DNA from: Acidobacteriota bacterium
Lineage (GTDB): Bacteria > Acidobacteriota > UBA6911 > JACQSX01
Assembly: GCA_016211105.1 (NCBI GenBank)
Contig: JACQSX010000038.1
Span: forward strand, 12,876 to 76,875
Direction of reading: 5' to 3'
DNA length: 64,000 nt
Of the stretch, positions 1 to 64,000 are shown one piece after another. How positions within the stretch are numbered: position 1 is the stretch's first letter; each line of letters begins with the position of its first letter. A program made the translations under genes and the position numbers. The notes under the pieces were generated by a model. The model had not been told where the DNA came from, did not search any database, and saw only the letters and a program-made list of their open reading frames with translations.

Positions 1-498
1 GTCAAACAACAGATTGCCGACAACCACACAGGCCTCCCCGATGCGGCCGCCGCCTGTGCCCGCGATCCGTTTTCCAGCCACTTCAATTTCGTTGGCATCC
101 CATAACTCGGCATTCAGTCCCAAGCGCCGCAGCGTCTTTGTCGGAGCGCCAAGCACGTTTTTGTAAATGTCTCGAGATACAACGGGCATGCGGGTATGAT
201 GGGCGATGCACTGATAGAAAATTTGGTTCACGTCCAAATAGGTGGCGCCACCGCCCAAGCGCCTGCGGAAAACGGCCAATCCCCGCCGCTCGCACTCTTG
301 CCGTTCCAGCGTCGCATCATAAGCCTGGTGATAGCCTAGACAGAGGTAAGGTTCCCGCGGCCGGCAAAGAAGGATGGTATCGGGAGAATCGATCCGCATC
401 GTGGCAGCAATTGCATGATAAAGAGCCTGCGTTCGCCATGATTCGGTCAACCCCAAATCCAACAACCGGATGACATTTCGGTTCGATCGCGGGCACAT
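1..498 (-). CDS. Lipoate-protein ligase / BPL_LplA_LipB-family protein, N-terminal part (runs off the left edge of the window)
   Basis: Absent from the ORF track because there is no stop inside the window. Manual translation of the minus strand from ATG 498-496 stays open to nt 1: MCPRSNRNVIRLLDLGLTESWRTQALYHAIAATMRIDSPDTILLCRPREPYLCLGYHQAYD...FRRRLGGGATYLDVNQIFYQ...IEVAGKRIAGTGGGRIGEACVVVGNLLFD. The RRxxGGGAxY and GKRIAG motifs are typical of LplA/LipB-fold enzymes. The ATG overlaps the TGA of the upstream radical SAM gene (TGATG). Confidence 0.7.
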   Translation of the reverse strand, partial: MCPRSNRNVIRLLDLGLTESWRTQALYHAIAATMRIDSPDTILLCRPREPYLCLGYHQAYDATLERQECERRGLAVFRRRLGGGATYLDVNQIFYQCIAHHTRMPVVSRDIYKNVLGAPTKTLRRLGLNAELWDANEIEVAGKRIAGTGGGRIGEACVVVGNLLFD

Positions 499-1610
499 CA
501 ATTCGCCATCGGAGTCAATTTTGACCAGACCTCATCCAACCGCATTTCTCTGCAAATCACGATCAGGTCGTCGCGCGCGGGCTGAAACGGATAATCTCGA
601 AATTCTTCGCCTGGCCGGTAAGAACCATAAGGTCGATTACAAGCCAACTTGCCCTGCCGATCGGGGCAGCCGTTGGTCATAAAGGGCAGGCCGCTTTCAA
701 CCGCCACGTCCACCATGATCTCAGGCGCATCCAATCGGGAGATGGCGCCTTGTTCGTCAAACTCCAAGTTTTCAAGAGACAGATTAGAATTCTCGATCAA
801 ATATTTGATCAACTGAATACGGCGAAGACGCTGGATGGACGCTCTCGGCGCGTCTTGCATTGTGGTCCCAGGCTCGGGATTAAACGAAAAAAGGTAGCCT
901 GCGATCTGTTCCGACTTAAGCTGGAAGAACAAGTCGACCAGCTCACCGTCGGTCTCTCCCAAGCCAACAATGATGTGGCAGTTCACCTTCATGGGGCCGT
1001 AGATCTGACGAGCCTGCCGGATTATCTCCCAGTGGTGATCCCACTGATGCGGGCCCCGAGCGCCCCGTCCGCGTGTCTGGTAGAACACGTGCTGAGAGGC
1101 TGCATCCAACCCAACACCGATGATGTCCACGCCCGCGTCCTTGATCGCGTGCAGTCGTTCTTGATCGAGTGTGGTCGCGCTCACCAAAGCGGAAATTGGC
1201 GCCGTTTCCGAGGCCCGCCGGATGCGACCGGTCATATCGATCAGGTCCTCATAGGCCCGAGGATCTTGTACCTGCGCGATACAGACCCGACCCACGCCCG
1301 CGGTCGCCTCCCTCTGGGCAATTTTCTCGGCCACCAAGTCGGTGGGGTAGAGCGGCCAAGCCACTCGAATAAACGTATTGTCCTCCGGTACCCCAGGCCG
1401 CTCCCGCGCCAAACCGCAGTAAGAACAATTGGCATAACAGCCCTCGGGATAATTCTGCAGCAAATTGATGCAACCGCAGCCACAATCGCGCAACAACCGG
1501 CCTGGCTTGAGGCGCAATTCAATCGCGGCAGCCATGCTGATGCGCACGTAATCCGGACTGATTTGAAATTGTTCACTCTGCTGATCCAGTGGAACAACGA
1601 CCCTGGCCAT
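498..1610 (-). CDS. Radical SAM protein, LipS1/LipS2-type lipoyl synthase candidate
   Basis: 370-aa ORF with the radical SAM CxxxCxxC motif 'CYANCSYC'. It lies between lipoate ligase genes inside an sHdr/LbpA cluster, which is the context described for LipS1/LipS2. S1 versus S2 cannot be decided by eye. Confidence 0.7.
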   Translation of the reverse strand: MARVVVPLDQQSEQFQISPDYVRISMAAAIELRLKPGRLLRDCGCGCINLLQNYPEGCYANCSYCGLARERPGVPEDNTFIRVAWPLYPTDLVAEKIAQREATAGVGRVCIAQVQDPRAYEDLIDMTGRIRRASETAPISALVSATTLDQERLHAIKDAGVDIIGVGLDAASQHVFYQTRGRGARGPHQWDHHWEIIRQARQIYGPMKVNCHIIVGLGETDGELVDLFFQLKSEQIAGYLFSFNPEPGTTMQDAPRASIQRLRRIQLIKYLIENSNLSLENLEFDEQGAISRLDAPEIMVDVAVESGLPFMTNGCPDRQGKLACNRPYGSYRPGEEFRDYPFQPARDDLIVICREMRLDEVWSKLTPMAN

Positions 1611-1634
1611 AACTTCCTCACGATTCCTTAAGCT

Positions 1635-2612
1635 CTACCAAGTGACACCGCAACAAGCATTGACAAAATGCGGCTCGAGGCTTTGCATACGGGCATACTC
1701 CACGATCCCCTCTGCCGGGTAAGCGATGCCATTGAAACCAACGTCAATCGCCAGTCGATCAATCGCCACTTTGAGATCGCCTAGAGGTCTTGCACAGCCC
1801 AGCATCACGGGTGTGGCCGGTAACTCCTTGCGCGTAAGCTGGAAAAAATCAGCGATCTGATCCATCCTGGGCGGCCGAGCCAATGCCATCGGCGTTCCCG
1901 TCAACGGCATCAGGACCACCAGCACCAAAAGCTTCGGTGGATGAGCGGCGATCATTTCCAGAGCTCCCCACTCTCCTAACATGCGCCCAAAGTGCAATCC
2001 CAGAATAATGTGAGGGACCGTGGGAACCTGGTAGCGTTCCAGCAGCGCGAGCGCGGCCTGGTATTCTTCCGGCGATGCGTCCAGATGGTAGACTTCGCGA
2101 ATCGTGTCTTGATGGCCGATGACATCCATCATCGCGCCATCAATGTCGATATCACCCAACGCGCGACAGGTTTCTGCATCCGGCAAGCCAGGATGAACCC
2201 GGATCTTCATCCCCAACTCCCGCCGTACTCGAATTAGGTCATGGATATGGTTGAGCAAAGGCACGCGTCCCCGTTTGTCGCTTCCCCCGGAAACGAGCAC
2301 GCCTCGAGCTCCTCGGTCCGCAAGCGCCGCGCATAATTCGAAGAGCGAACCGTCGAATTGCGGCAACGCCGTCATCCCCTTGAGCACCGCCATTTTGCAA
2401 TGTTCACAACTCAAGGCGCACGAGGCTCCGGTAAGACTGATCGAGACAAATTCCGCGGAATTTTGCCCGCTGTATTCTGAAGTCTTGTAACGCTTCAGTC
2501 CCGGCGCATGAAACACGATCTGATCCGGAAAATGAGCGCGCCGTATCTCGAAACATTTCGGATCGATCCTGAATGATGAGGGCGGCGTCCCATCGATGAA
2601 CGGATCAGCCAT
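1635..2612 (-). CDS. Radical SAM protein, LipS1/LipS2-type lipoyl synthase candidate
   Basis: 325-aa ORF with the radical SAM motif 'CALSCEHC'. Its ATG (2612-2610) overlaps the end of the upstream ligase gene by 8 nt. Confidence 0.7.
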   Translation of the reverse strand: MADPFIDGTPPSSFRIDPKCFEIRRAHFPDQIVFHAPGLKRYKTSEYSGQNSAEFVSISLTGASCALSCEHCKMAVLKGMTALPQFDGSLFELCAALADRGARGVLVSGGSDKRGRVPLLNHIHDLIRVRRELGMKIRVHPGLPDAETCRALGDIDIDGAMMDVIGHQDTIREVYHLDASPEEYQAALALLERYQVPTVPHIILGLHFGRMLGEWGALEMIAAHPPKLLVLVVLMPLTGTPMALARPPRMDQIADFFQLTRKELPATPVMLGCARPLGDLKVAIDRLAIDVGFNGIAYPAEGIVEYARMQSLEPHFVNACCGVTW

Positions 2613-3741
2613 GCGCGCTCTCCGGCACTACAAAACATCCGTAGGGCTCACCCGGCATTCCGCTCTTAACGAGGGCGGCGCTCTGTACCGCTAACTCAAT
2701 CGCCTCGGCAAGGCCCGCCAACGGGACCGCCTCCGATAGCCCTGGGTGCGCCGCGTAAATTTCCTGCAACGTCGCAACTACCTGCTCCGGCGCACTGGAG
2801 TGCCACCGCAAAGCGGCCTCCAGAGCGGCAATGCCGACCTCCGGCGCGAAGAAATCGCCCGCGATCAACACAGCTTTTAACCTCCGCCCCGCCAACGTCA
2901 CCTTCAGGTCTAAGAGACCGGCCGGTGTCTTCACCTTTGCGGCGCCTGCCGCGTCGTTCACGTCGGTTGTCTGAAACACCCAGTCACGCGCCAGATACTT
3001 GTCTCGTTCCATCTGCGCAATTGCCTGAGACTCCTCGGGTGTAAAATCACTCGCTTGAAGGCCAACGTTAAAGACGGCGCTGTAGCCAGCCGCTACTTCA
3101 CGACGAACTTCATCTAACGAAATCTCCTTGCCTAGCTCTCTGCGCACCGTCGTCGTTCGTGCCGCGACCCATGCAATCTCCTTATCCCGGATTTTCTCAA
3201 AAGGCGTGTTCAGCACCCGCAGCATCAAGGGCACGTCAAGATCGACCAACAGCGAAGCATGAAACAGCAGCCCTCCCGTTGGGACACGACAAACACCCAG
3301 TCCTGCGATCTTCCGCCCGGAGACTTCGATATCGTTCTTACGCCGGAACTCCGCCCCCAGGCCTAGATCGCGCAATGCTGCAACTAATCCAGCCGAGAAC
3401 TTCTTCATCCAAGCGCGGGCCCCACCGCAGGGGTCCCCGCTCCCATCGGGGACCGCCAGCGCCACTCCTAATTGGTCCTCTCCCATAAGAATCGCGCCAC
3501 CACCGGTCGGCCGACGGTTCATCGCAATCCCATGCTCCTGGCAGTAGTCCATGTGAATCTCATGTTCGACTCGCTGGAAACGCCCTACGAGAGCACAATG
3601 AGAACGGTAGGTGTAAAGGCGAAGGGTTGTCTGTGAGCCGCCGGTCCCGACTCTCCGGGCAAGCGCATCATCTACCGCCAAGCCCCAGGAGGCGGAGACA
3701 CCATCGTCCGTTACCAATCGCCAGCCAACGGAACCCTTCAT
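2605..3741 (-). CDS. lplA: Lipoate-protein ligase (LplA-like, sLpl(AB)-type candidate)
   Basis: 378 aa. 'NRRPTGGGAILMGEDQLGVALAV' and 'GRKIAGLGVCRV' match LplA catalytic motifs. A long C-terminal region is consistent with a fused accessory domain. Confidence 0.8.
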   Translation of the reverse strand: MKGSVGWRLVTDDGVSASWGLAVDDALARRVGTGGSQTTLRLYTYRSHCALVGRFQRVEHEIHMDYCQEHGIAMNRRPTGGGAILMGEDQLGVALAVPDGSGDPCGGARAWMKKFSAGLVAALRDLGLGAEFRRKNDIEVSGRKIAGLGVCRVPTGGLLFHASLLVDLDVPLMLRVLNTPFEKIRDKEIAWVAARTTTVRRELGKEISLDEVRREVAAGYSAVFNVGLQASDFTPEESQAIAQMERDKYLARDWVFQTTDVNDAAGAAKVKTPAGLLDLKVTLAGRRLKAVLIAGDFFAPEVGIAALEAALRWHSSAPEQVVATLQEIYAAHPGLSEAVPLAGLAEAIELAVQSAALVKSGMPGEPYGCFVVPESAHG

Positions 3742-3835
3742 GGTTCAGACCAAGTCACGGTTTGCCAACACATACAAAAGCAGCGGATCGGGCCAACGCG
3801 CATTCGTGTTGCGCCCCCTTAGTGCCGATCCTTGC

Positions 3836-4279
3836 CTATATCCAGCCCTGCGCCTGGTAGCGCTCAACCTCCGCCTTTACCCATCCCGGAATCGCGTCGC
3901 CTGCAATGAGTTCCGCCGACTCTTTCGGCCAGCTCGTAGGGTCGATCGAAGCGATCCAGCCTCCTTCATAGGGGTCGCGATTCACCAATGAGGGATCACG
4001 CAGCACCAGCTCATTTCGGCCAATCAGAATCCCGCTCACTGGAGCGATCAGATCACCTGTCATTTTGGCCGCCTCCAGAGTACCGACGGGTTCGCCGCGC
4101 CTGACTGGAGTCCCGACGGGTTGCAATGTGACGTATACCAGGTCGCCCAGCGCGCTTAGACCAAGCGCATCCAAACCCACAACGATTCGACCGGTGGCAG
4201 AATCAACCCGCGCCCAGAGATGGTTTACAGGATCGTAATAGCGATCATTTGGAATGTGGAAATTTCCGGAATCTGTCAT
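3836..4279 (-). CDS. lbpA: GcvH-like lipoate-binding protein LbpA
   Basis: 147 aa, GcvH-like throughout. The lipoyl-lysine context is 'GTLEAAKMTGDLIAPVSG'. It is adjacent to the lipoate ligase. Confidence 0.8.
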   Translation of the reverse strand: MTDSGNFHIPNDRYYDPVNHLWARVDSATGRIVVGLDALGLSALGDLVYVTLQPVGTPVRRGEPVGTLEAAKMTGDLIAPVSGILIGRNELVLRDPSLVNRDPYEGGWIASIDPTSWPKESAELIAGDAIPGWVKAEVERYQAQGWI

Positions 4280-4348
4280 TCCCGCCTCGCTGAAGCTATT
4301 TGAGATTTTCTCTATCTGTATCGGTAGGACTTCCGAGCGAGTCTCCCT

Positions 4349-5317
4349 TTAGCTTTTCACCCTCTCGGTCAACACAGGCACAATATCAAACAAGTCTCCT
4401 ACCACGCCATAATGGGCATAATCAAAAATGGGCGCGTTGGGATCCGAATTGATCGCGATAATAAGCTCGGCGTCCTTCATGCCCTCGATGTGCTCGGGCG
4501 CGCCGCTAATGCCGACTGCAAGATAAAGTTTCGGCTTGACCTTCACGCCCGACTTGCCCACCTGCCGGGTACGCGGGAGCCACTTGCTGTCGACAATGGG
4601 GCGCGAAGACGCCAGCGCCCCCCCCACAGCCTCCGCCAGGGCCTGCACGAGCGGTAGGTTATCAGCGCTCTGAATACCCCGGCCCACGCTCACAAGGACA
4701 TCTTGGGTGGTAATATCCACATCACCACCTTCCGGTTCGATGAGCTGTTTAAATCGAACCTTAGGACCGCCTAAAGGCGGCGTGGCAAAATCTTCGACCT
4801 GCGGCAATCCTCGGGTCGTGCGGCCTTTATCGGCCGGCGAAGCTCCGGCCAAGAGGCTGACCACCACACCGGCTCCCACAAACTGCGATTCCACGTAAAG
4901 CTTGCCGCCGTAAAGCTGGCTGGTAGCAAGCAACGAACCGTCTTCCCATTTCACATCGACTGCATACGCGACCAATGGCAGATTTGCTCCCACTGAGAGC
5001 GACGCCGCCAGATCCATTCCCATCGAGGAATTTGCCACCAGCGTAACCGCCGGCCTCTTGGTTTTAACAACCTCCACCAAGGCGGCACTGTAAGCTTCCG
5101 GATTAAAACTTTCCAGTTGGGGATGCTCAACGACGATCACCCGGTCGGCGGCGCCCAATTCCGCCCCCAGGTTTTTTACCCCATGGCCGAAAAGCAGGGC
5201 GATGAGATTTTCCCCCCTCGCGTCCGCCAATTCGCGGCCCTTGCCGAGCAGCTCGAAGGTTACCTCGACCAGCTTCCCTTTAAAATGCTCGGCCACCACG
5301 TAAACGTCTTGGCTCAT
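4349..5317 (-). CDS. etfA: Electron transfer flavoprotein alpha subunit
   Basis: The likely start is 'MSQDVYVVAEH' at ATG 5317; the ORF track start at 5374 is an upstream extension. The C-terminal FAD-binding signature is 'PKLYLAVGISGAPEHIEGM'. Confidence 0.85.
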   Translation of the reverse strand: MSQDVYVVAEHFKGKLVEVTFELLGKGRELADARGENLIALLFGHGVKNLGAELGAADRVIVVEHPQLESFNPEAYSAALVEVVKTKRPAVTLVANSSMGMDLAASLSVGANLPLVAYAVDVKWEDGSLLATSQLYGGKLYVESQFVGAGVVVSLLAGASPADKGRTTRGLPQVEDFATPPLGGPKVRFKQLIEPEGGDVDITTQDVLVSVGRGIQSADNLPLVQALAEAVGGALASSRPIVDSKWLPRTRQVGKSGVKVKPKLYLAVGISGAPEHIEGMKDAELIIAINSDPNAPIFDYAHYGVVGDLFDIVPVLTERVKS

Positions 5318-5399
5318 GCGTATATCCTTTTTAAAAAAGAGTGCTTGCTTCGAAAAGGTCGCGTCCCAAAACAACGATTCCCAGCTTTCGCACCCGCTG

Positions 5400-6167
5400 T
5401 CACTTCTTCAGTCCCTTCGCCTTCAGGAGATCAATAACCTTATCGGCAATTTCCTCCGGACTACCCTGGATCATTTGCGCCCGTGAGCCTTTTGGGGGTT
5501 TCATCATCCGCCGTACACTGGAACCCTCATCACCGGCGGCATTGTGGACCTCCACTTCCTCCAATGTCGCACTTTTCATTACTTGACGAACGCGGCTGAC
5601 GGCCACATAGCGCGGGATCTCACGCGCCGCCTGGATACCCAAAACCGCAGGCAGATCCACTTCAAACTCAGCCATGACACCGCCGGAGTACTCCTTCCTG
5701 ACAACTGCCTTGCCGCTTTCCACCCTGACCCCGGTCACGACACTCACTTGCGGCACACCCAAATAGCCGGCCAGAAGCGCGCCAAGCTGGCCATCCCGGT
5801 CGTCAACCGCCTGGACACCGGTTAGAATCAGGTCATAAGGAATTGCGGCAATGGCGCCGGCCATGGCTTTGGCCGCGGCGTGCATGGCAACGCCACCGGC
5901 AAAATCACCCATAAGTTTGATGCCTCGATCGGCGCCTTTTGCGATGGCGGTGAACAGCATTTTGTCCGTTTCCTCACCGTCAAGCGCCAGCACCGTTACC
6001 GCGCCGCCGATTTCAGCTTTCAATTGCAGCGCTTCTTCCAGCGCCTGATCGTCAAACTCGTTGATCTTGTATTTGACAGTGTCGCGACTCAGGTCGGTTC
6101 CTTCCTCGTTAAGCTCGAGTTCCTCAACCAGGTCGGGTACCTGCTTGATCGGGACTACAAAGTTCAT
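5400..6167 (-). CDS. etfB: Electron transfer flavoprotein beta subunit
   Basis: 255 aa. Features are 'MNFVVPIKQVPD', 'LILTGVQAVDDRDGQLG' and 'PRYV'. An AAGGAG Shine-Dalgarno (SD) sequence lies 6 nt upstream. Confidence 0.85.
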   Translation of the reverse strand: MNFVVPIKQVPDLVEELELNEEGTDLSRDTVKYKINEFDDQALEEALQLKAEIGGAVTVLALDGEETDKMLFTAIAKGADRGIKLMGDFAGGVAMHAAAKAMAGAIAAIPYDLILTGVQAVDDRDGQLGALLAGYLGVPQVSVVTGVRVESGKAVVRKEYSGGVMAEFEVDLPAVLGIQAAREIPRYVAVSRVRQVMKSATLEEVEVHNAAGDEGSSVRRMMKPPKGSRAQMIQGSPEEIADKVIDLLKAKGLKK

Positions 6168-6277
6168 GCTCGCTCCTTGTATAATCGATCAGTTGCCGGT
6201 CGGGGTTCGCTCGCCAGGAGGCGCTGCTGTCATGGGGAGCACATTCTGGCAACGAAAGACGCTAGTGTATGGACGTA

Positions 6278-7765
6278 TCACATTGCCAGAAGCGCGTCTA
6301 CTTCACCCTTCACCGAGAAAACCTTCGTGTGGTCAAACTTAAACACTTTATGCTCGTAATCTCCGTTGGACAACCGTGTGTATTGCGCCTGATAGAAGTC
6401 TTTGTTGGCGCTAATGTGGCGCAGCGCTGCCGCCAGCGCATCCACGTCCTCCATCGTGTTGTAAATCCCGAAGCTTGAGCGCACCATCCCGCGATGCAAC
6501 TCGGCCTGATTCGCCAGTTCCTCATCCGAGAGTCCGTCCGCTTCGTCGGTGAGACTCTGAGTCACCATTTCGCGCACGTAAGGGTGCGCGCAAAAGCATT
6601 CATTGCGCACTGCGATGTTGAAATAATCATTGAGCGCGGCGGCCGTCAGCGCGTGGTCGAGGTTTTTGAGATTAAAAGAAATGGCCCCCGTTCGTTGGCA
6701 TTGGCTGCAATCGGTTTCGCCATAAATGATGATGTCCTGGACCGTGCCGAGCTTGCCGATCGCACAGTCGATCAGTTTCCCCTCCTCTTCGGCGACCACG
6801 TCCATACCCACCTTGCTCAGAGCATAAAGAGCGGCGCCCAGGCCAATCGCCCCACAGATGTTGGGCGTCCCAGCTTCTTCCCGATCGGGAAAATGTTTGG
6901 AAATCGTGTAACGGTTGAGAGCGACCTGATCGACCATGCCGCCACCCACTTCCTGCGGTTCCAGGCCCGCAAAAAGTTCCTTGCGAGTCACTACGACCCC
7001 AGGAGATCCGGGCGCGTAAATTTTGTGGCCGGAGAAGACCAGCGCGTCGATGTCCTGAGTGGGATTTCCATGTCCGCTCACCTGGACCGGCAAGTGCGCG
7101 GCCATCTGCGCTGCATCCACAACGATCAGCGCCCCATGCCGATGCGCCAGTTCCGCCACCTCATGCACTGGATTAATGATACCGGTGACATTAGAGACTC
7201 CGGTGATGGCAACATAATTGACCCTTTTGGAGTGTTCGCGCAACGCTTCCTCGAGTCTCCGCAGGTCGACACAGCCGAACGAACGGGTCGCCATCGCCAC
7301 GGGAACGTGCACGACATGGCGGAAGTGCTTGCGATGAGGCAAGTCGTTCGAGTGGTGTTCCATAACCGAGGTGATCACCACGTCGCGGTTCGGCCGCTTT
7401 TCCCGCAGGGTCCGAGCCACCCGGTTGATCCCGGCAGTCGTGCCACTGCCTACAAAAAACGCCGTGTAGATCTCAGGATTTGCGCGCACAAAGCTCAAGA
7501 CCATCTCGTGCGCCCAGCGGTATTCCGCCGTAGAAAGCTTGGCGCCGAAATGCAGTACGCTGTGGGTATTGGAATAATAAGGCTGAAATTTGTCCAGAAC
7601 GTCCTGTACCACTTTAAGGCGAAGCGTGCTGGCGGTACTGTCAAGGTAAATGCGCCGGGTCCGTTCGCCCGTAGCCAGCGTATAGTGCACATCCAGACCA
7701 ACGACCCCGCGGCGCAGCTTATCCAAAAGCGCAGAGCCTTGCACAACGCTCTCTTGAGTTCCCAT
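6278..7765 (-). CDS. Class V aminotransferase-fold PLP enzyme, SufS/CsdA-like cysteine desulfurase candidate
   Basis: Start taken at ATG 7765 (AAGGAGG 9 nt upstream). The PLP-lysine context is 'FSGHKIYAPGSPG'. The SufS-like active-site region is 'RNECFCAHPYV' (compare 'RTGHHCAQP'). Confidence 0.65.
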   Translation of the reverse strand: MGTQESVVQGSALLDKLRRGVVGLDVHYTLATGERTRRIYLDSTASTLRLKVVQDVLDKFQPYYSNTHSVLHFGAKLSTAEYRWAHEMVLSFVRANPEIYTAFFVGSGTTAGINRVARTLREKRPNRDVVITSVMEHHSNDLPHRKHFRHVVHVPVAMATRSFGCVDLRRLEEALREHSKRVNYVAITGVSNVTGIINPVHEVAELAHRHGALIVVDAAQMAAHLPVQVSGHGNPTQDIDALVFSGHKIYAPGSPGVVVTRKELFAGLEPQEVGGGMVDQVALNRYTISKHFPDREEAGTPNICGAIGLGAALYALSKVGMDVVAEEEGKLIDCAIGKLGTVQDIIIYGETDCSQCQRTGAISFNLKNLDHALTAAALNDYFNIAVRNECFCAHPYVREMVTQSLTDEADGLSDEELANQAELHRGMVRSSFGIYNTMEDVDALAAALRHISANKDFYQAQYTRLSNGDYEHKVFKFDHTKVFSVKGEVDALLAM

Positions 7766-7855
7766 AATCGCCGACCTCCTTTGCACCTGAACTCGCTAAG
7801 CCTGCTGGCGATGAACCGTCTTGGTCAACCAGAAGCGCGCCTCGATTCGGCAGTC

Positions 7856-9217
7856 TTATCCCCGCATGGATTCATCGATCAACTCGATAATGTCACGCAC
7901 GATTAATCTGCCTTCATTGCCGGTGGATTTCACCGCGTCCTCAAAGCGAGATACTTCATAGGGACAACAGATCGCGAGCACTTCAGCGCCCGTCTCCACC
8001 GCCTCGCGCACTCGCCGCTCCGAGAGCCGCTCGCTCACGTGATCGGCCATGAACGAATCCAACCACATCCCGCCGCCACCACCGCCGCAGCAGTACCCGT
8101 TTTCCTTGCAGCGCCACATTTCAGTGAACTGAACTCCGGGAATGCCGCGCAGTAATTTCCGCGGCGCCTCATACTCGCCGTTGTGGCGGCCGAGATAGCA
8201 TGGGTCGTGGAAAGTAACTTTATATCTGATCTCCTTTCTCAGCATCGGCTGAAGCTGAGAAAGGCGGGCGGCAAGAAACTGCGTATAGTGCTCCACGTCG
8301 AACCGGACGCCAAGCTTGGGGTACTCTTTACGAAAAGCATTAAGAGCATGAGGATCGGTGACAACAACTTTGTCAAACTTGTATTTTTTGAACATTTTGA
8401 TGTTGTGCGTCGCCAGTTCCTCAAATAGGCCCGGCTCCCCGGCCAGCCGCTGCGAGTCACCGTCACATTTCTCTTCCGTTCCGAGAATACCAAAATCCAC
8501 TCCCAGCGCCTGGAAAACGCGAGCCAGCGCGCGGGAAGCGTCGATACCCCGCTTCAGATAGCTGGGATAGTCGCTGACAAACCACAGCACCTGCACCGGC
8601 CGATTCAGTTGCGACATAATCGGTATCGGCACGTCGGAATTCTTTGCCCAGTCCGCCCGTTTGCGAGGGGACTCGCCCAGAGGATTCCCATACTGGGCGC
8701 AATTCTCGAACATCTTTTGCAGTTCCGGAGGAACGTAACCCTCCAGGACCGCCTGCTCCCGCACCGCCGGCATGATCTGAATCAAGTTTACTTCCTTCGG
8801 GCAGACCCGCAGGCAGTTCATGCAGGTGGTGCACTTCCACAGCTCCGGACTCTGAAGCAGATCCATGCCGGTCTGAACTTGGCGGAAAAGCTTGCGTGGC
8901 CCGTAGCTTCCCACTATGTCCACTGGGCAAACGGGAACGCACTGGCCGCATTGATAGCACCACCCAAACGACTCACCGCCCTCAAGACTGGTAATCTTAT
9001 CCATCAGGTCGGTGGGGTAATCCCAGATAACCCGCTGCTCAAACATGCGGTTCCAGTGTCCTGAAATGTCCATGCCATCCTGGACCACATGCTCTTTTTC
9101 TTTGATCCGCTCTGTGTCAACCGTGCGAAGAGAACCCATAAGTTCAACGCTCCATGCTTTGAATCGACGCATTCCGTGGCAGACCGGCGATACACCGCTT
9201 AGCCCATCGCCACTCAT
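7856..9217 (-). CDS. HdrD-like fused Fe-S protein (2x[4Fe-4S] ferredoxin domain + two CCG domains); sHdrB3-type candidate
   Basis: 'CYQCGQCVPVCP' and 'CTTCMNCLRVCP' are followed by CCG-domain motifs 'DPCYLGRH...YCCGGGGGGMW...ICCPYEV'. No hydrophobic TM stretch is visible. There is an ATGA start/stop overlap with the upstream gene. Confidence 0.75.
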   Translation of the reverse strand: MSGDGLSGVSPVCHGMRRFKAWSVELMGSLRTVDTERIKEKEHVVQDGMDISGHWNRMFEQRVIWDYPTDLMDKITSLEGGESFGWCYQCGQCVPVCPVDIVGSYGPRKLFRQVQTGMDLLQSPELWKCTTCMNCLRVCPKEVNLIQIMPAVREQAVLEGYVPPELQKMFENCAQYGNPLGESPRKRADWAKNSDVPIPIMSQLNRPVQVLWFVSDYPSYLKRGIDASRALARVFQALGVDFGILGTEEKCDGDSQRLAGEPGLFEELATHNIKMFKKYKFDKVVVTDPHALNAFRKEYPKLGVRFDVEHYTQFLAARLSQLQPMLRKEIRYKVTFHDPCYLGRHNGEYEAPRKLLRGIPGVQFTEMWRCKENGYCCGGGGGGMWLDSFMADHVSERLSERRVREAVETGAEVLAICCPYEVSRFEDAVKSTGNEGRLIVRDIIELIDESMRG

Positions 9218-9948
9218 GCCGCCGTTTTCTCGTACACCCCCAGCAGCCGCCGCACAAATTCCGAAAGCCCCGGCATTACTTTGTTAAATTCCTGTGTCAT
9301 GCGCATGCGCAGGACGGTGTAGACATAGACGACATAGACACAGGCCAAAAATACATCCGTTCCGAACATGTCTTTGCTGATGGTTTGGAAGCCGGCCGCT
9401 TCCCCCACCTGATGGACAAACGCCACCGCCTCTCCCACTCGCATGTAGATATCTCCGGCGGTGGGCCCATTCATGTCGCACGCTTCGTAGGTTACCAACG
9501 GCAGTGCCCCGGTTTGGGTCTTCGGGTCCCACATCCAACGCGTCCACAGCCAATATCTTTCGGGATCACTGAAGTGCAGAATCTCGCTGGCAAAATCCTG
9601 ACGCACGTTGGCCTCCACACCCTCCAGATGGTCCAGGAAATTCTGAAAGCGCACTCCTACTTCCCGCTCGCCGTAAAGGAGATTCCATGTCCAATTACGC
9701 CAACTCTCCAGGCGGAACTGCTCCAGAATCGACTCCGCTTTTCGGCGTGTTGAAAACACATGACGGAGCAAAGTCAAATACTCGGCTGGAGAAAGCTGCC
9801 CGATCGCGTCCCGGCTGAGCTTCTGCTGGAACCATTGAGACTTACGTTCCACCTCGCTACAAATTTTCTGTAACTCCTCCGGCGCAATCTTGTCCAGCGC
9901 TTCGCGCATAAACTCCTTGGCGCTTTCGGTGTCAACGACTTGAGCCAT
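9214..9948 (-). CDS. shdrH: Conserved hypothetical protein in the sHdrH position
   Basis: About 245 aa with no recognisable cofactor motif. It sits directly after the hdrA-like gene, where shdr clusters carry the conserved 'hyp'/sHdrH gene. The start is ambiguous: GTG 9966, or ATG 9948 with a GGGAAG SD. Confidence 0.55.
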   Translation of the reverse strand: MAQVVDTESAKEFMREALDKIAPEELQKICSEVERKSQWFQQKLSRDAIGQLSPAEYLTLLRHVFSTRRKAESILEQFRLESWRNWTWNLLYGEREVGVRFQNFLDHLEGVEANVRQDFASEILHFSDPERYWLWTRWMWDPKTQTGALPLVTYEACDMNGPTAGDIYMRVGEAVAFVHQVGEAAGFQTISKDMFGTDVFLACVYVVYVYTVLRMRMTQEFNKVMPGLSEFVRRLLGVYEKTAA

Positions 9949-10135
9949 GCAACTACTTCCCGTCACGCGCTAAACTGCCGTCTACGATTTCCAATACGAG
10001 CGCGTGGCTGGAGCACATCGGTTTTGAATTCCTGATTCTGACTTATGGATTGGAGCGCTCGTCTTACCCCGTGGATGACCGAGCCCCTCTCGCTCCAACG
10101 CCTTCCGGTATTGCCTGAGCCTGTAACCGCCCCCG

Positions 10136-11197
10136 TCACCCTGCCAATCGTTGCGTCCGCTGCACTGCGGCAAGCGCTTTCATCGCCGCCGCGTTGGCCG
10201 ATGACACGGTGTCTTCGAGATCCGCCGGGCCGGTGGCGGCGCCGCAAACAAACACTCCCTCCACATTCGTGGTTACCGTGTTCAATGCTCCGCCAATGGT
10301 TTCAATGAATTTGTATTTGTTTTGTTTCAGCCCAAAGATCTGCGCCATTTCGCGCGTGCCGGCGCTCGACTCCATGCCCACGGACAACACCACAATATCC
10401 ATGGGCACTTCCATGGGACGGCCCATGGTGGTGTCCTCGCCGCGTACCAGCAGGCGATCCCCCTTCTTCATAATTTCAGTCGCGATGCCCTTAATGTAAC
10501 TAACCTTATATTTCTCCTGCGCCGGCCAGTAAATCAGATTCTCCCAATAACCGTACATGCGCATGTCGATGTAAAAGATAAAAACCTTGCAATTCGGCAA
10601 CTGTTGGCGCACCTCAATGGCCTCTTTTGAGGCGACTCCGCAACACACCTTGGAGCAATACTCATTTCCTATTTGACGGTCACGCGAGCCCACACACTGG
10701 ATAAAGCAGAGCCGCTCGGGCGGTTGGCCGTTAGAAGGACGCACCACGTTATGCTCCTTGAGCATCTTTTCCAGATCGACCAGCGTGATGACATCGTCAA
10801 ACTCGTAGTATCCGTATTGCTGGGTCTCACGGCCTGGATCGAAATGTTGGAAGCCCGTGGCGATGATCACGGCGCCCGCCTTTACTTTCTCTGCGGTTTG
10901 CCCGTTTTTCAGCGTGACCTCAAAATCCCCCAGCCTGCCCGTTGCCGCGGTCACGGTCGAATTCAGCCGGATCGTCACGTTTGCGTTATTTTCAATCGCG
11001 GCAACCATCTCGGCCGTCGCCTCCGAAGCGCTGCGAAAGTCCGGGGTGAGCGCCGCGTATCCAGCCTCGTCCGGCATGCCGCCAAGACAGGAGCGCTTTT
11101 CCACAAGAATGGCGCGATAACCAAGGTCGGCGACACCACGCGCCGCCTCCATGCCGGCCGGACCCCCACCGATGATAAGAATTGATTGTTCAGGCAT
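10136..11197 (-). CDS. shdrA: sHdrA-like FAD/[4Fe-4S] flavoprotein (short HdrA form)
   Basis: 353 aa. It has the N-terminal 'ILIIGGGPAGMEAA' dinucleotide fold and the HdrA-type Cys cluster 'CFIQCVGSRDRQIGNEYCSKVCC'. No extra ferredoxin domains are present. Confidence 0.85.
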   Translation of the reverse strand: MPEQSILIIGGGPAGMEAARGVADLGYRAILVEKRSCLGGMPDEAGYAALTPDFRSASEATAEMVAAIENNANVTIRLNSTVTAATGRLGDFEVTLKNGQTAEKVKAGAVIIATGFQHFDPGRETQQYGYYEFDDVITLVDLEKMLKEHNVVRPSNGQPPERLCFIQCVGSRDRQIGNEYCSKVCCGVASKEAIEVRQQLPNCKVFIFYIDMRMYGYWENLIYWPAQEKYKVSYIKGIATEIMKKGDRLLVRGEDTTMGRPMEVPMDIVVLSVGMESSAGTREMAQIFGLKQNKYKFIETIGGALNTVTTNVEGVFVCGAATGPADLEDTVSSANAAAMKALAAVQRTQRLAG

Positions 11198-11294
11198 CCA
11201 CGTCCCTCCAGGTGAGATAAAGTTTGTCGCCTCTCAACGATGCAATTGCGATGTCAAATTTGTGCCGCGACTTCTGCCTGCTGCCCACTGCCTC

Positions 11295-12539
11295 TCAATG
11301 AAGAGCAGGTTCCGGGTGCGCCGATGGCGCCGCCACGGATTCGGCATCCGCATCTTCCCAGGTGAGATACTGCTTGTCACCCTGTTTCAAAGCTTCGACC
11401 GCTGTCTCAAACTCGCGCCACGCCTTCTCCGTGTCAATGCCAATCTTCTCCAGAAACGGCTTGTTGTCGGTACTGTGCCAATGCAGTTGCAGAACTTTAT
11501 AGGGATGCGCGCCCATGGCGAGCGCCGCAATCTGAGAGTCAGACATCACGGGAATTCCCACATTACGGCCGTGCGCTCTGGCGGCAAATTGGCTGTGGTC
11601 TAAAGTGGTCACGCAGCCCGTATCGTGAGTGACTGTAACATCGGGATTTGCCTCTTGCTTCATCACTTCAATTTTCCGCATGGTCGCGAAAGATCTGGAA
11701 AAATCGCGCGAGACCAAGATGTGCCTGAAACCAAAACCGCAGCAGTCAAACCACGTGGAATAGTCGGCCACCTCAATTCCCAACGCCTTCAACGTCGCGG
11801 TAATAATCGCAGACCGCTGCCCGCCGTAAATCTCCGGATCATAAATCGCGTCCTCGGTAATCAGCTTATGGTAGTGGCAAGCCGGATGGACGGTGGCCCG
11901 AATCATGCTCAAGTTGCGCACCTGATGGTCGGCGATCTTATCCCGTACCACGTGTACCCACTCGCTGTAATGCACAATCTCCTCGGGAATTACAAACTTC
12001 TTGCCCAGCCGAGCCAAAATTCCTCGCACCTGCCGCCGCAACTCGGGGCTGTGAATGAGTTGATGGCGCGTTTCTTTGTAATGTCCGAAACTCGTCCCAC
12101 AGTGGATGATCGGGTAATAGGTGGTTTCGGCTGCAGCCGCAAAATTACGCATCGCTACCGCAGCCTGCGCCGCAGCATTCGATGTGGCCGAGGCATAATA
12201 GTTCCAGGCGGTGCATGAGGTTTGATCCGTGGGATCCAGATAGTCGAAACCCAGCTTGCGATTCATCCAGAAGATTGAAGTGGAATAGCCAGGAATATGC
12301 CCGCATTGGCCGCAGCTCTTGTGATGCCAGGTGCGCTGCAACGGAATTTTCTTCTTGCGGCCGTACTTGGTCTCCACCTCGACATAGGGCTCCGGCACAC
12401 GCTGAACTTCCCATTCACCTTCCTTCTCGAGTTGCAGAATAATGTCGTGGATATCCTCCGTTGGAGCCTGTTCAGGACTGCGAACGAACTGGCGATCCTT
12501 CGCTTTGGATACAGAAACTAAACCCTCCCGTGGAATCAT
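11295..12539 (-). CDS. shdrB1: sHdrB1-like CCG-domain protein
   Basis: 414 aa. Cys-rich CCG-type motifs are 'CGQCGHIPG', 'CTAWNYYA' and 'FDCCGFGFRH'. An AAGGAG SD is present. Confidence 0.8.
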   Translation of the reverse strand: MIPREGLVSVSKAKDRQFVRSPEQAPTEDIHDIILQLEKEGEWEVQRVPEPYVEVETKYGRKKKIPLQRTWHHKSCGQCGHIPGYSTSIFWMNRKLGFDYLDPTDQTSCTAWNYYASATSNAAAQAAVAMRNFAAAAETTYYPIIHCGTSFGHYKETRHQLIHSPELRRQVRGILARLGKKFVIPEEIVHYSEWVHVVRDKIADHQVRNLSMIRATVHPACHYHKLITEDAIYDPEIYGGQRSAIITATLKALGIEVADYSTWFDCCGFGFRHILVSRDFSRSFATMRKIEVMKQEANPDVTVTHDTGCVTTLDHSQFAARAHGRNVGIPVMSDSQIAALAMGAHPYKVLQLHWHSTDNKPFLEKIGIDTEKAWREFETAVEALKQGDKQYLTWEDADAESVAAPSAHPEPALH

Positions 12540-12561
12540 GATTTGTGCTCCTTAATCGATA

Positions 12562-13266
12562 TTAGTTGAATGAGGCGTCATAGCCGGCCTCTTCCAGCCT
12601 TTCCTCCATCACGTCCTGCAAAATCATAAACAAGCCCTCATCCACCTCTTTGATGATGTCCATCACCCCAGTCATGTGCCAGATGAGGTAGAGCTCGATC
12701 ACGGTTTTGTCATCCACCGCCCAACCCGTTTCCGTTGTGTGGAGAGTTTCCGGCGGAAGCGCGCGTCTCCAAACATCCAGGTTGTTCGAAATCTCTTTTA
12801 CATGGGGACCCCAGTCAGGAAAGGCATTCGGCTGAAGCATATCCGGGGAGACCTGAGTACCCGTAGACATGATTTTGTACACAATCCGCCCATAACCTTC
12901 CAGTGCTTCCTGTGCGCTCGCCAAGCCATTCTTCACCGCCACTTCCCGCATTACGGTGATTAGACCTCCCGGAGAATTTTGGCGCGGGCAGCGGTCGCAG
13001 GAAAAGCACTGGGAACAATCCCAGATGCTATCGTTGAGGAAGACATAAAAAAGATCGACATCCTCCCGCGCAGCCGTTTGCGCGATTTTTCGCGGACTGA
13101 AATCGTAGAATCGCGCCGACGGACAGGCAGCCACGCACACTCCGCACTCATAGCAACCATAGAGATACTCGTCAAAGCGGAAGTCCGCTTTCACTTCATT
13201 GAAGAGTCGCTGCTTTTCTTCAAACGGGACCTGCGCGTACTGCTTGCCCGATAGGTCAAGCGCCAT
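12562..13266 (-). CDS. shdrC1: sHdrC1-like 2x[4Fe-4S] ferredoxin subunit
   Basis: 234 aa with 'CYECGVCVAACP' and 'CSQCFSCDRCP'. Confidence 0.8.
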   Translation of the reverse strand: MALDLSGKQYAQVPFEEKQRLFNEVKADFRFDEYLYGCYECGVCVAACPSARFYDFSPRKIAQTAAREDVDLFYVFLNDSIWDCSQCFSCDRCPRQNSPGGLITVMREVAVKNGLASAQEALEGYGRIVYKIMSTGTQVSPDMLQPNAFPDWGPHVKEISNNLDVWRRALPPETLHTTETGWAVDDKTVIELYLIWHMTGVMDIIKEVDEGLFMILQDVMEERLEEAGYDASFN

Positions 13267-13357
13267 GATCTATCTCCATTTGTCACTGCTCCATCTTGCG
13301 GGCCATGGAAAGCCTTGGATGCGATTTTTCCTGGTTCCGAATCCGGCGGCCGAGGTC

Positions 13358-13765
13358 TCAAGAATTCCCCGGAATGCAACCAAGGTTACTTTTTTCTCTC
13401 TCCACAGTTCGGCCCTTCTCTTCCACATCGTAGCCGAACCACCCCATGTCCCATTCACCGGATTTAAGTTTGCTCTCGCCTTCGGTAAAACAGGTCAGGA
13501 TCTTGTAAATAAATTCGTTCGCGATCGAATAGTAGCAGGTGGTCCCTTGACGTCGAAACTGTACGATGCCCTTCTTGTACATAAGGCGAAGATGCTGCGA
13601 TGTCATCGATTGAATCATCCCCAGATGATTTTGAATCTCTGCCACCGAACGCTCACCACTTTGCAGGTATTTGATGATCTCCAGTCGCACGGGATGACCT
13701 AACGTTTTTAAGACTCGTGAAGCCCTGAGAAGAATCCCTGCCGCAAGATCCGTGGAAGCGACCAT
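13358..13765 (-). CDS. shdrR: ArsR/SmtB-family transcriptional regulator (sHdrR-like)
   Basis: 135 aa. The winged-helix region is 'LKTLGHPVRLEIIKYLQSGERSVAEIQNHLGMIQSMTSQHLRLMYKKGIV'. Two Cys residues ('TTCYYS', 'LTCFTE') are present. It is the first gene upstream of shdrC1. Confidence 0.8.
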   Translation of the reverse strand: MVASTDLAAGILLRASRVLKTLGHPVRLEIIKYLQSGERSVAEIQNHLGMIQSMTSQHLRLMYKKGIVQFRRQGTTCYYSIANEFIYKILTCFTEGESKLKSGEWDMGWFGYDVEEKGRTVEREKSNLGCIPGNS

Positions 13766-13769
13766 ATTT

Positions 13770-13875
13770 AATTCTTCGTATATAGAATTTTTACTATTAT
13801 TACCTTATTGGACCCGCCCAAGGTTTGTCAATGCTTTTTTATTTTGTGTTTTTTTATTTTGCCCAGCATTAAATC
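13770..13875 (-). promoter_or_regulatory. Candidate promoter/operator region of shdrR-shdrC1B1AH
   Basis: Read on the minus strand, an A-rich UP-like tract (AAAATAAAAAAACACAAAATAAAAAAGCA) is followed by TTGACA (13831-13826). A weak -10 (ATAAGG/TAAGGT) follows after 17-18 nt. The inverted repeat AATTCT-N8-AGAATT (13770-13789) then sits just before the start codon. Confidence 0.35.
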
Positions 13876-13930
13876 AGAACGGCGGGACTGGTTTGGCACA
13901 AGACCGGGCGGTCATTCTACCAATGGACTG

Positions 13931-14401
13931 TCAAGCCTCAAACCCCTCGACGTGCACGCACGCTTTGAGGTCTTCCTTGTCGATTTTTTGCCGGTAGGCT
14001 TCGACTGCAGCGTCACCCGACAGCATTTCCGCCAGCTCACTTTGCAGGTTCGTGGGCCGCATTCTCACAATCCATCCCTCGTTGTAAGGACTTTGGTTGA
14101 CCAGCTTGGCGTCTCGGGCGACTTTTGGATTCACGTCAATAATCTCACCCGAGAGCGGTGATTTCACCGGTCCCACCCACTTGGCGCTCTCCACCGTGGC
14201 GATTGGCTTCCCTTTTTCCCGTTTCGTTCCAACACCTTTGGCTTTGGCATAAAGCAACGGGCCGGCCATATTCTGTGCTACGTCGGTCATCCCCACTCGC
14301 ACCGTGCCGTCGTCATCAATTTTCACCCAGGTGTGATCGTCAACGCGATAGTACAGGTCCTTGCGAATCACACAACCGCGGATCTCTTGCTTCTCAGTCA
14401 T
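13931..14401 (-). CDS. lbpA: GcvH-like lipoate-binding protein LbpA (second copy)
   Basis: 156 aa. The lipoyl-lysine context is 'IATVESAKWVGPVKSPLSG'. A GGAGAGGTGAG SD is present. Confidence 0.8.
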   Translation of the reverse strand: MTEKQEIRGCVIRKDLYYRVDDHTWVKIDDDGTVRVGMTDVAQNMAGPLLYAKAKGVGTKREKGKPIATVESAKWVGPVKSPLSGEIIDVNPKVARDAKLVNQSPYNEGWIVRMRPTNLQSELAEMLSGDAAVEAYRQKIDKEDLKACVHVEGFEA

Positions 14402-14560
14402 CTCACCTCTCCAAATTTCCAGATTAAAGCAGGGGTTTATCTTGCACGCGACGTGAAAGGATCGGATGGTGTGATCCCCACTCCCCGTGTCTCAACCCGA
14501 CGGCAACCGCCACTACCCATCGCGCAATCCAGCGGACGGTAACACCGGAATTGGTAGCAC

Positions 14561-14640
14561 GGTAGAGACGCGACATGTCGCGTCTCTACCAAGGGCGCCA
14601 TTTTCAGCGCGGTACCCAATCTTCTGTTACGAGCCACTAG
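14561..14640. repeat. REP-like palindromic element, copy A
   Basis: Perfect 30-nt palindrome GGTAGAGACGCGACATGTCGCGTCTCTACC (14561-14590). A conserved tail GGTACCCAATCTTCTGTTACGAGCCACTAG (14611-14640) matches 25/30 positions of the tail of copy B at 27553-27582. Confidence 0.8.
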
Positions 14641-14645
14641 TGTCA

Positions 14646-15047
14646 CTAGTAGTACATCACATGGTCTGCTTCCAGCGCCAGATCAATAATGCTGGTCGCG
14701 CCCAGGATTTCGACACCAGGAATCAAATCTTCTGCTGCCATATTCCACAACGCCATGCTCTGCTGGCACACCCGCAATTTGACACCAGACTCCATGGTTT
14801 GCTGAAGCATCGTCTTGAGCGTAACATCACTGTTCGGATCAAGCTTGACCGTCTCCGCCGCACCCTTTTTGAGCTGGTTGGTGCCATCCATGGTGAACCA
14901 GACCATAACCTCCATCTCCATGGCAGCGGCGGCCATCGCATAAAAAAGTGGTGAATAGGTACGGCGCGGTGTTTCCACGCCGTGGGTTTGAATCACCAGG
15001 ATTTTCTTTCCTTCCCCGTCAATCATGTCGTCTATCCGTTCCTCCAA
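14646..15047 (-). CDS. DsrE/DsrF-family sulfurtransferase-like protein
   Basis: 133 aa. It has 'KKILVIQTHG' and a conserved-looking Cys in 'KLRVCQQSM'. The start codon directly abuts the stop of the upstream 97-aa ORF. Confidence 0.65.
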   Translation of the reverse strand: MEERIDDMIDGEGKKILVIQTHGVETPRRTYSPLFYAMAAAAMEMEVMVWFTMDGTNQLKKGAAETVKLDPNSDVTLKTMLQQTMESGVKLRVCQQSMALWNMAAEDLIPGVEILGATSIIDLALEADHVMYY

Positions 15048-15341
15048 TCATAGCTTGCGTTGCGAACCAAGATCTATGTCGCACGGCTTGCCCGGATCTG
15101 CCAGCACAAAAAGGTACTTTCTATGCCAACCCCAATCGTCGTTTTCCAGCATATAATCACGCAGCCGGTCCTTCTCGACATGATGTGCATGCAACCGGAA
15201 CTTCGCGGGTCGCTTTTCTTCTCCATCATCCACAACCTCCAAAAGCAGCCATTCTCCGGCCAGGCTTTGATACAATCGGGCCAGTTCCTGCAGGGAGATA
15301 TCTTTGCCGGTCCAATCATGCATTGCTTTCATCCATCCCAT
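15048..15341 (-). CDS. Hypothetical 97-aa protein
   Basis: ORF with an AAGGA SD, wedged between two DsrE-family genes. I recognise no motif ('...WLLLEVVDDGEEKRPAKFRLHAHHVEKDRLRDYMLENDDWGWHRKYLFVLADPGKPC...'). Confidence 0.5.
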   Translation of the reverse strand: MGWMKAMHDWTGKDISLQELARLYQSLAGEWLLLEVVDDGEEKRPAKFRLHAHHVEKDRLRDYMLENDDWGWHRKYLFVLADPGKPCDIDLGSQRKL

Positions 15342-15425
15342 TGCCGACCTATCCTTGGACCCAACTCATAGCGCAAACCAAATTCTGAGCTTGTCTCAGG
15401 GATAGACGGGACACTCAAAAATAAA

Positions 15426-15944
15426 CTAGATGAACAGGCTTACATCTGCGTCGGCCGCGTATTCAAGAAAGGTTGCGGCGCCCCCAATCTCGCACTGGGG
15501 GATAAAGTCGTCTCTCGCGAAACCGAAAACATCCATTGTCATCTGGCAGCCGATGAGGCGCACGTCCAATTCCACACAGGTGTCACGCAGTTGCTCCAGC
15601 GTCGCGACACCCTTCTTCTTGAAGGTCTGCTTCATTAGGCTTGTCGCCACAGAATCAAACCCAGGAAGGTTGGACATCAGCAGATTGGGAATCGGCCATT
15701 CTATTTTCTGGAAAGCTTCAGGCCCAAATGGCATCTTCATCGGCATCGCCGGATTGCCTACGGGGGACACGACCGCATCTAGCTTTTTCTTCAGAAGAAG
15801 CAAACCGTAGAAGGTGAAAAATATCGCCACTTCCCAATCCATTGCGGCTGCAGCGCTGGCCAAAATCAACGGCGGGTAACCCCAATCCAACGTGCCTTTG
15901 CTGGCAACCAGTGCCAGACGCCGTTTGCCGGTTTCTTTGGACAT
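15426..15944 (-). CDS. DsrE3-type (DsrE3A-like) sulfurtransferase
   Basis: Start taken at ATG 15944 (GAAGGAGAG SD). It has 'RRLALVASKGTLDWGYPPLILASAAAAMDWEV' and a Cys in 'RLIGCQMTMD'. Confidence 0.7.
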   Translation of the reverse strand: MSKETGKRRLALVASKGTLDWGYPPLILASAAAAMDWEVAIFFTFYGLLLLKKKLDAVVSPVGNPAMPMKMPFGPEAFQKIEWPIPNLLMSNLPGFDSVATSLMKQTFKKKGVATLEQLRDTCVELDVRLIGCQMTMDVFGFARDDFIPQCEIGGAATFLEYAADADVSLFI

Positions 15945-16058
15945 AAGATTCTCTCCTTCACCGCACCGCTTCAAAACGAAACTTGCAAGTTGCCGTCACA
16001 GAGGTCGGTACTAGGGACAAAGGTAGATGCTGACAGCAAGACTCGCGGTCGTCCCATT

Positions 16059-16301
16059 TCAGTGAGTTTTCTTAATTACAAAGTGGAACTTACCATCTTC
16101 CTGCTGATGGGCAACGAGTAATTCGTGCTGCGTCTGCCTAGCCCACGCTTCCATGTCCGGCATCGACCCAGGATCCGTAGCAATCATTTCCAGAACCTGT
16201 CCCACCTGCAGCTCTTTCAGGGCTTTGTTCGTCTTCACCACCGGCATGGGACAAAGCAGGCCGGTACAATCCAGAACCCTGTCTTGCTTGTATTCCGCCA
16301 T
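16059..16301 (-). CDS. tusA: TusA-family sulfur carrier
   Basis: 80 aa with the CPxP motif 'DCTGLLCPMPVVK'. Confidence 0.9.
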   Translation of the reverse strand: MAEYKQDRVLDCTGLLCPMPVVKTNKALKELQVGQVLEMIATDPGSMPDMEAWARQTQHELLVAHQQEDGKFHFVIKKTH

Positions 16302-16360
16302 CTTTTGGCTCTCCTATTAGCTTAAAGCTAAAAACTAAAGACTCGACGTACAGAAAATTG

Positions 16361-16389
16361 ATTATATCGACCGAGGAAAAGGTGATCAA
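16361..16389 (-). promoter_or_regulatory. Candidate sigma70 promoter of the tusA-dsrE operon
   Basis: The minus strand reads TTGATC-17 nt-TATAAT (-35 at 16389-16384, -10 at 16366-16361), about 60 nt upstream of the tusA ATG. The 5-1-5 inverted repeat AGCTTAAAGCT (16319-16329) lies in the leader. Confidence 0.45.
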
Positions 16390-16488
16390 GAAAACGGGCG
16401 GAAAAGACGGCTGCCTAATGGATCAAGAGCTGCGCGAAGACACATTGGCCCCCTCTACCTGTCTATTCTTGCTCCCTCGCGGTCTCCC

Positions 16489-17781
16489 TTATATCAATCC
16501 TCCAATTTCCTTGGCTGCCGGATAGAATTGAATGCTCGCTGTCTCGCGGAGCTTTTCTACGTGCTCTGCCATCTTTCTCGCGGCGATCTGCCGCGTCACG
16601 GATCTTCTTAGCTCATCGGCGCTCTTCAATTCCTTGGGGCTGATCGCCATGAGTTTAAAAATGCTGTATCCCTTGTCTCCCTTAATCGGCTTTGTGATTT
16701 CACCCGGCTTGATGTCGAGCAATGCTTTTTCCACGGACGTGTAAGGATGGTCCCCTATGATTACAGGATCGATTCTCCCGGAGTTAATCCTTGCATTCGG
16801 AGCGATCGAGCGGTCCATCGCCAAGCGATAGAAGTTTTCTCCCTTCAGAGCGCGCTCCCGAATGGAAGCAGCTTCCTTTTCAGCGCGGGCGACAATTAAG
16901 AGCACATCGGCCCGTTGCGGTTTGAAGCGGAGATATTCATTTTCCCTGACGAATGCTTCGATTTCGCCATTGTTGGGCCTATATTTCTTTTCCAGCTCCT
17001 TGCGGTGCACCACAATAGTCAGGTTTTTTCCATATTCGGCAGCGTCGCTGATGAATTTCTTATCCTGGTCCAATCCACCCTTTTTTGCCTCGGCGGCAAA
17101 AAGCTCCACTTCAACCGCCTGCGCCAGGAGATCCAGCAGGGCGCTCTTCGTATTACCCGAGTCAGCCAGGGCATCTTGCATGTCGCTGAAATAAATCTTG
17201 AAAGCCGCGGACGACACCAGCAGCTCGGCAGCTTTTAGTCCGGCGATTTCAGTCTTCGCCAGGATCGGATAATATTTGACCTGGTAGAAGTCAAACAGGC
17301 GCTCCTTTTCACGCGTCAGAACCTTCCGCCTTTCTTCATTCTGCAGCAGAGCCTTGGCCGCTTCTTCCGAAACGTGTTTCTCTCCGGAGTACCGGGCAAT
17401 TGCGTTGGTAGACCGTCGGATCTTCGCAAAGAGCCGCTGTCGATAGGCGTCTGCAAGCAACGATTTAGCGTAGCGATCTATCTCGTTTCGCAGATCCGTT
17501 CTGAGCTCGATTTTCGAGGCTATCGCCTCCTGGTAAAGCAGTTCCGAGTCGATAATTTCCCCCAATATCTGTAGGGTCGCCCTTTTCTGGTTGGAACTCG
17601 GCTGGATCTTGGCATCCGGCATAGCATACGGCGTGCTGTTCACTACCCTTCTGAGTTCCTCCATCGTAATGACTCGACCACCAACCTTGACGAGTGGAGT
17701 TTGAGCAGACGCGGGCAAACCAAAAAAGAGAATGACCAGCGTCGTTGTTAGAAGTTTCCCAAACACGTTTTCAATGCCCAT
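16489..17781 (-). CDS. SurA-like periplasmic peptidyl-prolyl isomerase (parvulin domain)
   Basis: The signal/anchor is 'LLTTTLVILFFGLPASAQ'. The C-terminal parvulin-like region is 'IKPGEITKPIKGDKGYSIFKLM'. The start is uncertain: ATG 17781 or GTG 17826. Confidence 0.65.
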   Translation of the reverse strand: MGIENVFGKLLTTTLVILFFGLPASAQTPLVKVGGRVITMEELRRVVNSTPYAMPDAKIQPSSNQKRATLQILGEIIDSELLYQEAIASKIELRTDLRNEIDRYAKSLLADAYRQRLFAKIRRSTNAIARYSGEKHVSEEAAKALLQNEERRKVLTREKERLFDFYQVKYYPILAKTEIAGLKAAELLVSSAAFKIYFSDMQDALADSGNTKSALLDLLAQAVEVELFAAEAKKGGLDQDKKFISDAAEYGKNLTIVVHRKELEKKYRPNNGEIEAFVRENEYLRFKPQRADVLLIVARAEKEAASIRERALKGENFYRLAMDRSIAPNARINSGRIDPVIIGDHPYTSVEKALLDIKPGEITKPIKGDKGYSIFKLMAISPKELKSADELRRSVTRQIAARKMAEHVEKLRETASIQFYPAAKEIGGLI

Positions 17782-17950
17782 CCCGATTTTTGACAGGTTC
17801 TCACGCTTGCCGTGCCCTGAGGACACTCAGGGTCACGTTTCACAATCGCGAAACTGGGTGCGCCCTGCCGGGCCGTAAATCAGGCGCCATAATAAAAAGA
17901 GGCCGGCAGACGTGCGGCCGGCCTCTGGCAATTTAACCTCCCGGATCGGA

Positions 17951-20332
17951 TCACTTTGGGATCGCGCCACCAACATCCGGAGCGATCGAGTGCATAAAGG
18001 CGATCGCGGCCTCGAGGTCAGTGCCGATTTTCTTTCCCTTGTACTCCTGGCCTTCGGCAATTTTCGGTACTCCACCGGAGTTCACCACATGGCAGGAGGC
18101 GCATTTTACCGGACCGTGACTTCCGTCTGCGTTCATGATCGCAGCCTGATTGTAAGTGGTTGGATCCACCTTTGGATTCGCCGGATAAAGACCATGAATC
18201 GACTCATGGCATACCTGGCACGCCAAGCCGGAGTGCCCTTTGGAGTATCGCATGAGCGAGTACTTCCCGGGCTGGTTGATCGGGAATGCGACGCCTCCCT
18301 GGGCCTCCACAAAAGGCGCGGCATGGCAATCGGCGCAATGCGGCTCGCCTGCCGACAGCCAGTAGTCACGGCCATGTGTTGCCGCTTCATAGGGGACTGC
18401 AAGACCGTTCCTAAATCGGCTCGCCTCGTTCGGATTCGCGGAGAGAATCTTCACATTCGCGTCTCCGTCCTCATCTTTTGCGACTACCGGCGCCCCATTC
18501 TCCACTTCAATGACGGCAATCGAAGGAACCAGGCGTTTCTTGGCCCACGTCAACTGCACGCCGCTATCCGTGTCCTCTCCACTCAAGGGAACCTTGGGAT
18601 CAATGTACTTGCTGATCAGTTCCGTCTCGCTTACACCAATGGCGCTGGCAATCTGGGCAAGAGACTTGCCGCGGATGGTCTCCTGCTCGGAGGGGGCAAA
18701 CGGATTCTTGAGGTTATCCCGTTGATAGAGTTCACGAGTAAGCTGGTTATGGCAGTTCGTACACCACAATCCTTTATAGCGGCCATTTTCATACACGACA
18801 TTCTTTTGCAGGTACTCCCCGACAGCGTTCAGATGCGACGGCCGGTTCGCTGTCTCTTTCTTGGCGTCTGCATTTGAATGCGCGTCGCGTCCTACGAAAC
18901 ATCCGCCGGCGGCATCACGGTTGTCAGACTTTGCGAAATTGTTTTCTCCCACCGTGGTAATCGGATAATTTTCCATGCTCCGGTCGAACCGGTGCGCTGG
19001 ATGACAACCTTGACAGGCGCCGGTCCGTCCCTGAGAGTCGGACAACGGCCGGACACGTTGGTGGACCGCGTGCATTGCTTCCGTGAGCGGCGAGATTAGG
19101 CGCGGTTTGTCTTCGCCGCTTGCTCGCGGAACAGCTTCTCCGACCGTTTTGGAATGAAGTTTGCCAATGACGTTGTCTGCATGGCAGTCCTGGCAGAGCA
19201 CGGGTTGACGGCCAAGGCGGTTACCGGAAGCTTTAGCATTGTAATTTTTCAAGAATTCGGTTCCGTGTTTAGCATCGTGAATCTCCATGATGGAAATCGC
19301 CGTCGCCTTCAGGTGCGCAAACCACTCGGAAGCTCCTACCGATTTCCAGTAATTTAATTCATCCTTGTACTTGTTGTATTGCACCCCGTTGGCATTGCTG
19401 TTGGCATGGCAGTTATAACAGTTTGGCACATCGATGGGGTTGGTGCCGGTAAACGACGTTGGATTCCCAGATGAACCCAAGACGGCTTTCCCTGTTTTGG
19501 CGTCGACCAGGGTCACACGCGCCATCTGGTAGGGCTGAATGTCTTTCTCCTCCAGCTTCATAATGCCCTTGGCTGCATCTTTGTCGGCAAAAGGTGTAAG
19601 CGGAAGCCCGAGCGCCTCCCATATTCCGGGATTCGTGAGGACGATCGGGACATTGTCAAGCACCGGGCTTTTGGTAAAAACGATGGTTCCCTTTTCCCCG
19701 GAATACTTCATGTAGCCGTTGGAAACCGGCTGACCGGCAGGACCGGAATCGATTGGGATGGGTATTTCCACCCCTACGCGCATTTTTTCTTTGTCCCGGC
19801 TTGTATTCTTCGGGTTCGAGCCTTCCAGATCCCCATATATATAGAGGTGACGGAAATAGGCATTCGCCACATTCTCATTTGCCTCGTAAGGGTTGCCGTT
19901 CCCATTGATGTCATACGGAACATTCCAGTAGGCCATTTTGTTGCCTTCGGAATACGAGTTGTCCACATGTTCGTAGTGGAGCTTGTAGCGATTTTCGCCA
20001 TCCACCAAAATTCCCGGGTCCTTTGGGTCCGCTGCAAGAAGCTTCGGCAGTCCCCCAGTCGTGCTCTCATGACGCACGACCTGCGCCTGAATGCTGTTGT
20101 ACGGTGGCAGCACGCAGCAGTACGAGAAGTCAAAGCCCGTGCAGTGCATCCCCAATTCATAGTTAATCGAGATAAGGTAATCCAGTTGTTTGGATGCTCC
20201 AGGAGAAGTCGTTCCCTTCTGGCATCCGACCAGTGCCACCCCGGCGCCCAGCGCCACCACAAAGAGCCCAAACGTACATCTTTTCAGTCCCGTCAATGTC
20301 GCTTCCGCCTCGAACTTCAACCACCGCGTCAT
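17951..20332 (-). CDS. Heptahaem c-type cytochrome lipoprotein (793 aa)
   Basis: The lipobox is 'ALVGCQ'. Seven CxxCH motifs are present (CYNCH, CQDCH, CQGCH, CTNCH, CADCH, CQVCH, CASCH), all after residue 300. An AAGGAGGA SD is present. Confidence 0.85.
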   Translation of the reverse strand: MTRWLKFEAEATLTGLKRCTFGLFVVALGAGVALVGCQKGTTSPGASKQLDYLISINYELGMHCTGFDFSYCCVLPPYNSIQAQVVRHESTTGGLPKLLAADPKDPGILVDGENRYKLHYEHVDNSYSEGNKMAYWNVPYDINGNGNPYEANENVANAYFRHLYIYGDLEGSNPKNTSRDKEKMRVGVEIPIPIDSGPAGQPVSNGYMKYSGEKGTIVFTKSPVLDNVPIVLTNPGIWEALGLPLTPFADKDAAKGIMKLEEKDIQPYQMARVTLVDAKTGKAVLGSSGNPTSFTGTNPIDVPNCYNCHANSNANGVQYNKYKDELNYWKSVGASEWFAHLKATAISIMEIHDAKHGTEFLKNYNAKASGNRLGRQPVLCQDCHADNVIGKLHSKTVGEAVPRASGEDKPRLISPLTEAMHAVHQRVRPLSDSQGRTGACQGCHPAHRFDRSMENYPITTVGENNFAKSDNRDAAGGCFVGRDAHSNADAKKETANRPSHLNAVGEYLQKNVVYENGRYKGLWCTNCHNQLTRELYQRDNLKNPFAPSEQETIRGKSLAQIASAIGVSETELISKYIDPKVPLSGEDTDSGVQLTWAKKRLVPSIAVIEVENGAPVVAKDEDGDANVKILSANPNEASRFRNGLAVPYEAATHGRDYWLSAGEPHCADCHAAPFVEAQGGVAFPINQPGKYSLMRYSKGHSGLACQVCHESIHGLYPANPKVDPTTYNQAAIMNADGSHGPVKCASCHVVNSGGVPKIAEGQEYKGKKIGTDLEAAIAFMHSIAPDVGGAIPK

Positions 20333-20361
20333 GGCTCACATCCTCCTTTTGATGGATATGT

Positions 20362-20613
20362 TTAGAGCGATACGTTGATTTTCATCCCACCCTGAAGTAC
20401 GCGATTATCCAACCGATAATTGACGCTGTCAACCCAAGTTCGCCACTGAGCTGCGAAGGGGAGCGTGTTGGTCAAGCGGTAACGCACCCGCGCGTACTTG
20501 TGACAATGTCCAAACCCCGCGCGTAAGCAAGCGGTGGGAAGAAGCAAACTCGCTTTCTCCATGAAATCCATCAGCATACGGTTCGCGCAGCCACGCGGGC
20601 GCGTGGACGACAC
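20362..20613 (-). CDS. Small hypothetical ORF with amphipathic beta-strand-like C-terminus
   Basis: 83-aa GTG-start ORF between the two cytochrome genes. Its tail 'RVRYRLTNTLPFAAQWRTWVDSVNYRLDNRVLQGGMKINVSL' has an alternating hydrophobic pattern. There is no SD and no homology that I can name. Confidence 0.3.
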   Translation of the reverse strand: MSSTRPRGCANRMLMDFMEKASLLLPTACLRAGFGHCHKYARVRYRLTNTLPFAAQWRTWVDSVNYRLDNRVLQGGMKINVSL

Positions 20614-20631
20614 AAGAAATCCCCGACCTTA

Positions 20632-20901
20632 CTATTTCTGCTGAGCCACGGAGAATTTCTGGCTCGCCCGGATCATGGGTGTTACGCTGTCGCCGACTTG
20701 ATACGTCAACGACGCCTCGACTTGGATCTCGCTGGTACCTTGCGGCGCACTTAGTTTAAACGAATGCGTCGTCCGGCCCGGCTGAAGTGCGTTGTCGTCC
20801 CAGGAACGAATCAGCCAGTTGTCCACCGTCTTTTCGCCCTTCTTATCCTTCTGAGTGTAACCAACCATATTAAAGGTCTTGCTTTCGCCAAACACCTGCA
20901 C
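20632..20901 (-). CDS. C-terminal segment of the upstream multihaem cytochrome (same frame, beyond an in-frame TGA)
   Basis: This ORF is in the same reading frame as 20953-21849. Only a TGA (20955-20953) and 17 sense codons (PWGAKAVLDVTAKDAQG) separate the two. Confidence 0.6.
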   Translation of the reverse strand: MQVFGESKTFNMVGYTQKDKKGEKTVDNWLIRSWDDNALQPGRTTHSFKLSAPQGTSEIQVEASLTYQVGDSVTPMIRASQKFSVAQQK

Positions 20902-20952
20902 CCCTTGAGCATCTTTTGCGGTGACATCCAGTACCGCTTTGGCGCCCCACGG

Positions 20953-21849
20953 TCAAGTATCAGGAAGACGGTGACCTGCTTTATTGTTGATCGTGACTAT
21001 GAGTTCCGTGTCTCCACCCGCGCCAGCCTTCGTGGCCAAAGCAATCTCCGTCGCGCCTCGCAGCGCGGCCGCATCATGCCAGCCAGGAAATAGATGGCTG
21101 GAGACTTTCCTGGTCGGCACGCCGTCAATCTCGGCTGCCTTGCCGTCTTTCTTTTCCATATGACAACTCTGGCACTCTCTCATGTCGGCTTTAGCGGCTT
21201 TGGGCCCATACGGGCCGGCAGCCCAGGCGTCAAAAGTAAGCGAGCAAACGATATCCCAATCGGCGCTCACCTTCATATCCGCCGGGGTGACATACGTATG
21301 GCAGCTCTTGCAAAATTCCGACTTCTCCATTTGAGAGGCATACTGCGCGCCATGCCCTGGATTCACCGGGTTCTTGATGGTGCCGTAGTACACTTGTTTA
21401 TCGATCCCCTCCGGAGGCTTTACCTCGGGATGTCCGCTGGCGGAAAGCGCGTGGCAAGCTACGCAATCCACACTCAGGCCAGCCAGCGCTTCTCTCTGAT
21501 CGGTCTTGACCAACTGGGCCAGACGGGCAAAGTCTTCGTCGCTGGAGAAGCGCATCGCGGGCGCATGACAGCCGACGCAACCCATCAACTCATTGCGATT
21601 GAGCGCTCGACCCTTGGCCTGCTCTTGCGTGGTGATGTACCTCTTAAAACCCGCATGCATAGCCACCATGGTCTTGGCGTGGTAGGAGCGCTCCCATTCT
21701 TGGTAGTGACTCGAATGACACGCTTTGCAATCATTCGCAGTCACACCCAGTGGATTGGCAATTGTGGCTGTCTTCTCCTGCGCCAAAACCCCACTGAAAG
21801 ACAGCCAGGCTAGCGTCACAAGACAAGTGACTCGGTCGTATCGGATCAT
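20953..21849 (-). CDS. Pentahaem c-type cytochrome (cytochrome c554-like family), ends at an in-frame TGA
   Basis: Start taken at ATG 21849 (GAAGGAGGGG SD), giving the signal peptide 'MIRYDRVTCLVTLAWLSFSGVLAQ'. Five CxxCH motifs are present (CKACH, CVGCH, CVACH, CKSCH, CQSCH). It ends '...NKAGHRLPDT*'. Confidence 0.8.
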   Translation of the reverse strand: MIRYDRVTCLVTLAWLSFSGVLAQEKTATIANPLGVTANDCKACHSSHYQEWERSYHAKTMVAMHAGFKRYITTQEQAKGRALNRNELMGCVGCHAPAMRFSSDEDFARLAQLVKTDQREALAGLSVDCVACHALSASGHPEVKPPEGIDKQVYYGTIKNPVNPGHGAQYASQMEKSEFCKSCHTYVTPADMKVSADWDIVCSLTFDAWAAGPYGPKAAKADMRECQSCHMEKKDGKAAEIDGVPTRKVSSHLFPGWHDAAALRGATEIALATKAGAGGDTELIVTINNKAGHRLPDT

Positions 21850-22055
21850 GACCCCTCCTTCGTTTGGCCTAACGGCGTCCCCTACAAATACAACTGAACG
21901 GTCTGAAATAAAAGGAAAAAACGCAGATATACGTGAGCGCCGAGCATCAAACTTTCCGCTTAGCTCCCCTGCGCTCTTTTCGAACTCCGGACACTCGCCA
22001 GGAGCATTCGCCACCTATCTTACGGATCTCCAGAGTTACGCGCAGCGCCCTGCCT

Positions 22056-22874
22056 TCATTGTGGTATCCGCGCCATCAGCATAAACTGCTGCTGTACACT
22101 GTTGATGGCTTCAGCTCTTAAAGGTTCGTTTCCCAGGCGCGGAAGCAGAATGGCAATCTGCGGGTTATCACTGAGCCCGGGGCCGATTTCAAACTCGGCC
22201 ACTGGCTGCCCGCGATAGATCACACGCGCGCTCTTCAGAAAGAAGGGATCGTAGCTCTTAGCGATACGGCCATCCGCATTCATGACATATCCGGAAAGCA
22301 TCGGGTGGCGGAACAGCATATTGGCCTGCACTAGCTCGCCTATCTCCTGGAAACGAACTCGCAACACCTCACCCACTAACTTGCGTGTCGGCTCCTGTCC
22401 CGCACCGCAGCCCCCGACGCCCACCTCAATGGCGCTGGAAATGCCGAGCCACTTGCCATGCAAGGAGCACTCGGCGATCGCTTTCAACCGGGTGCTTTTC
22501 GCCATCTTAATTGCGACAGTTACTTGAGCCTGACGCACCGCAGGTGAAAAGGTTGCGACATACTTCAGCTTTACGACACTATTTTCGTCAAACAAAGCCA
22601 GTCGACGGATGTGATGTTTTTCGTCGCCCGCGAGCGGCACACTGACCGTGACCATCACCTCGTTGGCTGTCTCCACGACCCGCGGCGCTTTGATGCGCGG
22701 CGTATGCTGAGAATCCGAATTGCTCTGAACTTTCTCCAACAATGCCGCCAGACGCCGATTGGTGGCATCCAGGATATCGACATCCTGTGCCGGGGCTACC
22801 AGACCTCGGCTTAAGAGCAGAACTGACAAAATCCATATTCTCTTCATTATGATTAAAGACATATTTTGCTCCAC
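22056..22874 (-). CDS. soxYZ: Fused SoxY-SoxZ sulfur carrier protein
   Basis: The signal peptide is 'MKRIWILSVLLLSRGLVAPAQ'. The SoxY-like half ends 'AIEVGVGGCGAG' (Cys156, codon 22407-22409). The SoxZ-like half has 'MLFRHPMLSGYVMNADGRIAKSYDPFFLKSARVIYRGQPVAEFEIGPGLSDNPQIAILL'. The start could be GTG 22874, ATG 22862 or ATG 22847. Confidence 0.75.
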   Translation of the reverse strand: MEQNMSLIIMKRIWILSVLLLSRGLVAPAQDVDILDATNRRLAALLEKVQSNSDSQHTPRIKAPRVVETANEVMVTVSVPLAGDEKHHIRRLALFDENSVVKLKYVATFSPAVRQAQVTVAIKMAKSTRLKAIAECSLHGKWLGISSAIEVGVGGCGAGQEPTRKLVGEVLRVRFQEIGELVQANMLFRHPMLSGYVMNADGRIAKSYDPFFLKSARVIYRGQPVAEFEIGPGLSDNPQIAILLPRLGNEPLRAEAINSVQQQFMLMARIPQ

Positions 22875-24038
22875 TCAGCCTGCAATAAGCCAGCGGGATT
22901 TTTCGTTCCAGCGGGCCAACACATACCAACCTAGCAGCACGGCGATCGTGAGCGCCAATCCCAGCGGCCAACCTGTCATATCTGGCAGGAATACGGCGCT
23001 TCCCAGAAACTGGAGCAACTGTCGCTGCTCCAGAAAACCACGAAACGAAGAGCCGGCAATCGCAAAACCGGCGACCGCGCACCAGAGTTTGACGTGTCCC
23101 TCACCCGCCCGCCATATGGAGCCAGCGCCGCATCCGCCCGCCATCACCATTCCCACGCCGAAGATAACGCCGCCAAACAAACTTCCTTGCCAGAACGATG
23201 GGAAGACAAAGGCCTCTACTGAACGCAAGTCGGTGCTTTTCAGCACTGAAAACCCGAGGGCGCTCACCAGAAGGGATAACACTGCAGCTCGAGTCATTTC
23301 GCTATCGCCCGTCAGGAAAGGCTCTCGAAACGCACGCACCAAACAAAAACGCGAGCGCTGCAGCACAATCCCCAGAAGCAAGCCAAAAAGCAGTAGTCCG
23401 CCGCGTTGTTCAAAACCTTTCCTGGCGTACATCAATACGGTAAAGCCTACCAGCAGGAGGCAGACACCGCCCAGCCACGGCTGCAAGCTGGGACCGCCAT
23501 CCAAGGCGCCCCAAACATTCCGCGTTGGCCCGGCCAGAAGCCGCGGCAGGCGCTCGGTTTCCCACAACAAATAGCGCAATCCTAGATATGCGCCCACCGT
23601 CAGTCCCACCATCATCATCGGACCGGAAAGCGAAAGAGCAGAAAGCGCGCTGTAGAATCCACCGATATTGCAGCCCATCGCCAACATGGCGCCGACACCC
23701 ATGAATAGACCGCCGATCAACCCTTTTGCTAATTCTGCAGGCGGCGCAATCCGTATCGCAAACTGACGGCTCAGCAGGGAAGATGTCAACGCTCCAATAA
23801 GTAAACCAAAGTTCAACACCGAACCCGAATACAGCCACGGTGGAAGAATTTGGGACTGCGACTGCGCACCCAGCATCCGGAAAAACCAGTCGCCCCAATT
23901 TCGCAGGCCATCCGCGGCTGTCCAAGGCCTTTCGTACGCAAAAAGCAGAATATTCAAGGTCGCCAACAGGAATGCCGCAGACCACACCGACAGTGGGCGG
24001 CGAAAGATCGAATCAAATAGTTCTTTAACCACGCTCAT
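22875..24038 (-). CDS. yeeE: YeeE/YedE-family sulfur-compound (thiosulfate) permease
   Basis: 387 aa and polytopic. Conserved Cys-containing loops are 'AMGCNIGGFY' and 'MAGGCGAGSIW'. Confidence 0.8.
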   Translation of the reverse strand: MSVVKELFDSIFRRPLSVWSAAFLLATLNILLFAYERPWTAADGLRNWGDWFFRMLGAQSQSQILPPWLYSGSVLNFGLLIGALTSSLLSRQFAIRIAPPAELAKGLIGGLFMGVGAMLAMGCNIGGFYSALSALSLSGPMMMVGLTVGAYLGLRYLLWETERLPRLLAGPTRNVWGALDGGPSLQPWLGGVCLLLVGFTVLMYARKGFEQRGGLLLFGLLLGIVLQRSRFCLVRAFREPFLTGDSEMTRAAVLSLLVSALGFSVLKSTDLRSVEAFVFPSFWQGSLFGGVIFGVGMVMAGGCGAGSIWRAGEGHVKLWCAVAGFAIAGSSFRGFLEQRQLLQFLGSAVFLPDMTGWPLGLALTIAVLLGWYVLARWNEKSRWLIAG

Positions 24039-24324
24039 GGGACTCGTCGTCGGATGTGACCGCTTTCCCCAAAGATAACAGTTTTGTTACTGCTATCTCT
24101 TCTCGTCAAGGCCCGGGGAACCGTCCGCAATTTGACACCCCCTTGCCCTTTCTCTGATGGCTTTTTTTCAGGCCGTCTCCGGTTATGTAATTTGCAGCGA
24201 CTGTGTAGAGGCAATGGAATCCTATCACTTCCACGCGATCTGACAGCAACTATTCCTCAAGCGAAAGTTTGACTGCGACACCTGCAAACGATTCCCGCGA
24301 CCCGGGCGCTGCCGCGCCGCTTCC

Positions 24325-25797
24325 TCAATCGGCCAGGTCGATGAAAACGTTCTTGACTTCGGTGTAGAGTTGCAGTGCGTGCATGCTGAGTTCACGGCCA
24401 AAGCCAGACTTCTTGTAGCCGCCGAAAGGCGCAAAGATGCCATGACGGCTCGCGCTTGAGTGCCCGTTGATGGAGACCATACCGGTGCGAAGACCTTTCG
24501 CCACGCGCAGCGCCTTTCCGATATCCCTGGTCCAGATTGAGGCGTTCAAGCCATAGTCATTGGCATTCGCCAGACGAATGACTTCCTCCTCCGTGGAATA
24601 CGGAATCACCACGACCACCGGACCAAAAATCTCTTCCTGGGCAATTCGCATGCCGTTGGATACTTCGGTGAAGATCGTCGGCGCAAAAAAGTTTCCTTCC
24701 GGGAACGCTCGGGGCCGTTGGCCTCCACAGGCAAGCCTGGCCCCTTCTGAGCGACCGATATCGACATATCTTTTTACCCGCTCCCACTGAGAGGGAGTGA
24801 TGAGCGGACCCATTTCGGTCGATTCGTCCAGAGGGTGGCCCATCCGATACTTTTCGGTCGCTCCGATGAACGCCTGCACAAACTCGTCGTGGGCCGGTCT
24901 GGCAACGAAGACCCGAGTGCGTGCAGAACAGGATTGGCCGGCGTTGCCAAAACCCGCTTTGACGGCGGCAGTCGCCGCCTTTTGCACGTCGGCGTCGGCA
25001 AAAATGATATTAGGGCTCTTGCCGCCCAATTCCAGCGAAATCCTTTTGATCATGTCAGCGGAAAGCTTGAGAATCTCAGCGCCGGTTGTGGTGGCGCCGG
25101 TAAAAGCAATCTTGTCAATCAGTGGGTGGGCCGCCATGTAGCCGCCGATTTCTGATCCCGGCCCCGGCAAAATGTTCACCACTCCCTCAGGCACACCAGC
25201 CTCGTTGCCGATTTCGCCCAGGAAAAGGGCGGTCAGTGGCGTGTAGCTGGCGGGTTTCACAATGACGGCGCACCCAGTGGCCAGCGCAGGCGCCACCTTC
25301 CAGGCAGCCGCCAGGAATGGGAAGTTCCAAGGCACAATCTGGCACACAACGCCGACCGGCTCGCGCAGTGTAAAATCGACAATTTTGTCGCCCATCGGAA
25401 TACTTTCGCCGAAGAATTTTTCCATCGCGCCAGCATAATAGTCGAAGACCATGGCGGCTGACAGAACCTCGCCGCGGGCATTCGTGATCGGCTTTCCTCC
25501 GTTGAGCGCTTCAACCCTGGCGATTTCCTCGGACCGGCGGCGAATGCCATCAGCGATCTTCTGGATCATCCGACCTCGCTCATAAGGACTCATCTTGGGC
25601 CAGGGACCCTCATCGAAAGCCTTGCGCGCGGCGATGGCCGCCCGATCCACGTCGGTCTTGCTCGCCATGGCGACTGCGGCGAGCGGCTGGTTCGTCGATG
25701 GATCATAGACGGTCGCAGTTTTGCCGTCACTCGCCTCCGCATACTTGCCGGCAAGAAATAACTGCGTTGGTAAAACCATAGTTTGTAAATCGCTCAT
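24325..25797 (-). CDS. NAD(P)-dependent aldehyde dehydrogenase
   Basis: 490 aa with 'LELGGKSPNIIF' and 'FGNAGQSCSARTR' (catalytic Glu and Cys motifs). Confidence 0.9.
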   Translation of the reverse strand: MSDLQTMVLPTQLFLAGKYAEASDGKTATVYDPSTNQPLAAVAMASKTDVDRAAIAARKAFDEGPWPKMSPYERGRMIQKIADGIRRRSEEIARVEALNGGKPITNARGEVLSAAMVFDYYAGAMEKFFGESIPMGDKIVDFTLREPVGVVCQIVPWNFPFLAAAWKVAPALATGCAVIVKPASYTPLTALFLGEIGNEAGVPEGVVNILPGPGSEIGGYMAAHPLIDKIAFTGATTTGAEILKLSADMIKRISLELGGKSPNIIFADADVQKAATAAVKAGFGNAGQSCSARTRVFVARPAHDEFVQAFIGATEKYRMGHPLDESTEMGPLITPSQWERVKRYVDIGRSEGARLACGGQRPRAFPEGNFFAPTIFTEVSNGMRIAQEEIFGPVVVVIPYSTEEEVIRLANANDYGLNASIWTRDIGKALRVAKGLRTGMVSINGHSSASRHGIFAPFGGYKKSGFGRELSMHALQLYTEVKNVFIDLAD

Positions 25798-25817
25798 GAC
25801 ATGGCCTCGCTAGAAAA

Positions 25818-27074
25818 TCAATGGTTTAGCTGGCTTTTGTACTGGACCCCGTGCCTCATCACCAAATGGATCCTTTGGGCGTCTCCAAGAACACGGATGT
25901 CGTTGAGTGGGTCCCCGTCGACGATCACGAGATCCGCGACTTTGCCGGGTTCCAGAGTGCCGAGTTGCGGGCGTTCCACGCACTCGGCGGCTGTCTTGGT
26001 CGATGCCACAATCGCCTGCATCGGAGACATGCCAAGATACCTGGTCATGAATTCGAGCTCCACGAGATTTTCTCCTGTCAGGAGGCGATGGGACTGATCG
26101 GTTCCCATTGCAATTTTGAGTCCCTTTTGAACCCCATATTTCCAAAGGTCCACCTGCTCGAGTTGTCTGCGGTAAATTTCCTCATCCTTCCGGTCTTCTT
26201 CGCTCAGTTGCGCTTCATCCCATGCCTTATCCTTCCGGCGGCGCTCACGCGACAGCGGAATGAGCGCAAGCGTGGGTACCCACCACGTGCCCTGCTGAAT
26301 CATCATCTCCAGGCACTCTTCATCCATGAACCAACCGTGCTCAATCGAATACACCCCCGCTCGCAAAGCATTCTTGATACCCGCCAAACCTTCCGCATGC
26401 ACTGCAACCCGCTTCCCGCGCGCCGCTGCTTCATAAACAGCAGCCCTCATCTCTTCCACGGTGAACTGTGGCTGGTCGTAATCATCGGTCACGGAAGTAA
26501 TTCCACCCGTGCCACATACTTTGAGAAAGTCTGCGCCTGCCATCAGCAATTCCCTAGCCAGCTTGCGAACCGCGTCCACACCGTCGACCACGTTGTGAGG
26601 CAACCAGCTGCGCCTCGGTACGCGGAAGCCAGCCGGCACCCAGCAGTCGCCGTGACCGCCCGTCTGCGAGATCATTGCAATGGAAACCAACAGGCGCGGC
26701 CCGACAATGACATCCTCCTCGACCGCTCGGCGAAAGCCGGTGTCCGCACCGCCCATATCGCGCATGGTGGTTACCCCGCAGTAAAGCGTCTCGCGCAGGA
26801 TCGATGCGGAACGAAAGAGGTTGTAGGTAGGCGGATTCAAAAGGTGCTGACGAATGTCGCGCGCCCGATACGTGCAATGAACATGACAATCGATAAAACC
26901 GGGAAGAATCGTGCGTCCTGCGGCATCCAACACTTCTGCACCCCGGGGAATCGTAACCGAAGCCTGCCGTCCAACTTCGACAATTGACCCGTGGTCGATC
27001 ATCACCGCGCCTTGGACGATCGGATCTCTGCCCGTTCCATCAATTACCTTGCCACCGACAATCGCCTGCGCCAT
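25818..27074 (-). CDS. Amidohydrolase-family metal-dependent hydrolase
   Basis: 'MAQAIVGGKVIDGTGRD...' and 'PGFIDCHVHC'. Start chosen at ATG 27074; the ORF-track start at 27152 would overlap the upstream gene. Confidence 0.8.
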   Translation of the reverse strand: MAQAIVGGKVIDGTGRDPIVQGAVMIDHGSIVEVGRQASVTIPRGAEVLDAAGRTILPGFIDCHVHCTYRARDIRQHLLNPPTYNLFRSASILRETLYCGVTTMRDMGGADTGFRRAVEEDVIVGPRLLVSIAMISQTGGHGDCWVPAGFRVPRRSWLPHNVVDGVDAVRKLARELLMAGADFLKVCGTGGITSVTDDYDQPQFTVEEMRAAVYEAAARGKRVAVHAEGLAGIKNALRAGVYSIEHGWFMDEECLEMMIQQGTWWVPTLALIPLSRERRRKDKAWDEAQLSEEDRKDEEIYRRQLEQVDLWKYGVQKGLKIAMGTDQSHRLLTGENLVELEFMTRYLGMSPMQAIVASTKTAAECVERPQLGTLEPGKVADLVIVDGDPLNDIRVLGDAQRIHLVMRHGVQYKSQLNH

Positions 27075-27100
27075 TCCTCCGCCGATTTCTTCCCGCGCCC

Positions 27101-27442
27101 TCAGGTCCGAGCCGCCTGCCGGATGAAGCATCCTGGATATCCATGTCCGCAAAGATTGCCGGTGGGGCGAGCCTTAATGATCACCGTATCATTGTCACAG
27201 TCAACCAGAATCTCAATCGCGTCGACATACTGGCCGTCGTCCTCGCCTTTGACCCACACCCGACCTAAACTGCGGCGGAAAAGGGTGACACGGCCCGTTT
27301 CGAGCGTTCGGCGCCAGGCCTCCGCATTCATGAACGCCACCATCAACACATCGCCAGAATCGGCATGTTGAATAACGGCTGGAACAAGGCCGTCCAGTTT
27401 GCTGAAATCCAGCTCTTTGTCAAAATGGAACTTCGATCCCAT
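27101..27442 (-). CDS. hisI: Phosphoribosyl-AMP cyclohydrolase (HisI)-like protein
   Basis: Start taken at ATG 27442 (GGAGAG SD). 'LDGLVPAVIQHADSGDVLMVAFMNAEAWRRTLETGRVTLFRRSLGRVWVKGEDDGQYVDAIEILVDCDNDTVIIKARPTGNLCGHGYPGCF' aligns by eye with the HisI domain, including DCDxD and C..G..CF. Confidence 0.75.
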   Translation of the reverse strand: MGSKFHFDKELDFSKLDGLVPAVIQHADSGDVLMVAFMNAEAWRRTLETGRVTLFRRSLGRVWVKGEDDGQYVDAIEILVDCDNDTVIIKARPTGNLCGHGYPGCFIRQAART

Positions 27443-27514
27443 GGAAGCTCTCCATATTTTTCCCTTTCCCTTTAGGGGGTGCTGGTGGGTTGTAACACAG
27501 GGATCGGCCGCGGA

Positions 27515-27582
27515 GTAGAGACGCGACATGTCGGGTCTCTACCCCTCAGGACCGTACCAAACCTTCTGTTACAAGCAACTAG
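27515..27582. repeat. REP-like palindromic element, copy B
   Basis: GTAGAGACGCGACATGTCGGGTCTCTAC (one mismatch in the stem) plus the tail CGTACCAAACCTTCTGTTACAAGCAACTAG. It is intercistronic, as copy A is. Confidence 0.75.
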
Positions 27583-27611
27583 CATCCTTGCGAAATTGCG
27601 GCGCAAGCGCT

Positions 27612-28346
27612 TCAAGTGAATTGCACCCATTCTTGTTGGTCAACGAAGGACATGGCTTCCCGAGCCAAGCTGCGGGCCACATCAGCCGGCTTTGAATCTG
27701 CGTAGATCGCCCGCCCGATGATCGCGTACGCCGACATTCCTCGAGCCGCAGTGAACGCGTTTGTGATGTCGCCACCGAGCGGACCGATCCCAGGCATAAA
27801 AAGGCGGGCGCCCCGCCCGGCAAACCGTCGAACATGGCGCCGAATGGCTCTGGCATCCGTTGCGGGAATAATAAAGTCGCGTGCTCCCAAATCGAAGGCG
27901 CGCTCGGCGATCCGCGTCAGAGCGGTACCCATGACATAGCCCCCCTTCCGGGCAAGATAGTCCTTCAGTGGCAAGGCACCGCCCACGACCGGCACGAGTC
28001 CCGCCTTAAGCGTCTCTGAAACAAACGCGTCTACCGCACTGGGTCCAGCCAAGGGAAACAAGATGAGCGCATCCACGCCCGAGTCGCGACAGACCTTGAC
28101 ATATTCCGCTGCCATGCTGGGAACGTCCAGGCCCGCCTTTTGATGATCATACAACAGAAGCTTCGCCGTCATTTCGCGCATGGCTCGAACCGCCGCCGCA
28201 AGTCCGTACCGAAGCGCCAACAAGGATCCTAATTTGTAGCCCACCAAGCCTTCGATCGAATCAACCTCTTCCAGGAGGCGTCGAACCGCGTCCAAGTTGT
28301 CAAGGTCACAGGCGCAGATGATCCCGTGCGAAGGAATTTTCAGCAT
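27612..28346 (-). CDS. Orotidine-5'-phosphate decarboxylase-family protein (divergent)
   Basis: 'ACDLD', 'VGYKLG' and 'LLLYDHQKAGLDVPSM' resemble the OMPDC D/K/D-x-K-x-x-D pattern with altered spacing. ATG 28346 overlaps the upstream stop (TGATG). Confidence 0.55.
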   Translation of the reverse strand: MLKIPSHGIICACDLDNLDAVRRLLEEVDSIEGLVGYKLGSLLALRYGLAAAVRAMREMTAKLLLYDHQKAGLDVPSMAAEYVKVCRDSGVDALILFPLAGPSAVDAFVSETLKAGLVPVVGGALPLKDYLARKGGYVMGTALTRIAERAFDLGARDFIIPATDARAIRRHVRRFAGRGARLFMPGIGPLGGDITNAFTAARGMSAYAIIGRAIYADSKPADVARSLAREAMSFVDQQEWVQFT

Positions 28347-29137
28347 CACTCGTCCTCCCAAGGCTCATGAAGAGCACGCAGAAGGGCCTCGTGAATATGC
28401 CCGTTGGAAGCAACCACGCTGCCTGCATGAGGGGAAACATCTCCTCCATAAAAATCTGTAATTTTCCCTCCCGCTTCTCGCACCAGCGCAAGGCCCGCCG
28501 ACACGTCCCACGGCTGGATCTCCGGATGGGTCATCGCGTCGAAACGACCTGCAGCCACATACGCCATATCCAGAGCTGCAGCGCCTGCCCGGCGCTGACT
28601 GAGGCTCCTGCCGATCAGGCGAGTGTGAAAATGCAGAAGCCGGCGGGCGCGACGCCAATCGGAAGGCAGGCTGGTCGTCACCACCGCATCCGCCAGATCG
28701 GCGGTTTCCGAAACGTGGATCGGCCGATCTCCCAAGAAAGCGCCACAACCTTTGGCAGCCCACAGCAGTTCATGCGCGATGGGAGCATAGGTTACGCCCA
28801 GCAAAACGTCATCCCCGTCAATCAGCGAAAGGGACACGTCAAAGTGCGGGACACCGTGCGCATAATTCTGAGTGCCGTCGAGGGGATCGACGATCCAGCA
28901 ATAGGTCCCTCCGGGAGCCCCCACTTCTCCGCTTTCCTCGGCCAAAATCCGATGATCGGGAAAGCGGCGCCTCAGGATCTCAAGTATGATCCGTTCCGCC
29001 GCCACGTCATGCTCTGTCAGCAAATCCTGACCGCGCTTTTGAGTGACATCCTGCATGGCGCCGAAATGATCGCGGAGTAGGGCGCCCGCGGCAAGCGCCG
29101 CCTCACGAGCCGTTGCAATGTAGATCTCATCCACCAC
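28346..29137 (-). CDS. Inositol monophosphatase-family phosphatase (SuhB/HisN-like)
   Basis: 263 aa with 'EESGE', 'WIVDPLDGTQNYAHGVPHF' and 'DMAYVAAGRFD'. Confidence 0.85.
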   Translation of the reverse strand: MVDEIYIATAREAALAAGALLRDHFGAMQDVTQKRGQDLLTEHDVAAERIILEILRRRFPDHRILAEESGEVGAPGGTYCWIVDPLDGTQNYAHGVPHFDVSLSLIDGDDVLLGVTYAPIAHELLWAAKGCGAFLGDRPIHVSETADLADAVVTTSLPSDWRRARRLLHFHTRLIGRSLSQRRAGAAALDMAYVAAGRFDAMTHPEIQPWDVSAGLALVREAGGKITDFYGGDVSPHAGSVVASNGHIHEALLRALHEPWEDE

Positions 29138-30022
29138 CTAATGCGCTCGGCCCAGCGCCATCTGACGGACCGCTGAAGGCTTCATTTCGCCGACGTCCAG
29201 ACTGACATCGATGACCTGGACATTGTTCGTCAGGTCGCCGGCGGAAATCACATCCACTCCTGTCTTGGCAATCTCGACGACGGTATGCTCGCGCACTCCA
29301 CCGGAGGCTTCCACCAGCGCGCGGCCGTTGATATAAGCGACCGCCTCGCGCATTTCCTCCATTGTCATGTTGTCGAGCATGATGATATCGACGCCCGCAT
29401 CCAGCGCTTCTTTCACTTGACCCATCGACTCGCACTCCAGCTCAATCTTGAAAGTGTGCTGCGCTCGACTTCTGAGGATTTCAACTGCGCGGGTGATGCC
29501 GCCTGCGGCCTTAATGTGATTGTCTTTGACCAGAATGCAGTTGTGCAGCCCAAACAGGTGGTTATGACCTCCGCCCATCCGCACGGCGTATTTCTGCAGA
29601 ACACGGCAGCCAGGGACGCCTTTGCGCGTATCCGTAATACGAGCTTTATAAGGCTGAAGCAAGTTGACATAACGCCGCGTCTTTGTGGCAATGCCCGACA
29701 TGTATTGGAGATAGTCAAGCGCGACCCGCTCGCTGGCAAACAACACCCAACACGGCGCCGCCACTCGCATGAGAACCGTTCCTTTGTCAACTTCATCACC
29801 GTCCTGAACTTCATGGACAATCTGGCAATCAGGCTCCAGCGTCCGAAAGACCTGTTCTGCCACAGGCAGGCCGGCAACTACGGCCGATTCCTTTACATAA
29901 ATTTGACATTTCGCCGTGTCCTTGGGTCCGACAAGGAAACCACCCGTAGTATCCCCGGGGCCAATCTCCTCTCGCAGCGCCGCCTCAACGATGGGTCTTA
30001 TAATAAAGGGGTTTAGTTGCAT
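29138..30022 (-). CDS. nadC: Nicotinate-nucleotide pyrophosphorylase (quinolinate phosphoribosyltransferase)
   Basis: 294 aa with 'TDTRKGVPGCRVLQKYAVRMGGGHNHLFGLHNCILVKDNHI'. An AAGGAGGA SD is present. Confidence 0.8.
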   Translation of the reverse strand: MQLNPFIIRPIVEAALREEIGPGDTTGGFLVGPKDTAKCQIYVKESAVVAGLPVAEQVFRTLEPDCQIVHEVQDGDEVDKGTVLMRVAAPCWVLFASERVALDYLQYMSGIATKTRRYVNLLQPYKARITDTRKGVPGCRVLQKYAVRMGGGHNHLFGLHNCILVKDNHIKAAGGITRAVEILRSRAQHTFKIELECESMGQVKEALDAGVDIIMLDNMTMEEMREAVAYINGRALVEASGGVREHTVVEIAKTGVDVISAGDLTNNVQVIDVSLDVGEMKPSAVRQMALGRAH

Positions 30023-30042
30023 CGAGATTCCTCCTTCCGTTT

Positions 30043-30375
30043 TTACTCGTGGTCGTGTCCGTGAAAGGCCGCCTCCTTTACAACCTCCTTAGCCTGGACA
30101 TCGTTGCCCTTGCGCTCGCCTGTCACCTTGACGTTATCCCCAACTTTCAAACTCCCCAGTTTTATTTTCTTATCTCCCTCTTTGAAAACGGTTGCAACGG
30201 TAGTCAGGATGTTCGCTTCGCCTCTCGAAGTTTTCAGCATAAAAGATTTTTTCGCCGTATCGATCTTGGTGATTTCACCCGTACGTTGGGCTTGTTGGGC
30301 ATAAGCTTGGGCGAGGAAGGCCCCTATAAAAAGGACGATCAAGCAAACAACGTGAATTGAACTCTTCTTCCTCAT
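30043..30375 (-). CDS. Small secreted protein with His-rich C-terminus
   Basis: Start taken at 'MRKKSSIHVVCLIVLFIGAFLAQAYA' (ATG 30375). The body looks like a short beta-rich domain, and the protein ends 'FHGHDHE'. Confidence 0.55.
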   Translation of the reverse strand: MRKKSSIHVVCLIVLFIGAFLAQAYAQQAQRTGEITKIDTAKKSFMLKTSRGEANILTTVATVFKEGDKKIKLGSLKVGDNVKVTGERKGNDVQAKEVVKEAAFHGHDHE

Positions 30376-30458
30376 AAGCAGGTGTGTCCTTTCGTAATGT
30401 TTCTCAGAATATACCGCATCGACAGTCCTCCTTCCGCACTGACCCAATCCCCGATGAC

Positions 30459-32306
30459 TCAATTGGCCAATGCAGCCTTTCCAAAGTACTCCGGCGATTT
30501 AAAGAGCGCTTTATCAATCGGGCCGAAGTCAGAACTTGTATAGACAACTTTCCCTCCCAGGGCCGTCAGCAGTACTTTGACTTGTGCAATTTCTTTTTCC
30601 GGGATGGTAAAGTAGTCCCGATCCAGCACCACGAAATCGGCCCACTTTCCCACTTCTAAAGAACCTAATTCGTTTTCTCGAAGCATGTAATAAGCCGACC
30701 ATCGGGTAACCATTTTAAGCGCGTTGATTCGGTCGATTTTTTGCTCCGGGGCTAAAACCCTGCACTTCTCAACACCGATCTCTCCTTCCCCCGGGAGCCG
30801 CGGCGTAAAACACGCCTCTCGAGTAACGAGCAGTTTCATCGCTTCGAACGGTTTGCCAAAGGCTTCGGCAATTACAGTGCGGAGGCCCGCATCAAGGAAA
30901 CTTTTCACCGGACTGTACCAACCCAGGTACTGCTCGCCGTAGTTTCTCAACACGTTGGCAGGTTTGGTCGGATCAAGATTGTGAATCAAATAGTCGGGAG
31001 TATCGGCCATGATGATGCCGTATTCTTTCAACTTTGGGAGCTGGTCGGGCCGCACCATTTGAAGATGCTCCATGGTAAGCCGTTTTTCACGGATCTGCTC
31101 CACGCTCATCCCCGTTTCGCGCCGGATCTCATCGATGATCCCTAGCAAAATGTCGACCGTTTTGTCTCCGCTGGCATGATACTCGACGCCTCTACCGTAC
31201 TGAATCTGGTCCTTGACCGCAGCTCGCTTGACCGGATGCTCGAGAAAACAGGGATTGATTCCCGCCTTTTCCAGCCTTCCCTTGAACTCGGCATTGATAA
31301 TTGGCATGGTGGTGCACAGCGCGGTAGACGGCGAGTCGGTGACTTCCTCTCCTACTCCGATACTCCAGAGATATTTGGTTCCCACTCCAGCCATGTTCGG
31401 AAATCGCTTATAAAATCCTTCCGGGTTGTAATAGGAACCGTCGCTGAAGAGCCAACCAAAGCGCATGGGCATTTCACCCTTGCGATCCAACATGAAAAGC
31501 GAGTTCAGCGGCGTTCTCAACACTCGAGTTCCGAGCGTCGTTATTCCGCCTGGCAGCGCGCTGGTCATGAGCAACTGTTTGAGCGACTTGGCGTAGGTTT
31601 CCTCTCGCCCCGCCAAAAGAATGTCTTTAACGATGACGGCGCTGACGTTGACGCCGTCTGCCTTAAGATCCTGATCCGAGAAGAGCTTGAAGGCCGGAAA
31701 ATGCTTCTCTGTAATCTCCCTGGCCCTTGTATTGAGCAGAATTTGGCTGGGGGCTCCACTGCCCGTCTCCTGTAGCATCACAGGATTGTCGGGAGCAAAG
31801 CGATCCAGCTCAGCACGAGTAATTTCTTCATACAGAATCAATTGCCTGGCTGCGTCTCCCGTCGGCGTGACAATGATCCACTCGCCGGGTTTCACCTCTT
31901 TCACTCTTTTCGTAATCGTCTCCTCGATCCCTCTCTTGACCACACCTTTGTCGGCGCTGGGGGGCACATTGATCCCTTTCACTTCAGGAAAGTCTTGAGG
32001 CATAAAACCGGTCACGTGCCAATGCACGTCAATCAGTCCCGGGAGCACGGTTTTGCCGCGTAAGTCCAGTTTCTTCGCTCCCGGCGCCGCCAGCTTCAAG
32101 ATGTCCTCATTCTTCCCCACCGCCACGATCACGTCATCTCTTATCGCGATGGCCTCCACCATAGAGTCATTGTTGTCCACCGTGGCGATCTTCCCATTGA
32201 AAACGATCAAGTCTGCCTGCTGAGCCCACGCTAGACTCCAGGCAGAAACCGCAAGGGTAACGGCAAACACAAATACTGTCGCTGCACTACTTTTTGTCGC
32301 TCGCAT
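30459..32306 (-). CDS. Secreted amidohydrolase-family protein (Amidohydro_3-like)
   Basis: Start taken at ATG 32306 (GAGGAGG SD), giving the signal peptide 'MRATKSSAATVFVFAVTLAVSAWSLAWA'. It has 'PGLIDVHWH'. Confidence 0.8.
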   Translation of the reverse strand: MRATKSSAATVFVFAVTLAVSAWSLAWAQQADLIVFNGKIATVDNNDSMVEAIAIRDDVIVAVGKNEDILKLAAPGAKKLDLRGKTVLPGLIDVHWHVTGFMPQDFPEVKGINVPPSADKGVVKRGIEETITKRVKEVKPGEWIIVTPTGDAARQLILYEEITRAELDRFAPDNPVMLQETGSGAPSQILLNTRAREITEKHFPAFKLFSDQDLKADGVNVSAVIVKDILLAGREETYAKSLKQLLMTSALPGGITTLGTRVLRTPLNSLFMLDRKGEMPMRFGWLFSDGSYYNPEGFYKRFPNMAGVGTKYLWSIGVGEEVTDSPSTALCTTMPIINAEFKGRLEKAGINPCFLEHPVKRAAVKDQIQYGRGVEYHASGDKTVDILLGIIDEIRRETGMSVEQIREKRLTMEHLQMVRPDQLPKLKEYGIIMADTPDYLIHNLDPTKPANVLRNYGEQYLGWYSPVKSFLDAGLRTVIAEAFGKPFEAMKLLVTREACFTPRLPGEGEIGVEKCRVLAPEQKIDRINALKMVTRWSAYYMLRENELGSLEVGKWADFVVLDRDYFTIPEKEIAQVKVLLTALGGKVVYTSSDFGPIDKALFKSPEYFGKAALAN

Positions 32307-32326
32307 TGTCAAAACCTCCTCGTCTA

Positions 32327-33742
32327 CTATCTTCCTGAGGGAGTACCGGTCCAATTTTTGGCTGCCGTTTCGACGTCAGCCAACATCTGGTCCAGTGACC
32401 CTCTGGAAACAAACCTCCCTCCAACAACCACGGCAGCAATTTTGGCAGTGTTACCGATGTCTTGAAGCGGATTGGCGTCAAGCAGCACTAAATCGGCAAT
32501 CTTGCCCCGTTCCACCGTGCCCAGACTCGCCAAGCCAAGAAATCGGGCAGGATTGCTCGTCGCAGCCTGCAGTACTTCCATCGGGGTAAGACCCGCTTTG
32601 GCCAGCAAGACCAATTCTTGCTGCAGACTAAAGCCAGGAATATTGTACGCTTTCAGCGTGTCGGTGCCGGTCATGAATTGCACTCCCGCCCGGCGCATCT
32701 TACCTACGATCTCCAGATATTTGTCCAGGCGCCTCTGGTACTCAGCAAGCTCTTCAGCGGAGCGGAAGTTTCGCGGATTCCATTGACTCTTATAGCCTCC
32801 CGGGATGTACTTCAGGGCGTCCATGATACTCCGGTCATCCGTGTACGCCCCAATCCGAATCCAGGTGTTGACCAGAGTGGGAACCTGCCATGTGCCATTT
32901 TTCGCAAAACTGGCAAACAGAGCCGACGCCTTTTCTTCGCTGTAGCTGTCCAAGACAGCCTTGCCGTCCGGTTGCTCTTTTTCCTCCACCAACGCCTTTC
33001 TGAGTTTCGCTTCGTCAGCCGAGCAGGCAAGTAAAACGCCGCTCAGATGCTCAATACTCTTTTGGCCATCAAGCGAGGCTTCAGCCGCGCTGACAGCAAA
33101 AGGCACATGCCCGACAAACGGCAGGCGGAGCTTCTTGGCCTCATCCACGATGGCAGCGTATTCGTCGCGGGATAGCAAATCATACACCTTTACAAAATCC
33201 GCGCCCTTCTCCTTCAATGCATCAGTTGCCTTTCGCGCTTCAACGGGCGTGTTTACAACGGTGGAATAAGTCCAGCGCGAGTTCGGCCCGTCTACCAAGG
33301 GGCCCGCCGATACAAGTCGAGGACCTATTAGTTTTCCTGCGGCAATGTCGCTCCGCCAGCGCTTGATTTGTTCGAATTGTTGCCATGGACTACCCGTGTC
33401 GCGCACCCCGGTAACGCCATTGGCAATGAAGAGAGGCAAAAAACTTATTCCCGCATAGCGCGTGTGCACGTGCATGTCCCACAAACCTGGAATTAAGAAC
33501 TTGCCGGTGGCATCCACGACCTGAGCATCTTTAGGTATGGGAACCTTTCCATCCACGTCAAGCGCAGTAATACGATCCTTGGTAATCAGGACCGTCATGC
33601 CCGGTTTGGCCGGGGAACCGGTGGCATCGATTACCGTCACGTGAGTAAAGACGAGAGGCTTTCCAGCAGAACTCAGTGCAGCCTGGCCCAAAAGCGAGCC
33701 CGGCAACACAAGCAGGAACCATAAGGCATAAACTTTTTTCAT
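32327..33742 (-). CDS. Secreted amidohydrolase-family protein
   Basis: Start taken at 'MKKVYALWFLLVLPGSLLGQ' (ATG 33742). It has 'FTHVTVIDATG' and 'PGLWDMHVHT'. It is a paralogue of 34141-35601. Confidence 0.8.
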   Translation of the reverse strand: MKKVYALWFLLVLPGSLLGQAALSSAGKPLVFTHVTVIDATGSPAKPGMTVLITKDRITALDVDGKVPIPKDAQVVDATGKFLIPGLWDMHVHTRYAGISFLPLFIANGVTGVRDTGSPWQQFEQIKRWRSDIAAGKLIGPRLVSAGPLVDGPNSRWTYSTVVNTPVEARKATDALKEKGADFVKVYDLLSRDEYAAIVDEAKKLRLPFVGHVPFAVSAAEASLDGQKSIEHLSGVLLACSADEAKLRKALVEEKEQPDGKAVLDSYSEEKASALFASFAKNGTWQVPTLVNTWIRIGAYTDDRSIMDALKYIPGGYKSQWNPRNFRSAEELAEYQRRLDKYLEIVGKMRRAGVQFMTGTDTLKAYNIPGFSLQQELVLLAKAGLTPMEVLQAATSNPARFLGLASLGTVERGKIADLVLLDANPLQDIGNTAKIAAVVVGGRFVSRGSLDQMLADVETAAKNWTGTPSGR

Positions 33743-33869
33743 AAAACTGCTCCCTTGAAGCGACGATCTCCCAAACAAACCACAACGCCCAAACCTTGTC
33801 AAGAACAACTGCGCCCCAATCAGGGAGAATTGCCTCCAACCGGCGTCTATGTGACGATTTCTTTTTTGT

Positions 33870-34090
33870 TTGACATTGCGGCAACAGTGGTATGACGCCG
33901 GAAGGCATTCCGCTCCCAATCTGGAATTGGGGAACTATGAATTGCAAGCGGAATTGACCAGTTCTCAGACGGCGGTAAGAAGCGATAAGAAGTGGTACCA
34001 AGCTTTCGGTAGGACAAGAGGTGGTGCTGGATTTTGTGCTGAGGGCTTTGCCTCTCCTGGGCAACCGGCAGCGGGGTAAGAGACAGCAAG
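33870..34090 (+). pseudogene. Decayed remnant of a CarboxypepD_reg/TonB-dependent receptor gene
   Basis: The nucleotide sequence aligns by eye with codons about 62-115 of the receptor at 42781-45906 (ATGACGCCGGAAGG.ATTCCGCTCCCAATCTGGAATTGGGGAACTATGAA...). An indel breaks the frame. It is preceded by the 16-mer TTGACATTGCGGCAAC, which is also found at 39009. Confidence 0.75.
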
Positions 34091-34140
34091 AACCATCATG
34101 GCAGAAACATTTTTTTCACGATCCTCCAGTACGTCGGCAT

Positions 34141-35601
34141 TTACTTACCCTTGTCTGCAGCCGCTTCGATATTGGCCAGCATCTCTTGCAGCGACGCCTT
34201 AGAAATGAATTTACCGCCCACAACAACGGCGGCAATCCTCTGAGTGTTGCGGATCTGCTCGAGCGGATTTGCTTCCAACAATACCAAGTCTGCAATTTTA
34301 CCCTTCTCCACCGTGCCCAGCGAATCCGACAAGCCGAGATACTTGGCCGGATTGCGAGTCGCGGCCTGCAACGCCTCCAGGGGGGTCAAGCCGGCTTGTA
34401 CCAACAGAACCAACTCGTCATGCAAACTAAATCCCGGAATGAGATAGGCCTTTGCCCCTGTGTCGGTTCCCGTCATAAATTGCACGCCCATGCGGTGCAT
34501 CCCACCTACGATCTGGAGATATTTTTCAAACCGTCTCTTCGTGTTCTCCAACTCCTCTCTAGTTCGAAAAAAGCTTTTTGGATCCCACTCATCTCGAGAT
34601 GGGTTCACCCGGACGCCTCCGTACTGGGCTTCTCTCGGAACCGGCCACGTCATGCCTCGAGGAATGTACTTGATCCGCGCATTGAAGTCCGCATCATCCA
34701 TGGCATAAGCTTTTAGATTCTTCCAGGTGATGACCAAGGTAGGCGTATGCCAGGTGCCGTTCTTTACGAAGCGGGCAAACAGCGCCGCCGCTTTCTCTTC
34801 ACTGTACGTATCCAAAAGGTCGGTGTCGTCCGGGCTCCAACTCCCCTCCGCCAATTGTTTCTGGAACCTGGCCTCATCGGTGGAGCAGGCCAGCAAAACA
34901 CCTTTAAGATGCTCGATGTGTTGTCCGATATCGGAAGCTTCAGCCGCGCTGACGGAGTAAGGGACGTGTCCGGTGTACGGCAGGCCTTGCTTTTTCGCCT
35001 CGTCGATGACCGCATAGTACGAATCCCGGGACAGCCAGTCGTACACCTTCACAAAGTCGGCGCCCCGCCTCTTGAGAGCATCCACTACTTCTCGCCCCCC
35101 GGCAGGGCTGGTCACAACAAAGGAAGCATGTTGCGGTTTTGGTCCGTCCACGAGGGGCCCCGAGGTGAAGATGCGCGGACCTAAGAGCTTCCCCGACGCG
35201 ATCTCCTGACGCCATTGTTTAATCTGTTCAAAGTGATCTAGAGGGGCGTGAACATCGCGTACACCGGTGACTCCGTTGGCGATGAACAAGGGCAAGAACG
35301 CTACCTTCTGATACCATGTATGGACATGCATATCCCACAGACCCGGGATCAAAAATTTGCCACCCGCATCTACCACCTGCGCATCTTTAGGTATGGAGAT
35401 TTTTTCAGTCCGGCTGATCTCGGTAATGCGATCGCCAGTGACGATCACGGTCATGTCGGATTGCGCCGGGGCGCCAGTGGCGTCAATGACCGTGACGTGG
35501 GTAAAGACAAGAGGATTGGTTTGTGGATTCTGTTTGTCCTGACCAACCAGCCACCCAGGCAGCAATACCAGTGACAACAATAACGCGTGCGTTTTCTTCA
35601 T
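34141..35601 (-). CDS. Secreted amidohydrolase-family protein
   Basis: Start taken at 'MKKTHALLLSLVLLPGWLVGQ' (ATG 35601). It has 'FTHVTVIDATG' and 'PGLWDMHVHT'. Confidence 0.8.
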   Translation of the reverse strand: MKKTHALLLSLVLLPGWLVGQDKQNPQTNPLVFTHVTVIDATGAPAQSDMTVIVTGDRITEISRTEKISIPKDAQVVDAGGKFLIPGLWDMHVHTWYQKVAFLPLFIANGVTGVRDVHAPLDHFEQIKQWRQEIASGKLLGPRIFTSGPLVDGPKPQHASFVVTSPAGGREVVDALKRRGADFVKVYDWLSRDSYYAVIDEAKKQGLPYTGHVPYSVSAAEASDIGQHIEHLKGVLLACSTDEARFQKQLAEGSWSPDDTDLLDTYSEEKAAALFARFVKNGTWHTPTLVITWKNLKAYAMDDADFNARIKYIPRGMTWPVPREAQYGGVRVNPSRDEWDPKSFFRTREELENTKRRFEKYLQIVGGMHRMGVQFMTGTDTGAKAYLIPGFSLHDELVLLVQAGLTPLEALQAATRNPAKYLGLSDSLGTVEKGKIADLVLLEANPLEQIRNTQRIAAVVVGGKFISKASLQEMLANIEAAADKGK

Positions 35602-35661
35602 GATGATCTCCTTCATTCCAAGGGTACCCATGTTTATGAACCGAGACACGGGAGGATCGGA

Positions 35662-38600
35662 TCAAAAAAGAAATTTCAGACCTAACTGAATTTGCCGAGC
35701 CGTCGTGGTCGTATTTGTTATGCGGCCAAAAGTCCTGCTTGGAATCCCCGACGCGTCCTGGAAGACGGCTGTACTGGGCGTACCGAAATTGGCGCGATTG
35801 AAAATGTTGAAGAACTCGGAACGAAACTGCAACCTGCGTTGCTCGTCAAAGGCGATGTTTTTCACCAATGAAAAGTCCAAGTTGGCCACCCCGGGAATGA
35901 TGCCGGTGTTACGCCCCAGGTTGCCAAAGAACCCAGCTTCCTGAAGTTCAAACTGGCTGCCATCCCAGTAGTTATCCGGGTTCCGATCTCTGAATGGGTT
36001 GTTGTTGCCACCGGGTCGTAGACTGGCTCGTTCTGCCGAGTTCGTCGGAGTCAGGTTGCTAGCCCGCGACCGATCGATGCTGATCCCAAGGAGAACAGGA
36101 TTTCCATCAGCCAAAGTCACGATACCGTTGAGCTGCCAGCCGCCCACCAGCTTGTCCCAGGCGCCGGCGGCCCCGATCGGAAGGTCATAGGAAAAGTTAA
36201 AAGTCGCCGTGTTCGTTACGTGGAAGCCCGCAAGCGCGTAATCTCTGCTGCGATCATGCGGATCCATCGTACCGACGCTCGTCCCGGGAACCTCGCCTCC
36301 GCCTGTCTGTCCGGAGGTCTCGTCCATCGTCTTTGAGAAAGTGTAGGAAACTTGAAACTGAAAGCCATGACTGAAACGCTTGTTGGCGGATATCTGAAGT
36401 CCATTGTAAGCGGCTTTTGTATCGAAAACCTTGCGGGCGATTACGCCAAAGGTGGGATTAAACCGCGGAGACCCGAGCGGAAAAAACTTGCGTCCGTCGG
36501 GCAACACTTCAAACCGCCGGATGTTCACATTTTGCTCTCTTCCCGCGTGCACTGTTTTTGAGCCGGCGTACCCCAGCGTCAGCACAAGATCGGGAAGAAT
36601 CTCACGCTGAACGTTCAAATTATATTTGAGCGTGTAAGGCAGACTGGGGCTGATGTCGATGGCGTCGATGAAAAAGGGCGGGATCGCGACGCCGGCGAGG
36701 GCTTCCGGACCGCTGGGAAATCCCGGAGGATTGTCCAGCAGCGGTCTTTGGAAGAAGGGAGGAAGGTTGGTGGCCGAAAAGATCCAATCGACCGGTAGCA
36801 AAACGTTGTAAAAAATCCCAAAGCCTCCCCGCAGCGCCGTTTTTCCATTGCCGAAAACATCCCACGCAAATCCCAGGCGAGGCGCCAAGCATTTCAAACA
36901 GGGGTTCTCGTAGAAACGATTCAGGATGGAGACCGCCTTGTCGGTCAACGGGTTGACCAGGTTGGCGACCTTTCCATTTACCTCGGTCGGCTCGGTGGTA
37001 AACTCATAGCGCAATCCCAGATTCAGGGTGAAGGTAGGCGTCACCTTTACATCATCTTGAATGTATGTCCCAAAGTACACCATGCGCCATCCCCGCACAG
37101 TATCCGAACCAGGGACCATGATGTCTAAACTGAACGGCGTGCCCCTGAGAAAACTTTCCACGCTGGTGAAACGCCACTCCCCCCTCTGTGAGAAGGCCGA
37201 GACGGTGTTGTAATGAATCCTTTTGATTTGGCCGCCGAAGCGCAACGAGTGTCGCCCCTTGTTATAAGAGACGTTGTCGATATATTCATACAGGTTCTGG
37301 GTCAAGACCCGGTCTGAGAGGCGACTGTACCCATGCGAGGAGAGCCCGGATACGACCAATCCGCCCAACGGTTGACCGGGGACGAAACTGAGCGCAGGAT
37401 CCAACGTAATAGTCTGCTTGGACACGGTTCCGTAAATGTTGCGATTGAAGGAAAAGCGAAACTCGTTGAGCAGAGCGGCTGAAATCACCTTCCTTTCCTC
37501 AATGGTCGTAAACTGCCGGCGGGTTTGGCCGATATCCTGAAAGCCGGGAAATGGTCGCTCGACGATAATCGAGGAATCGTCAAAACTATAGCGAACAAAC
37601 ATGGAATCCGACGCGGAAAAGCTATGATCGACTTTGATCAGGAAATAGTCCTCGTCGGTCGGCTGCGTGATCCCGCGAATAAACTCGGCCCGGCCGTCTC
37701 CGAAATCCCTTCCATTGGGGAGCGGGTACAGGTCGAGATAAGGTCGCACCCGAGGATTGATCGGGATCGTTCGGCCCCCCGGAAAGTTCCCTTTACGCCC
37801 CTCAGCCGTCAGGACATTTTCTATTCTCGTTAAACCCAGGCGATCGCGCAGGCCTTCGTAGCTGCCAAAGAAAAAGGTGTGATCCTTGCGAATGGGCCCA
37901 CCAAGCGTAAACCCAAACTGGTTTCGTTTGAATTCAGGTTTAGCTCGGTCAAAAAAATTGCGCGCGTCCAGGTTGTCGTTGCGGAGAAATTCAAAGGCCG
38001 ATCCATGCAATTCGTTGGTTCCAGACTTGGTCACCGCGTTGATAACTCCGCCCGCCACCTTTCCGTATTCAGCGCTGTAAATGCTGGTCAATACGGTAAA
38101 TTCCCGCACCGTTTCCACCCCCAGCGTGGTCCCGGACACACCCGCCGGAGTTCTTCCCATGACGTCTTGCACGTCGGATCCATCTAGGAGAAAGTTGTTC
38201 TGGTTGGGGCGGGCGCCCGATATGGAAACCCGCGGCCCAGCGCCAAAGATGGCATTGATCGTCTGTCCCATGGACGGCGGCGAGTAGACGCCTGCCTGAA
38301 GGGTCGCCAATTGACTGAAGTCCCGTCCGTTTAATGGCAGGTCGCGAATCTTCTTGTCGTCCACCAGCCCGGTGAGCGTCGAACTGGTCGTCTGTACCAG
38401 CGGCGCTTCCTCGCTGACGACCACTCTTTCGCTGATCTGCCCCACCTTCATCACAAAATCCAGCACCGCCTCCTGTCCCACGGACAGCTTGATTCCGCTG
38501 CGCACTGCGGTCTGGAATCCAGCCAGTTCCGCCTGTACCTCGTAGTTTCCTAGTTCCAAATTGGGTCCGTGATACCGGCCCGCGTCATCGCTGATCACCG

Positions 38601-38778
38601 CCCTTGTTCTTCCGGTGTCTAGATGCTTTATCGTCACCGACACACCCGGCAGTACGGCGCCCGTGTCGTCTTTGACCGTTCCGGAAATGGTTGCTGTGGT
38701 AGTCTGCGCCACGACCCTCTGGTAGCAGGAAACTGCGTAGAAAAACAAAATGGAAAAGTAAAAGGATCGTCGGAACAT
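35662..38778 (-). CDS. TonB-dependent receptor with N-terminal carboxypeptidase-regulatory-like domain
   Basis: 1038 aa with a signal peptide. 'TISGTVKDDTGAVLPGVSVTIKHLDTGRTR' marks the CarboxypepD_reg domain and 'LVDDKKIRDLPLNGRDFSQLATLQAGV' marks the plug. The C-terminal barrel ends 'LGLKFLF'. Confidence 0.9.
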   Translation of the reverse strand: MFRRSFYFSILFFYAVSCYQRVVAQTTTATISGTVKDDTGAVLPGVSVTIKHLDTGRTRAVISDDAGRYHGPNLELGNYEVQAELAGFQTAVRSGIKLSVGQEAVLDFVMKVGQISERVVVSEEAPLVQTTSSTLTGLVDDKKIRDLPLNGRDFSQLATLQAGVYSPPSMGQTINAIFGAGPRVSISGARPNQNNFLLDGSDVQDVMGRTPAGVSGTTLGVETVREFTVLTSIYSAEYGKVAGGVINAVTKSGTNELHGSAFEFLRNDNLDARNFFDRAKPEFKRNQFGFTLGGPIRKDHTFFFGSYEGLRDRLGLTRIENVLTAEGRKGNFPGGRTIPINPRVRPYLDLYPLPNGRDFGDGRAEFIRGITQPTDEDYFLIKVDHSFSASDSMFVRYSFDDSSIIVERPFPGFQDIGQTRRQFTTIEERKVISAALLNEFRFSFNRNIYGTVSKQTITLDPALSFVPGQPLGGLVVSGLSSHGYSRLSDRVLTQNLYEYIDNVSYNKGRHSLRFGGQIKRIHYNTVSAFSQRGEWRFTSVESFLRGTPFSLDIMVPGSDTVRGWRMVYFGTYIQDDVKVTPTFTLNLGLRYEFTTEPTEVNGKVANLVNPLTDKAVSILNRFYENPCLKCLAPRLGFAWDVFGNGKTALRGGFGIFYNVLLPVDWIFSATNLPPFFQRPLLDNPPGFPSGPEALAGVAIPPFFIDAIDISPSLPYTLKYNLNVQREILPDLVLTLGYAGSKTVHAGREQNVNIRRFEVLPDGRKFFPLGSPRFNPTFGVIARKVFDTKAAYNGLQISANKRFSHGFQFQVSYTFSKTMDETSGQTGGGEVPGTSVGTMDPHDRSRDYALAGFHVTNTATFNFSYDLPIGAAGAWDKLVGGWQLNGIVTLADGNPVLLGISIDRSRASNLTPTNSAERASLRPGGNNNPFRDRNPDNYWDGSQFELQEAGFFGNLGRNTGIIPGVANLDFSLVKNIAFDEQRRLQFRSEFFNIFNRANFGTPSTAVFQDASGIPSRTFGRITNTTTTARQIQLGLKFLF

Positions 38779-38956
38779 CGCATTCCCTCCCCTCGTTGAA
38801 AGCGATCAGCGTCGCGATGCGCGCCGGAAAGGATTCCCAGCTCACTTGCCCTTGCGCCTACCGCGTCTGCAGGAATGCCAGTGTAGTGGAATATCCGGCT
38901 ATCGCAGTCGCCAGCGGACCCTCTCGCCAACCGTAAATTTCAACGCTCTTAAAGGA

Positions 38957-38985
38957 CGTATACTCGAAGAGGGTACCGATGTCAA
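38957..38985 (-). promoter_or_regulatory. Candidate sigma70 promoter for the receptor gene 35662-38778
   Basis: The minus strand reads TTGACA-17 nt-TATACG. Confidence 0.3.
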
Positions 38986-39008
38986 TGAAAATAAAAAGCT
39001 GTTTTTAT

Positions 39009-39035
39009 TTGACATTGCGGCAACCGTTGTATTAA
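39009..39035 (+). promoter_or_regulatory. Candidate sigma70 promoter for the receptor gene 39227-42346
   Basis: TTGACA-15 nt-TATTAA. The first 16 nt (TTGACATTGCGGCAAC) are identical to 33870-33885, ahead of the receptor remnant. Confidence 0.35.
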
Positions 39036-39226
39036 CTCTCCACCCTCAGTTTTTTGCGGTTGCTTTCAAATCGACAAAAAGCCGACTGAACAACCGTGGG
39101 ACAATCGATAAGAAATTTAGGTCATTTTTTGCAAATAAGCGGGTAGCGTTGGAATCATAAACATCCGACCAATAGCACAGCAGTGAAATCTGCTCCCTTC
39201 GGTCGTTTTTAGGTCGCGAGGTATTC

Positions 39227-42200
39227 ATGCTTAAGAAATTTTTTAGTGCGGGCACGATGATCTTTCTTTGTTTCGTTTTTTGCGCCCCTATTGCCTTAGC
39301 GCAGACAACCGCAACCATCATTGGCACGGTCAAGGATGACACCGGCGCTATCCTGCCTGGGGTTTCCATTGTGGTGAAACACCTGGACACGGGGAGAACC
39401 CGGGATCTCGTCACCGATGATGCCGGGAGGTATTCAGCCTCCAATCTGGACTTGGGGAACTATGAACTGCAGGCTGAATTGGCCGGTTTTCAGACGGCGG
39501 TGAGAAGTGGCGTCAAACTTTCAGTAGGGCAAGAAGTGGTGCTGGATTTTGTAATGAAGGTAGGCCAGATCAGTGAGAAAGTAGTGGTCAGCGGCGAGGC
39601 TCCATTGGTTCAGACCACCAGCTCAACCATCACGGCGCTCGTTGATGACAAGAAAATTCGTGATTTGCCGTTGAACGGGCGGGACTTTAGTCAATTGGCC
39701 ACACTTCAGGCCGGTGTGTATGCTCCTCCCACGATGGGCCAAACCCTTACAGCGATCTTCGGGGCCGGACCGCGCATTTCCATTTCAGGCGCTCGTGCCA
39801 ACCAGAACAACTTCCTGTTAGACGGATCGGATGTGCAGGACGCCACCGGGAGGACTCCAGCCGGCGTGTCCGGGACCACCCTTGGAGTGGAGACGGTCAG
39901 GGAATTCAGCGTCTTGACCAGCATCTACAGCGCCGAATATGGGAAGGTATCCGGAGGCGTTATCAACGCGGTGACCAAGTCGGGAAGCAATGAATTGCAT
40001 GGAACAGTGTTTGAATTTCTGCGCAACGACAACCTGGATGCACGCAATTTCTTTGATCGGACCAAACCGGAATTTAAGAGAAATCAATTTGGATTTACGG
40101 CAGGTGGTCCCATCCGCAAGGACCGGACCTTTTTCTTTGGCAGCTACGAAGGACTTCGAGATCGCCTCGGTTTGACGCAGCGCAACACAGTCCCGACCGT
40201 GGAAGCTCGTCAAGGGATCCTTCCGAGTGGAACCATCGTAGTCAGCCCCGCCGTCAAGCCTTACCTGGCCTTGTATCCGCTGCCGACGCCGGGCGGAAGG
40301 AATCTGGGAGGTGGATTCGCTGAGTATATTCGCTCTGTGGGCCAGCCGACCGACGAAAATTATTTTTTGGTTAAAGTCGATCAGACGCTCTCAAGTTCTG
40401 ATTCCATTTTTGTCCGCTATAGCCGTGACAATTCCTCAATCGATGCTCCGCAACCCTTCCCGGGCTTTGAGAATTTAGGGAAAACCAGAAGAAATTTCAC
40501 GACGATTACAGAAAAGAAGATTATTTCACCGAACCTTCTCAATGAGTTCAGTTTCTCCTTCAATCGCAATATCTATGGCGTGGGAAACCTTCAGACTATT
40601 ACGCTGGATCCATCGCTGAGCTTCGTTCCCGGGAAACCCTTTGGCATGCTTGGCGTGTCTGGGTTGTCCACTTATGGTTACAATGGCCGGCAGGATCGGT
40701 TTCTAACCCAGAATCTATTTGAAGGAATAGACAATTTCTCTTACACCAGAGGCCGGCAATCCTTTCGCTTTGGAGTTCAGTTCAAGAGAATTCAATTCAA
40801 CACTACCTCGGCTTTTATGGCCAATGGGAATTGGGAGTTCGCAAGTTTGCAGAGTTTTCTTACGGCGCAGCCAAGGACTTTGGATATTTCGCTCCCGGAT
40901 TCGGATACGCATCGCGGATTTCGGCAGATTTACTTTGGGGCCTACATCCAAGATGACGTAAAACTGACGCCTACCTTTACGCTCAATTTAGGACTTCGCT
41001 ACGAGTTTGCCACCGAACCGACAGAAGTCAACGGTAAGGTAGCCAACCTGGTCCACCCTTTGACCGACACCCAAGCATCGGTAATAGAGACGCTGTATCA
41101 GAATCCCTGCCTAAAGTGCGCGGCGCCGCGCGTCGGGTTTGCCTGGGATATTTTCGGTAATGGGAAAACGTCGCTGCGTGGAGGCTTCGGCATTTTCTAC
41201 AATGTCTTACTTCCCGCCGACTGGATCTTTTCCGCCACCAACCTGCCGCCGTTTTTCAAGCGGCCGCTGCTATTCTCCCCTCCTGGGTTTCCGAGCGTAC
41301 CCGCGGCGCTGGCCAGTGTGGCGATACCTCCGTATGGACCAGATTTTATCGATATCAAGCCGGCGCAACCGTATTTGATTAAATACAACTTGAACATCCA
41401 GCGGGAAATTTTTCGCGATTTGGTTGTCACCATCGGTTACACAGGATCAAAGGCAGTGCACGCGGGACGAATCCAGAACCTGAACGTCTTTCAGTTTCAA
41501 GTTCTTCCCAACGGTGAGAAGTTTTTCCCGGCCGTCTCACCGCGGATTAACCCGGCTTTCTCCACCTACGCATACAAAGTCTTCGATACAAAAGCCCTTT
41601 ACAATGCGCTCCAAGTATCCGCCAACAAGCGCTTCAGCCACGGATTTCAGTTGCAGGTCTCTTATTCATTCTCCAAGACCATGGACGAGGCCTCGGGACA
41701 TACAGGAGGAGGCGATGTAACCGGGGCGAGTATTATGTCGATGGATCCGTATGACCGGAGTCGGGATTATGGCCCGTCGGGCTTCGACGTTAGAAACACC
41801 GCCAGCATCAACTTTGGTTATGATTTACCTCTCAAATTTACCGGCGTGTTGGACAGGCTTGCAGGAGGTTGGCAAGTTAATGGGATTCTCACCTTAGCTA
41901 ATGGAAGCGCCGTAAATTTTACTACCAGTGTTGAGCGCTCTCGGTCCGGAAGCACCAATCCCATCGCTGGCGCCTGGGAGCGGCCCAATCTCAAACCCGG
42001 TGGAGACAACAATCCAGTCACCGGCAACCCGAACAGGTGGTGGGACGGGAATCAGTTTCAGCTTCAGGATGCAGGGTTCTTTGGCAACCTGGGGCGCAAT
42101 ACCGGTATTACCCCGGGGGTGAAGAACTTTGACTTTTCCATCATCAAGAATATAGCCATTACCGAACAGCGGTCAGTGCAGTTCCGCACTGAGTTTTTCA

Positions 42201-42346
42201 ACATTTTCAACCATGCCAACTTTGGTTTGCCGAATCTAACGGTCTTTAACAACACCACAGGCAACCCCAGTACCACATTCGGTCTGGTAAGCTCGACCAG
42301 CCTCACCGCTCGGCAGGTTCAATTTGCGTTAAAGTTTCTTTTCTAG
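39227..42346 (+). CDS. TonB-dependent receptor with CarboxypepD_reg domain (paralogue)
   Basis: 1039 aa. It shares long identical stretches with the other copies (for example 'LVDDKKIRDLPLNGRDFSQLATLQAGVY' and 'FEFLRNDNLDARNFFDR') and ends 'ALKFLF'. Confidence 0.9.
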   Translation: MLKKFFSAGTMIFLCFVFCAPIALAQTTATIIGTVKDDTGAILPGVSIVVKHLDTGRTRDLVTDDAGRYSASNLDLGNYELQAELAGFQTAVRSGVKLSVGQEVVLDFVMKVGQISEKVVVSGEAPLVQTTSSTITALVDDKKIRDLPLNGRDFSQLATLQAGVYAPPTMGQTLTAIFGAGPRISISGARANQNNFLLDGSDVQDATGRTPAGVSGTTLGVETVREFSVLTSIYSAEYGKVSGGVINAVTKSGSNELHGTVFEFLRNDNLDARNFFDRTKPEFKRNQFGFTAGGPIRKDRTFFFGSYEGLRDRLGLTQRNTVPTVEARQGILPSGTIVVSPAVKPYLALYPLPTPGGRNLGGGFAEYIRSVGQPTDENYFLVKVDQTLSSSDSIFVRYSRDNSSIDAPQPFPGFENLGKTRRNFTTITEKKIISPNLLNEFSFSFNRNIYGVGNLQTITLDPSLSFVPGKPFGMLGVSGLSTYGYNGRQDRFLTQNLFEGIDNFSYTRGRQSFRFGVQFKRIQFNTTSAFMANGNWEFASLQSFLTAQPRTLDISLPDSDTHRGFRQIYFGAYIQDDVKLTPTFTLNLGLRYEFATEPTEVNGKVANLVHPLTDTQASVIETLYQNPCLKCAAPRVGFAWDIFGNGKTSLRGGFGIFYNVLLPADWIFSATNLPPFFKRPLLFSPPGFPSVPAALASVAIPPYGPDFIDIKPAQPYLIKYNLNIQREIFRDLVVTIGYTGSKAVHAGRIQNLNVFQFQVLPNGEKFFPAVSPRINPAFSTYAYKVFDTKALYNALQVSANKRFSHGFQLQVSYSFSKTMDEASGHTGGGDVTGASIMSMDPYDRSRDYGPSGFDVRNTASINFGYDLPLKFTGVLDRLAGGWQVNGILTLANGSAVNFTTSVERSRSGSTNPIAGAWERPNLKPGGDNNPVTGNPNRWWDGNQFQLQDAGFFGNLGRNTGITPGVKNFDFSIIKNIAITEQRSVQFRTEFFNIFNHANFGLPNLTVFNNTTGNPSTTFGLVSSTSLTARQVQFALKFLF

Positions 42347-42352
42347 CCTTGA

Positions 42353-42380
42353 GCGCCTTCCCCAATTTGTGCGAAGGCGC
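42353..42380 (+). terminator. Possible stem-loop terminator
   Basis: GCGCCTTC-12 nt loop-GAAGGCGC begins 7 nt after the stop codon. No U-tract follows. Confidence 0.3.
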
Positions 42381-42780
42381 CGACGGACTGCGGGTCATCT
42401 CGGTCATTAATTATTGCACGTTGGCCAGGACACCTCAAAGGAGTCCGAGGACTGACAAGATTATCAGGTAAACAAACCACAAACGCCACTCCTGATCACA
42501 AACACTGTTGTGACTTGCTTTTATACTTGACTGTCCTCATGGTGATTGTCTTGGTCCCGTCTGATTGCCCGCAGATTTTGGTCGCATGACAATCACAGAA
42601 TCCCACTTCAATAGGTCATTCGTATGACCGGATTCGGGATATTGGATCTTATAGATCCAAATCCCCGAATCTAGAGGCTGTAAATAGCTGTAAATAATTG
42701 ATTTTATTTCTGGCACACTCTGGTACTGTGATTGCTTAGATGCTGGCAACAAGTCGAAGTTCTTGGCTTTGGAGGCTATG

Positions 42781-45700
42781 ATGCTGAAGAAATTTTTTAG
42801 TTCCGCTACTATTATTCTTGCTTATCTGGTTTTTTGCTCCCATGTTTCCTTAGCGCAGACGACTGCAACCATCACGGGTACCGTAAAGGACGACACAGGC
42901 GCGGTCTTGCCTGGGGTTTCCGTTGTGCTGAAGCACGTGGACACGGGAAGGACCAGGACCGTGGTCACCGATGACGCCGGAAGGTATTCCGCTCCCAATC
43001 TGGAATTGGGGAACTATGAACTGCAGGCGGAATTGACCGGTTTTCAGACGGCAGTGAGAAGCGGTATCAAACTTTCGGTAGGACAAGAGGCGGTGCTAGA
43101 TTTTGTGATGAAGGTGGGACAGATCAGCGAGAGGGTGGTGGTCAGTGGAGAAGCGCCGCTGGTACAGACGACCAGTTCAACGCTCACCGGGCTGGTGGAC
43201 GACAAGAAGATTCGCGACCTGCCATTGAACGGACGGGACTTCAGCCAATTGGCGACCCTTCAAGCCGGCGTCTACGCTCCCCCTTCCATGGGGCAAAGTA
43301 TCAGCTCCATCTTCGGCGCCGGACCGCGGATCTCCATTTCGGGCGCTCGTCCGAACCAGAACAATTTTCTTTTAGACGGATCGGATGTGCAGGACGCCAC
43401 CGGCAGAACCCCGGCGGGCGTGTCGGGCACCACGCTGGGTGTGGAGACGGTACGGGAGTTTACGGTGTTGACCAGCATCTACAGCGCCGAGTATGGAAAG
43501 GTGGCCGGAGGGGTTATCAACGCAGTGACCAAGTCTGGGACCAACGAATTGCATGGGACGGTGTTTGAATTCCTCCGCAATGACAACCTGGACGCTCGGA
43601 ATTTCTTCGACCGAACCAAGCCGGAGTTCAAGAGAAATCAGTTTGGGTTTACTGCGGGCGGGCCCATTCGGAAAGATCGAACCTTTTTCTTTGGAAGCTA
43701 CGAAGGGCTCCGGGATCGCCTCGGCCTGACGAGCCGCGAAACCGTTTTGACCCCGGAAGCCCGACAGGGGATCTTTCCCGGTGGCAGGGTCGTCCCGGTG
43801 AATCCCCGAGTCAAACCCTACCTGGACCTTTACCCTCTTCCCACTCCCGGCGGAAGGAACTTTGGAGATGGTCGAGCCGAGTTCATCCGTGGGGTCAACC
43901 AGCCGACCGAAGAAGATTATTTTTTGGTCAAAGTTGATCACAATCTTTCCAGTTCGGACTCTATTTTTGTCCGCTACAGTTTTGACGATTCAGCGATCAC
44001 CGTCCAGCGGCCTTTTCCTGGTTTTCAGGACGAAGGCAAGACACGAAGACAATTTACGACGATCGAAGAAAAGAAAGTAATTTCTGCCTCTCTGCTCAAT
44101 GAATTTCGTTTTTCCTTCAACCGAAACATCTATGGCGTAGGAACGCGACAGACCATTACGCTGGACCCATCGCTAAGCTTCGTGCCTGGCACTCTTATGG
44201 GCCAACTCGACGTGGGTGGTCTTTCCACGTACGGTTACAATGGCCGCCAGGACCGATTCCTGACCCAAAATCTGTTTGAGTATATTGACAACGTTTCCTA
44301 CACTCGAGGTCGCCACTCCTTCCGGTTCGGAGGCCAACTAAAGAGAATTCAGTTCAACGCCGTTTCCGCGTTCATGCAGAATGGGAGATGGGCTTTCACC
44401 AGCGTGGACAGTTTTCTCAGAGGGCAGACCTTTCAATTAGACATCATGGTTCCGGGTTCAGACACGAACCGTGGATTTCGCCAAGTGTACTTTGGGACCT
44501 ACATTCAGGATGATGTAAAGCTGACGCCCACTTTCACCCTCAACCTGGGACTCCGCTACGAGTTTTCAACGGAGCCAACGGAGGTGAACGGAAAGGTAGC
44601 TAACCTGGTGCATCCGCTGACGGACAAAGAGGTGTCGGTGGTAGAAACGCTCTACGAAAATCCTTGTCTTAAATGTCTTTCGCCGCGCGTTGGGTTTGCG
44701 TGGGACGTTTTCGGCGATGCCAAGACAGCCCTGCGTGGAGGTTTTGGAATCTTTTACAACGTCTTGCTGCCGACGGACTGGATCTTCTCGGCAACCAACT
44801 TGCCCCCGTTCTTTAAGAGACCTCTCTTATTTAGTCCCCCTGGTTTTCCAAGCGTTCCTGAAGCCCTGGCGAGTGTGGCGATTCCCCCCTTCGGACTGGA
44901 TTTCATCGATTCCAAGCCAGCCCAGCCTTACCTGCTCAAGTACAACTTGAATATTCAGCGCCAGATCCTTCCCGATCTGGTTGTGACGGTAGGATACTCG
45001 GGGTCGAGGACGGTGCACTCGGGAAGACAGCAAAATTTGAACATCAATCAATTCCAGATTCTGCCCGACGGACGGAAGTTCTTCCCGGTGGGGGCCCTGC
45101 GGTTTAACCCGATCTTTTCCGCCTACGCCTTTAAGGTCTTTGACTCAACAACCACCTATAATGCGCTCCAGTTATCGGTCAACAAGCGCTTCAGCCATGG
45201 CCTGGAGTTCCAACTCTCGTACACGTTTTCCAAGAGCATGGATGAGACTTCAGGACATTCCGGTTCGGGGGAATCAACCGGGACTACGATTGGATCGATG
45301 GATCCCCATGACCGAAGCCGCGACTACGCGCTTTCCGGCTTCCATGTGAAAAACGCCGCGACCTTCAACTTCAGCTACACCTTGCCCATCAAGGTGAGTG
45401 GAGCGTTGGACAGGTTGGTTGGGGGCTGGCAGGTCAATGGCATCCTCACCCTGGCCGACGGAAGTCCGATCAATATGATCAATAGCGTCGATCGATCTCG
45501 CGCCGGTAACTCCACCGTAACGCAGGGCCTGCACGACCGCCCCGACCTGAAATCGGGTGGTAACAACAATCCATTCAAGGACCGGGATCCCAACAATTAC
45601 TGGGATGGTGCCCAATTCCAGCTTCAGGAACCGGGGTTCTTTGGCAACTTGGGACGCAATACCGGTATCATTCCCGGGATCGCAACATTTGACTTTTCAC

Positions 45701-45906
45701 TGATAAAAAATATTTCCATCGACGAGCGGCGAACGATCCAATTTCGATCTGAGTTCTTCAATATTTTCAACCGTGCTAACTTCGGTTTGCCCAGCAACAC
45801 TGTGTTTCAAGACACTTCAGGAATTCCCAGCAGTACTTTTGGGCGTATCACGACCACGAACACAACGGCTCGGCAGGTTCAACTGGCGCTCAAATTTCTC
45901 TTCTAG
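42781..45906 (+). CDS. TonB-dependent receptor with CarboxypepD_reg domain (paralogue)
   Basis: Start taken at 'MLKKFFSSATIIL' (ATG 42781, GGAGG 5 nt upstream), matching the paralogue start 'MLKKFFSAGTMIF'. It ends 'ALKFLF'. Confidence 0.9.
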   Translation: MLKKFFSSATIILAYLVFCSHVSLAQTTATITGTVKDDTGAVLPGVSVVLKHVDTGRTRTVVTDDAGRYSAPNLELGNYELQAELTGFQTAVRSGIKLSVGQEAVLDFVMKVGQISERVVVSGEAPLVQTTSSTLTGLVDDKKIRDLPLNGRDFSQLATLQAGVYAPPSMGQSISSIFGAGPRISISGARPNQNNFLLDGSDVQDATGRTPAGVSGTTLGVETVREFTVLTSIYSAEYGKVAGGVINAVTKSGTNELHGTVFEFLRNDNLDARNFFDRTKPEFKRNQFGFTAGGPIRKDRTFFFGSYEGLRDRLGLTSRETVLTPEARQGIFPGGRVVPVNPRVKPYLDLYPLPTPGGRNFGDGRAEFIRGVNQPTEEDYFLVKVDHNLSSSDSIFVRYSFDDSAITVQRPFPGFQDEGKTRRQFTTIEEKKVISASLLNEFRFSFNRNIYGVGTRQTITLDPSLSFVPGTLMGQLDVGGLSTYGYNGRQDRFLTQNLFEYIDNVSYTRGRHSFRFGGQLKRIQFNAVSAFMQNGRWAFTSVDSFLRGQTFQLDIMVPGSDTNRGFRQVYFGTYIQDDVKLTPTFTLNLGLRYEFSTEPTEVNGKVANLVHPLTDKEVSVVETLYENPCLKCLSPRVGFAWDVFGDAKTALRGGFGIFYNVLLPTDWIFSATNLPPFFKRPLLFSPPGFPSVPEALASVAIPPFGLDFIDSKPAQPYLLKYNLNIQRQILPDLVVTVGYSGSRTVHSGRQQNLNINQFQILPDGRKFFPVGALRFNPIFSAYAFKVFDSTTTYNALQLSVNKRFSHGLEFQLSYTFSKSMDETSGHSGSGESTGTTIGSMDPHDRSRDYALSGFHVKNAATFNFSYTLPIKVSGALDRLVGGWQVNGILTLADGSPINMINSVDRSRAGNSTVTQGLHDRPDLKSGGNNNPFKDRDPNNYWDGAQFQLQEPGFFGNLGRNTGIIPGIATFDFSLIKNISIDERRTIQFRSEFFNIFNRANFGLPSNTVFQDTSGIPSSTFGRITTTNTTARQVQLALKFLF

Positions 45907-46046
45907 CCGGAAACTGAAAGCTTGATTTGACGGGAAAGTCCGAGCCACAGGTTGCCACAGGCCAAAGGCGTATACGCTTGGGTCTACTGGGTCCACGCAA
46001 CGTGTCGCAAAGCTGCAGGACATCCATGGAAGGAGCCTAATCCGCC

Positions 46047-46628
46047 GTGGCAAACGCCGCATGGAAAGCATTCCTTGCCGTCTGCATCGCCGCTCTGCCC
46101 TTGGCAACAACGAGCATAGATGCGCAAGCACAAGAAGCAGCAACGGAGGGGACAACCCGCCTGGATTTGAGTTTTGAAACGGCAAGACCAGGCGACCGTG
46201 TGACGGTCTCGATCATACTCAAGGTCCCAGCATCGATTAAGATTGGAACCACGATAAACGAAATTACTTTCCCACATAAACTGCTCACCTTTGAGAGAGT
46301 AACCCAAGGGCTTTCGGCTGATCTGGCGACAGCAATGGTGAGCGCCAACGTAAAAGCGGATGAGAGAGATCCGGAGAAATCCATCGTGACGGTGACGGTA
46401 ACCGGCAAAAAGGGAGACGCGATCCCCGGCGGAGTGGTCGCCAATCTCGCTTTCAAAGTTTCCGAGCAGGCTCCTCTTGAACAGTCCATCGCGCTTGACA
46501 ACAAGGCGAGCGCTTTCACTGCCGAGGACCTAGCGCAACCGGTGGATCCCATTGCCGGAAGGTCGGGAGAAATAAAAATCGCTGAGACTGCGCCTGTAAT
46601 TTTCAGTTGTTTCTTTTATATGCATTGA
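46047..46628 (+). CDS. Secreted protein, cohesin-like beta-sandwich domain (tentative)
   Basis: GTG start with an AAGGAG SD. The signal peptide is 'MANAAWKAFLAVCIAALPLATTSIDAQA'. 'GDRVTVSIILKVPASIKIGTTINEITFPHKLLTFERV' resembles cohesin-type modules. The C-terminal end 'APVIFSCFFYMH' is unusual. Confidence 0.45.
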   Translation: MANAAWKAFLAVCIAALPLATTSIDAQAQEAATEGTTRLDLSFETARPGDRVTVSIILKVPASIKIGTTINEITFPHKLLTFERVTQGLSADLATAMVSANVKADERDPEKSIVTVTVTGKKGDAIPGGVVANLAFKVSEQAPLEQSIALDNKASAFTAEDLAQPVDPIAGRSGEIKIAETAPVIFSCFFYMH

Positions 46629-46656
46629 CCGGCAAGCCGGCCGAGCCACGCGCATA

Positions 46657-46777
46657 AGAACGTGTGAAAAATTGGCATACCATCCCTGCCGCGCCAGGCT
46701 ATCGCGACTGTAGAGACGCCCCGGCGGGGCGTCTCTACGAACCGATGAGATCGATTTCGAATTTTTTCACACGTTCT
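46657..46777. mobile_element. MITE-like element, copy C
   Basis: 121 bp. The terminal inverted repeats are AGAACGTGTGAAAAA and TTTTTCACACGTTCT. The central stem-loop GTAGAGACGCCCC-GGC-GGGGCGTCTCTAC lies at 46710-46738. Confidence 0.7.
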
Positions 46778-47082
46778 AAGCAAGCGGACTCGCAATGTGT
46801 CAGTTCTGCGGCTACCGTTACCTGATAGGCTAAGGAAAATTCTGTGGTGCAGTGAATGCAAGATAATCGGCTGGCGAGTTTGCGCAGTTGGTGTGGAACT
46901 GGGCGGAAAGCCATATTCTCCATGACTGACACGACTGCGTCTGGCGAGAATATGCAAACATCTTGACTTCGTCTATTCCGGCGGCGAATCGATACATCGA
47001 GAGTCCGCTTGCTTACGCTCGCGGCTCGGCGGCTGTGCTAAACAGAGTAGAGCCTGGACCGGCCCAGAAACACTTCTGCACC

Positions 47083-48048
47083 TCAGTTGGCTTTCTCTGT
47101 GCCGCTGTATCTCTCCCGCTCCAGATCGAGTTCGGTTTTCAGCCCAATGGCGTGCAACGCCTCGTTGGCCTCTTCCAAGGAGGTGCTGTGCTTCAAAGCC
47201 TGCGCCGGGCGTGACAGGATCTGTAGGATAATCGTGGGCGACATAAAGAATGTGAGGGTGGTCAAAGGTGTAAGTTTGACTCTTCTCTTCCCCTGGCGAA
47301 TTTTCTTCTCTCCCCAGGCGCCGCGGGCGCATTCCACCGGGATGGCGCTGGCCTCGGTGGGAACTTTTTGAATGACCTCCTCCAATTGGGAAACCATTTT
47401 ACCTGTCATGCCCCAGGCTCCCAACAGACCTCCGGCCCTGGTCACCTTCTGGAGAGCAGCTTCAAGCTCGTCGGTTGTCATCTCCCCATCGCTTCCATAA
47501 CCGAAGACAGCCCACAAGGCCCGTACTCCTCTCTGTTCCAGTTCGGCGTAAGCCGCAAGCATGATGGAGTCGGCCAACGGGCTGTGGAGTCCCGCCTCAT
47601 CGCCTTGCGCCAACGAATCGCCTCCCACATCAACTCCGACCAGCAGATCGGCCCGGAGTTCCTTCAAGGCCGCTCTCAATCCTTCCACCGCGCCCTTCAC
47701 TCCTCCGTTGAGGTCAACAAGGAGGGTATCGCGGCCAATAATCGCGGCCATCTTGGACTCGGCGAAGGGAACACCGGTGAAGGTGCGGCTGTTGGGATTG
47801 GCGAACCAAGCACGGGGATGGAGAGGGCGCACCTCTTGGACTTCTCTCAGAGAACGCGGGCCGGGAACCGGGTCGTGGACGAAGCGTTCCCAGGAAAGGC
47901 CTCCGAGTTCGAATTCCAGGCCGCAGAACTCGAGGAATCGAGCCGCCACCAGGGCGCCGACGACATCTCCACCCCCGCCCACACCGAGGACAAGGGCGCG
48001 TGAAGAAGAGCACACCAGATCTTCCAGAGAAACAACCGATGGCTTCAT
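47083..48048 (-). CDS. DUF1152-like uncharacterised protein
   Basis: 321 aa. The N-terminal 'ALVLGVGGGGDVVGALVAA' and the later 'VGVDVGGDSLA' match my memory of the DUF1152 family. No assignable function. Confidence 0.5.
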   Translation of the reverse strand: MKPSVVSLEDLVCSSSRALVLGVGGGGDVVGALVAARFLEFCGLEFELGGLSWERFVHDPVPGPRSLREVQEVRPLHPRAWFANPNSRTFTGVPFAESKMAAIIGRDTLLVDLNGGVKGAVEGLRAALKELRADLLVGVDVGGDSLAQGDEAGLHSPLADSIMLAAYAELEQRGVRALWAVFGYGSDGEMTTDELEAALQKVTRAGGLLGAWGMTGKMVSQLEEVIQKVPTEASAIPVECARGAWGEKKIRQGKRRVKLTPLTTLTFFMSPTIILQILSRPAQALKHSTSLEEANEALHAIGLKTELDLERERYSGTEKAN

Positions 48049-48103
48049 CGGTCAGGCCGGAAGCCCCGGGATCGTCGACGATTTTTAGGTCTGACAGCGT
48101 GGT

Positions 48104-48337
48104 TCATTCGACTTCGGAAGTGTCGCCGACCAATGTATTGCTAGAGGAGATAGATAGCAAGCCAAAAGGAAGTACGTGCCGGCGTTCAATGAAAATTTCC
48201 TGCTCTCCGCCGAAACGCAAACGGCTGCTACCCATCAAAACGAGTTTCCACCACGACTTTTCCTTTGGGTGAACGTCGAATTCGTTACTCTGCCAGAAGC
48301 CGCAAGAACCGATTCTGAAACAGGAGTGTGAAGCCAT
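48104..48337 (-). CDS. Possible small hypothetical protein
   Basis: 77-aa ORF from ATG 48337 with AAGAGGA 9 nt upstream. It lies in the 627-bp divergent intergenic region. No motif recognised. Confidence 0.25.
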   Translation of the reverse strand: MASHSCFRIGSCGFWQSNEFDVHPKEKSWWKLVLMGSSRLRFGGEQEIFIERRHVLPFGLLSISSSNTLVGDTSEVE

Positions 48338-48675
48338 CGTCAAGATCCTCTTACTGCGCAAGGAAAGCACTGGTTTCTGGGTTTTTACTTGTCAGCTCTC
48401 TACCTTAAGGGCTATTCTTGGCCCGGCAGAAGAAACAATTTCCTGTCTCTTATTTCTGGGCTGTGTCAGGGCTACGTGGTGCGATCGGGTGCCGCCTTGA
48501 ACATCGTGGCCCCGATCTTCCGGTTACGTGGCCGAGAGTGCACAGATCGGCGGGCCGCGGTCGTACAGGTCCCGGCCAGAATCGGCTGAGCGCGCGGCTT
48601 CCCCTCGCGCCCTCCCGACACCGAGTGGGGACACTCCCAGAAGAGACTGTCGTAATGTTCCAAGGAGCCGAGACT

Positions 48676-49950
48676 ATGGACCCCAAGACCCGCACCGAGA
48701 TCCTCGCTGCAGTGGAGGCCCGACAGGACGAGGTCGTGACGTTTCTCCAAAGCCTGATCCAGCATGACAGTGTTACCGGGAATGAATCCAGCATCCAGGC
48801 CTCCATAGCCCGGACGCTGGACGGATTAGGGCTGACGGTCGATCAATTTGAGCCAGATCCGAGCGCACTGCGTCATTTCCCTGGGTTTGTAGAGCCAGAG
48901 AAACCTTTTGCGGGCAGGCCGAACGTAGTGGGCGTATGGAAAGGCCGGGGCGGCGGCCGATCGATCCTGCTCAACGGCCACGTCGACACTGTCCCCCTGG
49001 AGCCAATCAACGAATGGGTCCTCGGGCCGCTGTCAGGAGTCGTCGCGGATGGCAGGGTGTGGGGACGAGGCGCTTCGGACATGAAGGGCGGAGTAGCGGC
49101 CATGACCATGGCGGTTTCGATCCTGCGCGCCATGGGCTTCCAGCCCCACGGCGACATCACCCTCGAGTACGTCGTGGACGAAGAGCGGACAGGGCTAGGA
49201 ACGCTGGCCTGCGTGCACCGGGGGTATACGGCAGACGCAGGGATTTGCTGCGAGACCAGCGATCTGGAGGTCATGCCCGCGTGCATTGGGCGCATGTGGT
49301 TCACGATCCACCTGCGCGGCAAGCCTGCCGGCATCTCGGCACGGTGGGAAGGTGTAAGCGCCATCGACAAAGCAATCAAACTCGTCGCGGCGGTGGAAGA
49401 TCTGGAAGCCATGCGCATCGAGGATCTCCGCCACTCGCTCTATCCCAACAACCGGGGAGCCCTCCCCTGCGCAGTAACCATGTTTCACTCAGGGACATTC
49501 CCGAGCATCACGCCAGAGAGAGCCACCCTCCGCGGGAGCATGGGCCTGATGCCCTATGAGGATCCAGCACACGTCGAGGCACAGCTCAGAGAGCAGATCA
49601 TGCGAATCTGTATCGCGGACCCGTGGCTGAGAAACAATCCTCCTGAACTGACCACTGCGGGGGGCTACGTCGCTGCCGGAGCGGAGATCTCGGCCAACCA
49701 CCCGATCGTGGAGACAGTCAGGCGCTCATTCCAGGCGGTGACGACTCGGGAGCCAGTGCTGAGCGGCCGCATGGGCGCTTCTGACACCCGCTTCCTGATT
49801 CGAGAGGGGCACACACCAACCGTAATCTTCGGCCCCGGAGTAACAAGCCAGATGCACGCCATGAACGAGTACGTGCCTGTGGACAACTTAGTGATCGCCA
49901 CCAAAGTGATCGCGCTAGCCATCTATGACTGGTGCAATCAGTCCCGGTAG
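48676..49950 (+). CDS. M20-family metallopeptidase/deacylase (ArgE/DapE-like)
   Basis: Start chosen at ATG 48676 (AAGGAG 8 nt upstream). It has 'LLNGHVDTVPLEP', 'GRGASDMKGGVAAM' and 'VVDEERTG'. Confidence 0.85.
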   Translation: MDPKTRTEILAAVEARQDEVVTFLQSLIQHDSVTGNESSIQASIARTLDGLGLTVDQFEPDPSALRHFPGFVEPEKPFAGRPNVVGVWKGRGGGRSILLNGHVDTVPLEPINEWVLGPLSGVVADGRVWGRGASDMKGGVAAMTMAVSILRAMGFQPHGDITLEYVVDEERTGLGTLACVHRGYTADAGICCETSDLEVMPACIGRMWFTIHLRGKPAGISARWEGVSAIDKAIKLVAAVEDLEAMRIEDLRHSLYPNNRGALPCAVTMFHSGTFPSITPERATLRGSMGLMPYEDPAHVEAQLREQIMRICIADPWLRNNPPELTTAGGYVAAGAEISANHPIVETVRRSFQAVTTREPVLSGRMGASDTRFLIREGHTPTVIFGPGVTSQMHAMNEYVPVDNLVIATKVIALAIYDWCNQSR

Positions 49951-50216
49951 CCCCCGACAACGCCAGAGGGATCGAAGAGGACTGGGATCCGGGACACTGT
50001 TAAATCCACACGCAAGAATTTTCTTGACTGAGGATAAGGCGTGAGAGTACGGTGGGCCCCATATCCTAAATTTTCAAGATACGGCGCCTATTGTTTAGCC
50101 GCCTGTGCCTCATGCATGAGAACGCACAGACAGGGGGTGGGGTTCATCAATGAACGCTCTTCTGTATCTTCTGAAAAACTGGGAGAGTTTATCAAATGAG
50201 AGATGGAGGAGGCTGT

Positions 50217-51848
50217 ATGGCTAGAAGTAAAGGTTCTATTTTGAGACCCAAGGGGTCTCTATTTTATGGCAGTGCAATACTGACTGCCTTTCTTCTGTTG
50301 GTCGTTGTGAACTGTGGGCGCCAGAAAGAAGCACGCCAGGAGGAATATCCGAAGCCCCGATTTCCCAAGTACTTGGTAAACCCCAGCAAGGAAGCTCTGC
50401 TGGAGGCAGCTCGCATCGCGGTCCGTCAGACCGGCGGGATGAGCCCACTGGGGAAGATGCAAAGCGGGCAGACCGTGTATGTGCTCCTTCAGTGGGGCCA
50501 GGATCCGCAGGTCTGGGAAGCCATGAAACAAGCCTGGACCGAGAGAGGCGTTACAGCACGAGAGATGTGGATGTGGGACGCCATGGGGATGAGCAAGAAG
50601 GAATATGAGAAGAACGTGCAGGAGAGCTTGATGCACGGCAATGAGGGTTGGAAGGAGCTTGGCAATTTCGAGCCCCAGTACAGACAGTTTTTTCCCGAGG
50701 AGGTTCGGAAGCAATTTATGGAGCCTCTGGGGGACGGATATATAAGAAGTCACTATCTTTTGGTGCCCTATTTGGACAAGCATCCTGAAATAGAGCACAT
50801 CTATGCCGGAGGCGGTGGCAATTGGGTTGGAGCGATCGGTGAAAAGCACGCAAAAAAGTACATGGGCCACTGGCTTTACATTTATCTCCACGACTTGCTG
50901 TCGAAGGCTCCTGAGTTTCCACCGGATGTGTGGAATTTGGTCGAGGAAAAAATCCTGGAGCCAACCTCCTTTGTCTCCGAAGTCACTTTTCAAGACCCGC
51001 AAGGGACCAACCTGCATTGGACTCTGACCCCGGAAGAAGCAAAGTATTGGGCAAACTCCCGGAACCAATCAGATAATGCCTCCAATCACATTAATATCTA
51101 TCCCAATCCCTTGCACTCCACACTGAGTGAAGGAGCTGTGGTTGTAGCCACCGCCAACCATACCGGGCATTTTGCGCAGATGTCCGCCTATCTGAGCAAA
51201 CACGGCAATATCGAGCGACTGGAGGGGGGAGGTAAGGTTGGGGATCTGTTTCGCATGCTGGTGGAGCATCCGACGCTAAAAAACGCCAAATTTCCGGGGT
51301 CTCCTGAGCCGGGTTACTGGTTTGTCCGCCAGGACGGCTTTGCTACCAACCCCAAGTATGTTCGAAATATGAAGCCCTTGTTGGAAGGCGACCCTTGGTT
51401 GGGCAATCTAATGGAACGACAGCGTGCGGGTGTTCAGCATTTGGCCTTTGCCTACAACATCCAAGAACCCCAGGATAAGGAGTATGCCAAGACACTGGGG
51501 TTGAATGATATGCTGTGGGCCCATACTGCCCACATGCATGTTTATTTCCCCACGATCCGGTGGAAGCTAAGAGACACAGGTGAGTGGATCACGATTGGCG
51601 ACAAGGGATACGTCAAAACGTTTGATGACCCGGAGGTGCGCGCGTTAGGGGCACGGTACGGCGATCCGGATCTACTTTTCCGATACGAGTGGATTCCCGC
51701 AATTCCTGGAGTCAATGTGGCCGGTGACTACCAAAAAGACTTCGCGCCCGATCCCTGGAACTGGATGTTGAAGGAATGGGAAAAAATCCGTGCAGGCACG
51801 TATGAATATTACATCGACAACTACTCTGTGAAAGGCTCGCCGATGTGA
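50217..51848 (+). CDS. Lipoprotein of unknown function (543 aa)
   Basis: Start taken at ATG 50217 (GGAGGAGG SD). The lipobox-like signal is 'ILTAFLLLVVVNCG'. The rest is Trp/Tyr/His-rich. I cannot assign a family with confidence. Confidence 0.6.
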   Translation: MARSKGSILRPKGSLFYGSAILTAFLLLVVVNCGRQKEARQEEYPKPRFPKYLVNPSKEALLEAARIAVRQTGGMSPLGKMQSGQTVYVLLQWGQDPQVWEAMKQAWTERGVTAREMWMWDAMGMSKKEYEKNVQESLMHGNEGWKELGNFEPQYRQFFPEEVRKQFMEPLGDGYIRSHYLLVPYLDKHPEIEHIYAGGGGNWVGAIGEKHAKKYMGHWLYIYLHDLLSKAPEFPPDVWNLVEEKILEPTSFVSEVTFQDPQGTNLHWTLTPEEAKYWANSRNQSDNASNHINIYPNPLHSTLSEGAVVVATANHTGHFAQMSAYLSKHGNIERLEGGGKVGDLFRMLVEHPTLKNAKFPGSPEPGYWFVRQDGFATNPKYVRNMKPLLEGDPWLGNLMERQRAGVQHLAFAYNIQEPQDKEYAKTLGLNDMLWAHTAHMHVYFPTIRWKLRDTGEWITIGDKGYVKTFDDPEVRALGARYGDPDLLFRYEWIPAIPGVNVAGDYQKDFAPDPWNWMLKEWEKIRAGTYEYYIDNYSVKGSPM

Positions 51849-51884
51849 CAAAGATAATGATAATAAAGATAATAGAGATAAGGA

Positions 51885-52045
51885 TCGCAGCCTGCGCGTC
51901 AGAACTGTGGTAAGACGAGCGTGGTCAAAGGCATTCGTTTGACTTATCTCTTGTCTTGGCGAATTTTCTTTTCGCGCCCGGCTCGGCCTGCGCATCCGAT
52001 CACTATCACGCAGGCTTCGGTGGGTACTTTTCGAGCAACGTGCTG
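51885..52045 (-). pseudogene. Remnant of a DUF1152-like paralogue
   Basis: The minus-strand translation 'KVPTEACVIVIGCAGRAGREKKIRQDKR*VKRMPLTT' parallels 'KVPTEASAIPVECARGAWGEKKIRQGKRRVKLTPLTT' of the gene at 47083-48048. It contains an internal stop and deletions. Confidence 0.65.
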
Positions 52046-52126
52046 GTGCGCAAACTCCTCATCGGGCTTGTGCCTTCACTCGACGGTAGCAAAGGTTTTG
52101 ACCGACACCCGTGTTTCCTCATGGTC

Positions 52127-52246
52127 AGAACGTGAAAAAATTCGAAATGAGTACCATCGATTGGTAGTAGAGACGCCCCGGCGGGGCGTCTCTACGGCGT
52201 TGACCACCTGGCCTGGCACGGACGGTACGCCATTTTTTCACGTTCT
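52127..52246. mobile_element. MITE-like element, copy D (inverted relative to copy C)
   Basis: 120 bp. The TIRs are AGAACGTGAAAAAA and TTTTTTCACGTTCT. The central stem-loop at 52167-52195 is identical. The whole element aligns with the reverse complement of copy C. Confidence 0.7.
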
Positions 52247-52363
52247 CAGCCTCATACCTGCTCTTCGTCTTGATGGCAGCGCGCTTGTACTGGCCTACTC
52301 ACAGTCCTGGGGGCGATTCCTTATGTTGACACGATCGTTCATGTTGGATAGCATCCGGCGAGA

Positions 52364-53335
52364 TTGGGAGGTCTTGAGTTGAAGCCCGGGGATTTTGTTG
52401 AGGCCAGACGGAGGCTTGAAATCAAGCCTGCTGTCACCGGAGAAAAACTGACCACGGTCGGCGAGGCGGTCCAGCGTGTGAAAGACGGCGATCACATTGC
52501 TATTGGTGGCTGCCTTTTCTCGCGTACCCCCTTGGGCCTGCTCATGGAAGTCTTGCGCCAGAACAAACGTAGCCTCACGCTTTCGCGGAATTTGATGTGC
52601 TATGAAGGCGAATGGTTCATGGCCGCAGGCGCGGTGGAAGCTCTGGTCACAAGTTGGTTCGGTATTGGTCTTCCGTGGGGCTTGTCAAAGATCCTCCGTG
52701 AACGCGTTGAAAACGCAAGAATCCGCTTCGAGGAATGGAGCCATCTGGGACTGGGACTGCGCTACCGGGCTGCGGCCATGGGAGTCCCGTTTCTGCCGAC
52801 GGTCACGATGCTGGGCTCCGATCTCATGGCGGTGACACCGGCAAAGACGATGCAGTGCCCTTTTACGGGCCAAACCCTTTGTCTTGTTCCCGCCCTTTTT
52901 CCAGACGTGGCGCTCCTCCACGTGCACCGGGCTGACCGCTTCGGCAATTGCCAAATTGACGGCTATCCCCACATGGACGCGGATATCGCGCGCGCAGCCA
53001 CCACCGTACTGGTCACGGCCGAAAAAATAGTTCCGGAGGAGGAAATTCGAAGCCATCCCGACCGCACCGTACTTCCAGGTATGGTAGTAGATGCTGTCGT
53101 TGAAGTACCCTACGGCGCCTTCCCGCACGAGTGCTACGGCCTTTACGAAGCCGATTTTTCGCACTTCGACACCTATGTGACTAAGATTAAGGCCAAAGGA
53201 ACTGAGGCAGTGCAAGAATATCTCGACCGCTATGTCCATGGAACGAGAAGGCATGAGGAGTATCTGGCTCTCTTCGGGGAGGAAGCACTCCGTCGCCAAT
53301 CCCGTTACGCTCGCGAGCTGGCAGGAAGATCATGA
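52364..53335 (+). CDS. CoA-transferase subunit A (glutaconate-CoA-transferase-like)
   Basis: 'AVQRVKDGDHIAIGGCLFSRTPLGLLMEVLRQ' is typical of family I CoA-transferase A subunits. The TTG start is uncertain. Confidence 0.75.
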   Translation: MGGLELKPGDFVEARRRLEIKPAVTGEKLTTVGEAVQRVKDGDHIAIGGCLFSRTPLGLLMEVLRQNKRSLTLSRNLMCYEGEWFMAAGAVEALVTSWFGIGLPWGLSKILRERVENARIRFEEWSHLGLGLRYRAAAMGVPFLPTVTMLGSDLMAVTPAKTMQCPFTGQTLCLVPALFPDVALLHVHRADRFGNCQIDGYPHMDADIARAATTVLVTAEKIVPEEEIRSHPDRTVLPGMVVDAVVEVPYGAFPHECYGLYEADFSHFDTYVTKIKAKGTEAVQEYLDRYVHGTRRHEEYLALFGEEALRRQSRYARELAGRS

Positions 53336-54129
53336 ACTACTCCCCTTCCGAGCTGCTTGCCATTGCGGCCGCACGCGAGCTTGCCGGAGTTACCTCGGTG
53401 TTTGCCGGGGTGGGAATCCCGTTGCTGTCAGCCGTCTTGGCCCAGAAAACCGTCGCGCCCGATCTCACAATTGTCGTCGAAGGGGGGACCATCGGCGCGC
53501 AACTGATTCCAGGCCGGCTGCCGATTTCTACCAACGAAATGAGAGTGGCCTACCGGGCTCAAATGCTTCCGGGGATCACTGACACCTTTCTGTTTGCCCA
53601 GCGAGGTTTTCTGGATATGGGCTTTGTCGGCGGCGCTCAAATCGACCGCTACGGCAACCTCAATTCCAGTGTTATGGGCGCCTACCAGGCTCCCAAAGTG
53701 CGGCTTCCCGGTAGCGGCGGCGCCAACGACATCGCCTCGCTGTGCCGTCGGGTGATTGTTGTGACCATGCATGAACGACGCCGCTTTGTGCCGCAAGTCG
53801 ATTTTCTGACAAGCCCCGGTTTTCTAAAAGGAGAAAACACCCGCCAGAAAGCAGGCCTCCTGTTCGGCCGGGTGAGTCGGGTGGTGACTCACCTCGGTAT
53901 TCTCGGCTTCGATGAAGAGACAAAGGCGATGCAACTAGAAAGCTTACATCCCGGCGTGTCGGTGCAAGACGTCGTTGACCATACCGGATTTGAACTGCGA
54001 ATCGTGGAGAAAGTGGCGATCACTGAACTTCCGACCGCGTCGGAGTTGGATCTGCTCCGCAGCCTGGATCCGGATGGCAGATACTTGGGCGACAGCCCCG
54101 CTCCAGCCTCTGCCCACAAAGACCATTAA
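53332..54129 (+). CDS. CoA-transferase subunit B
   Basis: It overlaps subunit A by 4 nt (ATGA). It has 'ELLAIAAARELAGVTSVFAGVGIPLL' and 'LPGSGGANDIAS'. Confidence 0.75.
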   Translation: MNYSPSELLAIAAARELAGVTSVFAGVGIPLLSAVLAQKTVAPDLTIVVEGGTIGAQLIPGRLPISTNEMRVAYRAQMLPGITDTFLFAQRGFLDMGFVGGAQIDRYGNLNSSVMGAYQAPKVRLPGSGGANDIASLCRRVIVVTMHERRRFVPQVDFLTSPGFLKGENTRQKAGLLFGRVSRVVTHLGILGFDEETKAMQLESLHPGVSVQDVVDHTGFELRIVEKVAITELPTASELDLLRSLDPDGRYLGDSPAPASAHKDH

Positions 54130-54150
54130 AGATCACTAGGGAACCTCAGC

Positions 54151-55110
54151 GTGGCGAACCGTCAAAAACCTATCACTTTCGGTTTTGCGATCAAGAACTT
54201 TGTAGGGCCCGAGGAGGCGCCGGATGTGGACGAAATCCTCCGTTACGCCGAACGCGCCGAGGCTCTGGGTCTGGAGTCGCTCTGGGCCTGGGACCACGTG
54301 CTGCTGGGAGTGAAGCCTGCCTTTCCGATTCTGGATTCTCTTTCCATCCTTACCGCCATTGCGATGAGGACCAGCCGGATCAAGTTGGGAACGGGCATCT
54401 TGGTCCTTCCGCTGCGCAACCCGGTCGTGCTTGCCAAAATTCTTGCAAGCCTGGATCAGATTTCCAAAGGGCGTCTCATTTTAGGGGCAGCCTCGGGATG
54501 GTACGCACGGGAGTTTGACGCGGTCGGTGTTCCATTCAAGCAGCGGGGCCGGATCTTCGACAGAAATCTGGAAATCTTGCTCCGGCTGTGGGAAGAACAC
54601 TCGGTAACTGCGCAGATGGACGAGCTCAATTTGCGAGAGGCGGTGCTTCTACCTAAGCCGTTCCAAAAGCCGCATCCTCCGGTCCTCATCGGAGGATATG
54701 CTGAAAAAGTCCTCCGTCGTGTAGCCCGGGTCGGGGATGGTTGGCTCACGTATTTTTATGCTCCCGATGCCTTCACGCAGTCATGGAAAAAGATCCGGGA
54801 GTACGCGCGCCAATATGGCCGCGACCCACGTACTTTAAGCGCGACCAACCAGTTAGCGATCTATGTCGGGCCGCAGAAGTCGGAAGCGGATCCACTCATG
54901 CGGCATTGGCTCGAGACTGAGTGGGATATAGCGGCGGGGAGTGACTCCACACTGGAGCATGCGATCCGAGGGACCGTCAAAGAGTGCGTCGATCAACTGC
55001 GAGCCCATGTCGAGACGGGTGTAGACCGGCTTATCCTTATCCCCTATCGTTACCAACCGGAACAGGTCGAACTCATTGCCGGAGAAGTGATCCCCCGGCT
55101 TATGCAATAG
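54151..55110 (+). CDS. Luciferase-like (LLM class) flavin/F420-dependent oxidoreductase
   Basis: 319 aa with a GTG start. It has 'LGLESLWAWDHV', 'LASLDQISKGRLILGAASGW' and 'HPPVLIGG'. Confidence 0.75.
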   Translation: MANRQKPITFGFAIKNFVGPEEAPDVDEILRYAERAEALGLESLWAWDHVLLGVKPAFPILDSLSILTAIAMRTSRIKLGTGILVLPLRNPVVLAKILASLDQISKGRLILGAASGWYAREFDAVGVPFKQRGRIFDRNLEILLRLWEEHSVTAQMDELNLREAVLLPKPFQKPHPPVLIGGYAEKVLRRVARVGDGWLTYFYAPDAFTQSWKKIREYARQYGRDPRTLSATNQLAIYVGPQKSEADPLMRHWLETEWDIAAGSDSTLEHAIRGTVKECVDQLRAHVETGVDRLILIPYRYQPEQVELIAGEVIPRLMQ

Positions 55111-55274
55111 AGAAACTCCGTTGTGGTCCGTCACGCTATTGCGGATTTCAGATCGGCAACAATATGCTTGACCCATCAGGTGGCTCGCACGAGAATGTGG
55201 TTACAGCTATGGCAGTTGCTCAACGCGATAACCCCGGAAAAGTTTCCGGACCAAAACAAGGGTGAGCAATCTTT

Positions 55275-58200
55275 ATGAGGAAAGCCGCCAGGAATGCGCC
55301 GCCTTCCAGAAGAACAGCTCTCCTTTGCCTTGTTTTCATCTTGTTGGGCAACTACGCGCGGGCTCAGAGCGACTACGAGGCGGGCACGACCGGGGCCAAC
55401 CGGGACCCGGCCAAGGCGCTGAAAGCAGGGGACCCGGTCTCGATGAGCAACGGCGCCTACTCGTTCCCTCTCCCGCTGCTCTCGCTGCGCGGCCCGACCA
55501 AGCTCGGTTTTGAGCTAACCTACCGCTCCGATCTGTTCCGGTTCGACACGAGCGTCCCCCCTTCCTTCTGGTGGCGTCCTTTCGGGCAGCTCAACTCCCC
55601 CATCCGAATCGAAGGCATACCCTATATTTCCGTGGAGCTTCCAAGCGGCGAAGTGGTTTCGTTCAAGAAACCGGGCAGCGACTGGGTGCCGGCCGATGTC
55701 ACCGAGAACATGGGGTTTTTCAACTATGTCGACAACGGCTCCAGAACCCCGTATGTCCTGAAAGAAACCTCCACATTTTTCTATCTCCAGGATCCCCTTG
55801 AAGAAAGGATCTACTTTTTTCAGAAGACGCGCACGACCTTCCCCTTTATCACCCGCCTGGTGCGCGTCCTGGACCGCAACGGCAACCAGTGGATTTATAC
55901 CTACGATCCGGGCGTCAATCCGAGTCTGGCCGACAAGCGGCCCACCCGTATCGATGACGGCCTCGGGCGGAGCTTGACGCTCTCCTACGGGGCTGTCGCC
56001 AGCGTGACGTACCTGCAGCGGGTGACCGATCATGGAGGCCGGCAGATCCGGCTTCAGTACGAAGAGCGCGGCGCCGACAATGCCAACCGCCGGACGCTGC
56101 GCTCGGTGACAGACGCTTCCGGTCAAACGACGACGTTTCGCTATGGGGGCAATGTTTTTCTGGATGACCGCCTGGTCCAGGTGGATTTGCCGCGGGGCAA
56201 CGCCCCGTACCGCCAGACTTACCGGAATGCTGCTTTGAATGGCAGCATCTTCCCCCGGGTCGCGTCCCAGTCCGATGCGCTGGGCAACACGACGACGTTC
56301 AGCTACCAGGCGCAGTCCAATGTCGTTACCGTTACCAACCCCGACGGAACGACATCGGTCTTTGAACACTTCAGCCAGTACAGCCAGCCGAAAGCGTTGA
56401 CCGACGCCGCCAGCAAGAAGGGGGAATTCAGCAAGAACGCCAGCGAACAGCTCACCGGCATTGCCGACCGCTCGGGCGGCCGGACTTCGTTCACCTATCA
56501 TGCCCCAAGCGGCAGGATCGCGTCGCTGACCAACGCCAAAGGGGATACCATCCGTTTTACCTACACTCCCCAGGATCAAACCTTCACCAATCCGGTCGGC
56601 GGCGAAGCAGCCGCGTTCACGTTCTACAACCTGGCGCGCACGGACTATCCCGATGGCGCCAGCGAGCAGTTCACCTACGACACGCGGGGAAATCTCCTGA
56701 CGCGCGTAGATCAGGCCGGTCAGACCTGGACGTTTACCTACAACAGCCGGGGGCAGGTCCTTACGGCCGCCAACCCTGCAGGCGGCGTGGCCACCATGAC
56801 CTACAACGACGACGCCACGGTTGCCACTCGGAAAGATTCCGACACGGGCGTGATAACGTTGGGCTACGACGCCCTCAAACGGATCACCCAGGTCACTCAT
56901 GCTGACGGGACGGCCTTGCAGATCGCCTATGACGCCCGGGACCGGATCACGTCGATCACCGACGAGAACAACCGGGTCACCACCTACGCGTATGACGGCA
57001 ATGGGAATTTGGCCCGCGTGACGGATGCCGCGGGGAAATCAAGCCAGTTCGCGTACGACGCGCTGGACCGGCGGACGCAAAGCACGGATCGCCTGGGCAA
57101 GACAGCAACGTGGGCCTATGACTCCATGGGCCGTCTGGCGTCGGTGACGGACCCTACGGGAATCTCCGCTGCGTTCAGCTATGATCCCCGCGGCTGGCTG
57201 GCGCGCCTGACTCGTTCCGGCCGGAACTGGAGCTTCAGCTATGACGATGAAGGGATTCTGGCCGCAACGACAACGCCGCTCGGTCACGCCAGCAGGATTG
57301 AAAGCGATGTGTTGGGTTTGACCCGCGCTCTGGAAGACCCGCTCAATCAGGTCACCACGCTGCTGCGCGACTCCCTGAACCGCGTCACGTCAGTTTCCGA
57401 TCCTCTCGGCCGCACGACAGCTCTCGCCTATGACGCCCGAGGGCAATTGACAGGAGTCACCCTGCCGGTCGTGGGAGCGGCGGCGTATCAGAGGGACCTC
57501 CTTGGGCAGTTGACCCAGATCACCGATCTAAACGGCCAGAACTGGAGCTTCGGCTACACGCCGATGGGAAGACTGGCTTCCGAGAGGGATCCTTTGGGTC
57601 GGGTGCAGCAATACAGCTACGACAGCCGCGGCCGGCCCTCGCGAACGGTTTTTTCGGATGGAACCACCGCGATGACAAAGTACGACGCGGCTGGAAACAG
57701 GACGCAAAGGGCGTACTCCGACGGAACCGATATTCAGTTCAGCTACGATTCCCTGAGCCGGCTGGTCCAGACCAACGGTCTTCAGTTCACGTACGATGCC
57801 GAGGGGCGCATCGTCGATACCGACAACCCGGGGGTGCATTTTGGAGCGACGTTCGACGACGCGGGAAGACTGAAGAGCACCACCTACAACAACAACGCGT
57901 TGACCGTCACGTACGCTTACGACGCCGCGACCGGCCTGCTGAGCCGGGTCAGTGACAGCCTGACCGGAACTCAGCTCGATTTTGCCTATGACAATGATTT
58001 TCGACTGGCGGGTATCACCCGCCCGAATAGCGTCAGCACGGCGCTGACCTGGGACAATGCGGCGCGCCTGACGCGGATCCAGGAGGGAAGCGTTGTCGAT
58101 CTGAAGTACACGCTCGATGCAGCAGGGCAGGTGGCGCAGGTGGACGTCACCGCGCCACTGGACCCCAGCACCGCGCTCACGGCCACCAGCGAGACTTTTC

Positions 58201-59474
58201 TCTATGATGCCGCCTCGCAACTGCGCTCGGACGGCTATGGTTATGACGCCAAGGGGAGGCTGACGGCCTCTCAGGAGAGATCCTATCGATGGGATGGAGC
58301 CTCCCGGCTGGTCAGAGTCGGCGCAACGACCCTTGCGTATAACGGTCTTGGGCAGGTCGTGGCGCGCTCGGAAGCCGGGACGACGCTTCATTACTACTAC
58401 AACCACGCGCTTGCGCTGACTCCCGTCGTGGCGGAGAAAGACGAAGCGACCGGGAAGTTTCTGCGCTATTACGTCTGGACTCCCGGCGGAGCGCTGCTTT
58501 ACATGATCGACGCCGCCGACGGCAACAAGGTGTACTTTTACCACTTTGATCGGATGGGCTCGACTCTGGCGCTGACCGACGCGGCCGGCAAGGTCACCGA
58601 CAGCTACGCCTACGATCCGTATGGCAGAGTGCTGGCGCATCAGGGAATCCAGCCGCAGCCTTTCACCTTTGTCGGCCGCTGGGGCGTGCGCCAGGAGGGT
58701 CCCGGCGGCACGCTCTACCAGATGAGGGCGCGGTACTATGACGCCCTGACGGCGCGGTTTATTTCGAGGGACCCAGTCTGGCCGGAAATCGATGATCCAG
58801 CCCAGATCAACCCGTACCAGTATGCACGCAACAATCCGCTGCAATACGCCGACTTTACGGGCCGGGCTTTGACGCAGGCCGAACAGCAGGAGTTGGATTA
58901 CCTGGTATCGGCGATGAACCGGTATTCACGGGATTTGCAGGGGAGCCCCTTCAGCAGCGGGGAGCGGGACATCGAAGCTGCGGAGAATACCGCCTTGATC
59001 TGGCAAAGGGCAGTGGCGGAAATGGAGAAGACTGAAGCCGAGTTCGAGTCCGATCCGGAGAAGAAGAAGGCCAAGTGGCAGCAATACGAAAAGAGCGCCG
59101 AGCAACTCCGGGAAAGGGAGGAGGAAGTCAGCAAGCAGCGCGAGCGCACTGCCGAATTGATCAGCCGGACGCGCCAGGAGACGCGCAACAACCTGGAGCG
59201 AATGGAGCAGCGGTTCAAAGATCTGTGGCTCAAGAAAGTGGGCGGCAAGAACGCCTTCCTCGGAAAGCGGAGGCTGCTGATCAAGGTCCTCAAGGAGGCA
59301 GCCAAGGCGGGCCCCGAAATGCAGACGTTTTATAAGAACCTGGCGCAGATTCTCTTTGAGCAGGTCGAGCCGCTCTTTCTTGAATTTACCGAAGATCTGG
59401 GTGTGTTTGAGGGCGACACAGAAGCCATGGAGGTCATCCGGGCCCTAGGCATGGAAATACTGTTCGGGCGGTAG
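55275..59474 (+). CDS. RHS/YD-repeat protein with signal peptide and uncharacterised C-terminal domain
   Basis: 1399 aa. The signal peptide is 'ALLCLVFILLGNYARAQ'. There are dozens of YD repeats (for example 'YAYDGNGNLARVTDAAG' and 'FAYDALDRRTQSTDRLG'). The RHS core end is 'YQMRARYYDALTARFISRDP...NPYQYARNNPLQYADFTGR'. A 202-aa charged helical tail follows (58866-59471). Confidence 0.9.
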   Translation: MRKAARNAPPSRRTALLCLVFILLGNYARAQSDYEAGTTGANRDPAKALKAGDPVSMSNGAYSFPLPLLSLRGPTKLGFELTYRSDLFRFDTSVPPSFWWRPFGQLNSPIRIEGIPYISVELPSGEVVSFKKPGSDWVPADVTENMGFFNYVDNGSRTPYVLKETSTFFYLQDPLEERIYFFQKTRTTFPFITRLVRVLDRNGNQWIYTYDPGVNPSLADKRPTRIDDGLGRSLTLSYGAVASVTYLQRVTDHGGRQIRLQYEERGADNANRRTLRSVTDASGQTTTFRYGGNVFLDDRLVQVDLPRGNAPYRQTYRNAALNGSIFPRVASQSDALGNTTTFSYQAQSNVVTVTNPDGTTSVFEHFSQYSQPKALTDAASKKGEFSKNASEQLTGIADRSGGRTSFTYHAPSGRIASLTNAKGDTIRFTYTPQDQTFTNPVGGEAAAFTFYNLARTDYPDGASEQFTYDTRGNLLTRVDQAGQTWTFTYNSRGQVLTAANPAGGVATMTYNDDATVATRKDSDTGVITLGYDALKRITQVTHADGTALQIAYDARDRITSITDENNRVTTYAYDGNGNLARVTDAAGKSSQFAYDALDRRTQSTDRLGKTATWAYDSMGRLASVTDPTGISAAFSYDPRGWLARLTRSGRNWSFSYDDEGILAATTTPLGHASRIESDVLGLTRALEDPLNQVTTLLRDSLNRVTSVSDPLGRTTALAYDARGQLTGVTLPVVGAAAYQRDLLGQLTQITDLNGQNWSFGYTPMGRLASERDPLGRVQQYSYDSRGRPSRTVFSDGTTAMTKYDAAGNRTQRAYSDGTDIQFSYDSLSRLVQTNGLQFTYDAEGRIVDTDNPGVHFGATFDDAGRLKSTTYNNNALTVTYAYDAATGLLSRVSDSLTGTQLDFAYDNDFRLAGITRPNSVSTALTWDNAARLTRIQEGSVVDLKYTLDAAGQVAQVDVTAPLDPSTALTATSETFLYDAASQLRSDGYGYDAKGRLTASQERSYRWDGASRLVRVGATTLAYNGLGQVVARSEAGTTLHYYYNHALALTPVVAEKDEATGKFLRYYVWTPGGALLYMIDAADGNKVYFYHFDRMGSTLALTDAAGKVTDSYAYDPYGRVLAHQGIQPQPFTFVGRWGVRQEGPGGTLYQMRARYYDALTARFISRDPVWPEIDDPAQINPYQYARNNPLQYADFTGRALTQAEQQELDYLVSAMNRYSRDLQGSPFSSGERDIEAAENTALIWQRAVAEMEKTEAEFESDPEKKKAKWQQYEKSAEQLREREEEVSKQRERTAELISRTRQETRNNLERMEQRFKDLWLKKVGGKNAFLGKRRLLIKVLKEAAKAGPEMQTFYKNLAQILFEQVEPLFLEFTEDLGVFEGDTEAMEVIRALGMEILFGR

Positions 59475-59551
59475 CCGGATACTCGTCTGAAAACCTAATT
59501 TTAGAGGACTCGCGAAGAGCGAAAAAGCTCACCAGGTTGCACTGCGACTTT

Positions 59552-60934
59552 CTACGTCTTCACCAGCTCCGCTCTGCTGTTGAGCAACTCCCGGGCCCGC
59601 TCCACGGCCTTCTGGTTGACCGTTAGGGTCGTTGGGAAACGGCCGAGCGGCTTGGTGGCGTCGATGCCCATCTTGGCTGTGACAGCGTCATCCGAAGCCG
59701 AGGGATCTAGAAGAGTCCCCATGCACTCTCCCATGATGAAAACATCGCGGTTGGCCTGCATCCTGGTTGCGATGGCCCACAGCACTTGCTCCTCGTCAAA
59801 GACGTCCACATCCTCATCCACGGCCACCACGAGCTTGACGTAGTGGTCGGCTCCCAAGACACTGAAGATGGCCTGTTTGGCCTGGCCCTCGGCCGTTTTA
59901 CGCAAAGACACGTAGCAGTGAAAACTGCCGATGCCGGAGCGCACGGGCACGTGAACTGCCTTGAGGTTGGGGATGCTTTTACTCAACACATTGGTAAACT
60001 CCACTTCCCGCGGGAGGGAAAGACAACGGCAATGCTCCATGCTGTTGCCGCTGTTGATGTCCTGGAAGAGAGCTTCGTTGCGGTAAAGGAGCGCCGTCGC
60101 CTCAAAAACGTTCTCGGTGCTCCGCTCGGAAGCGTAACCGGTAAACTCGCTGAACGGCCCCTCCTTTTCCCGAACGCCGTTAAGAATGCGACCCTCGATG
60201 ACGATTTCTGACCATCGCGGCGCCTCAAGCGCTACCGTTTGACATGGCGCCAGTTCCACAGGCTCTCCCAAGACGCTTCCCACCAGGTCGAATTTGTCCA
60301 CATCCGCGGGCGGAAGGCTCAGCGCACCCAGAGAGAGAATCGGATGGACTCCGAGGCAAATAGCAACCTCAAGAGGACGGTTCTGCTCCTCGGCGCGGCG
60401 GAAATACTCATACATCCGCCGACGAGAGTGCAGGCTGATCCCCATCTTGCGTGGCCCCTTGAGCTGCATGCGATGGTAACCGACGGTGCGGATGCCGGAA
60501 TGAGGGTCTCGCGCCACCACCAGAGCAGCGGTCAAATACGGTCCACCGTCCTGTTCAAAGTGCACAAGCATGGGAAGCCGGCCCAAGTCTACCTGGTCGC
60601 CGAGAAAAATGTTGTCCTGAAATGGGGCGTCGCCCCGAATCACCGGGGGAATGGAGCTTTTCAACCGCAAGCGAAATTCCTCGATGAGCCGCTCCTGAGA
60701 CACGCCCAGAGCCAACGCCAACCTCGGGCGGTGGGCCAGAAGGTTGCTGATAACCGGAAAATCGCTTCCTTGGACCTGCTCAAAGAGTACCGCCGGGCAG
60801 GAAGCGAGCTTCTCCGCTTCCAACACCAACGCTGTTGCTTCAAACAATGGGTCGACTGGTTCTTGGACCCGCAGCAGTTGAGTAGGGCAACTTTTTTCGA
60901 TCTGCTTTAGAAAACTTCTGAGGTCTTGTGCCAA
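59552..60934 (-). CDS. UbiD-family (prFMN-dependent) decarboxylase
   Basis: 460 aa with a TTG start. The N-terminus 'LRSFLKQIEKSCPTQLLRVQEPVDPLFEATAL' and the overall length are UbiD-like. Confidence 0.75.
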   Translation of the reverse strand: MAQDLRSFLKQIEKSCPTQLLRVQEPVDPLFEATALVLEAEKLASCPAVLFEQVQGSDFPVISNLLAHRPRLALALGVSQERLIEEFRLRLKSSIPPVIRGDAPFQDNIFLGDQVDLGRLPMLVHFEQDGGPYLTAALVVARDPHSGIRTVGYHRMQLKGPRKMGISLHSRRRMYEYFRRAEEQNRPLEVAICLGVHPILSLGALSLPPADVDKFDLVGSVLGEPVELAPCQTVALEAPRWSEIVIEGRILNGVREKEGPFSEFTGYASERSTENVFEATALLYRNEALFQDINSGNSMEHCRCLSLPREVEFTNVLSKSIPNLKAVHVPVRSGIGSFHCYVSLRKTAEGQAKQAIFSVLGADHYVKLVVAVDEDVDVFDEEQVLWAIATRMQANRDVFIMGECMGTLLDPSASDDAVTAKMGIDATKPLGRFPTTLTVNQKAVERARELLNSRAELVKT

Positions 60935-61062
60935 AATTTGTCCCCTTTCAAATCCCGAGCCTACCCCGGTTTGGCCACAAAGCCACGAGTGTCAGCGGAC
61001 GGAGAAATCTCTCCTTGGGATCGACGCCCTCAGGGCGCGAAAAATCCGAACCACAACGGTAA

Positions 61063-61230
61063 GGACTTGTGGAAAATTAGGAAATAACAGCTCTGTCCAT
61101 TCGTAGAGACTTCACCACCGGGGCGTTTATACAGTGCCATCTCCGCTGTGGTGAGACGCCTCGATGAGGCGTCTCTCTGTATCAACGCTTCACGCAGACC
61201 GGCAGGCCAACTTTCTTCGCACGTTCTCAC
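61063..61230. mobile_element. Degenerate MITE-like element, copy E
   Basis: Left end GGACTTGTGGAAAATTAGG (compare AGAACGTGTGAAAAATTGG) and right end TTCGCACGTTCT. It holds a decayed core (GTAGAGACTTCACCACCGGGGCGTTTATAC) and an intact 10-bp stem GAGACGCCTC-GAT-GAGGCGTCTC (61153-61175). Confidence 0.55.
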
Positions 61231-61264
61231 AGGCGTATGAAAAAGTTCAAAGTGAGAGTCTCAG

Positions 61265-64000
61265 CTAAAAAAGAAACTTCAGAGCAAGTTGAATCTGCCG
61301 AGCCGAAGTTGCGGTGCTGGCGATTCGGCCGAAGCTACTGCTGGGAATCCCCGTCGTATTATTGAATACCGTCACGTCGGGAATACCAAAATTGGCGCGG
61401 TTGAAAATGTTGAAGAACTCAAACCGAAACTGCAGCGTCCGTTCTTCGTCAATGGAAAGATTCTTTATGGTTGAAAAGTCAAAGTTGGCCACTCCTGGAA
61501 TGATGCCGGTATCATGTCCCAAGTTGCCGTAAAACCCCGCCTCTTGAAGTAGGAACTGACTTCCATCCCAGTAGTTATTCGCGTCGCGGTCGCGAAAAGG
61601 ATTGTTGTTTCCTCCCGGCCGGAGATCGGAGCGTTCTGCGGCGCCCCCAATCCCAATGTTTGCCGATCGCGAACGATCGGGACTGATCGTAAGATTGGCT
61701 GGATTTCCATCCGCCAGGGTGACAATGCCGTTGACCTGCCAGCCACCCACGAGCTTGTCCCAAGCACCCGGGACCCGTCCCGGCAAATCATAGGTGAAGT
61801 TAAATACCGCCACGTTTTTTGCATGAAAAGCTGAAAGGCCATAGTCCCGACTGCGGTCGTATGGGTCCATCCCCTTGGTCGCTACCCCAGCCGTTAAGCC
61901 CGCTCCCGATGTGCCGGGCGCCTCATCCATCGATTTAGAAAAGGTGTAGGACCCTTGAAATTGAAAGCCATGGCTGAAGCGCTTGTTCACCGAGACCTGG
62001 AGCGCATTGTAGACAGACTTTGTGTCGAAGTACTTTCCTGAGAAAGCGGAAAAGACAGGGTTGGCGAGGTTAACTTGCGCTGGGAAAAACTTTCGCCCGT
62101 CGGGCAAAATCTGAAACTGGTTGATGTTCAAGTTGATCTGTCTCGCCAGGTGCACTCCCTTGGAGCCCGTATATCCGATGGTTAACACCAAATTGGGAAC
62201 GATTTCCCGCTGAATGTTCAAATTGTACTTAATCAGGTAGGGTTGAGCGGGTCGCACGTCGATATAATCGACTCCAAATGGAGGAATTGTCACTCCGGCT
62301 AGAGCTTCACTGGCGCTGGGAAAAGGAGGGTTGGATAAAAGTGTCCTCCTGTAAAATGGCGGCAGGTTGGTGGCAGGGAAGGTCCACTCAGCAGGCAGCA
62401 ACATCGAGTAGAAAATGCCAGCTCCTCCCCGCAGCGCCGTCTTCCCGTTTCCAAAAACATCCCAGGCAAATCCCAGGCGAGGCGAGGCGCATTTCAGGCA
62501 GGGTTGCTCGTAAAGAGTATCCAGTACTGACACTTCTTTGTCGGTAAGCGGATTGACCAGGTTCGCCACTTTCCCGTTCACTTCCGTAGGCGAGGTCAAG
62601 AACTCGTAGCGCAGTCCCATGTTGAGGGTCAACGTGGGCGCAAGCTTTAGATCGTCCTGAAGGTACGCTCCAAAATAGATCTGCCGCCAGCCGCGCCAAA
62701 AATCCGTACCCGGCAAGACCAAGTCCAAACTTCGGGGCGAGGACCTGAAGAAGTTCTCTACACTGGTAAAGTTATATTCTCCGTACTGAGCAAAGGCGCC
62801 GAAGGTGTTAAACTGAATTCTTTTGACTTGTCCTCCAAAACGCAGCATGTGCCGCCCCCGCGTGTACGACATGTTGTCGATGTATTCGAACATGTTCTGC
62901 GTCAACTTCCGGCCAACGGTACGGGAATTTCCATACGAGACAAGTCCCGATACCGACAGAGCGCCGATAGGCAGGCCCGGAACAAAACTCAGTTTAGGGT
63001 CAACAGTAACGGTCTGGTCGTTGACCTGCCCGGCAATATTGCGATTAAAAGAAAAGCGAAACTCGTTGACCAGCGCCGGCGAAATAATCTTTCTTTCCTC
63101 AATGGTCGCAAACTGCCTGCGGGCTTCACCCAGAAACTCAAAACCAGGAATTGCTCGCGATTCCAGTACCGAGGAAGGGTTGAAGTTGTAACGGACGAAA
63201 ATCGAATCAGAATTGGAAAATGTGTGGTCTACTTTCACCATGAAGTAATCTTCATCGGTGGGCTGGCTGACCGAGCGGATAAATTCGGCCCGCCCATCTC
63301 CGAAGTCTCGGCCTCCTGGAGTCGGTAAAGGAAAAAGTTCTATATAGGGTTTGACCCGGTCATTGATCGGCACCACTCGATTTCCCAAAATTCCTTGGCG
63401 TCCTGCAGGGGTTAAGACATTGCCTCGCAGTGTTAACCCCAGGCGGTCTCGTAAGCCCTCATAGCTGGTGAAGAAAAACGTGTGGTCTTTTCGAATCGGG
63501 CCGCCGGCGGTAAAGCCAAATTGGTTTCTCTTGAATTCCGGTTTGGTCACATCGAAAAAATTCCGAGCGTCCAGATTGTCGTTGCGATGAAATTCAAACG
63601 CCGTCCCATGGAATTCATTGGTCCCGGATTTGGTCACGGCATTCACCACTCCCCCGGCAACCTTTCCATACTCGGCGCTGTAGATCGTGGTCTGCACCGT
63701 AAATTCCCGCACCGTCTCCACTCCCATAGTAGCGCCGGACACCCCGGATGGAGCCCTTCCCATGGCATCCTGCACATCCGCTCCGTCCAAGAGGAAGTTG
63801 TTCTGGTCAGAACGAGCCCCCGCGATCGAGATCCGGGGTCCTGTGCCTTGAGTTGCATTGATCGCTTGCCCATGAACTGCCGAGGAGTACACGCCCGCCT
63901 GTAGCAGTATCAACTGGGCGAAATCGCGACGGTTCAAAGGTAAATCACGAATTTTTTTATCGTCCACTAGGGCAATCATGCTCGCGTTTGTGGTCTCTAC
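61265..64000 (-). CDS. TonB-dependent receptor paralogue (5' end beyond the right edge of the window)
   Basis: The frame stays open upstream of the track's ATG at 63979 ('VETTNAS-MIALVDDKKIRDLPLNRRDF'), matching the plug region of the other copies. The CarboxypepD_reg domain must lie outside the window. It ends 'ALKFLF'. Confidence 0.85.
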   Translation of the reverse strand, partial: VETTNASMIALVDDKKIRDLPLNRRDFAQLILLQAGVYSSAVHGQAINATQGTGPRISIAGARSDQNNFLLDGADVQDAMGRAPSGVSGATMGVETVREFTVQTTIYSAEYGKVAGGVVNAVTKSGTNEFHGTAFEFHRNDNLDARNFFDVTKPEFKRNQFGFTAGGPIRKDHTFFFTSYEGLRDRLGLTLRGNVLTPAGRQGILGNRVVPINDRVKPYIELFPLPTPGGRDFGDGRAEFIRSVSQPTDEDYFMVKVDHTFSNSDSIFVRYNFNPSSVLESRAIPGFEFLGEARRQFATIEERKIISPALVNEFRFSFNRNIAGQVNDQTVTVDPKLSFVPGLPIGALSVSGLVSYGNSRTVGRKLTQNMFEYIDNMSYTRGRHMLRFGGQVKRIQFNTFGAFAQYGEYNFTSVENFFRSSPRSLDLVLPGTDFWRGWRQIYFGAYLQDDLKLAPTLTLNMGLRYEFLTSPTEVNGKVANLVNPLTDKEVSVLDTLYEQPCLKCASPRLGFAWDVFGNGKTALRGGAGIFYSMLLPAEWTFPATNLPPFYRRTLLSNPPFPSASEALAGVTIPPFGVDYIDVRPAQPYLIKYNLNIQREIVPNLVLTIGYTGSKGVHLARQINLNINQFQILPDGRKFFPAQVNLANPVFSAFSGKYFDTKSVYNALQVSVNKRFSHGFQFQGSYTFSKSMDEAPGTSGAGLTAGVATKGMDPYDRSRDYGLSAFHAKNVAVFNFTYDLPGRVPGAWDKLVGGWQVNGIVTLADGNPANLTISPDRSRSANIGIGGAAERSDLRPGGNNNPFRDRDANNYWDGSQFLLQEAGFYGNLGHDTGIIPGVANFDFSTIKNLSIDEERTLQFRFEFFNIFNRANFGIPDVTVFNNTTGIPSSSFGRIASTATSARQIQLALKFLF

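Follow-up and report, generated by a model that had tools for sequence, protein, structure and literature searches.

A probable type II sHdr-LbpA sulfur oxidation locus joined to exported cytochromes and a SoxYZ-like carrier in an uncultured Acidobacteria bacterium

The cluster described here, which lies at one end of a 64,000-nt stretch of DNA (the window), is probably a complete type II sHdr-LbpA locus for dissimilatory sulfur oxidation in an uncultured Acidobacteria bacterium, extended by exported proteins whose most likely role would be the extracytoplasmic capture and first processing of reduced sulfur. The core, type II sHdr with lipoate assembly genes, is of a kind already known; the unusual features are a SufS-type desulfurase, a paired MccSep-like cytochrome and SoxYZ-like carrier, and a heptahaem lipoprotein (Cyt793) with a PPIase. 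The joining of the exported module to shdr may represent a new sulfur feed into the pathway, perhaps a Sox-independent front end. A preliminary description of this DNA had recognized the type II sHdr core, the host, the embedded PLP enzyme, and the exported module, all of which stand; emo, which it listed as not visible, is present just outside the window, and its Sox-type reading of the module does not hold.

Gene order and the type II core

Twenty-six co-directional genes, all on the minus strand and read from 24038 to 1, occupy this part of the window (Table 1), close to the 25 or so previously counted, and every short or overlapping junction then listed was found: the lipS2 stop and lplA2 start overlap at 498-501 (genes 5154-6266 and 6266-7273 in L001, an identical public contig), slplA and lipS1 overlap by 8 nt at 2605-2612, shdrH and shdrB3 share an ATGA at 9214-9217, and gene pairs abut at 15047/15048 and 22874/22875. 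Some genes are set apart by gaps of 85 to 300 nt, and, of the sigma-70-like matches, the best two lie in the gaps that precede the seven-haem gene and tusA, so that transcription as several units rather than as one operon is likely. Pfam and NCBIfam assignments essentially agreed throughout with the earlier gene identities, and all named relatives of a flanking receptor are from Acidobacteria, as had been proposed from the flanking genes. The original extent of 1-24038 was too short: in L001 the cluster runs about 5.3 kb past nt 1, where lplA2 is followed by a radical-SAM gene (388 aa), an EMO-like gene, and a gene for a Rieske protein.

Table 1. Predicted features of the cluster, in window coordinates
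Feature	Coordinates	Strand	Evidence
YeeE/YedE-family membrane sulfur transporter, 387 aa	22875..24038	-	PF04143, 8e-53
Exported fused SoxY-SoxZ-like carrier with SOR-type His/Cys ligands, 272 aa	22056..22874	-	Pfam SoxY, Desulfoferrodox, SoxZ
MccSep/ExtKL-like pentahaem selenocysteine cytochrome, about 405 aa with signal peptide	20632..21849	-	Five CXXCH
In-frame TGA, predicted selenocysteine codon	20953..20955	-	AGHRLPDT-TGA-PWG
SECIS-like hairpin GCGGUAC-UGGAU-GUCACCGC	20918..20937	-	Predicted; 15 nt past TGA
Heptahaem lipoprotein "Cyt793," 793 aa	17951..20332	-	Seven CXXCH and lipobox
SurA-like PPIase, Cyt793 partner	16489..17826	-	Pfam Rotamase/SurA_N
TusA sulfur carrier	16059..16301	-	PF01206, 9e-26; in 67/80 related shdr loci
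DsrE3-type sulfurtransferase (DsrE_2)	15426..15974	-	PF13686, 5.5e-47; in 47/80 loci
Conserved 97-aa protein	15048..15341	-	Homologues in 14 related loci
DsrE-family sulfurtransferase	14646..15047	-	PF02635, 1.4e-21; in 73/80 loci
LbpA1, GcvH-like lipoate-binding protein	13931..14401	-	PF01597, 1.5e-36; lipoyl-Lys motif ESAK
ArsR-type regulator, sHdrR-like	13358..13765	-	HTH_5, 2e-12; in 32/80 related loci
sHdrC1	12562..13266	-	Fer4 dicluster; 70-86% identity across most type II loci, including Sulfobacillus
sHdrB1	11295..12539	-	CCG domain; 2074 homologues; 65-83% identity in 80 best GTDB loci
sHdrA	10136..11197	-	HdrA-like flavoprotein; best PDB match 6tjr
sHdrH, hypothetical protein of shdr clusters	9214..9966	-	250 aa; position kept in 72/80 loci
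sHdrB3, HdrC2-HdrB2 fusion	7856..9217	-	Fer4 and 2x CCG; 56-72% identity in 75/80 loci
SufS-type (group II) cysteine desulfurase-like PLP enzyme, 502 aa	6278..7786	-	Aminotran_5, 3e-79
EtfB	5400..6167	-	PF01012
EtfA	4349..5374	-	PF01012 and PF00766
LbpA2	3836..4279	-	PF01597, 8e-26; lipoyl-Lys motif EAAK
sLpl(AB)-type lipoate-protein ligase	2605..3741	-	LplA-B_cat, 9e-40
LipS1 lipoyl synthase	1635..2612	-	NF053742, 1e-65, 222 bits (cutoff 230)
LipS2 lipoyl synthase	498..1610	-	NF053743, 2e-59, 201 bits (cutoff 270)
Second LplA-like ligase	1..501	-	LplA-B_cat; cut by window edge; 335 aa in full, complete in L001

In gene content and order, the core has the canonical type II sHdr layout: shdrC1B1AH-B3, etfBA, two lbpA genes, tusA/dsrE3/dsrE, an ArsR regulator gene, and slplA-lipS1-lipS2-lplA. 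Counts out of 80 refer to the 80 best GTDB shdr loci related to the window. Across these loci, HdrC1, B1, A, B3, EtfBA, and the EMO homologue show 38 to 86% identity, and their order is the same in the listed type II loci; Sulfobacillus and Alicyclobacillus, in which type II was defined (PMC11094781, also the source of the sHdrB3 definition), are among them. The type II layout first recognized from an HdrD-like fusion plus etfBA is thus borne out by both synteny and identity. Over its full length, sHdrA matches Hyphomicrobium sHdrA (6tjr) at 3.9e-87, better than any methanogen HdrA, which aligned over partial length only (1e-60). For sHdrH, the Pfam and NCBIfam search gave no family match. The emo gene, reported as not visible, lies 2 to 4 kb to the left of nt 1 on the identical contig and encodes a 696-aa EMO-like protein with NarI-like transmembrane, Fer4, and CCG domains. 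In most type II loci, those of Sulfobacillus and Alicyclobacillus included, a homologue of this protein follows etfBA, where emo is expected.

Among the lipoylation genes, the LipS1 and LipS2 models were the top NCBIfam matches for their genes, and sLpl(AB) matched LplAB and LplB, both under their cutoffs. No glycine cleavage genes lie near LbpA1. The lack of lipT, correctly noted before, had been listed as a difference from known loci; it is common, since only about 53% of LipS1/S2 bacteria carry the gene (PMC10332631). Homologues of the 97-aa protein, which has no match in Pfam or NCBIfam, are placed between lplA2 and dsrE in the listed gene orders. The PLP enzyme embedded in the core is SufS type by both its Aminotran_5 domain and its match to SufS (5xt5; 2e-54), with the PLP lysine, HH, and catalytic cysteine all kept. 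Its gene, located between shdrB3 and etfB, recurs in just seven of the 80 loci, all from "Planctomycetota" MAGs (in the same position in all six with a listed gene order), and is missing from the other 73, which makes it accessory.

The exported module

All four proteins of the periplasmic part carry signal or lipoprotein peptides, and their genes adjoin those of the cytoplasmic machinery, as stated earlier. None of the 80 GTDB relatives carries the module, nor do the two nearest shdrB1 relatives (0 of about 85 related shdr loci), so the coupling is not a conserved sHdr feature. Neither a sulfite-oxidizing enzyme nor an electron acceptor for the cytochromes was found within the window. The YeeE-type transporter keeps the three essential cysteines of the solved YeeE (6leo), with its two halves in permuted order; its best model, with which it is colinear at a score under the cutoff, is the selenium-linked YedE/FdhT (NF033796). 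Its adjacency to the SoxYZ-like gene is preserved in close relatives (L088, L089, and L091).

The fused SoxYZ described previously is indeed a fusion, and by its domain matches it is an atypical SOR-like/SoxY-SoxZ hybrid; the ordinary Sox reading falls, as SoxXA and SoxB are absent from the periplasmic module, which is not a Sox module. The family profile matched superoxide reductase best in the PDB (1e-13), followed by SoxY (2e-10), with SoxZ matched by the C-terminal half (2e-8), and a GGC arm aligns with the SoxY C terminus. Few such proteins are known (8 representative clusters at <1e-30), and SoxYZ-like relatives adjoin YeeE, TusA, SoxB, LbpA/LipS genes, or another type II shdr cluster (L115, L116, L118/L120, L129, and L133).

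The neighboring gene had been labeled "cyt c5," with an end at 20953; neither its end nor its class was upheld. The frame runs on through the TGA at 20953-20955 to 20632, and with read-through the NF040886 score rises from 95 to 159 bits (model positions 45-406 of 423), under the NCBIfam cutoff of 250. Haem motifs, the distal cysteine, and the selenocysteine position all align with MccSep in the PDB (9wt8/9wt9; 2e-12), R83 and K372 find no similar residue in that alignment, and the residues around the TGA correspond to a verified peptide from Geobacter, AGHSIPDG-U-PTP (PMC13510729). On the profile match, PDB alignment, selenocysteine codon, and distal cysteine, the protein falls, as a distant relative, within the MccSep/ExtKL family of selenocysteine pentahaem polysulfide reductases. 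The in-frame TGA recurs in seven loci of a distant clade, about 30% identical, in which the SECIS-like hairpin has the identical offset; the z-score of its fold against shuffles was not significant, no Rfam family matched it, and no selenocysteine insertion genes were found within the window. The same clade keeps the pairing with the SoxYZ-like gene and adds a SoxA/TsdA-like cytochrome, a metallophosphoesterase, and a cbb3 oxidase, neighbors that point to an oxidative setting.

The "cytochrome c7" and PPIase noted beside this pair do encode seven haems and a PPIase, and on sequence comparison they form an unnamed family that is large, strongly conserved, and repeatedly found beside tusA-dsrE3. 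Cyt793 has more than 1100 homologues at 60 to 78% identity, every source-named one "hypothetical," with invariant nonhaem residues H63-C64, C72-C73, and C478; it had no PDB match by sequence or profile, and its structure model had a pLDDT of 45. The PPIase follows the Cyt793 homologue in 7 of 7 independent contexts; the pair adjoins TusA and DsrE_2 in Nitrospinae and Sedimenticola and elsewhere has TauE and quinol modules of the NrfCD or NapC type as its neighbors.

A proposed route for sulfur and the alternatives

We propose a periplasmic first step in which the MccSep-like cytochrome forms or cleaves S-S bonds between sulfur derived from polysulfide or sulfide and the cysteine arm of the SoxYZ-like carrier; it would work in the oxidative direction and take the functional place of SoxXA, a direction and partnership suggested by their conserved adjacency. 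The YeeE-type channel may then admit sulfane sulfur or thiosulfate, which would pass from TusA through DsrE3 and DsrE to lipoylated LbpA and sHdrC1B1A(H)B3 for oxidation to sulfite, a route known for type I sHdr and presumed here for type II. In the literature model, electrons would leave via EtfBA and membrane EMO to menaquinone. Both LbpA proteins would be lipoylated by sLplA, LipS1, and LipS2 with the second ligase and the extra radical-SAM protein, and the SufS-like enzyme may give persulfide sulfur to lipoyl or Fe-S cofactor building or to the relay. Cyt793, matured by its own PPIase, could be a second periplasmic sulfur oxidoreductase, for which sulfite is a guess from the analogous operon design of MccA/Sir. 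By analogy with sHdrR, the ArsR protein may be a sulfane-sulfur-responsive repressor.

The cytochrome could instead run reductively, in a locus for disproportionation of elemental sulfur or polysulfide (or for sulfur respiration) in which it reduces polysulfide to sulfide while YeeE-TusA-DsrE and sHdr oxidize another share to sulfite, with the quinone pool as electron source for the periplasmic cytochromes. The sole characterized MccSep reduces polysulfide and is required by Geobacter for S0 respiration (PMC13510729), YedE-TusA-DsrE ("YTD") is the leading marker of disproportionation and has been reported from Acidobacteriota (PMC12998232), and relatives of Cyt793 adjoin NrfCD or NapC-type quinol dehydrogenases. 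We nevertheless consider this unlikely: the window cluster contains no NrfCD or NapC/CymA quinol dehydrogenase, sHdr/EtfBA/EMO is modeled as a source of electrons for menaquinone, Geobacter MccSep has auxiliary substrate residues that are not conserved here, and the link of the SoxYZ-like/MccSep-like pair to a cbb3 oxidase operon in the other clade argues for electron flow to O2. There is likewise only a small chance that YeeE-SoxYZ-like-MccSep-like and Cyt793-PPIase are independent units (perhaps for extracellular electron transfer or for detoxifying polysulfide or selenium/tellurium oxyanions) that happen to lie beside an ordinary type II shdr cluster and have only the strand in common with it. 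Their absence from related shdr loci, the promoter-like sites in the 124- to 300-nt gaps before Cyt793 and tusA, the additional reduction of selenite by MccSep (PMC13510729), and the selenium-linked best model of the transporter would fit such a chance arrangement, as would the Sox(YZ) fusion beside YeeE-like PmpAB in Hyphomicrobium, which was judged not to be sulfur related (PMC11582611). However, SoxYZ-like relatives independently adjoin type II shdr (L118/L120), lbpA-lipS (L116), and TusA-YeeE (L133), the Cyt793-PPIase pair lies beside TusA-DsrE_2 in three other lineages, making the tusA junction a recurrent one, and no PQQ dehydrogenase lies near the window cluster.

A role for the Hdr-like/LbpA/SufS/Etf set in cofactor or thiol maintenance, through lipoate and Fe-S assembly or through reduction of protein or low-molecular-weight disulfides with Etf as the donor, appears very improbable. 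The embedded desulfurase, two ligases, and three radical-SAM proteins do lend the locus a biosynthetic flavor, and type II function is without experimental proof (PMC11094781), but the gene content and order are those of established sulfur oxidizers such as Sulfobacillus, TusA, DsrE3, and DsrE always accompany type II clusters (PMC11094781), and the SufS-like gene, missing from most related loci, is accessory.

The type II sHdr core and its gene order

Published accounts define a type II sHdr locus by the presence of shdrC1B1AHB3 and etfAB in one syntenic cluster, which is usually followed by emo, the gene for the ETF:menaquinone oxidoreductase EMO (PMC11094781, PMC11582611). In the window, shdrC1-B1-A-H-B3 and etfBA are all co-directional. 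The preliminary description had likened the layout to type II, with an HdrD-like fusion (sHdrB3) and etfBA in place of shdrC2 and shdrB2, and the published definition bears this out; as judged from sequence, this core belongs to the canonical type II sHdr loci, a kind of system already known, here in a host phylum that is apparently new to it. The sHdrA protein (353 aa) is of the short type, about 350 residues long and without the ferredoxin and insertion domains of methanogen HdrA; its residues 5 to 346 match sHdrA of Hyphomicrobium denitrificans (6tjr) at 3.9e-87, and the match of methanogen HdrA is confined to residues ~100 to 345, the C-terminal two thirds, at 1e-60 or worse. Homologues of sHdrB1 below 1e-20 numbered 2074, and a scan of GTDB species genomes with this protein returned more than 590 loci, the best 80 of which were compared with all window proteins in a tblastn matrix. 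HdrC1, B1, A, H, B3, EtfB, EtfA, the EMO homologue, LbpA, TusA, and DsrE were each found in 63 to 80 of these 80 loci, sHdrB3 sharing 56 to 72% identity with its positional counterpart in 75 of them, and the order of the core was kept in all 14 loci with a listed gene order. The loci compared include Sulfobacillus benefaciens, another Sulfobacillus, and Alicyclobacillus tolerans, members of the group in which type II sHdr was defined. Sulfur oxidation by type II systems is itself a predicted function (PMC11094781). Both LbpA proteins carry the lipoyl-lysine motif (ESAK and EAAK) and are accompanied by TusA, DsrE_2, and DsrE. A role of these GcvH-like genes in glycine cleavage was rejected: gcvT and gcvP are absent, and both genes lie among shdr and lipS genes.

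The ORF scan found 26 ORFs in the first 24 kb, all on the minus strand and ordered from 24038 to 1, and Pfam and NCBIfam scans agree with the gene order proposed earlier. The series opens with a YeeE-type transporter, a fused SoxY+SoxZ, a cytochrome with five CXXCH motifs, a lipoprotein with seven, and a SurA-like PPIase, and continues with TusA, DsrE_2 (DsrE3-type), a 97-aa protein of no family, DsrE, a GcvH-like LbpA, and an ArsR regulator; there follow HdrC-, HdrB-, and HdrA-like proteins, a 250-aa protein of no family, a Fer4+CCG fusion, and a SufS-like class V aminotransferase, and finally EtfB, EtfA, a second LbpA, an LplA ligase, LipS1, LipS2, and a second LplA cut at the window edge. 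The short or overlapping junctions ascribed to this series are real where positions were quoted (overlapping stop and start codons at 498-501, 8 nt shared by two genes at 2605-2612, ATGA at 9214-9217, and abutting genes at 15047/15048 and 22874/22875), and some of the others are wider, with gaps of 85 to 300 nt. Several transcription units are likely because of these gaps and the sigma-70-like matches within them; the best two on the coding strand lie at 20432-20404, before the seven-haem gene, and at 16389-16361, before tusA, and the total of such matches is not above that in shuffled sequence. ORFs at 9963-10247 (overlapping frame) and 20362-20613 (intergenic gap) were treated as spurious. 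The 97-aa ORF has homologues (31 to 49% identity) in 14 related type II loci, situated between lplA2 and dsrE in the gene orders listed.

Features of the locus, of its left flank on contig L001, and of comparison loci (window positions unless a contig is named)
Feature	Position	Strand	Remark
YeeE-family transporter	22875-24038	-	
SoxYZ-like carrier	22056-22874	-	exported fusion
MccSep-like cytochrome	20632-21849	-	pentahaem
In-frame TGA	20953-20955	-	predicted Sec codon
Hairpin	20918-20937	-	7 bp, UGGAU loop
Cyt793	17951-20332	-	heptahaem lipoprotein, 793 aa
SurA-like PPIase	16489-17826	-	
97-aa ORF	15048-15341	-	no family match
shdrC1	12562-13266	-	type II core
shdrB1	11295-12539	-	type II core
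shdrA	10136-11197	-	type II core
shdrH	9214-9966	-	type II core
shdrB3	7856-9217	-	Fer4 dicluster residues 87-142 + CCG stretches
etfB	5400-6167	-	type II core
etfA	4349-5374	-	type II core
Radical-SAM protein, 388 aa	L001 7237-8403		2-3 kb left of window nt 1
EMO-like protein, 696 aa	L001 8400-10490		outside window; QmoC/NarI-like membrane part + Fer4 + CCG
Rieske protein, 222 aa	L001 10498-11166		outside window
SoxYZ-like/MccSep-like operon	L092 7395-14994		distant clade
Counterpart TGA	L092 11550-11552		
CopC-CopD-YtkA fusion	L118 10760-13201	-	beside SoxYZ-like gene
CopC-CopD-YtkA fusion	L129 5037-7232	-	beside SoxYZ-like gene
Class V aminotransferase, 490 aa	L139 20233-20445	-	downstream of emo
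Amidohydrolase and receptor genes	30459-45906		three of each
Fourth OMP_b-brl_4 receptor	61265-63979		
RHS/YD-repeat protein, 1399 aa	55275-59474	+	

Electron transfer, lipoate assembly, and the embedded desulfurase

A membrane-bound Etf:quinone oxidoreductase, at first not visible, is found left of nt 1 on the public contig L001, which matches window positions 1 to 6763 with zero mismatches and runs on for a further 5.3 kb. This contig completes the second LplA (335 aa), after which it encodes proteins of 388 aa (radical-SAM) and 696 aa, a Rieske protein, and two small ORFs. An N-terminal membrane segment resembling the haem-b part of QmoC is combined in the 696-aa protein with a 4Fe-4S dicluster and a CCG domain, and one close relative has two separate genes in its stead, one NarI-like and one CCG. 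Because homologues of this protein hold the emo position directly after etfA in other loci (39% identity in Sulfobacillus, 67% in KSB1, and 60 to 66% in 'Planctomycetota'), its gene is best read as an emo that is displaced behind the lipoylation genes, not missing. The Rieske [2Fe-2S] ferredoxin domain of the 222-aa protein encoded directly after emo is C-terminal, the N-terminal half is unassigned, and weak homologues of the protein (37 to 50% identity) occur in 7 of the 80 related loci.

The reported absence of LipT stands, and extends to the 5.3 kb left of the window; LipT is not obligatory, because it occurs in only about 53% of bacteria with LipS1/S2 (PMC10332631). The top NCBIfam matches of the two radical-SAM proteins of the window are LipS1 at 222 bits (cutoff, 230) and LipS2 at 201 bits (cutoff, 270), and the ligase matches the LplAB and LplB models below their cutoffs; synteny with lbpA supports the assignment of all three as putative lipoate-assembly proteins. 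The 388-aa protein encoded after the second lplA is a third radical-SAM protein, with weak SPASM/ranthipeptide-maturase-like matches; it is 58 to 74% identical to proteins in nine related shdr loci, and its gene adjoins lipS2 where gene order is listed.

The PLP enzyme noted within the core is indeed there, as a 502-aa SufS-like protein encoded between shdrB3 and etfB. It matches SufS of Bacillus subtilis (5xt5) at 2e-54 and keeps the PLP lysine (SGHK), the HH pair, and the catalytic cysteine (CAHP), and it has an internal insert and a C-terminal extension and scores below the curated SufS cutoffs. Homologues with 68 to 75% identity occur in 7 of the 80 loci, all of them 'Planctomycetota', and lie between shdrB3 and etfB in each of the six carriers with a listed gene order; there are none in the other 73 loci or in the two closest shdrB1 relatives. 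Since the gene is confined, among the loci compared, to these seven and the window, and a cysteine desulfurase is not mentioned in accounts of sHdr and LipS1/S2 (PMC11094781, PMC10332631), it is an accessory of one type II subarchitecture. The enzyme may provide persulfide sulfur for the synthesis of lipoyl or Fe-S cofactors or for the relay. In L139, the closest shdrB1 relative on a long contig, emo has a gene for a 490-aa class V aminotransferase some 2.4 kb downstream, on the other strand, and a loose tie of desulfurase-like genes to type II clusters may thus be commoner than one would judge from the embedded gene.

The exported genes and the transporter

The preliminary description spoke of a periplasmic SoxYZ/cytochrome module; this is not a Sox system, since neither SoxXA nor SoxB is encoded among the window ORFs scanned, in which only fused SoxY-like and SoxZ-like domains were found. 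The SoxYZ-like family is rare (8 clusters below 1e-30 and 102 below 1e-3 in a HMMER search of 1.84 billion representatives); a single-sequence query found no metagenome relatives, and an alignment-based query did. The best structure match of the family profile is the 1Fe superoxide reductase (SOR) 4brj (1e-13), followed by SoxY 4uwq_B (2e-10), and the C-terminal half matches SoxZ (2e-8). The sequence VGVGGCGAG at the end of the N domain aligns with the C-terminal VGGCG of SoxY 4uwq_B, and the arm cysteine is internal in the window carrier because SoxZ is fused after the SoxY domain. SOR-type ligands are kept at H57 (HTP), H87 (HxI), and C136 with H139 (AECSLHG), residues that true SoxY lacks in the structure alignment; the window carrier and its close relatives have lost the 'HPM' histidine (PLAGDEK), which a distant clade retains, and the set of four His and one Cys that ligates iron in 1Fe-SOR and Dfx centre II is incomplete in the window carrier. 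The candidate ligands are H57, H87, C136, and H139, in addition to the arm cysteine C156, and distant relatives have all four His and the Cys. Judged by this pattern, the sulfur carrier may contain a metal site (Fe or Cu), and there are hints that the site may bind copper. Copper-handling CopC-CopD-YtkA fusions are encoded directly beside SoxYZ-like genes in two unrelated metagenome loci, or three with L120. An identity as the PQQ-dehydrogenase-associated SoxYZ-like carrier (TIGR04557) was rejected because the score is 78 bits (cutoff, 140), a PQQ dehydrogenase gene is not found nearby, and relatives keep company with SoxB, YeeE, TusA, and shdr genes.

The gene company of the SoxYZ-like relatives is recurrent. 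The nearest of them (61 to 67% identity) again come after a YeeE gene; others have a type II shdr cluster 3 kb away (L118/L120), immediately precede lplA-lbpA-lipS1-lplA-lipS2 (L116), or accompany YeeE, TusA, and SoxB (L115, L129, and L133). In 12 loci of a distant clade, a conserved operon has the SoxYZ-like gene followed by a MccSep-like gene with the TGA and then CcoN and FixO/P. This company speaks for a function in sulfur metabolism and for carrier and selenoenzyme working as partners in an electron-donating setting. The authors of the MccSep study note that its chemistry could be SoxAX/TsdA catalysis run backward (PMC13510729). In L092, and likewise in L093-L098, L106, L109, L110, and L121, genes for a CarboxypepD_reg-like protein, a metallophosphoesterase (379 aa), and a SoxA/TsdA-like cytochrome (152 aa) lie upstream of the SoxYZ-like gene; the L092-type operon looks like an undescribed minimal periplasmic sulfur oxidation system wired to a cbb3 oxidase.

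The transporter (387 aa) belongs to the YeeE/YedE family and has its halves in the opposite order to that of the solved Spirochaeta YeeE (6leo), with the three cysteines essential in 6leo retained as C232, C303, and C123. It is colinear with the YedE/FdhT model, its best curated match, at a score far below the cutoff; a best match to this selenium-linked model is of note beside a predicted selenoprotein gene. Type II genomes are said to be wholly devoid of SoxT-type YeeE transporters (PMC11582611); the window and two other loci, L023 and L064, have a YeeE-family gene in physical linkage with the type II genes.

The gene earlier labeled cytochrome c5 is better described as encoding a predicted selenoprotein of the MccSep family, as the profile match, the alignment with PDB structures, and an in-frame TGA indicate. 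This TGA splits the pentahaem cytochrome into two annotated ORFs, and after the end of the first at 20953 the same frame stays open for another 106 codons. The shortened ORF matches positions 45 to 313 of NCBIfam NF040886 (multiheme c-type cytochrome (seleno)protein ExtKL) at 95 bits; with the TGA read as Cys, the match grows to positions 45 to 406 of 423 and 158.6 bits. Because this is below the curated cutoff of 250 bits, the protein would be a distant member or a sister clade of the family. ExtKL (GSU2937/2936) is the MccSep of Geobacter sulfurreducens, characterized in 2026 by Mihara et al. as a periplasmic pentahaem homotetramer that reduces polysulfide by means of Sec325 and of haem 2, which has His/Cys ligation; R83 and K372 support the turnover of polysulfide or selenite, and the protein is essential for S0 respiration (PMC13510729). 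Alignment with 9wt8/9wt9 is weak and gapped (E value, 2e-12; 50 bits; about 330 residues), and it places the five CXXCH motifs in register, the strictly conserved haem-2 distal ligand C239 opposite the Cys of DIVCSLTF, and the TGA exactly at the Sec position (AGHRLPDT-U-PWG against AGHSIPDG-U-PTP), the homologous C-terminal domain continuing in frame; R83 and K372 face Ala and Asn in phmmer alignments, in poorly aligned stretches. The hairpin lies 15 nt downstream of the TGA, and the same TGA with an almost identical hairpin (GCGGUxC-UGGAx-GUxACCGy) recurs in seven loci of a clade that is ~30% identical in protein, as would be expected of a conserved SECIS-like element; by itself the hairpin does not stand out from shuffled sequences, and no Rfam family, hence no curated SECIS, was matched in window positions 1 to 25000.

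Cyt793, the heptahaem lipoprotein, has more than 1,100 homologues at 60 to 78% identity, from Nitrospinae/Nitrospirae MAGs, Gallionellaceae, Chromatiales, Sedimenticola, Methylomarinovum, and Methylohalobius; all source-named matches are annotated as hypothetical proteins, and no study of the family was found. Its invariant residues include, besides the seven CXXCH motifs, H63-C64, C72-C73, and C478. The PDB yielded no match in sequence or profile searches, MccA included, and an AlphaFold2 model from a 33-sequence alignment was unusable (pLDDT, 45). In MccA/Sir operons, a PPIase is the partner of the octahaem sulfite reductase. A SurA-like PPIase gene follows the Cyt793 homologue in all seven independent contexts inspected (L082, L083, L084, L086, L136, L137, and L138). 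Three of them, from two Nitrospinae MAGs and from Sedimenticola, also include TusA and DsrE_2, and the Sedimenticola context a rhodanese and a redoxin as well; three have quinone-linked modules, which are NrfC/NrfD in both Nitrospinae MAGs and a NapC/NirT tetrahaem protein in Gallionellaceae, and two have a putative sulfite exporter, TauE. Sigma-54 two-component regulators are also among the neighbors. Judged by these contexts, the window junction Cyt793-PPIase-TusA-DsrE3 is a recurrent unit, and by analogy Cyt793 would be a periplasmic sulfur oxidoreductase. Homology to MccA was rejected on the empty PDB searches, and the analogy of operon design is retained.

Origin, function, and relation to known systems

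An Acidobacteria-like host had been suspected from the flanking genes, and the named relatives of a flanking CarboxypepD_reg/OMP_b-brl_4 receptor are indeed Acidobacteria only (MAG proteins, the top one at 75% identity, Terriglobia, and Pyrinomonadaceae). Window proteins have no relative with at least 90% identity in a collection of 15 billion proteins, and no Acidobacteria are among the best 80 of the more than 590 shdrB1 loci. Elsewhere in the window, three amidohydrolase genes lie beside three tandem or divergent paralogous receptors of this kind, and a fourth OMP_b-brl_4 receptor has no CarboxypepD_reg match; paralogues of the queried receptor on what is probably the same contig are 70 to 78% identical to it; this receptor/amidohydrolase set is typical Acidobacteria content. 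The RHS/YD-repeat protein is probably a polymorphic toxin and is unrelated to the sHdr locus. By its sequence affinities, the cluster is a mosaic: among the 80 loci, the SufS-like, LipS1/S2, radical-SAM, and EMO proteins are nearest to those of 'Planctomycetota' MAGs and one KSB1 MAG, and KSB1, Calditrichota, and Bacteroidota, but not those Planctomycetota, have the DsrE3 and 97-aa genes in common with it.

We consider it probable that the locus as a whole combines exported capture of reduced sulfur, YeeE import, a TusA/DsrE relay, and sHdr-dependent oxidation to sulfite. The selenoenzyme would load captured sulfur oxidatively onto the carrier, YeeE would import it, and TusA, DsrE3, and DsrE would relay it to lipoyl-LbpA and the sHdr complex; the complex would oxidize it to sulfite and pass electrons through EtfBA and EMO to menaquinone, and the locus would supply its own lipoylation machinery, desulfurase, and repressor. 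Disproportionation or respiration, with the selenoenzyme as a reductase, is the direction in which Geobacter MccSep works (PMC13510729); given the cbb3 oxidase operon that accompanies the carrier and enzyme genes in the distant clade, we hold this reading to be unlikely. A nondissimilatory role in cofactor or thiol metabolism would take its cue from the lipoylation and desulfurase genes; set beside the intact sHdr core with EtfBA and EMO, it seems to us very improbable.

The exported proteins are physically joined to the cytoplasmic machinery, as the preliminary description held, and the adjacency could be incidental. Homologues of the SoxYZ-like carrier, the MccSep-like protein, Cyt793, and the PPIase are found in none of the 80 loci, with flanks covering ~10 kb upstream of shdrB1 where the contig allows, nor in the two long-contig loci closest in shdrB1; among the loci examined, only this lineage thus has the two parts physically joined. 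A functional link to the sHdr core is plausible, not proven, because pairwise links recur, of the SoxYZ-like gene with shdr, lbpA, YeeE, and TusA genes and of Cyt793 with TusA and DsrE3, and we rate incidental adjacency as improbable. It is possible, but doubtful, that the exported genes form an undescribed Sox-independent front end, in which an oxidative MccSep-like cytochrome would put sulfane sulfur on the SOR/SoxY-SoxZ hybrid carrier with its metal site for the YeeE channel and TusA, and that Cyt793 with its PPIase acts on sulfur oxoanions as a new kind of periplasmic oxidoreductase. On this doubtful reading, Cyt793 could even be the sulfite oxidase that such organisms otherwise lack, in an operon that is MccA-like and with a sequence that is unrelated.

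What sets the locus apart from the known kind is its embedded desulfurase, its displaced emo, its linked YeeE, and, above all, the pair of exported selenoenzyme and hybrid carrier and the uncharacterized heptahaem family. Type II sHdr is widespread, with more than 590 GTDB species loci in one scan, and the present locus offers a candidate route for sulfur into it through carrier, selenoenzyme, and YeeE channel. It places the MccSep family in a sulfur-oxidizing, apparently aerobic context, which would widen its role past sulfur respiration, flags a large conserved multihaem family that is always with a PPIase in the contexts inspected and often with TusA/DsrE3, and adds Acidobacteria to the candidate sHdr-type sulfur oxidizers of groundwater.

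Among known systems, the MccACD and SirABCD octahaem sulfite reductase operons share their design with the Cyt793 relatives, in which the gene of a multihaem cytochrome precedes that of a private PPIase and Nitrospinae add quinone modules of NrfC/NrfD type; unlike MccA, Cyt793 has seven haem motifs instead of eight, no CX15CH, a lipoprotein anchor, a conserved Cys cluster (C64, C72, C73, and C478), and no detectable sequence similarity. A description of MccACD is given in PMC8076601. The N domain of the carrier aligns with both SoxYZ of the Sox system (2ox5 and 4uwq) and SOR (4brj), and as in SoxYZ it ends in a GGC swinging-arm motif and is accompanied by a SoxZ-like C domain, whereas the fusion of Y and Z and the retained HTP, HxI, and CxxH ligands are foreign to SoxYZ. 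With Geobacter MccSep, the window enzyme shares five CXXCH motifs, a signal peptide, an N-terminal haem domain with a C-terminal Ig-like part, the AGHxxPDxU-P motif at the in-frame TGA, and the aligned haem-2 distal Cys; in contrast to it, the gene adjoins a SoxYZ-like carrier and sulfur oxidation genes, not ExtHIJ, and the enzyme likely works in the oxidative direction. The type I cluster of H. denitrificans comprises shdrC1B1AHC2B2, LbpA2, sLpl(AB)-LipS1-LipT-LipS2, SoxT1A, SoxXAB-YZ, and sHdrR, and follows the logic proposed for the window, with SoxY-cysteine loading in the periplasm, YeeE-type import, a TusA/DsrE relay, LbpA-dependent oxidation to sulfite, and an ArsR-type repressor, and with a close structural-sequence match of sHdrA (6tjr); the window differs in having sHdrB3 and EtfBA/EMO instead of sHdrC2B2, in lacking LipT, SoxXA, and SoxB, and in its fused, SOR-like SoxYZ. 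The type II loci of Sulfobacillus, Chloroflexota, and Actinomycetota (PMC11094781) are matched in every core gene, in the core order shdrC1B1AH-B3-etfBA, in HdrA, B1, C1, and B3 proteins 58 to 72% identical to those of Sulfobacillus/Alicyclobacillus, and in TusA, DsrE3-type, DsrE, two LbpA, and lipoate assembly genes, with EMO just beyond the window. Unlike them, the window has a SufS-type desulfurase between shdrB3 and etfB, an emo displaced behind the lipoylation genes, an attached YeeE-family transporter and periplasmic cytochrome/carrier module, and a host phylum, Acidobacteriota, that is apparently new among type II hosts.
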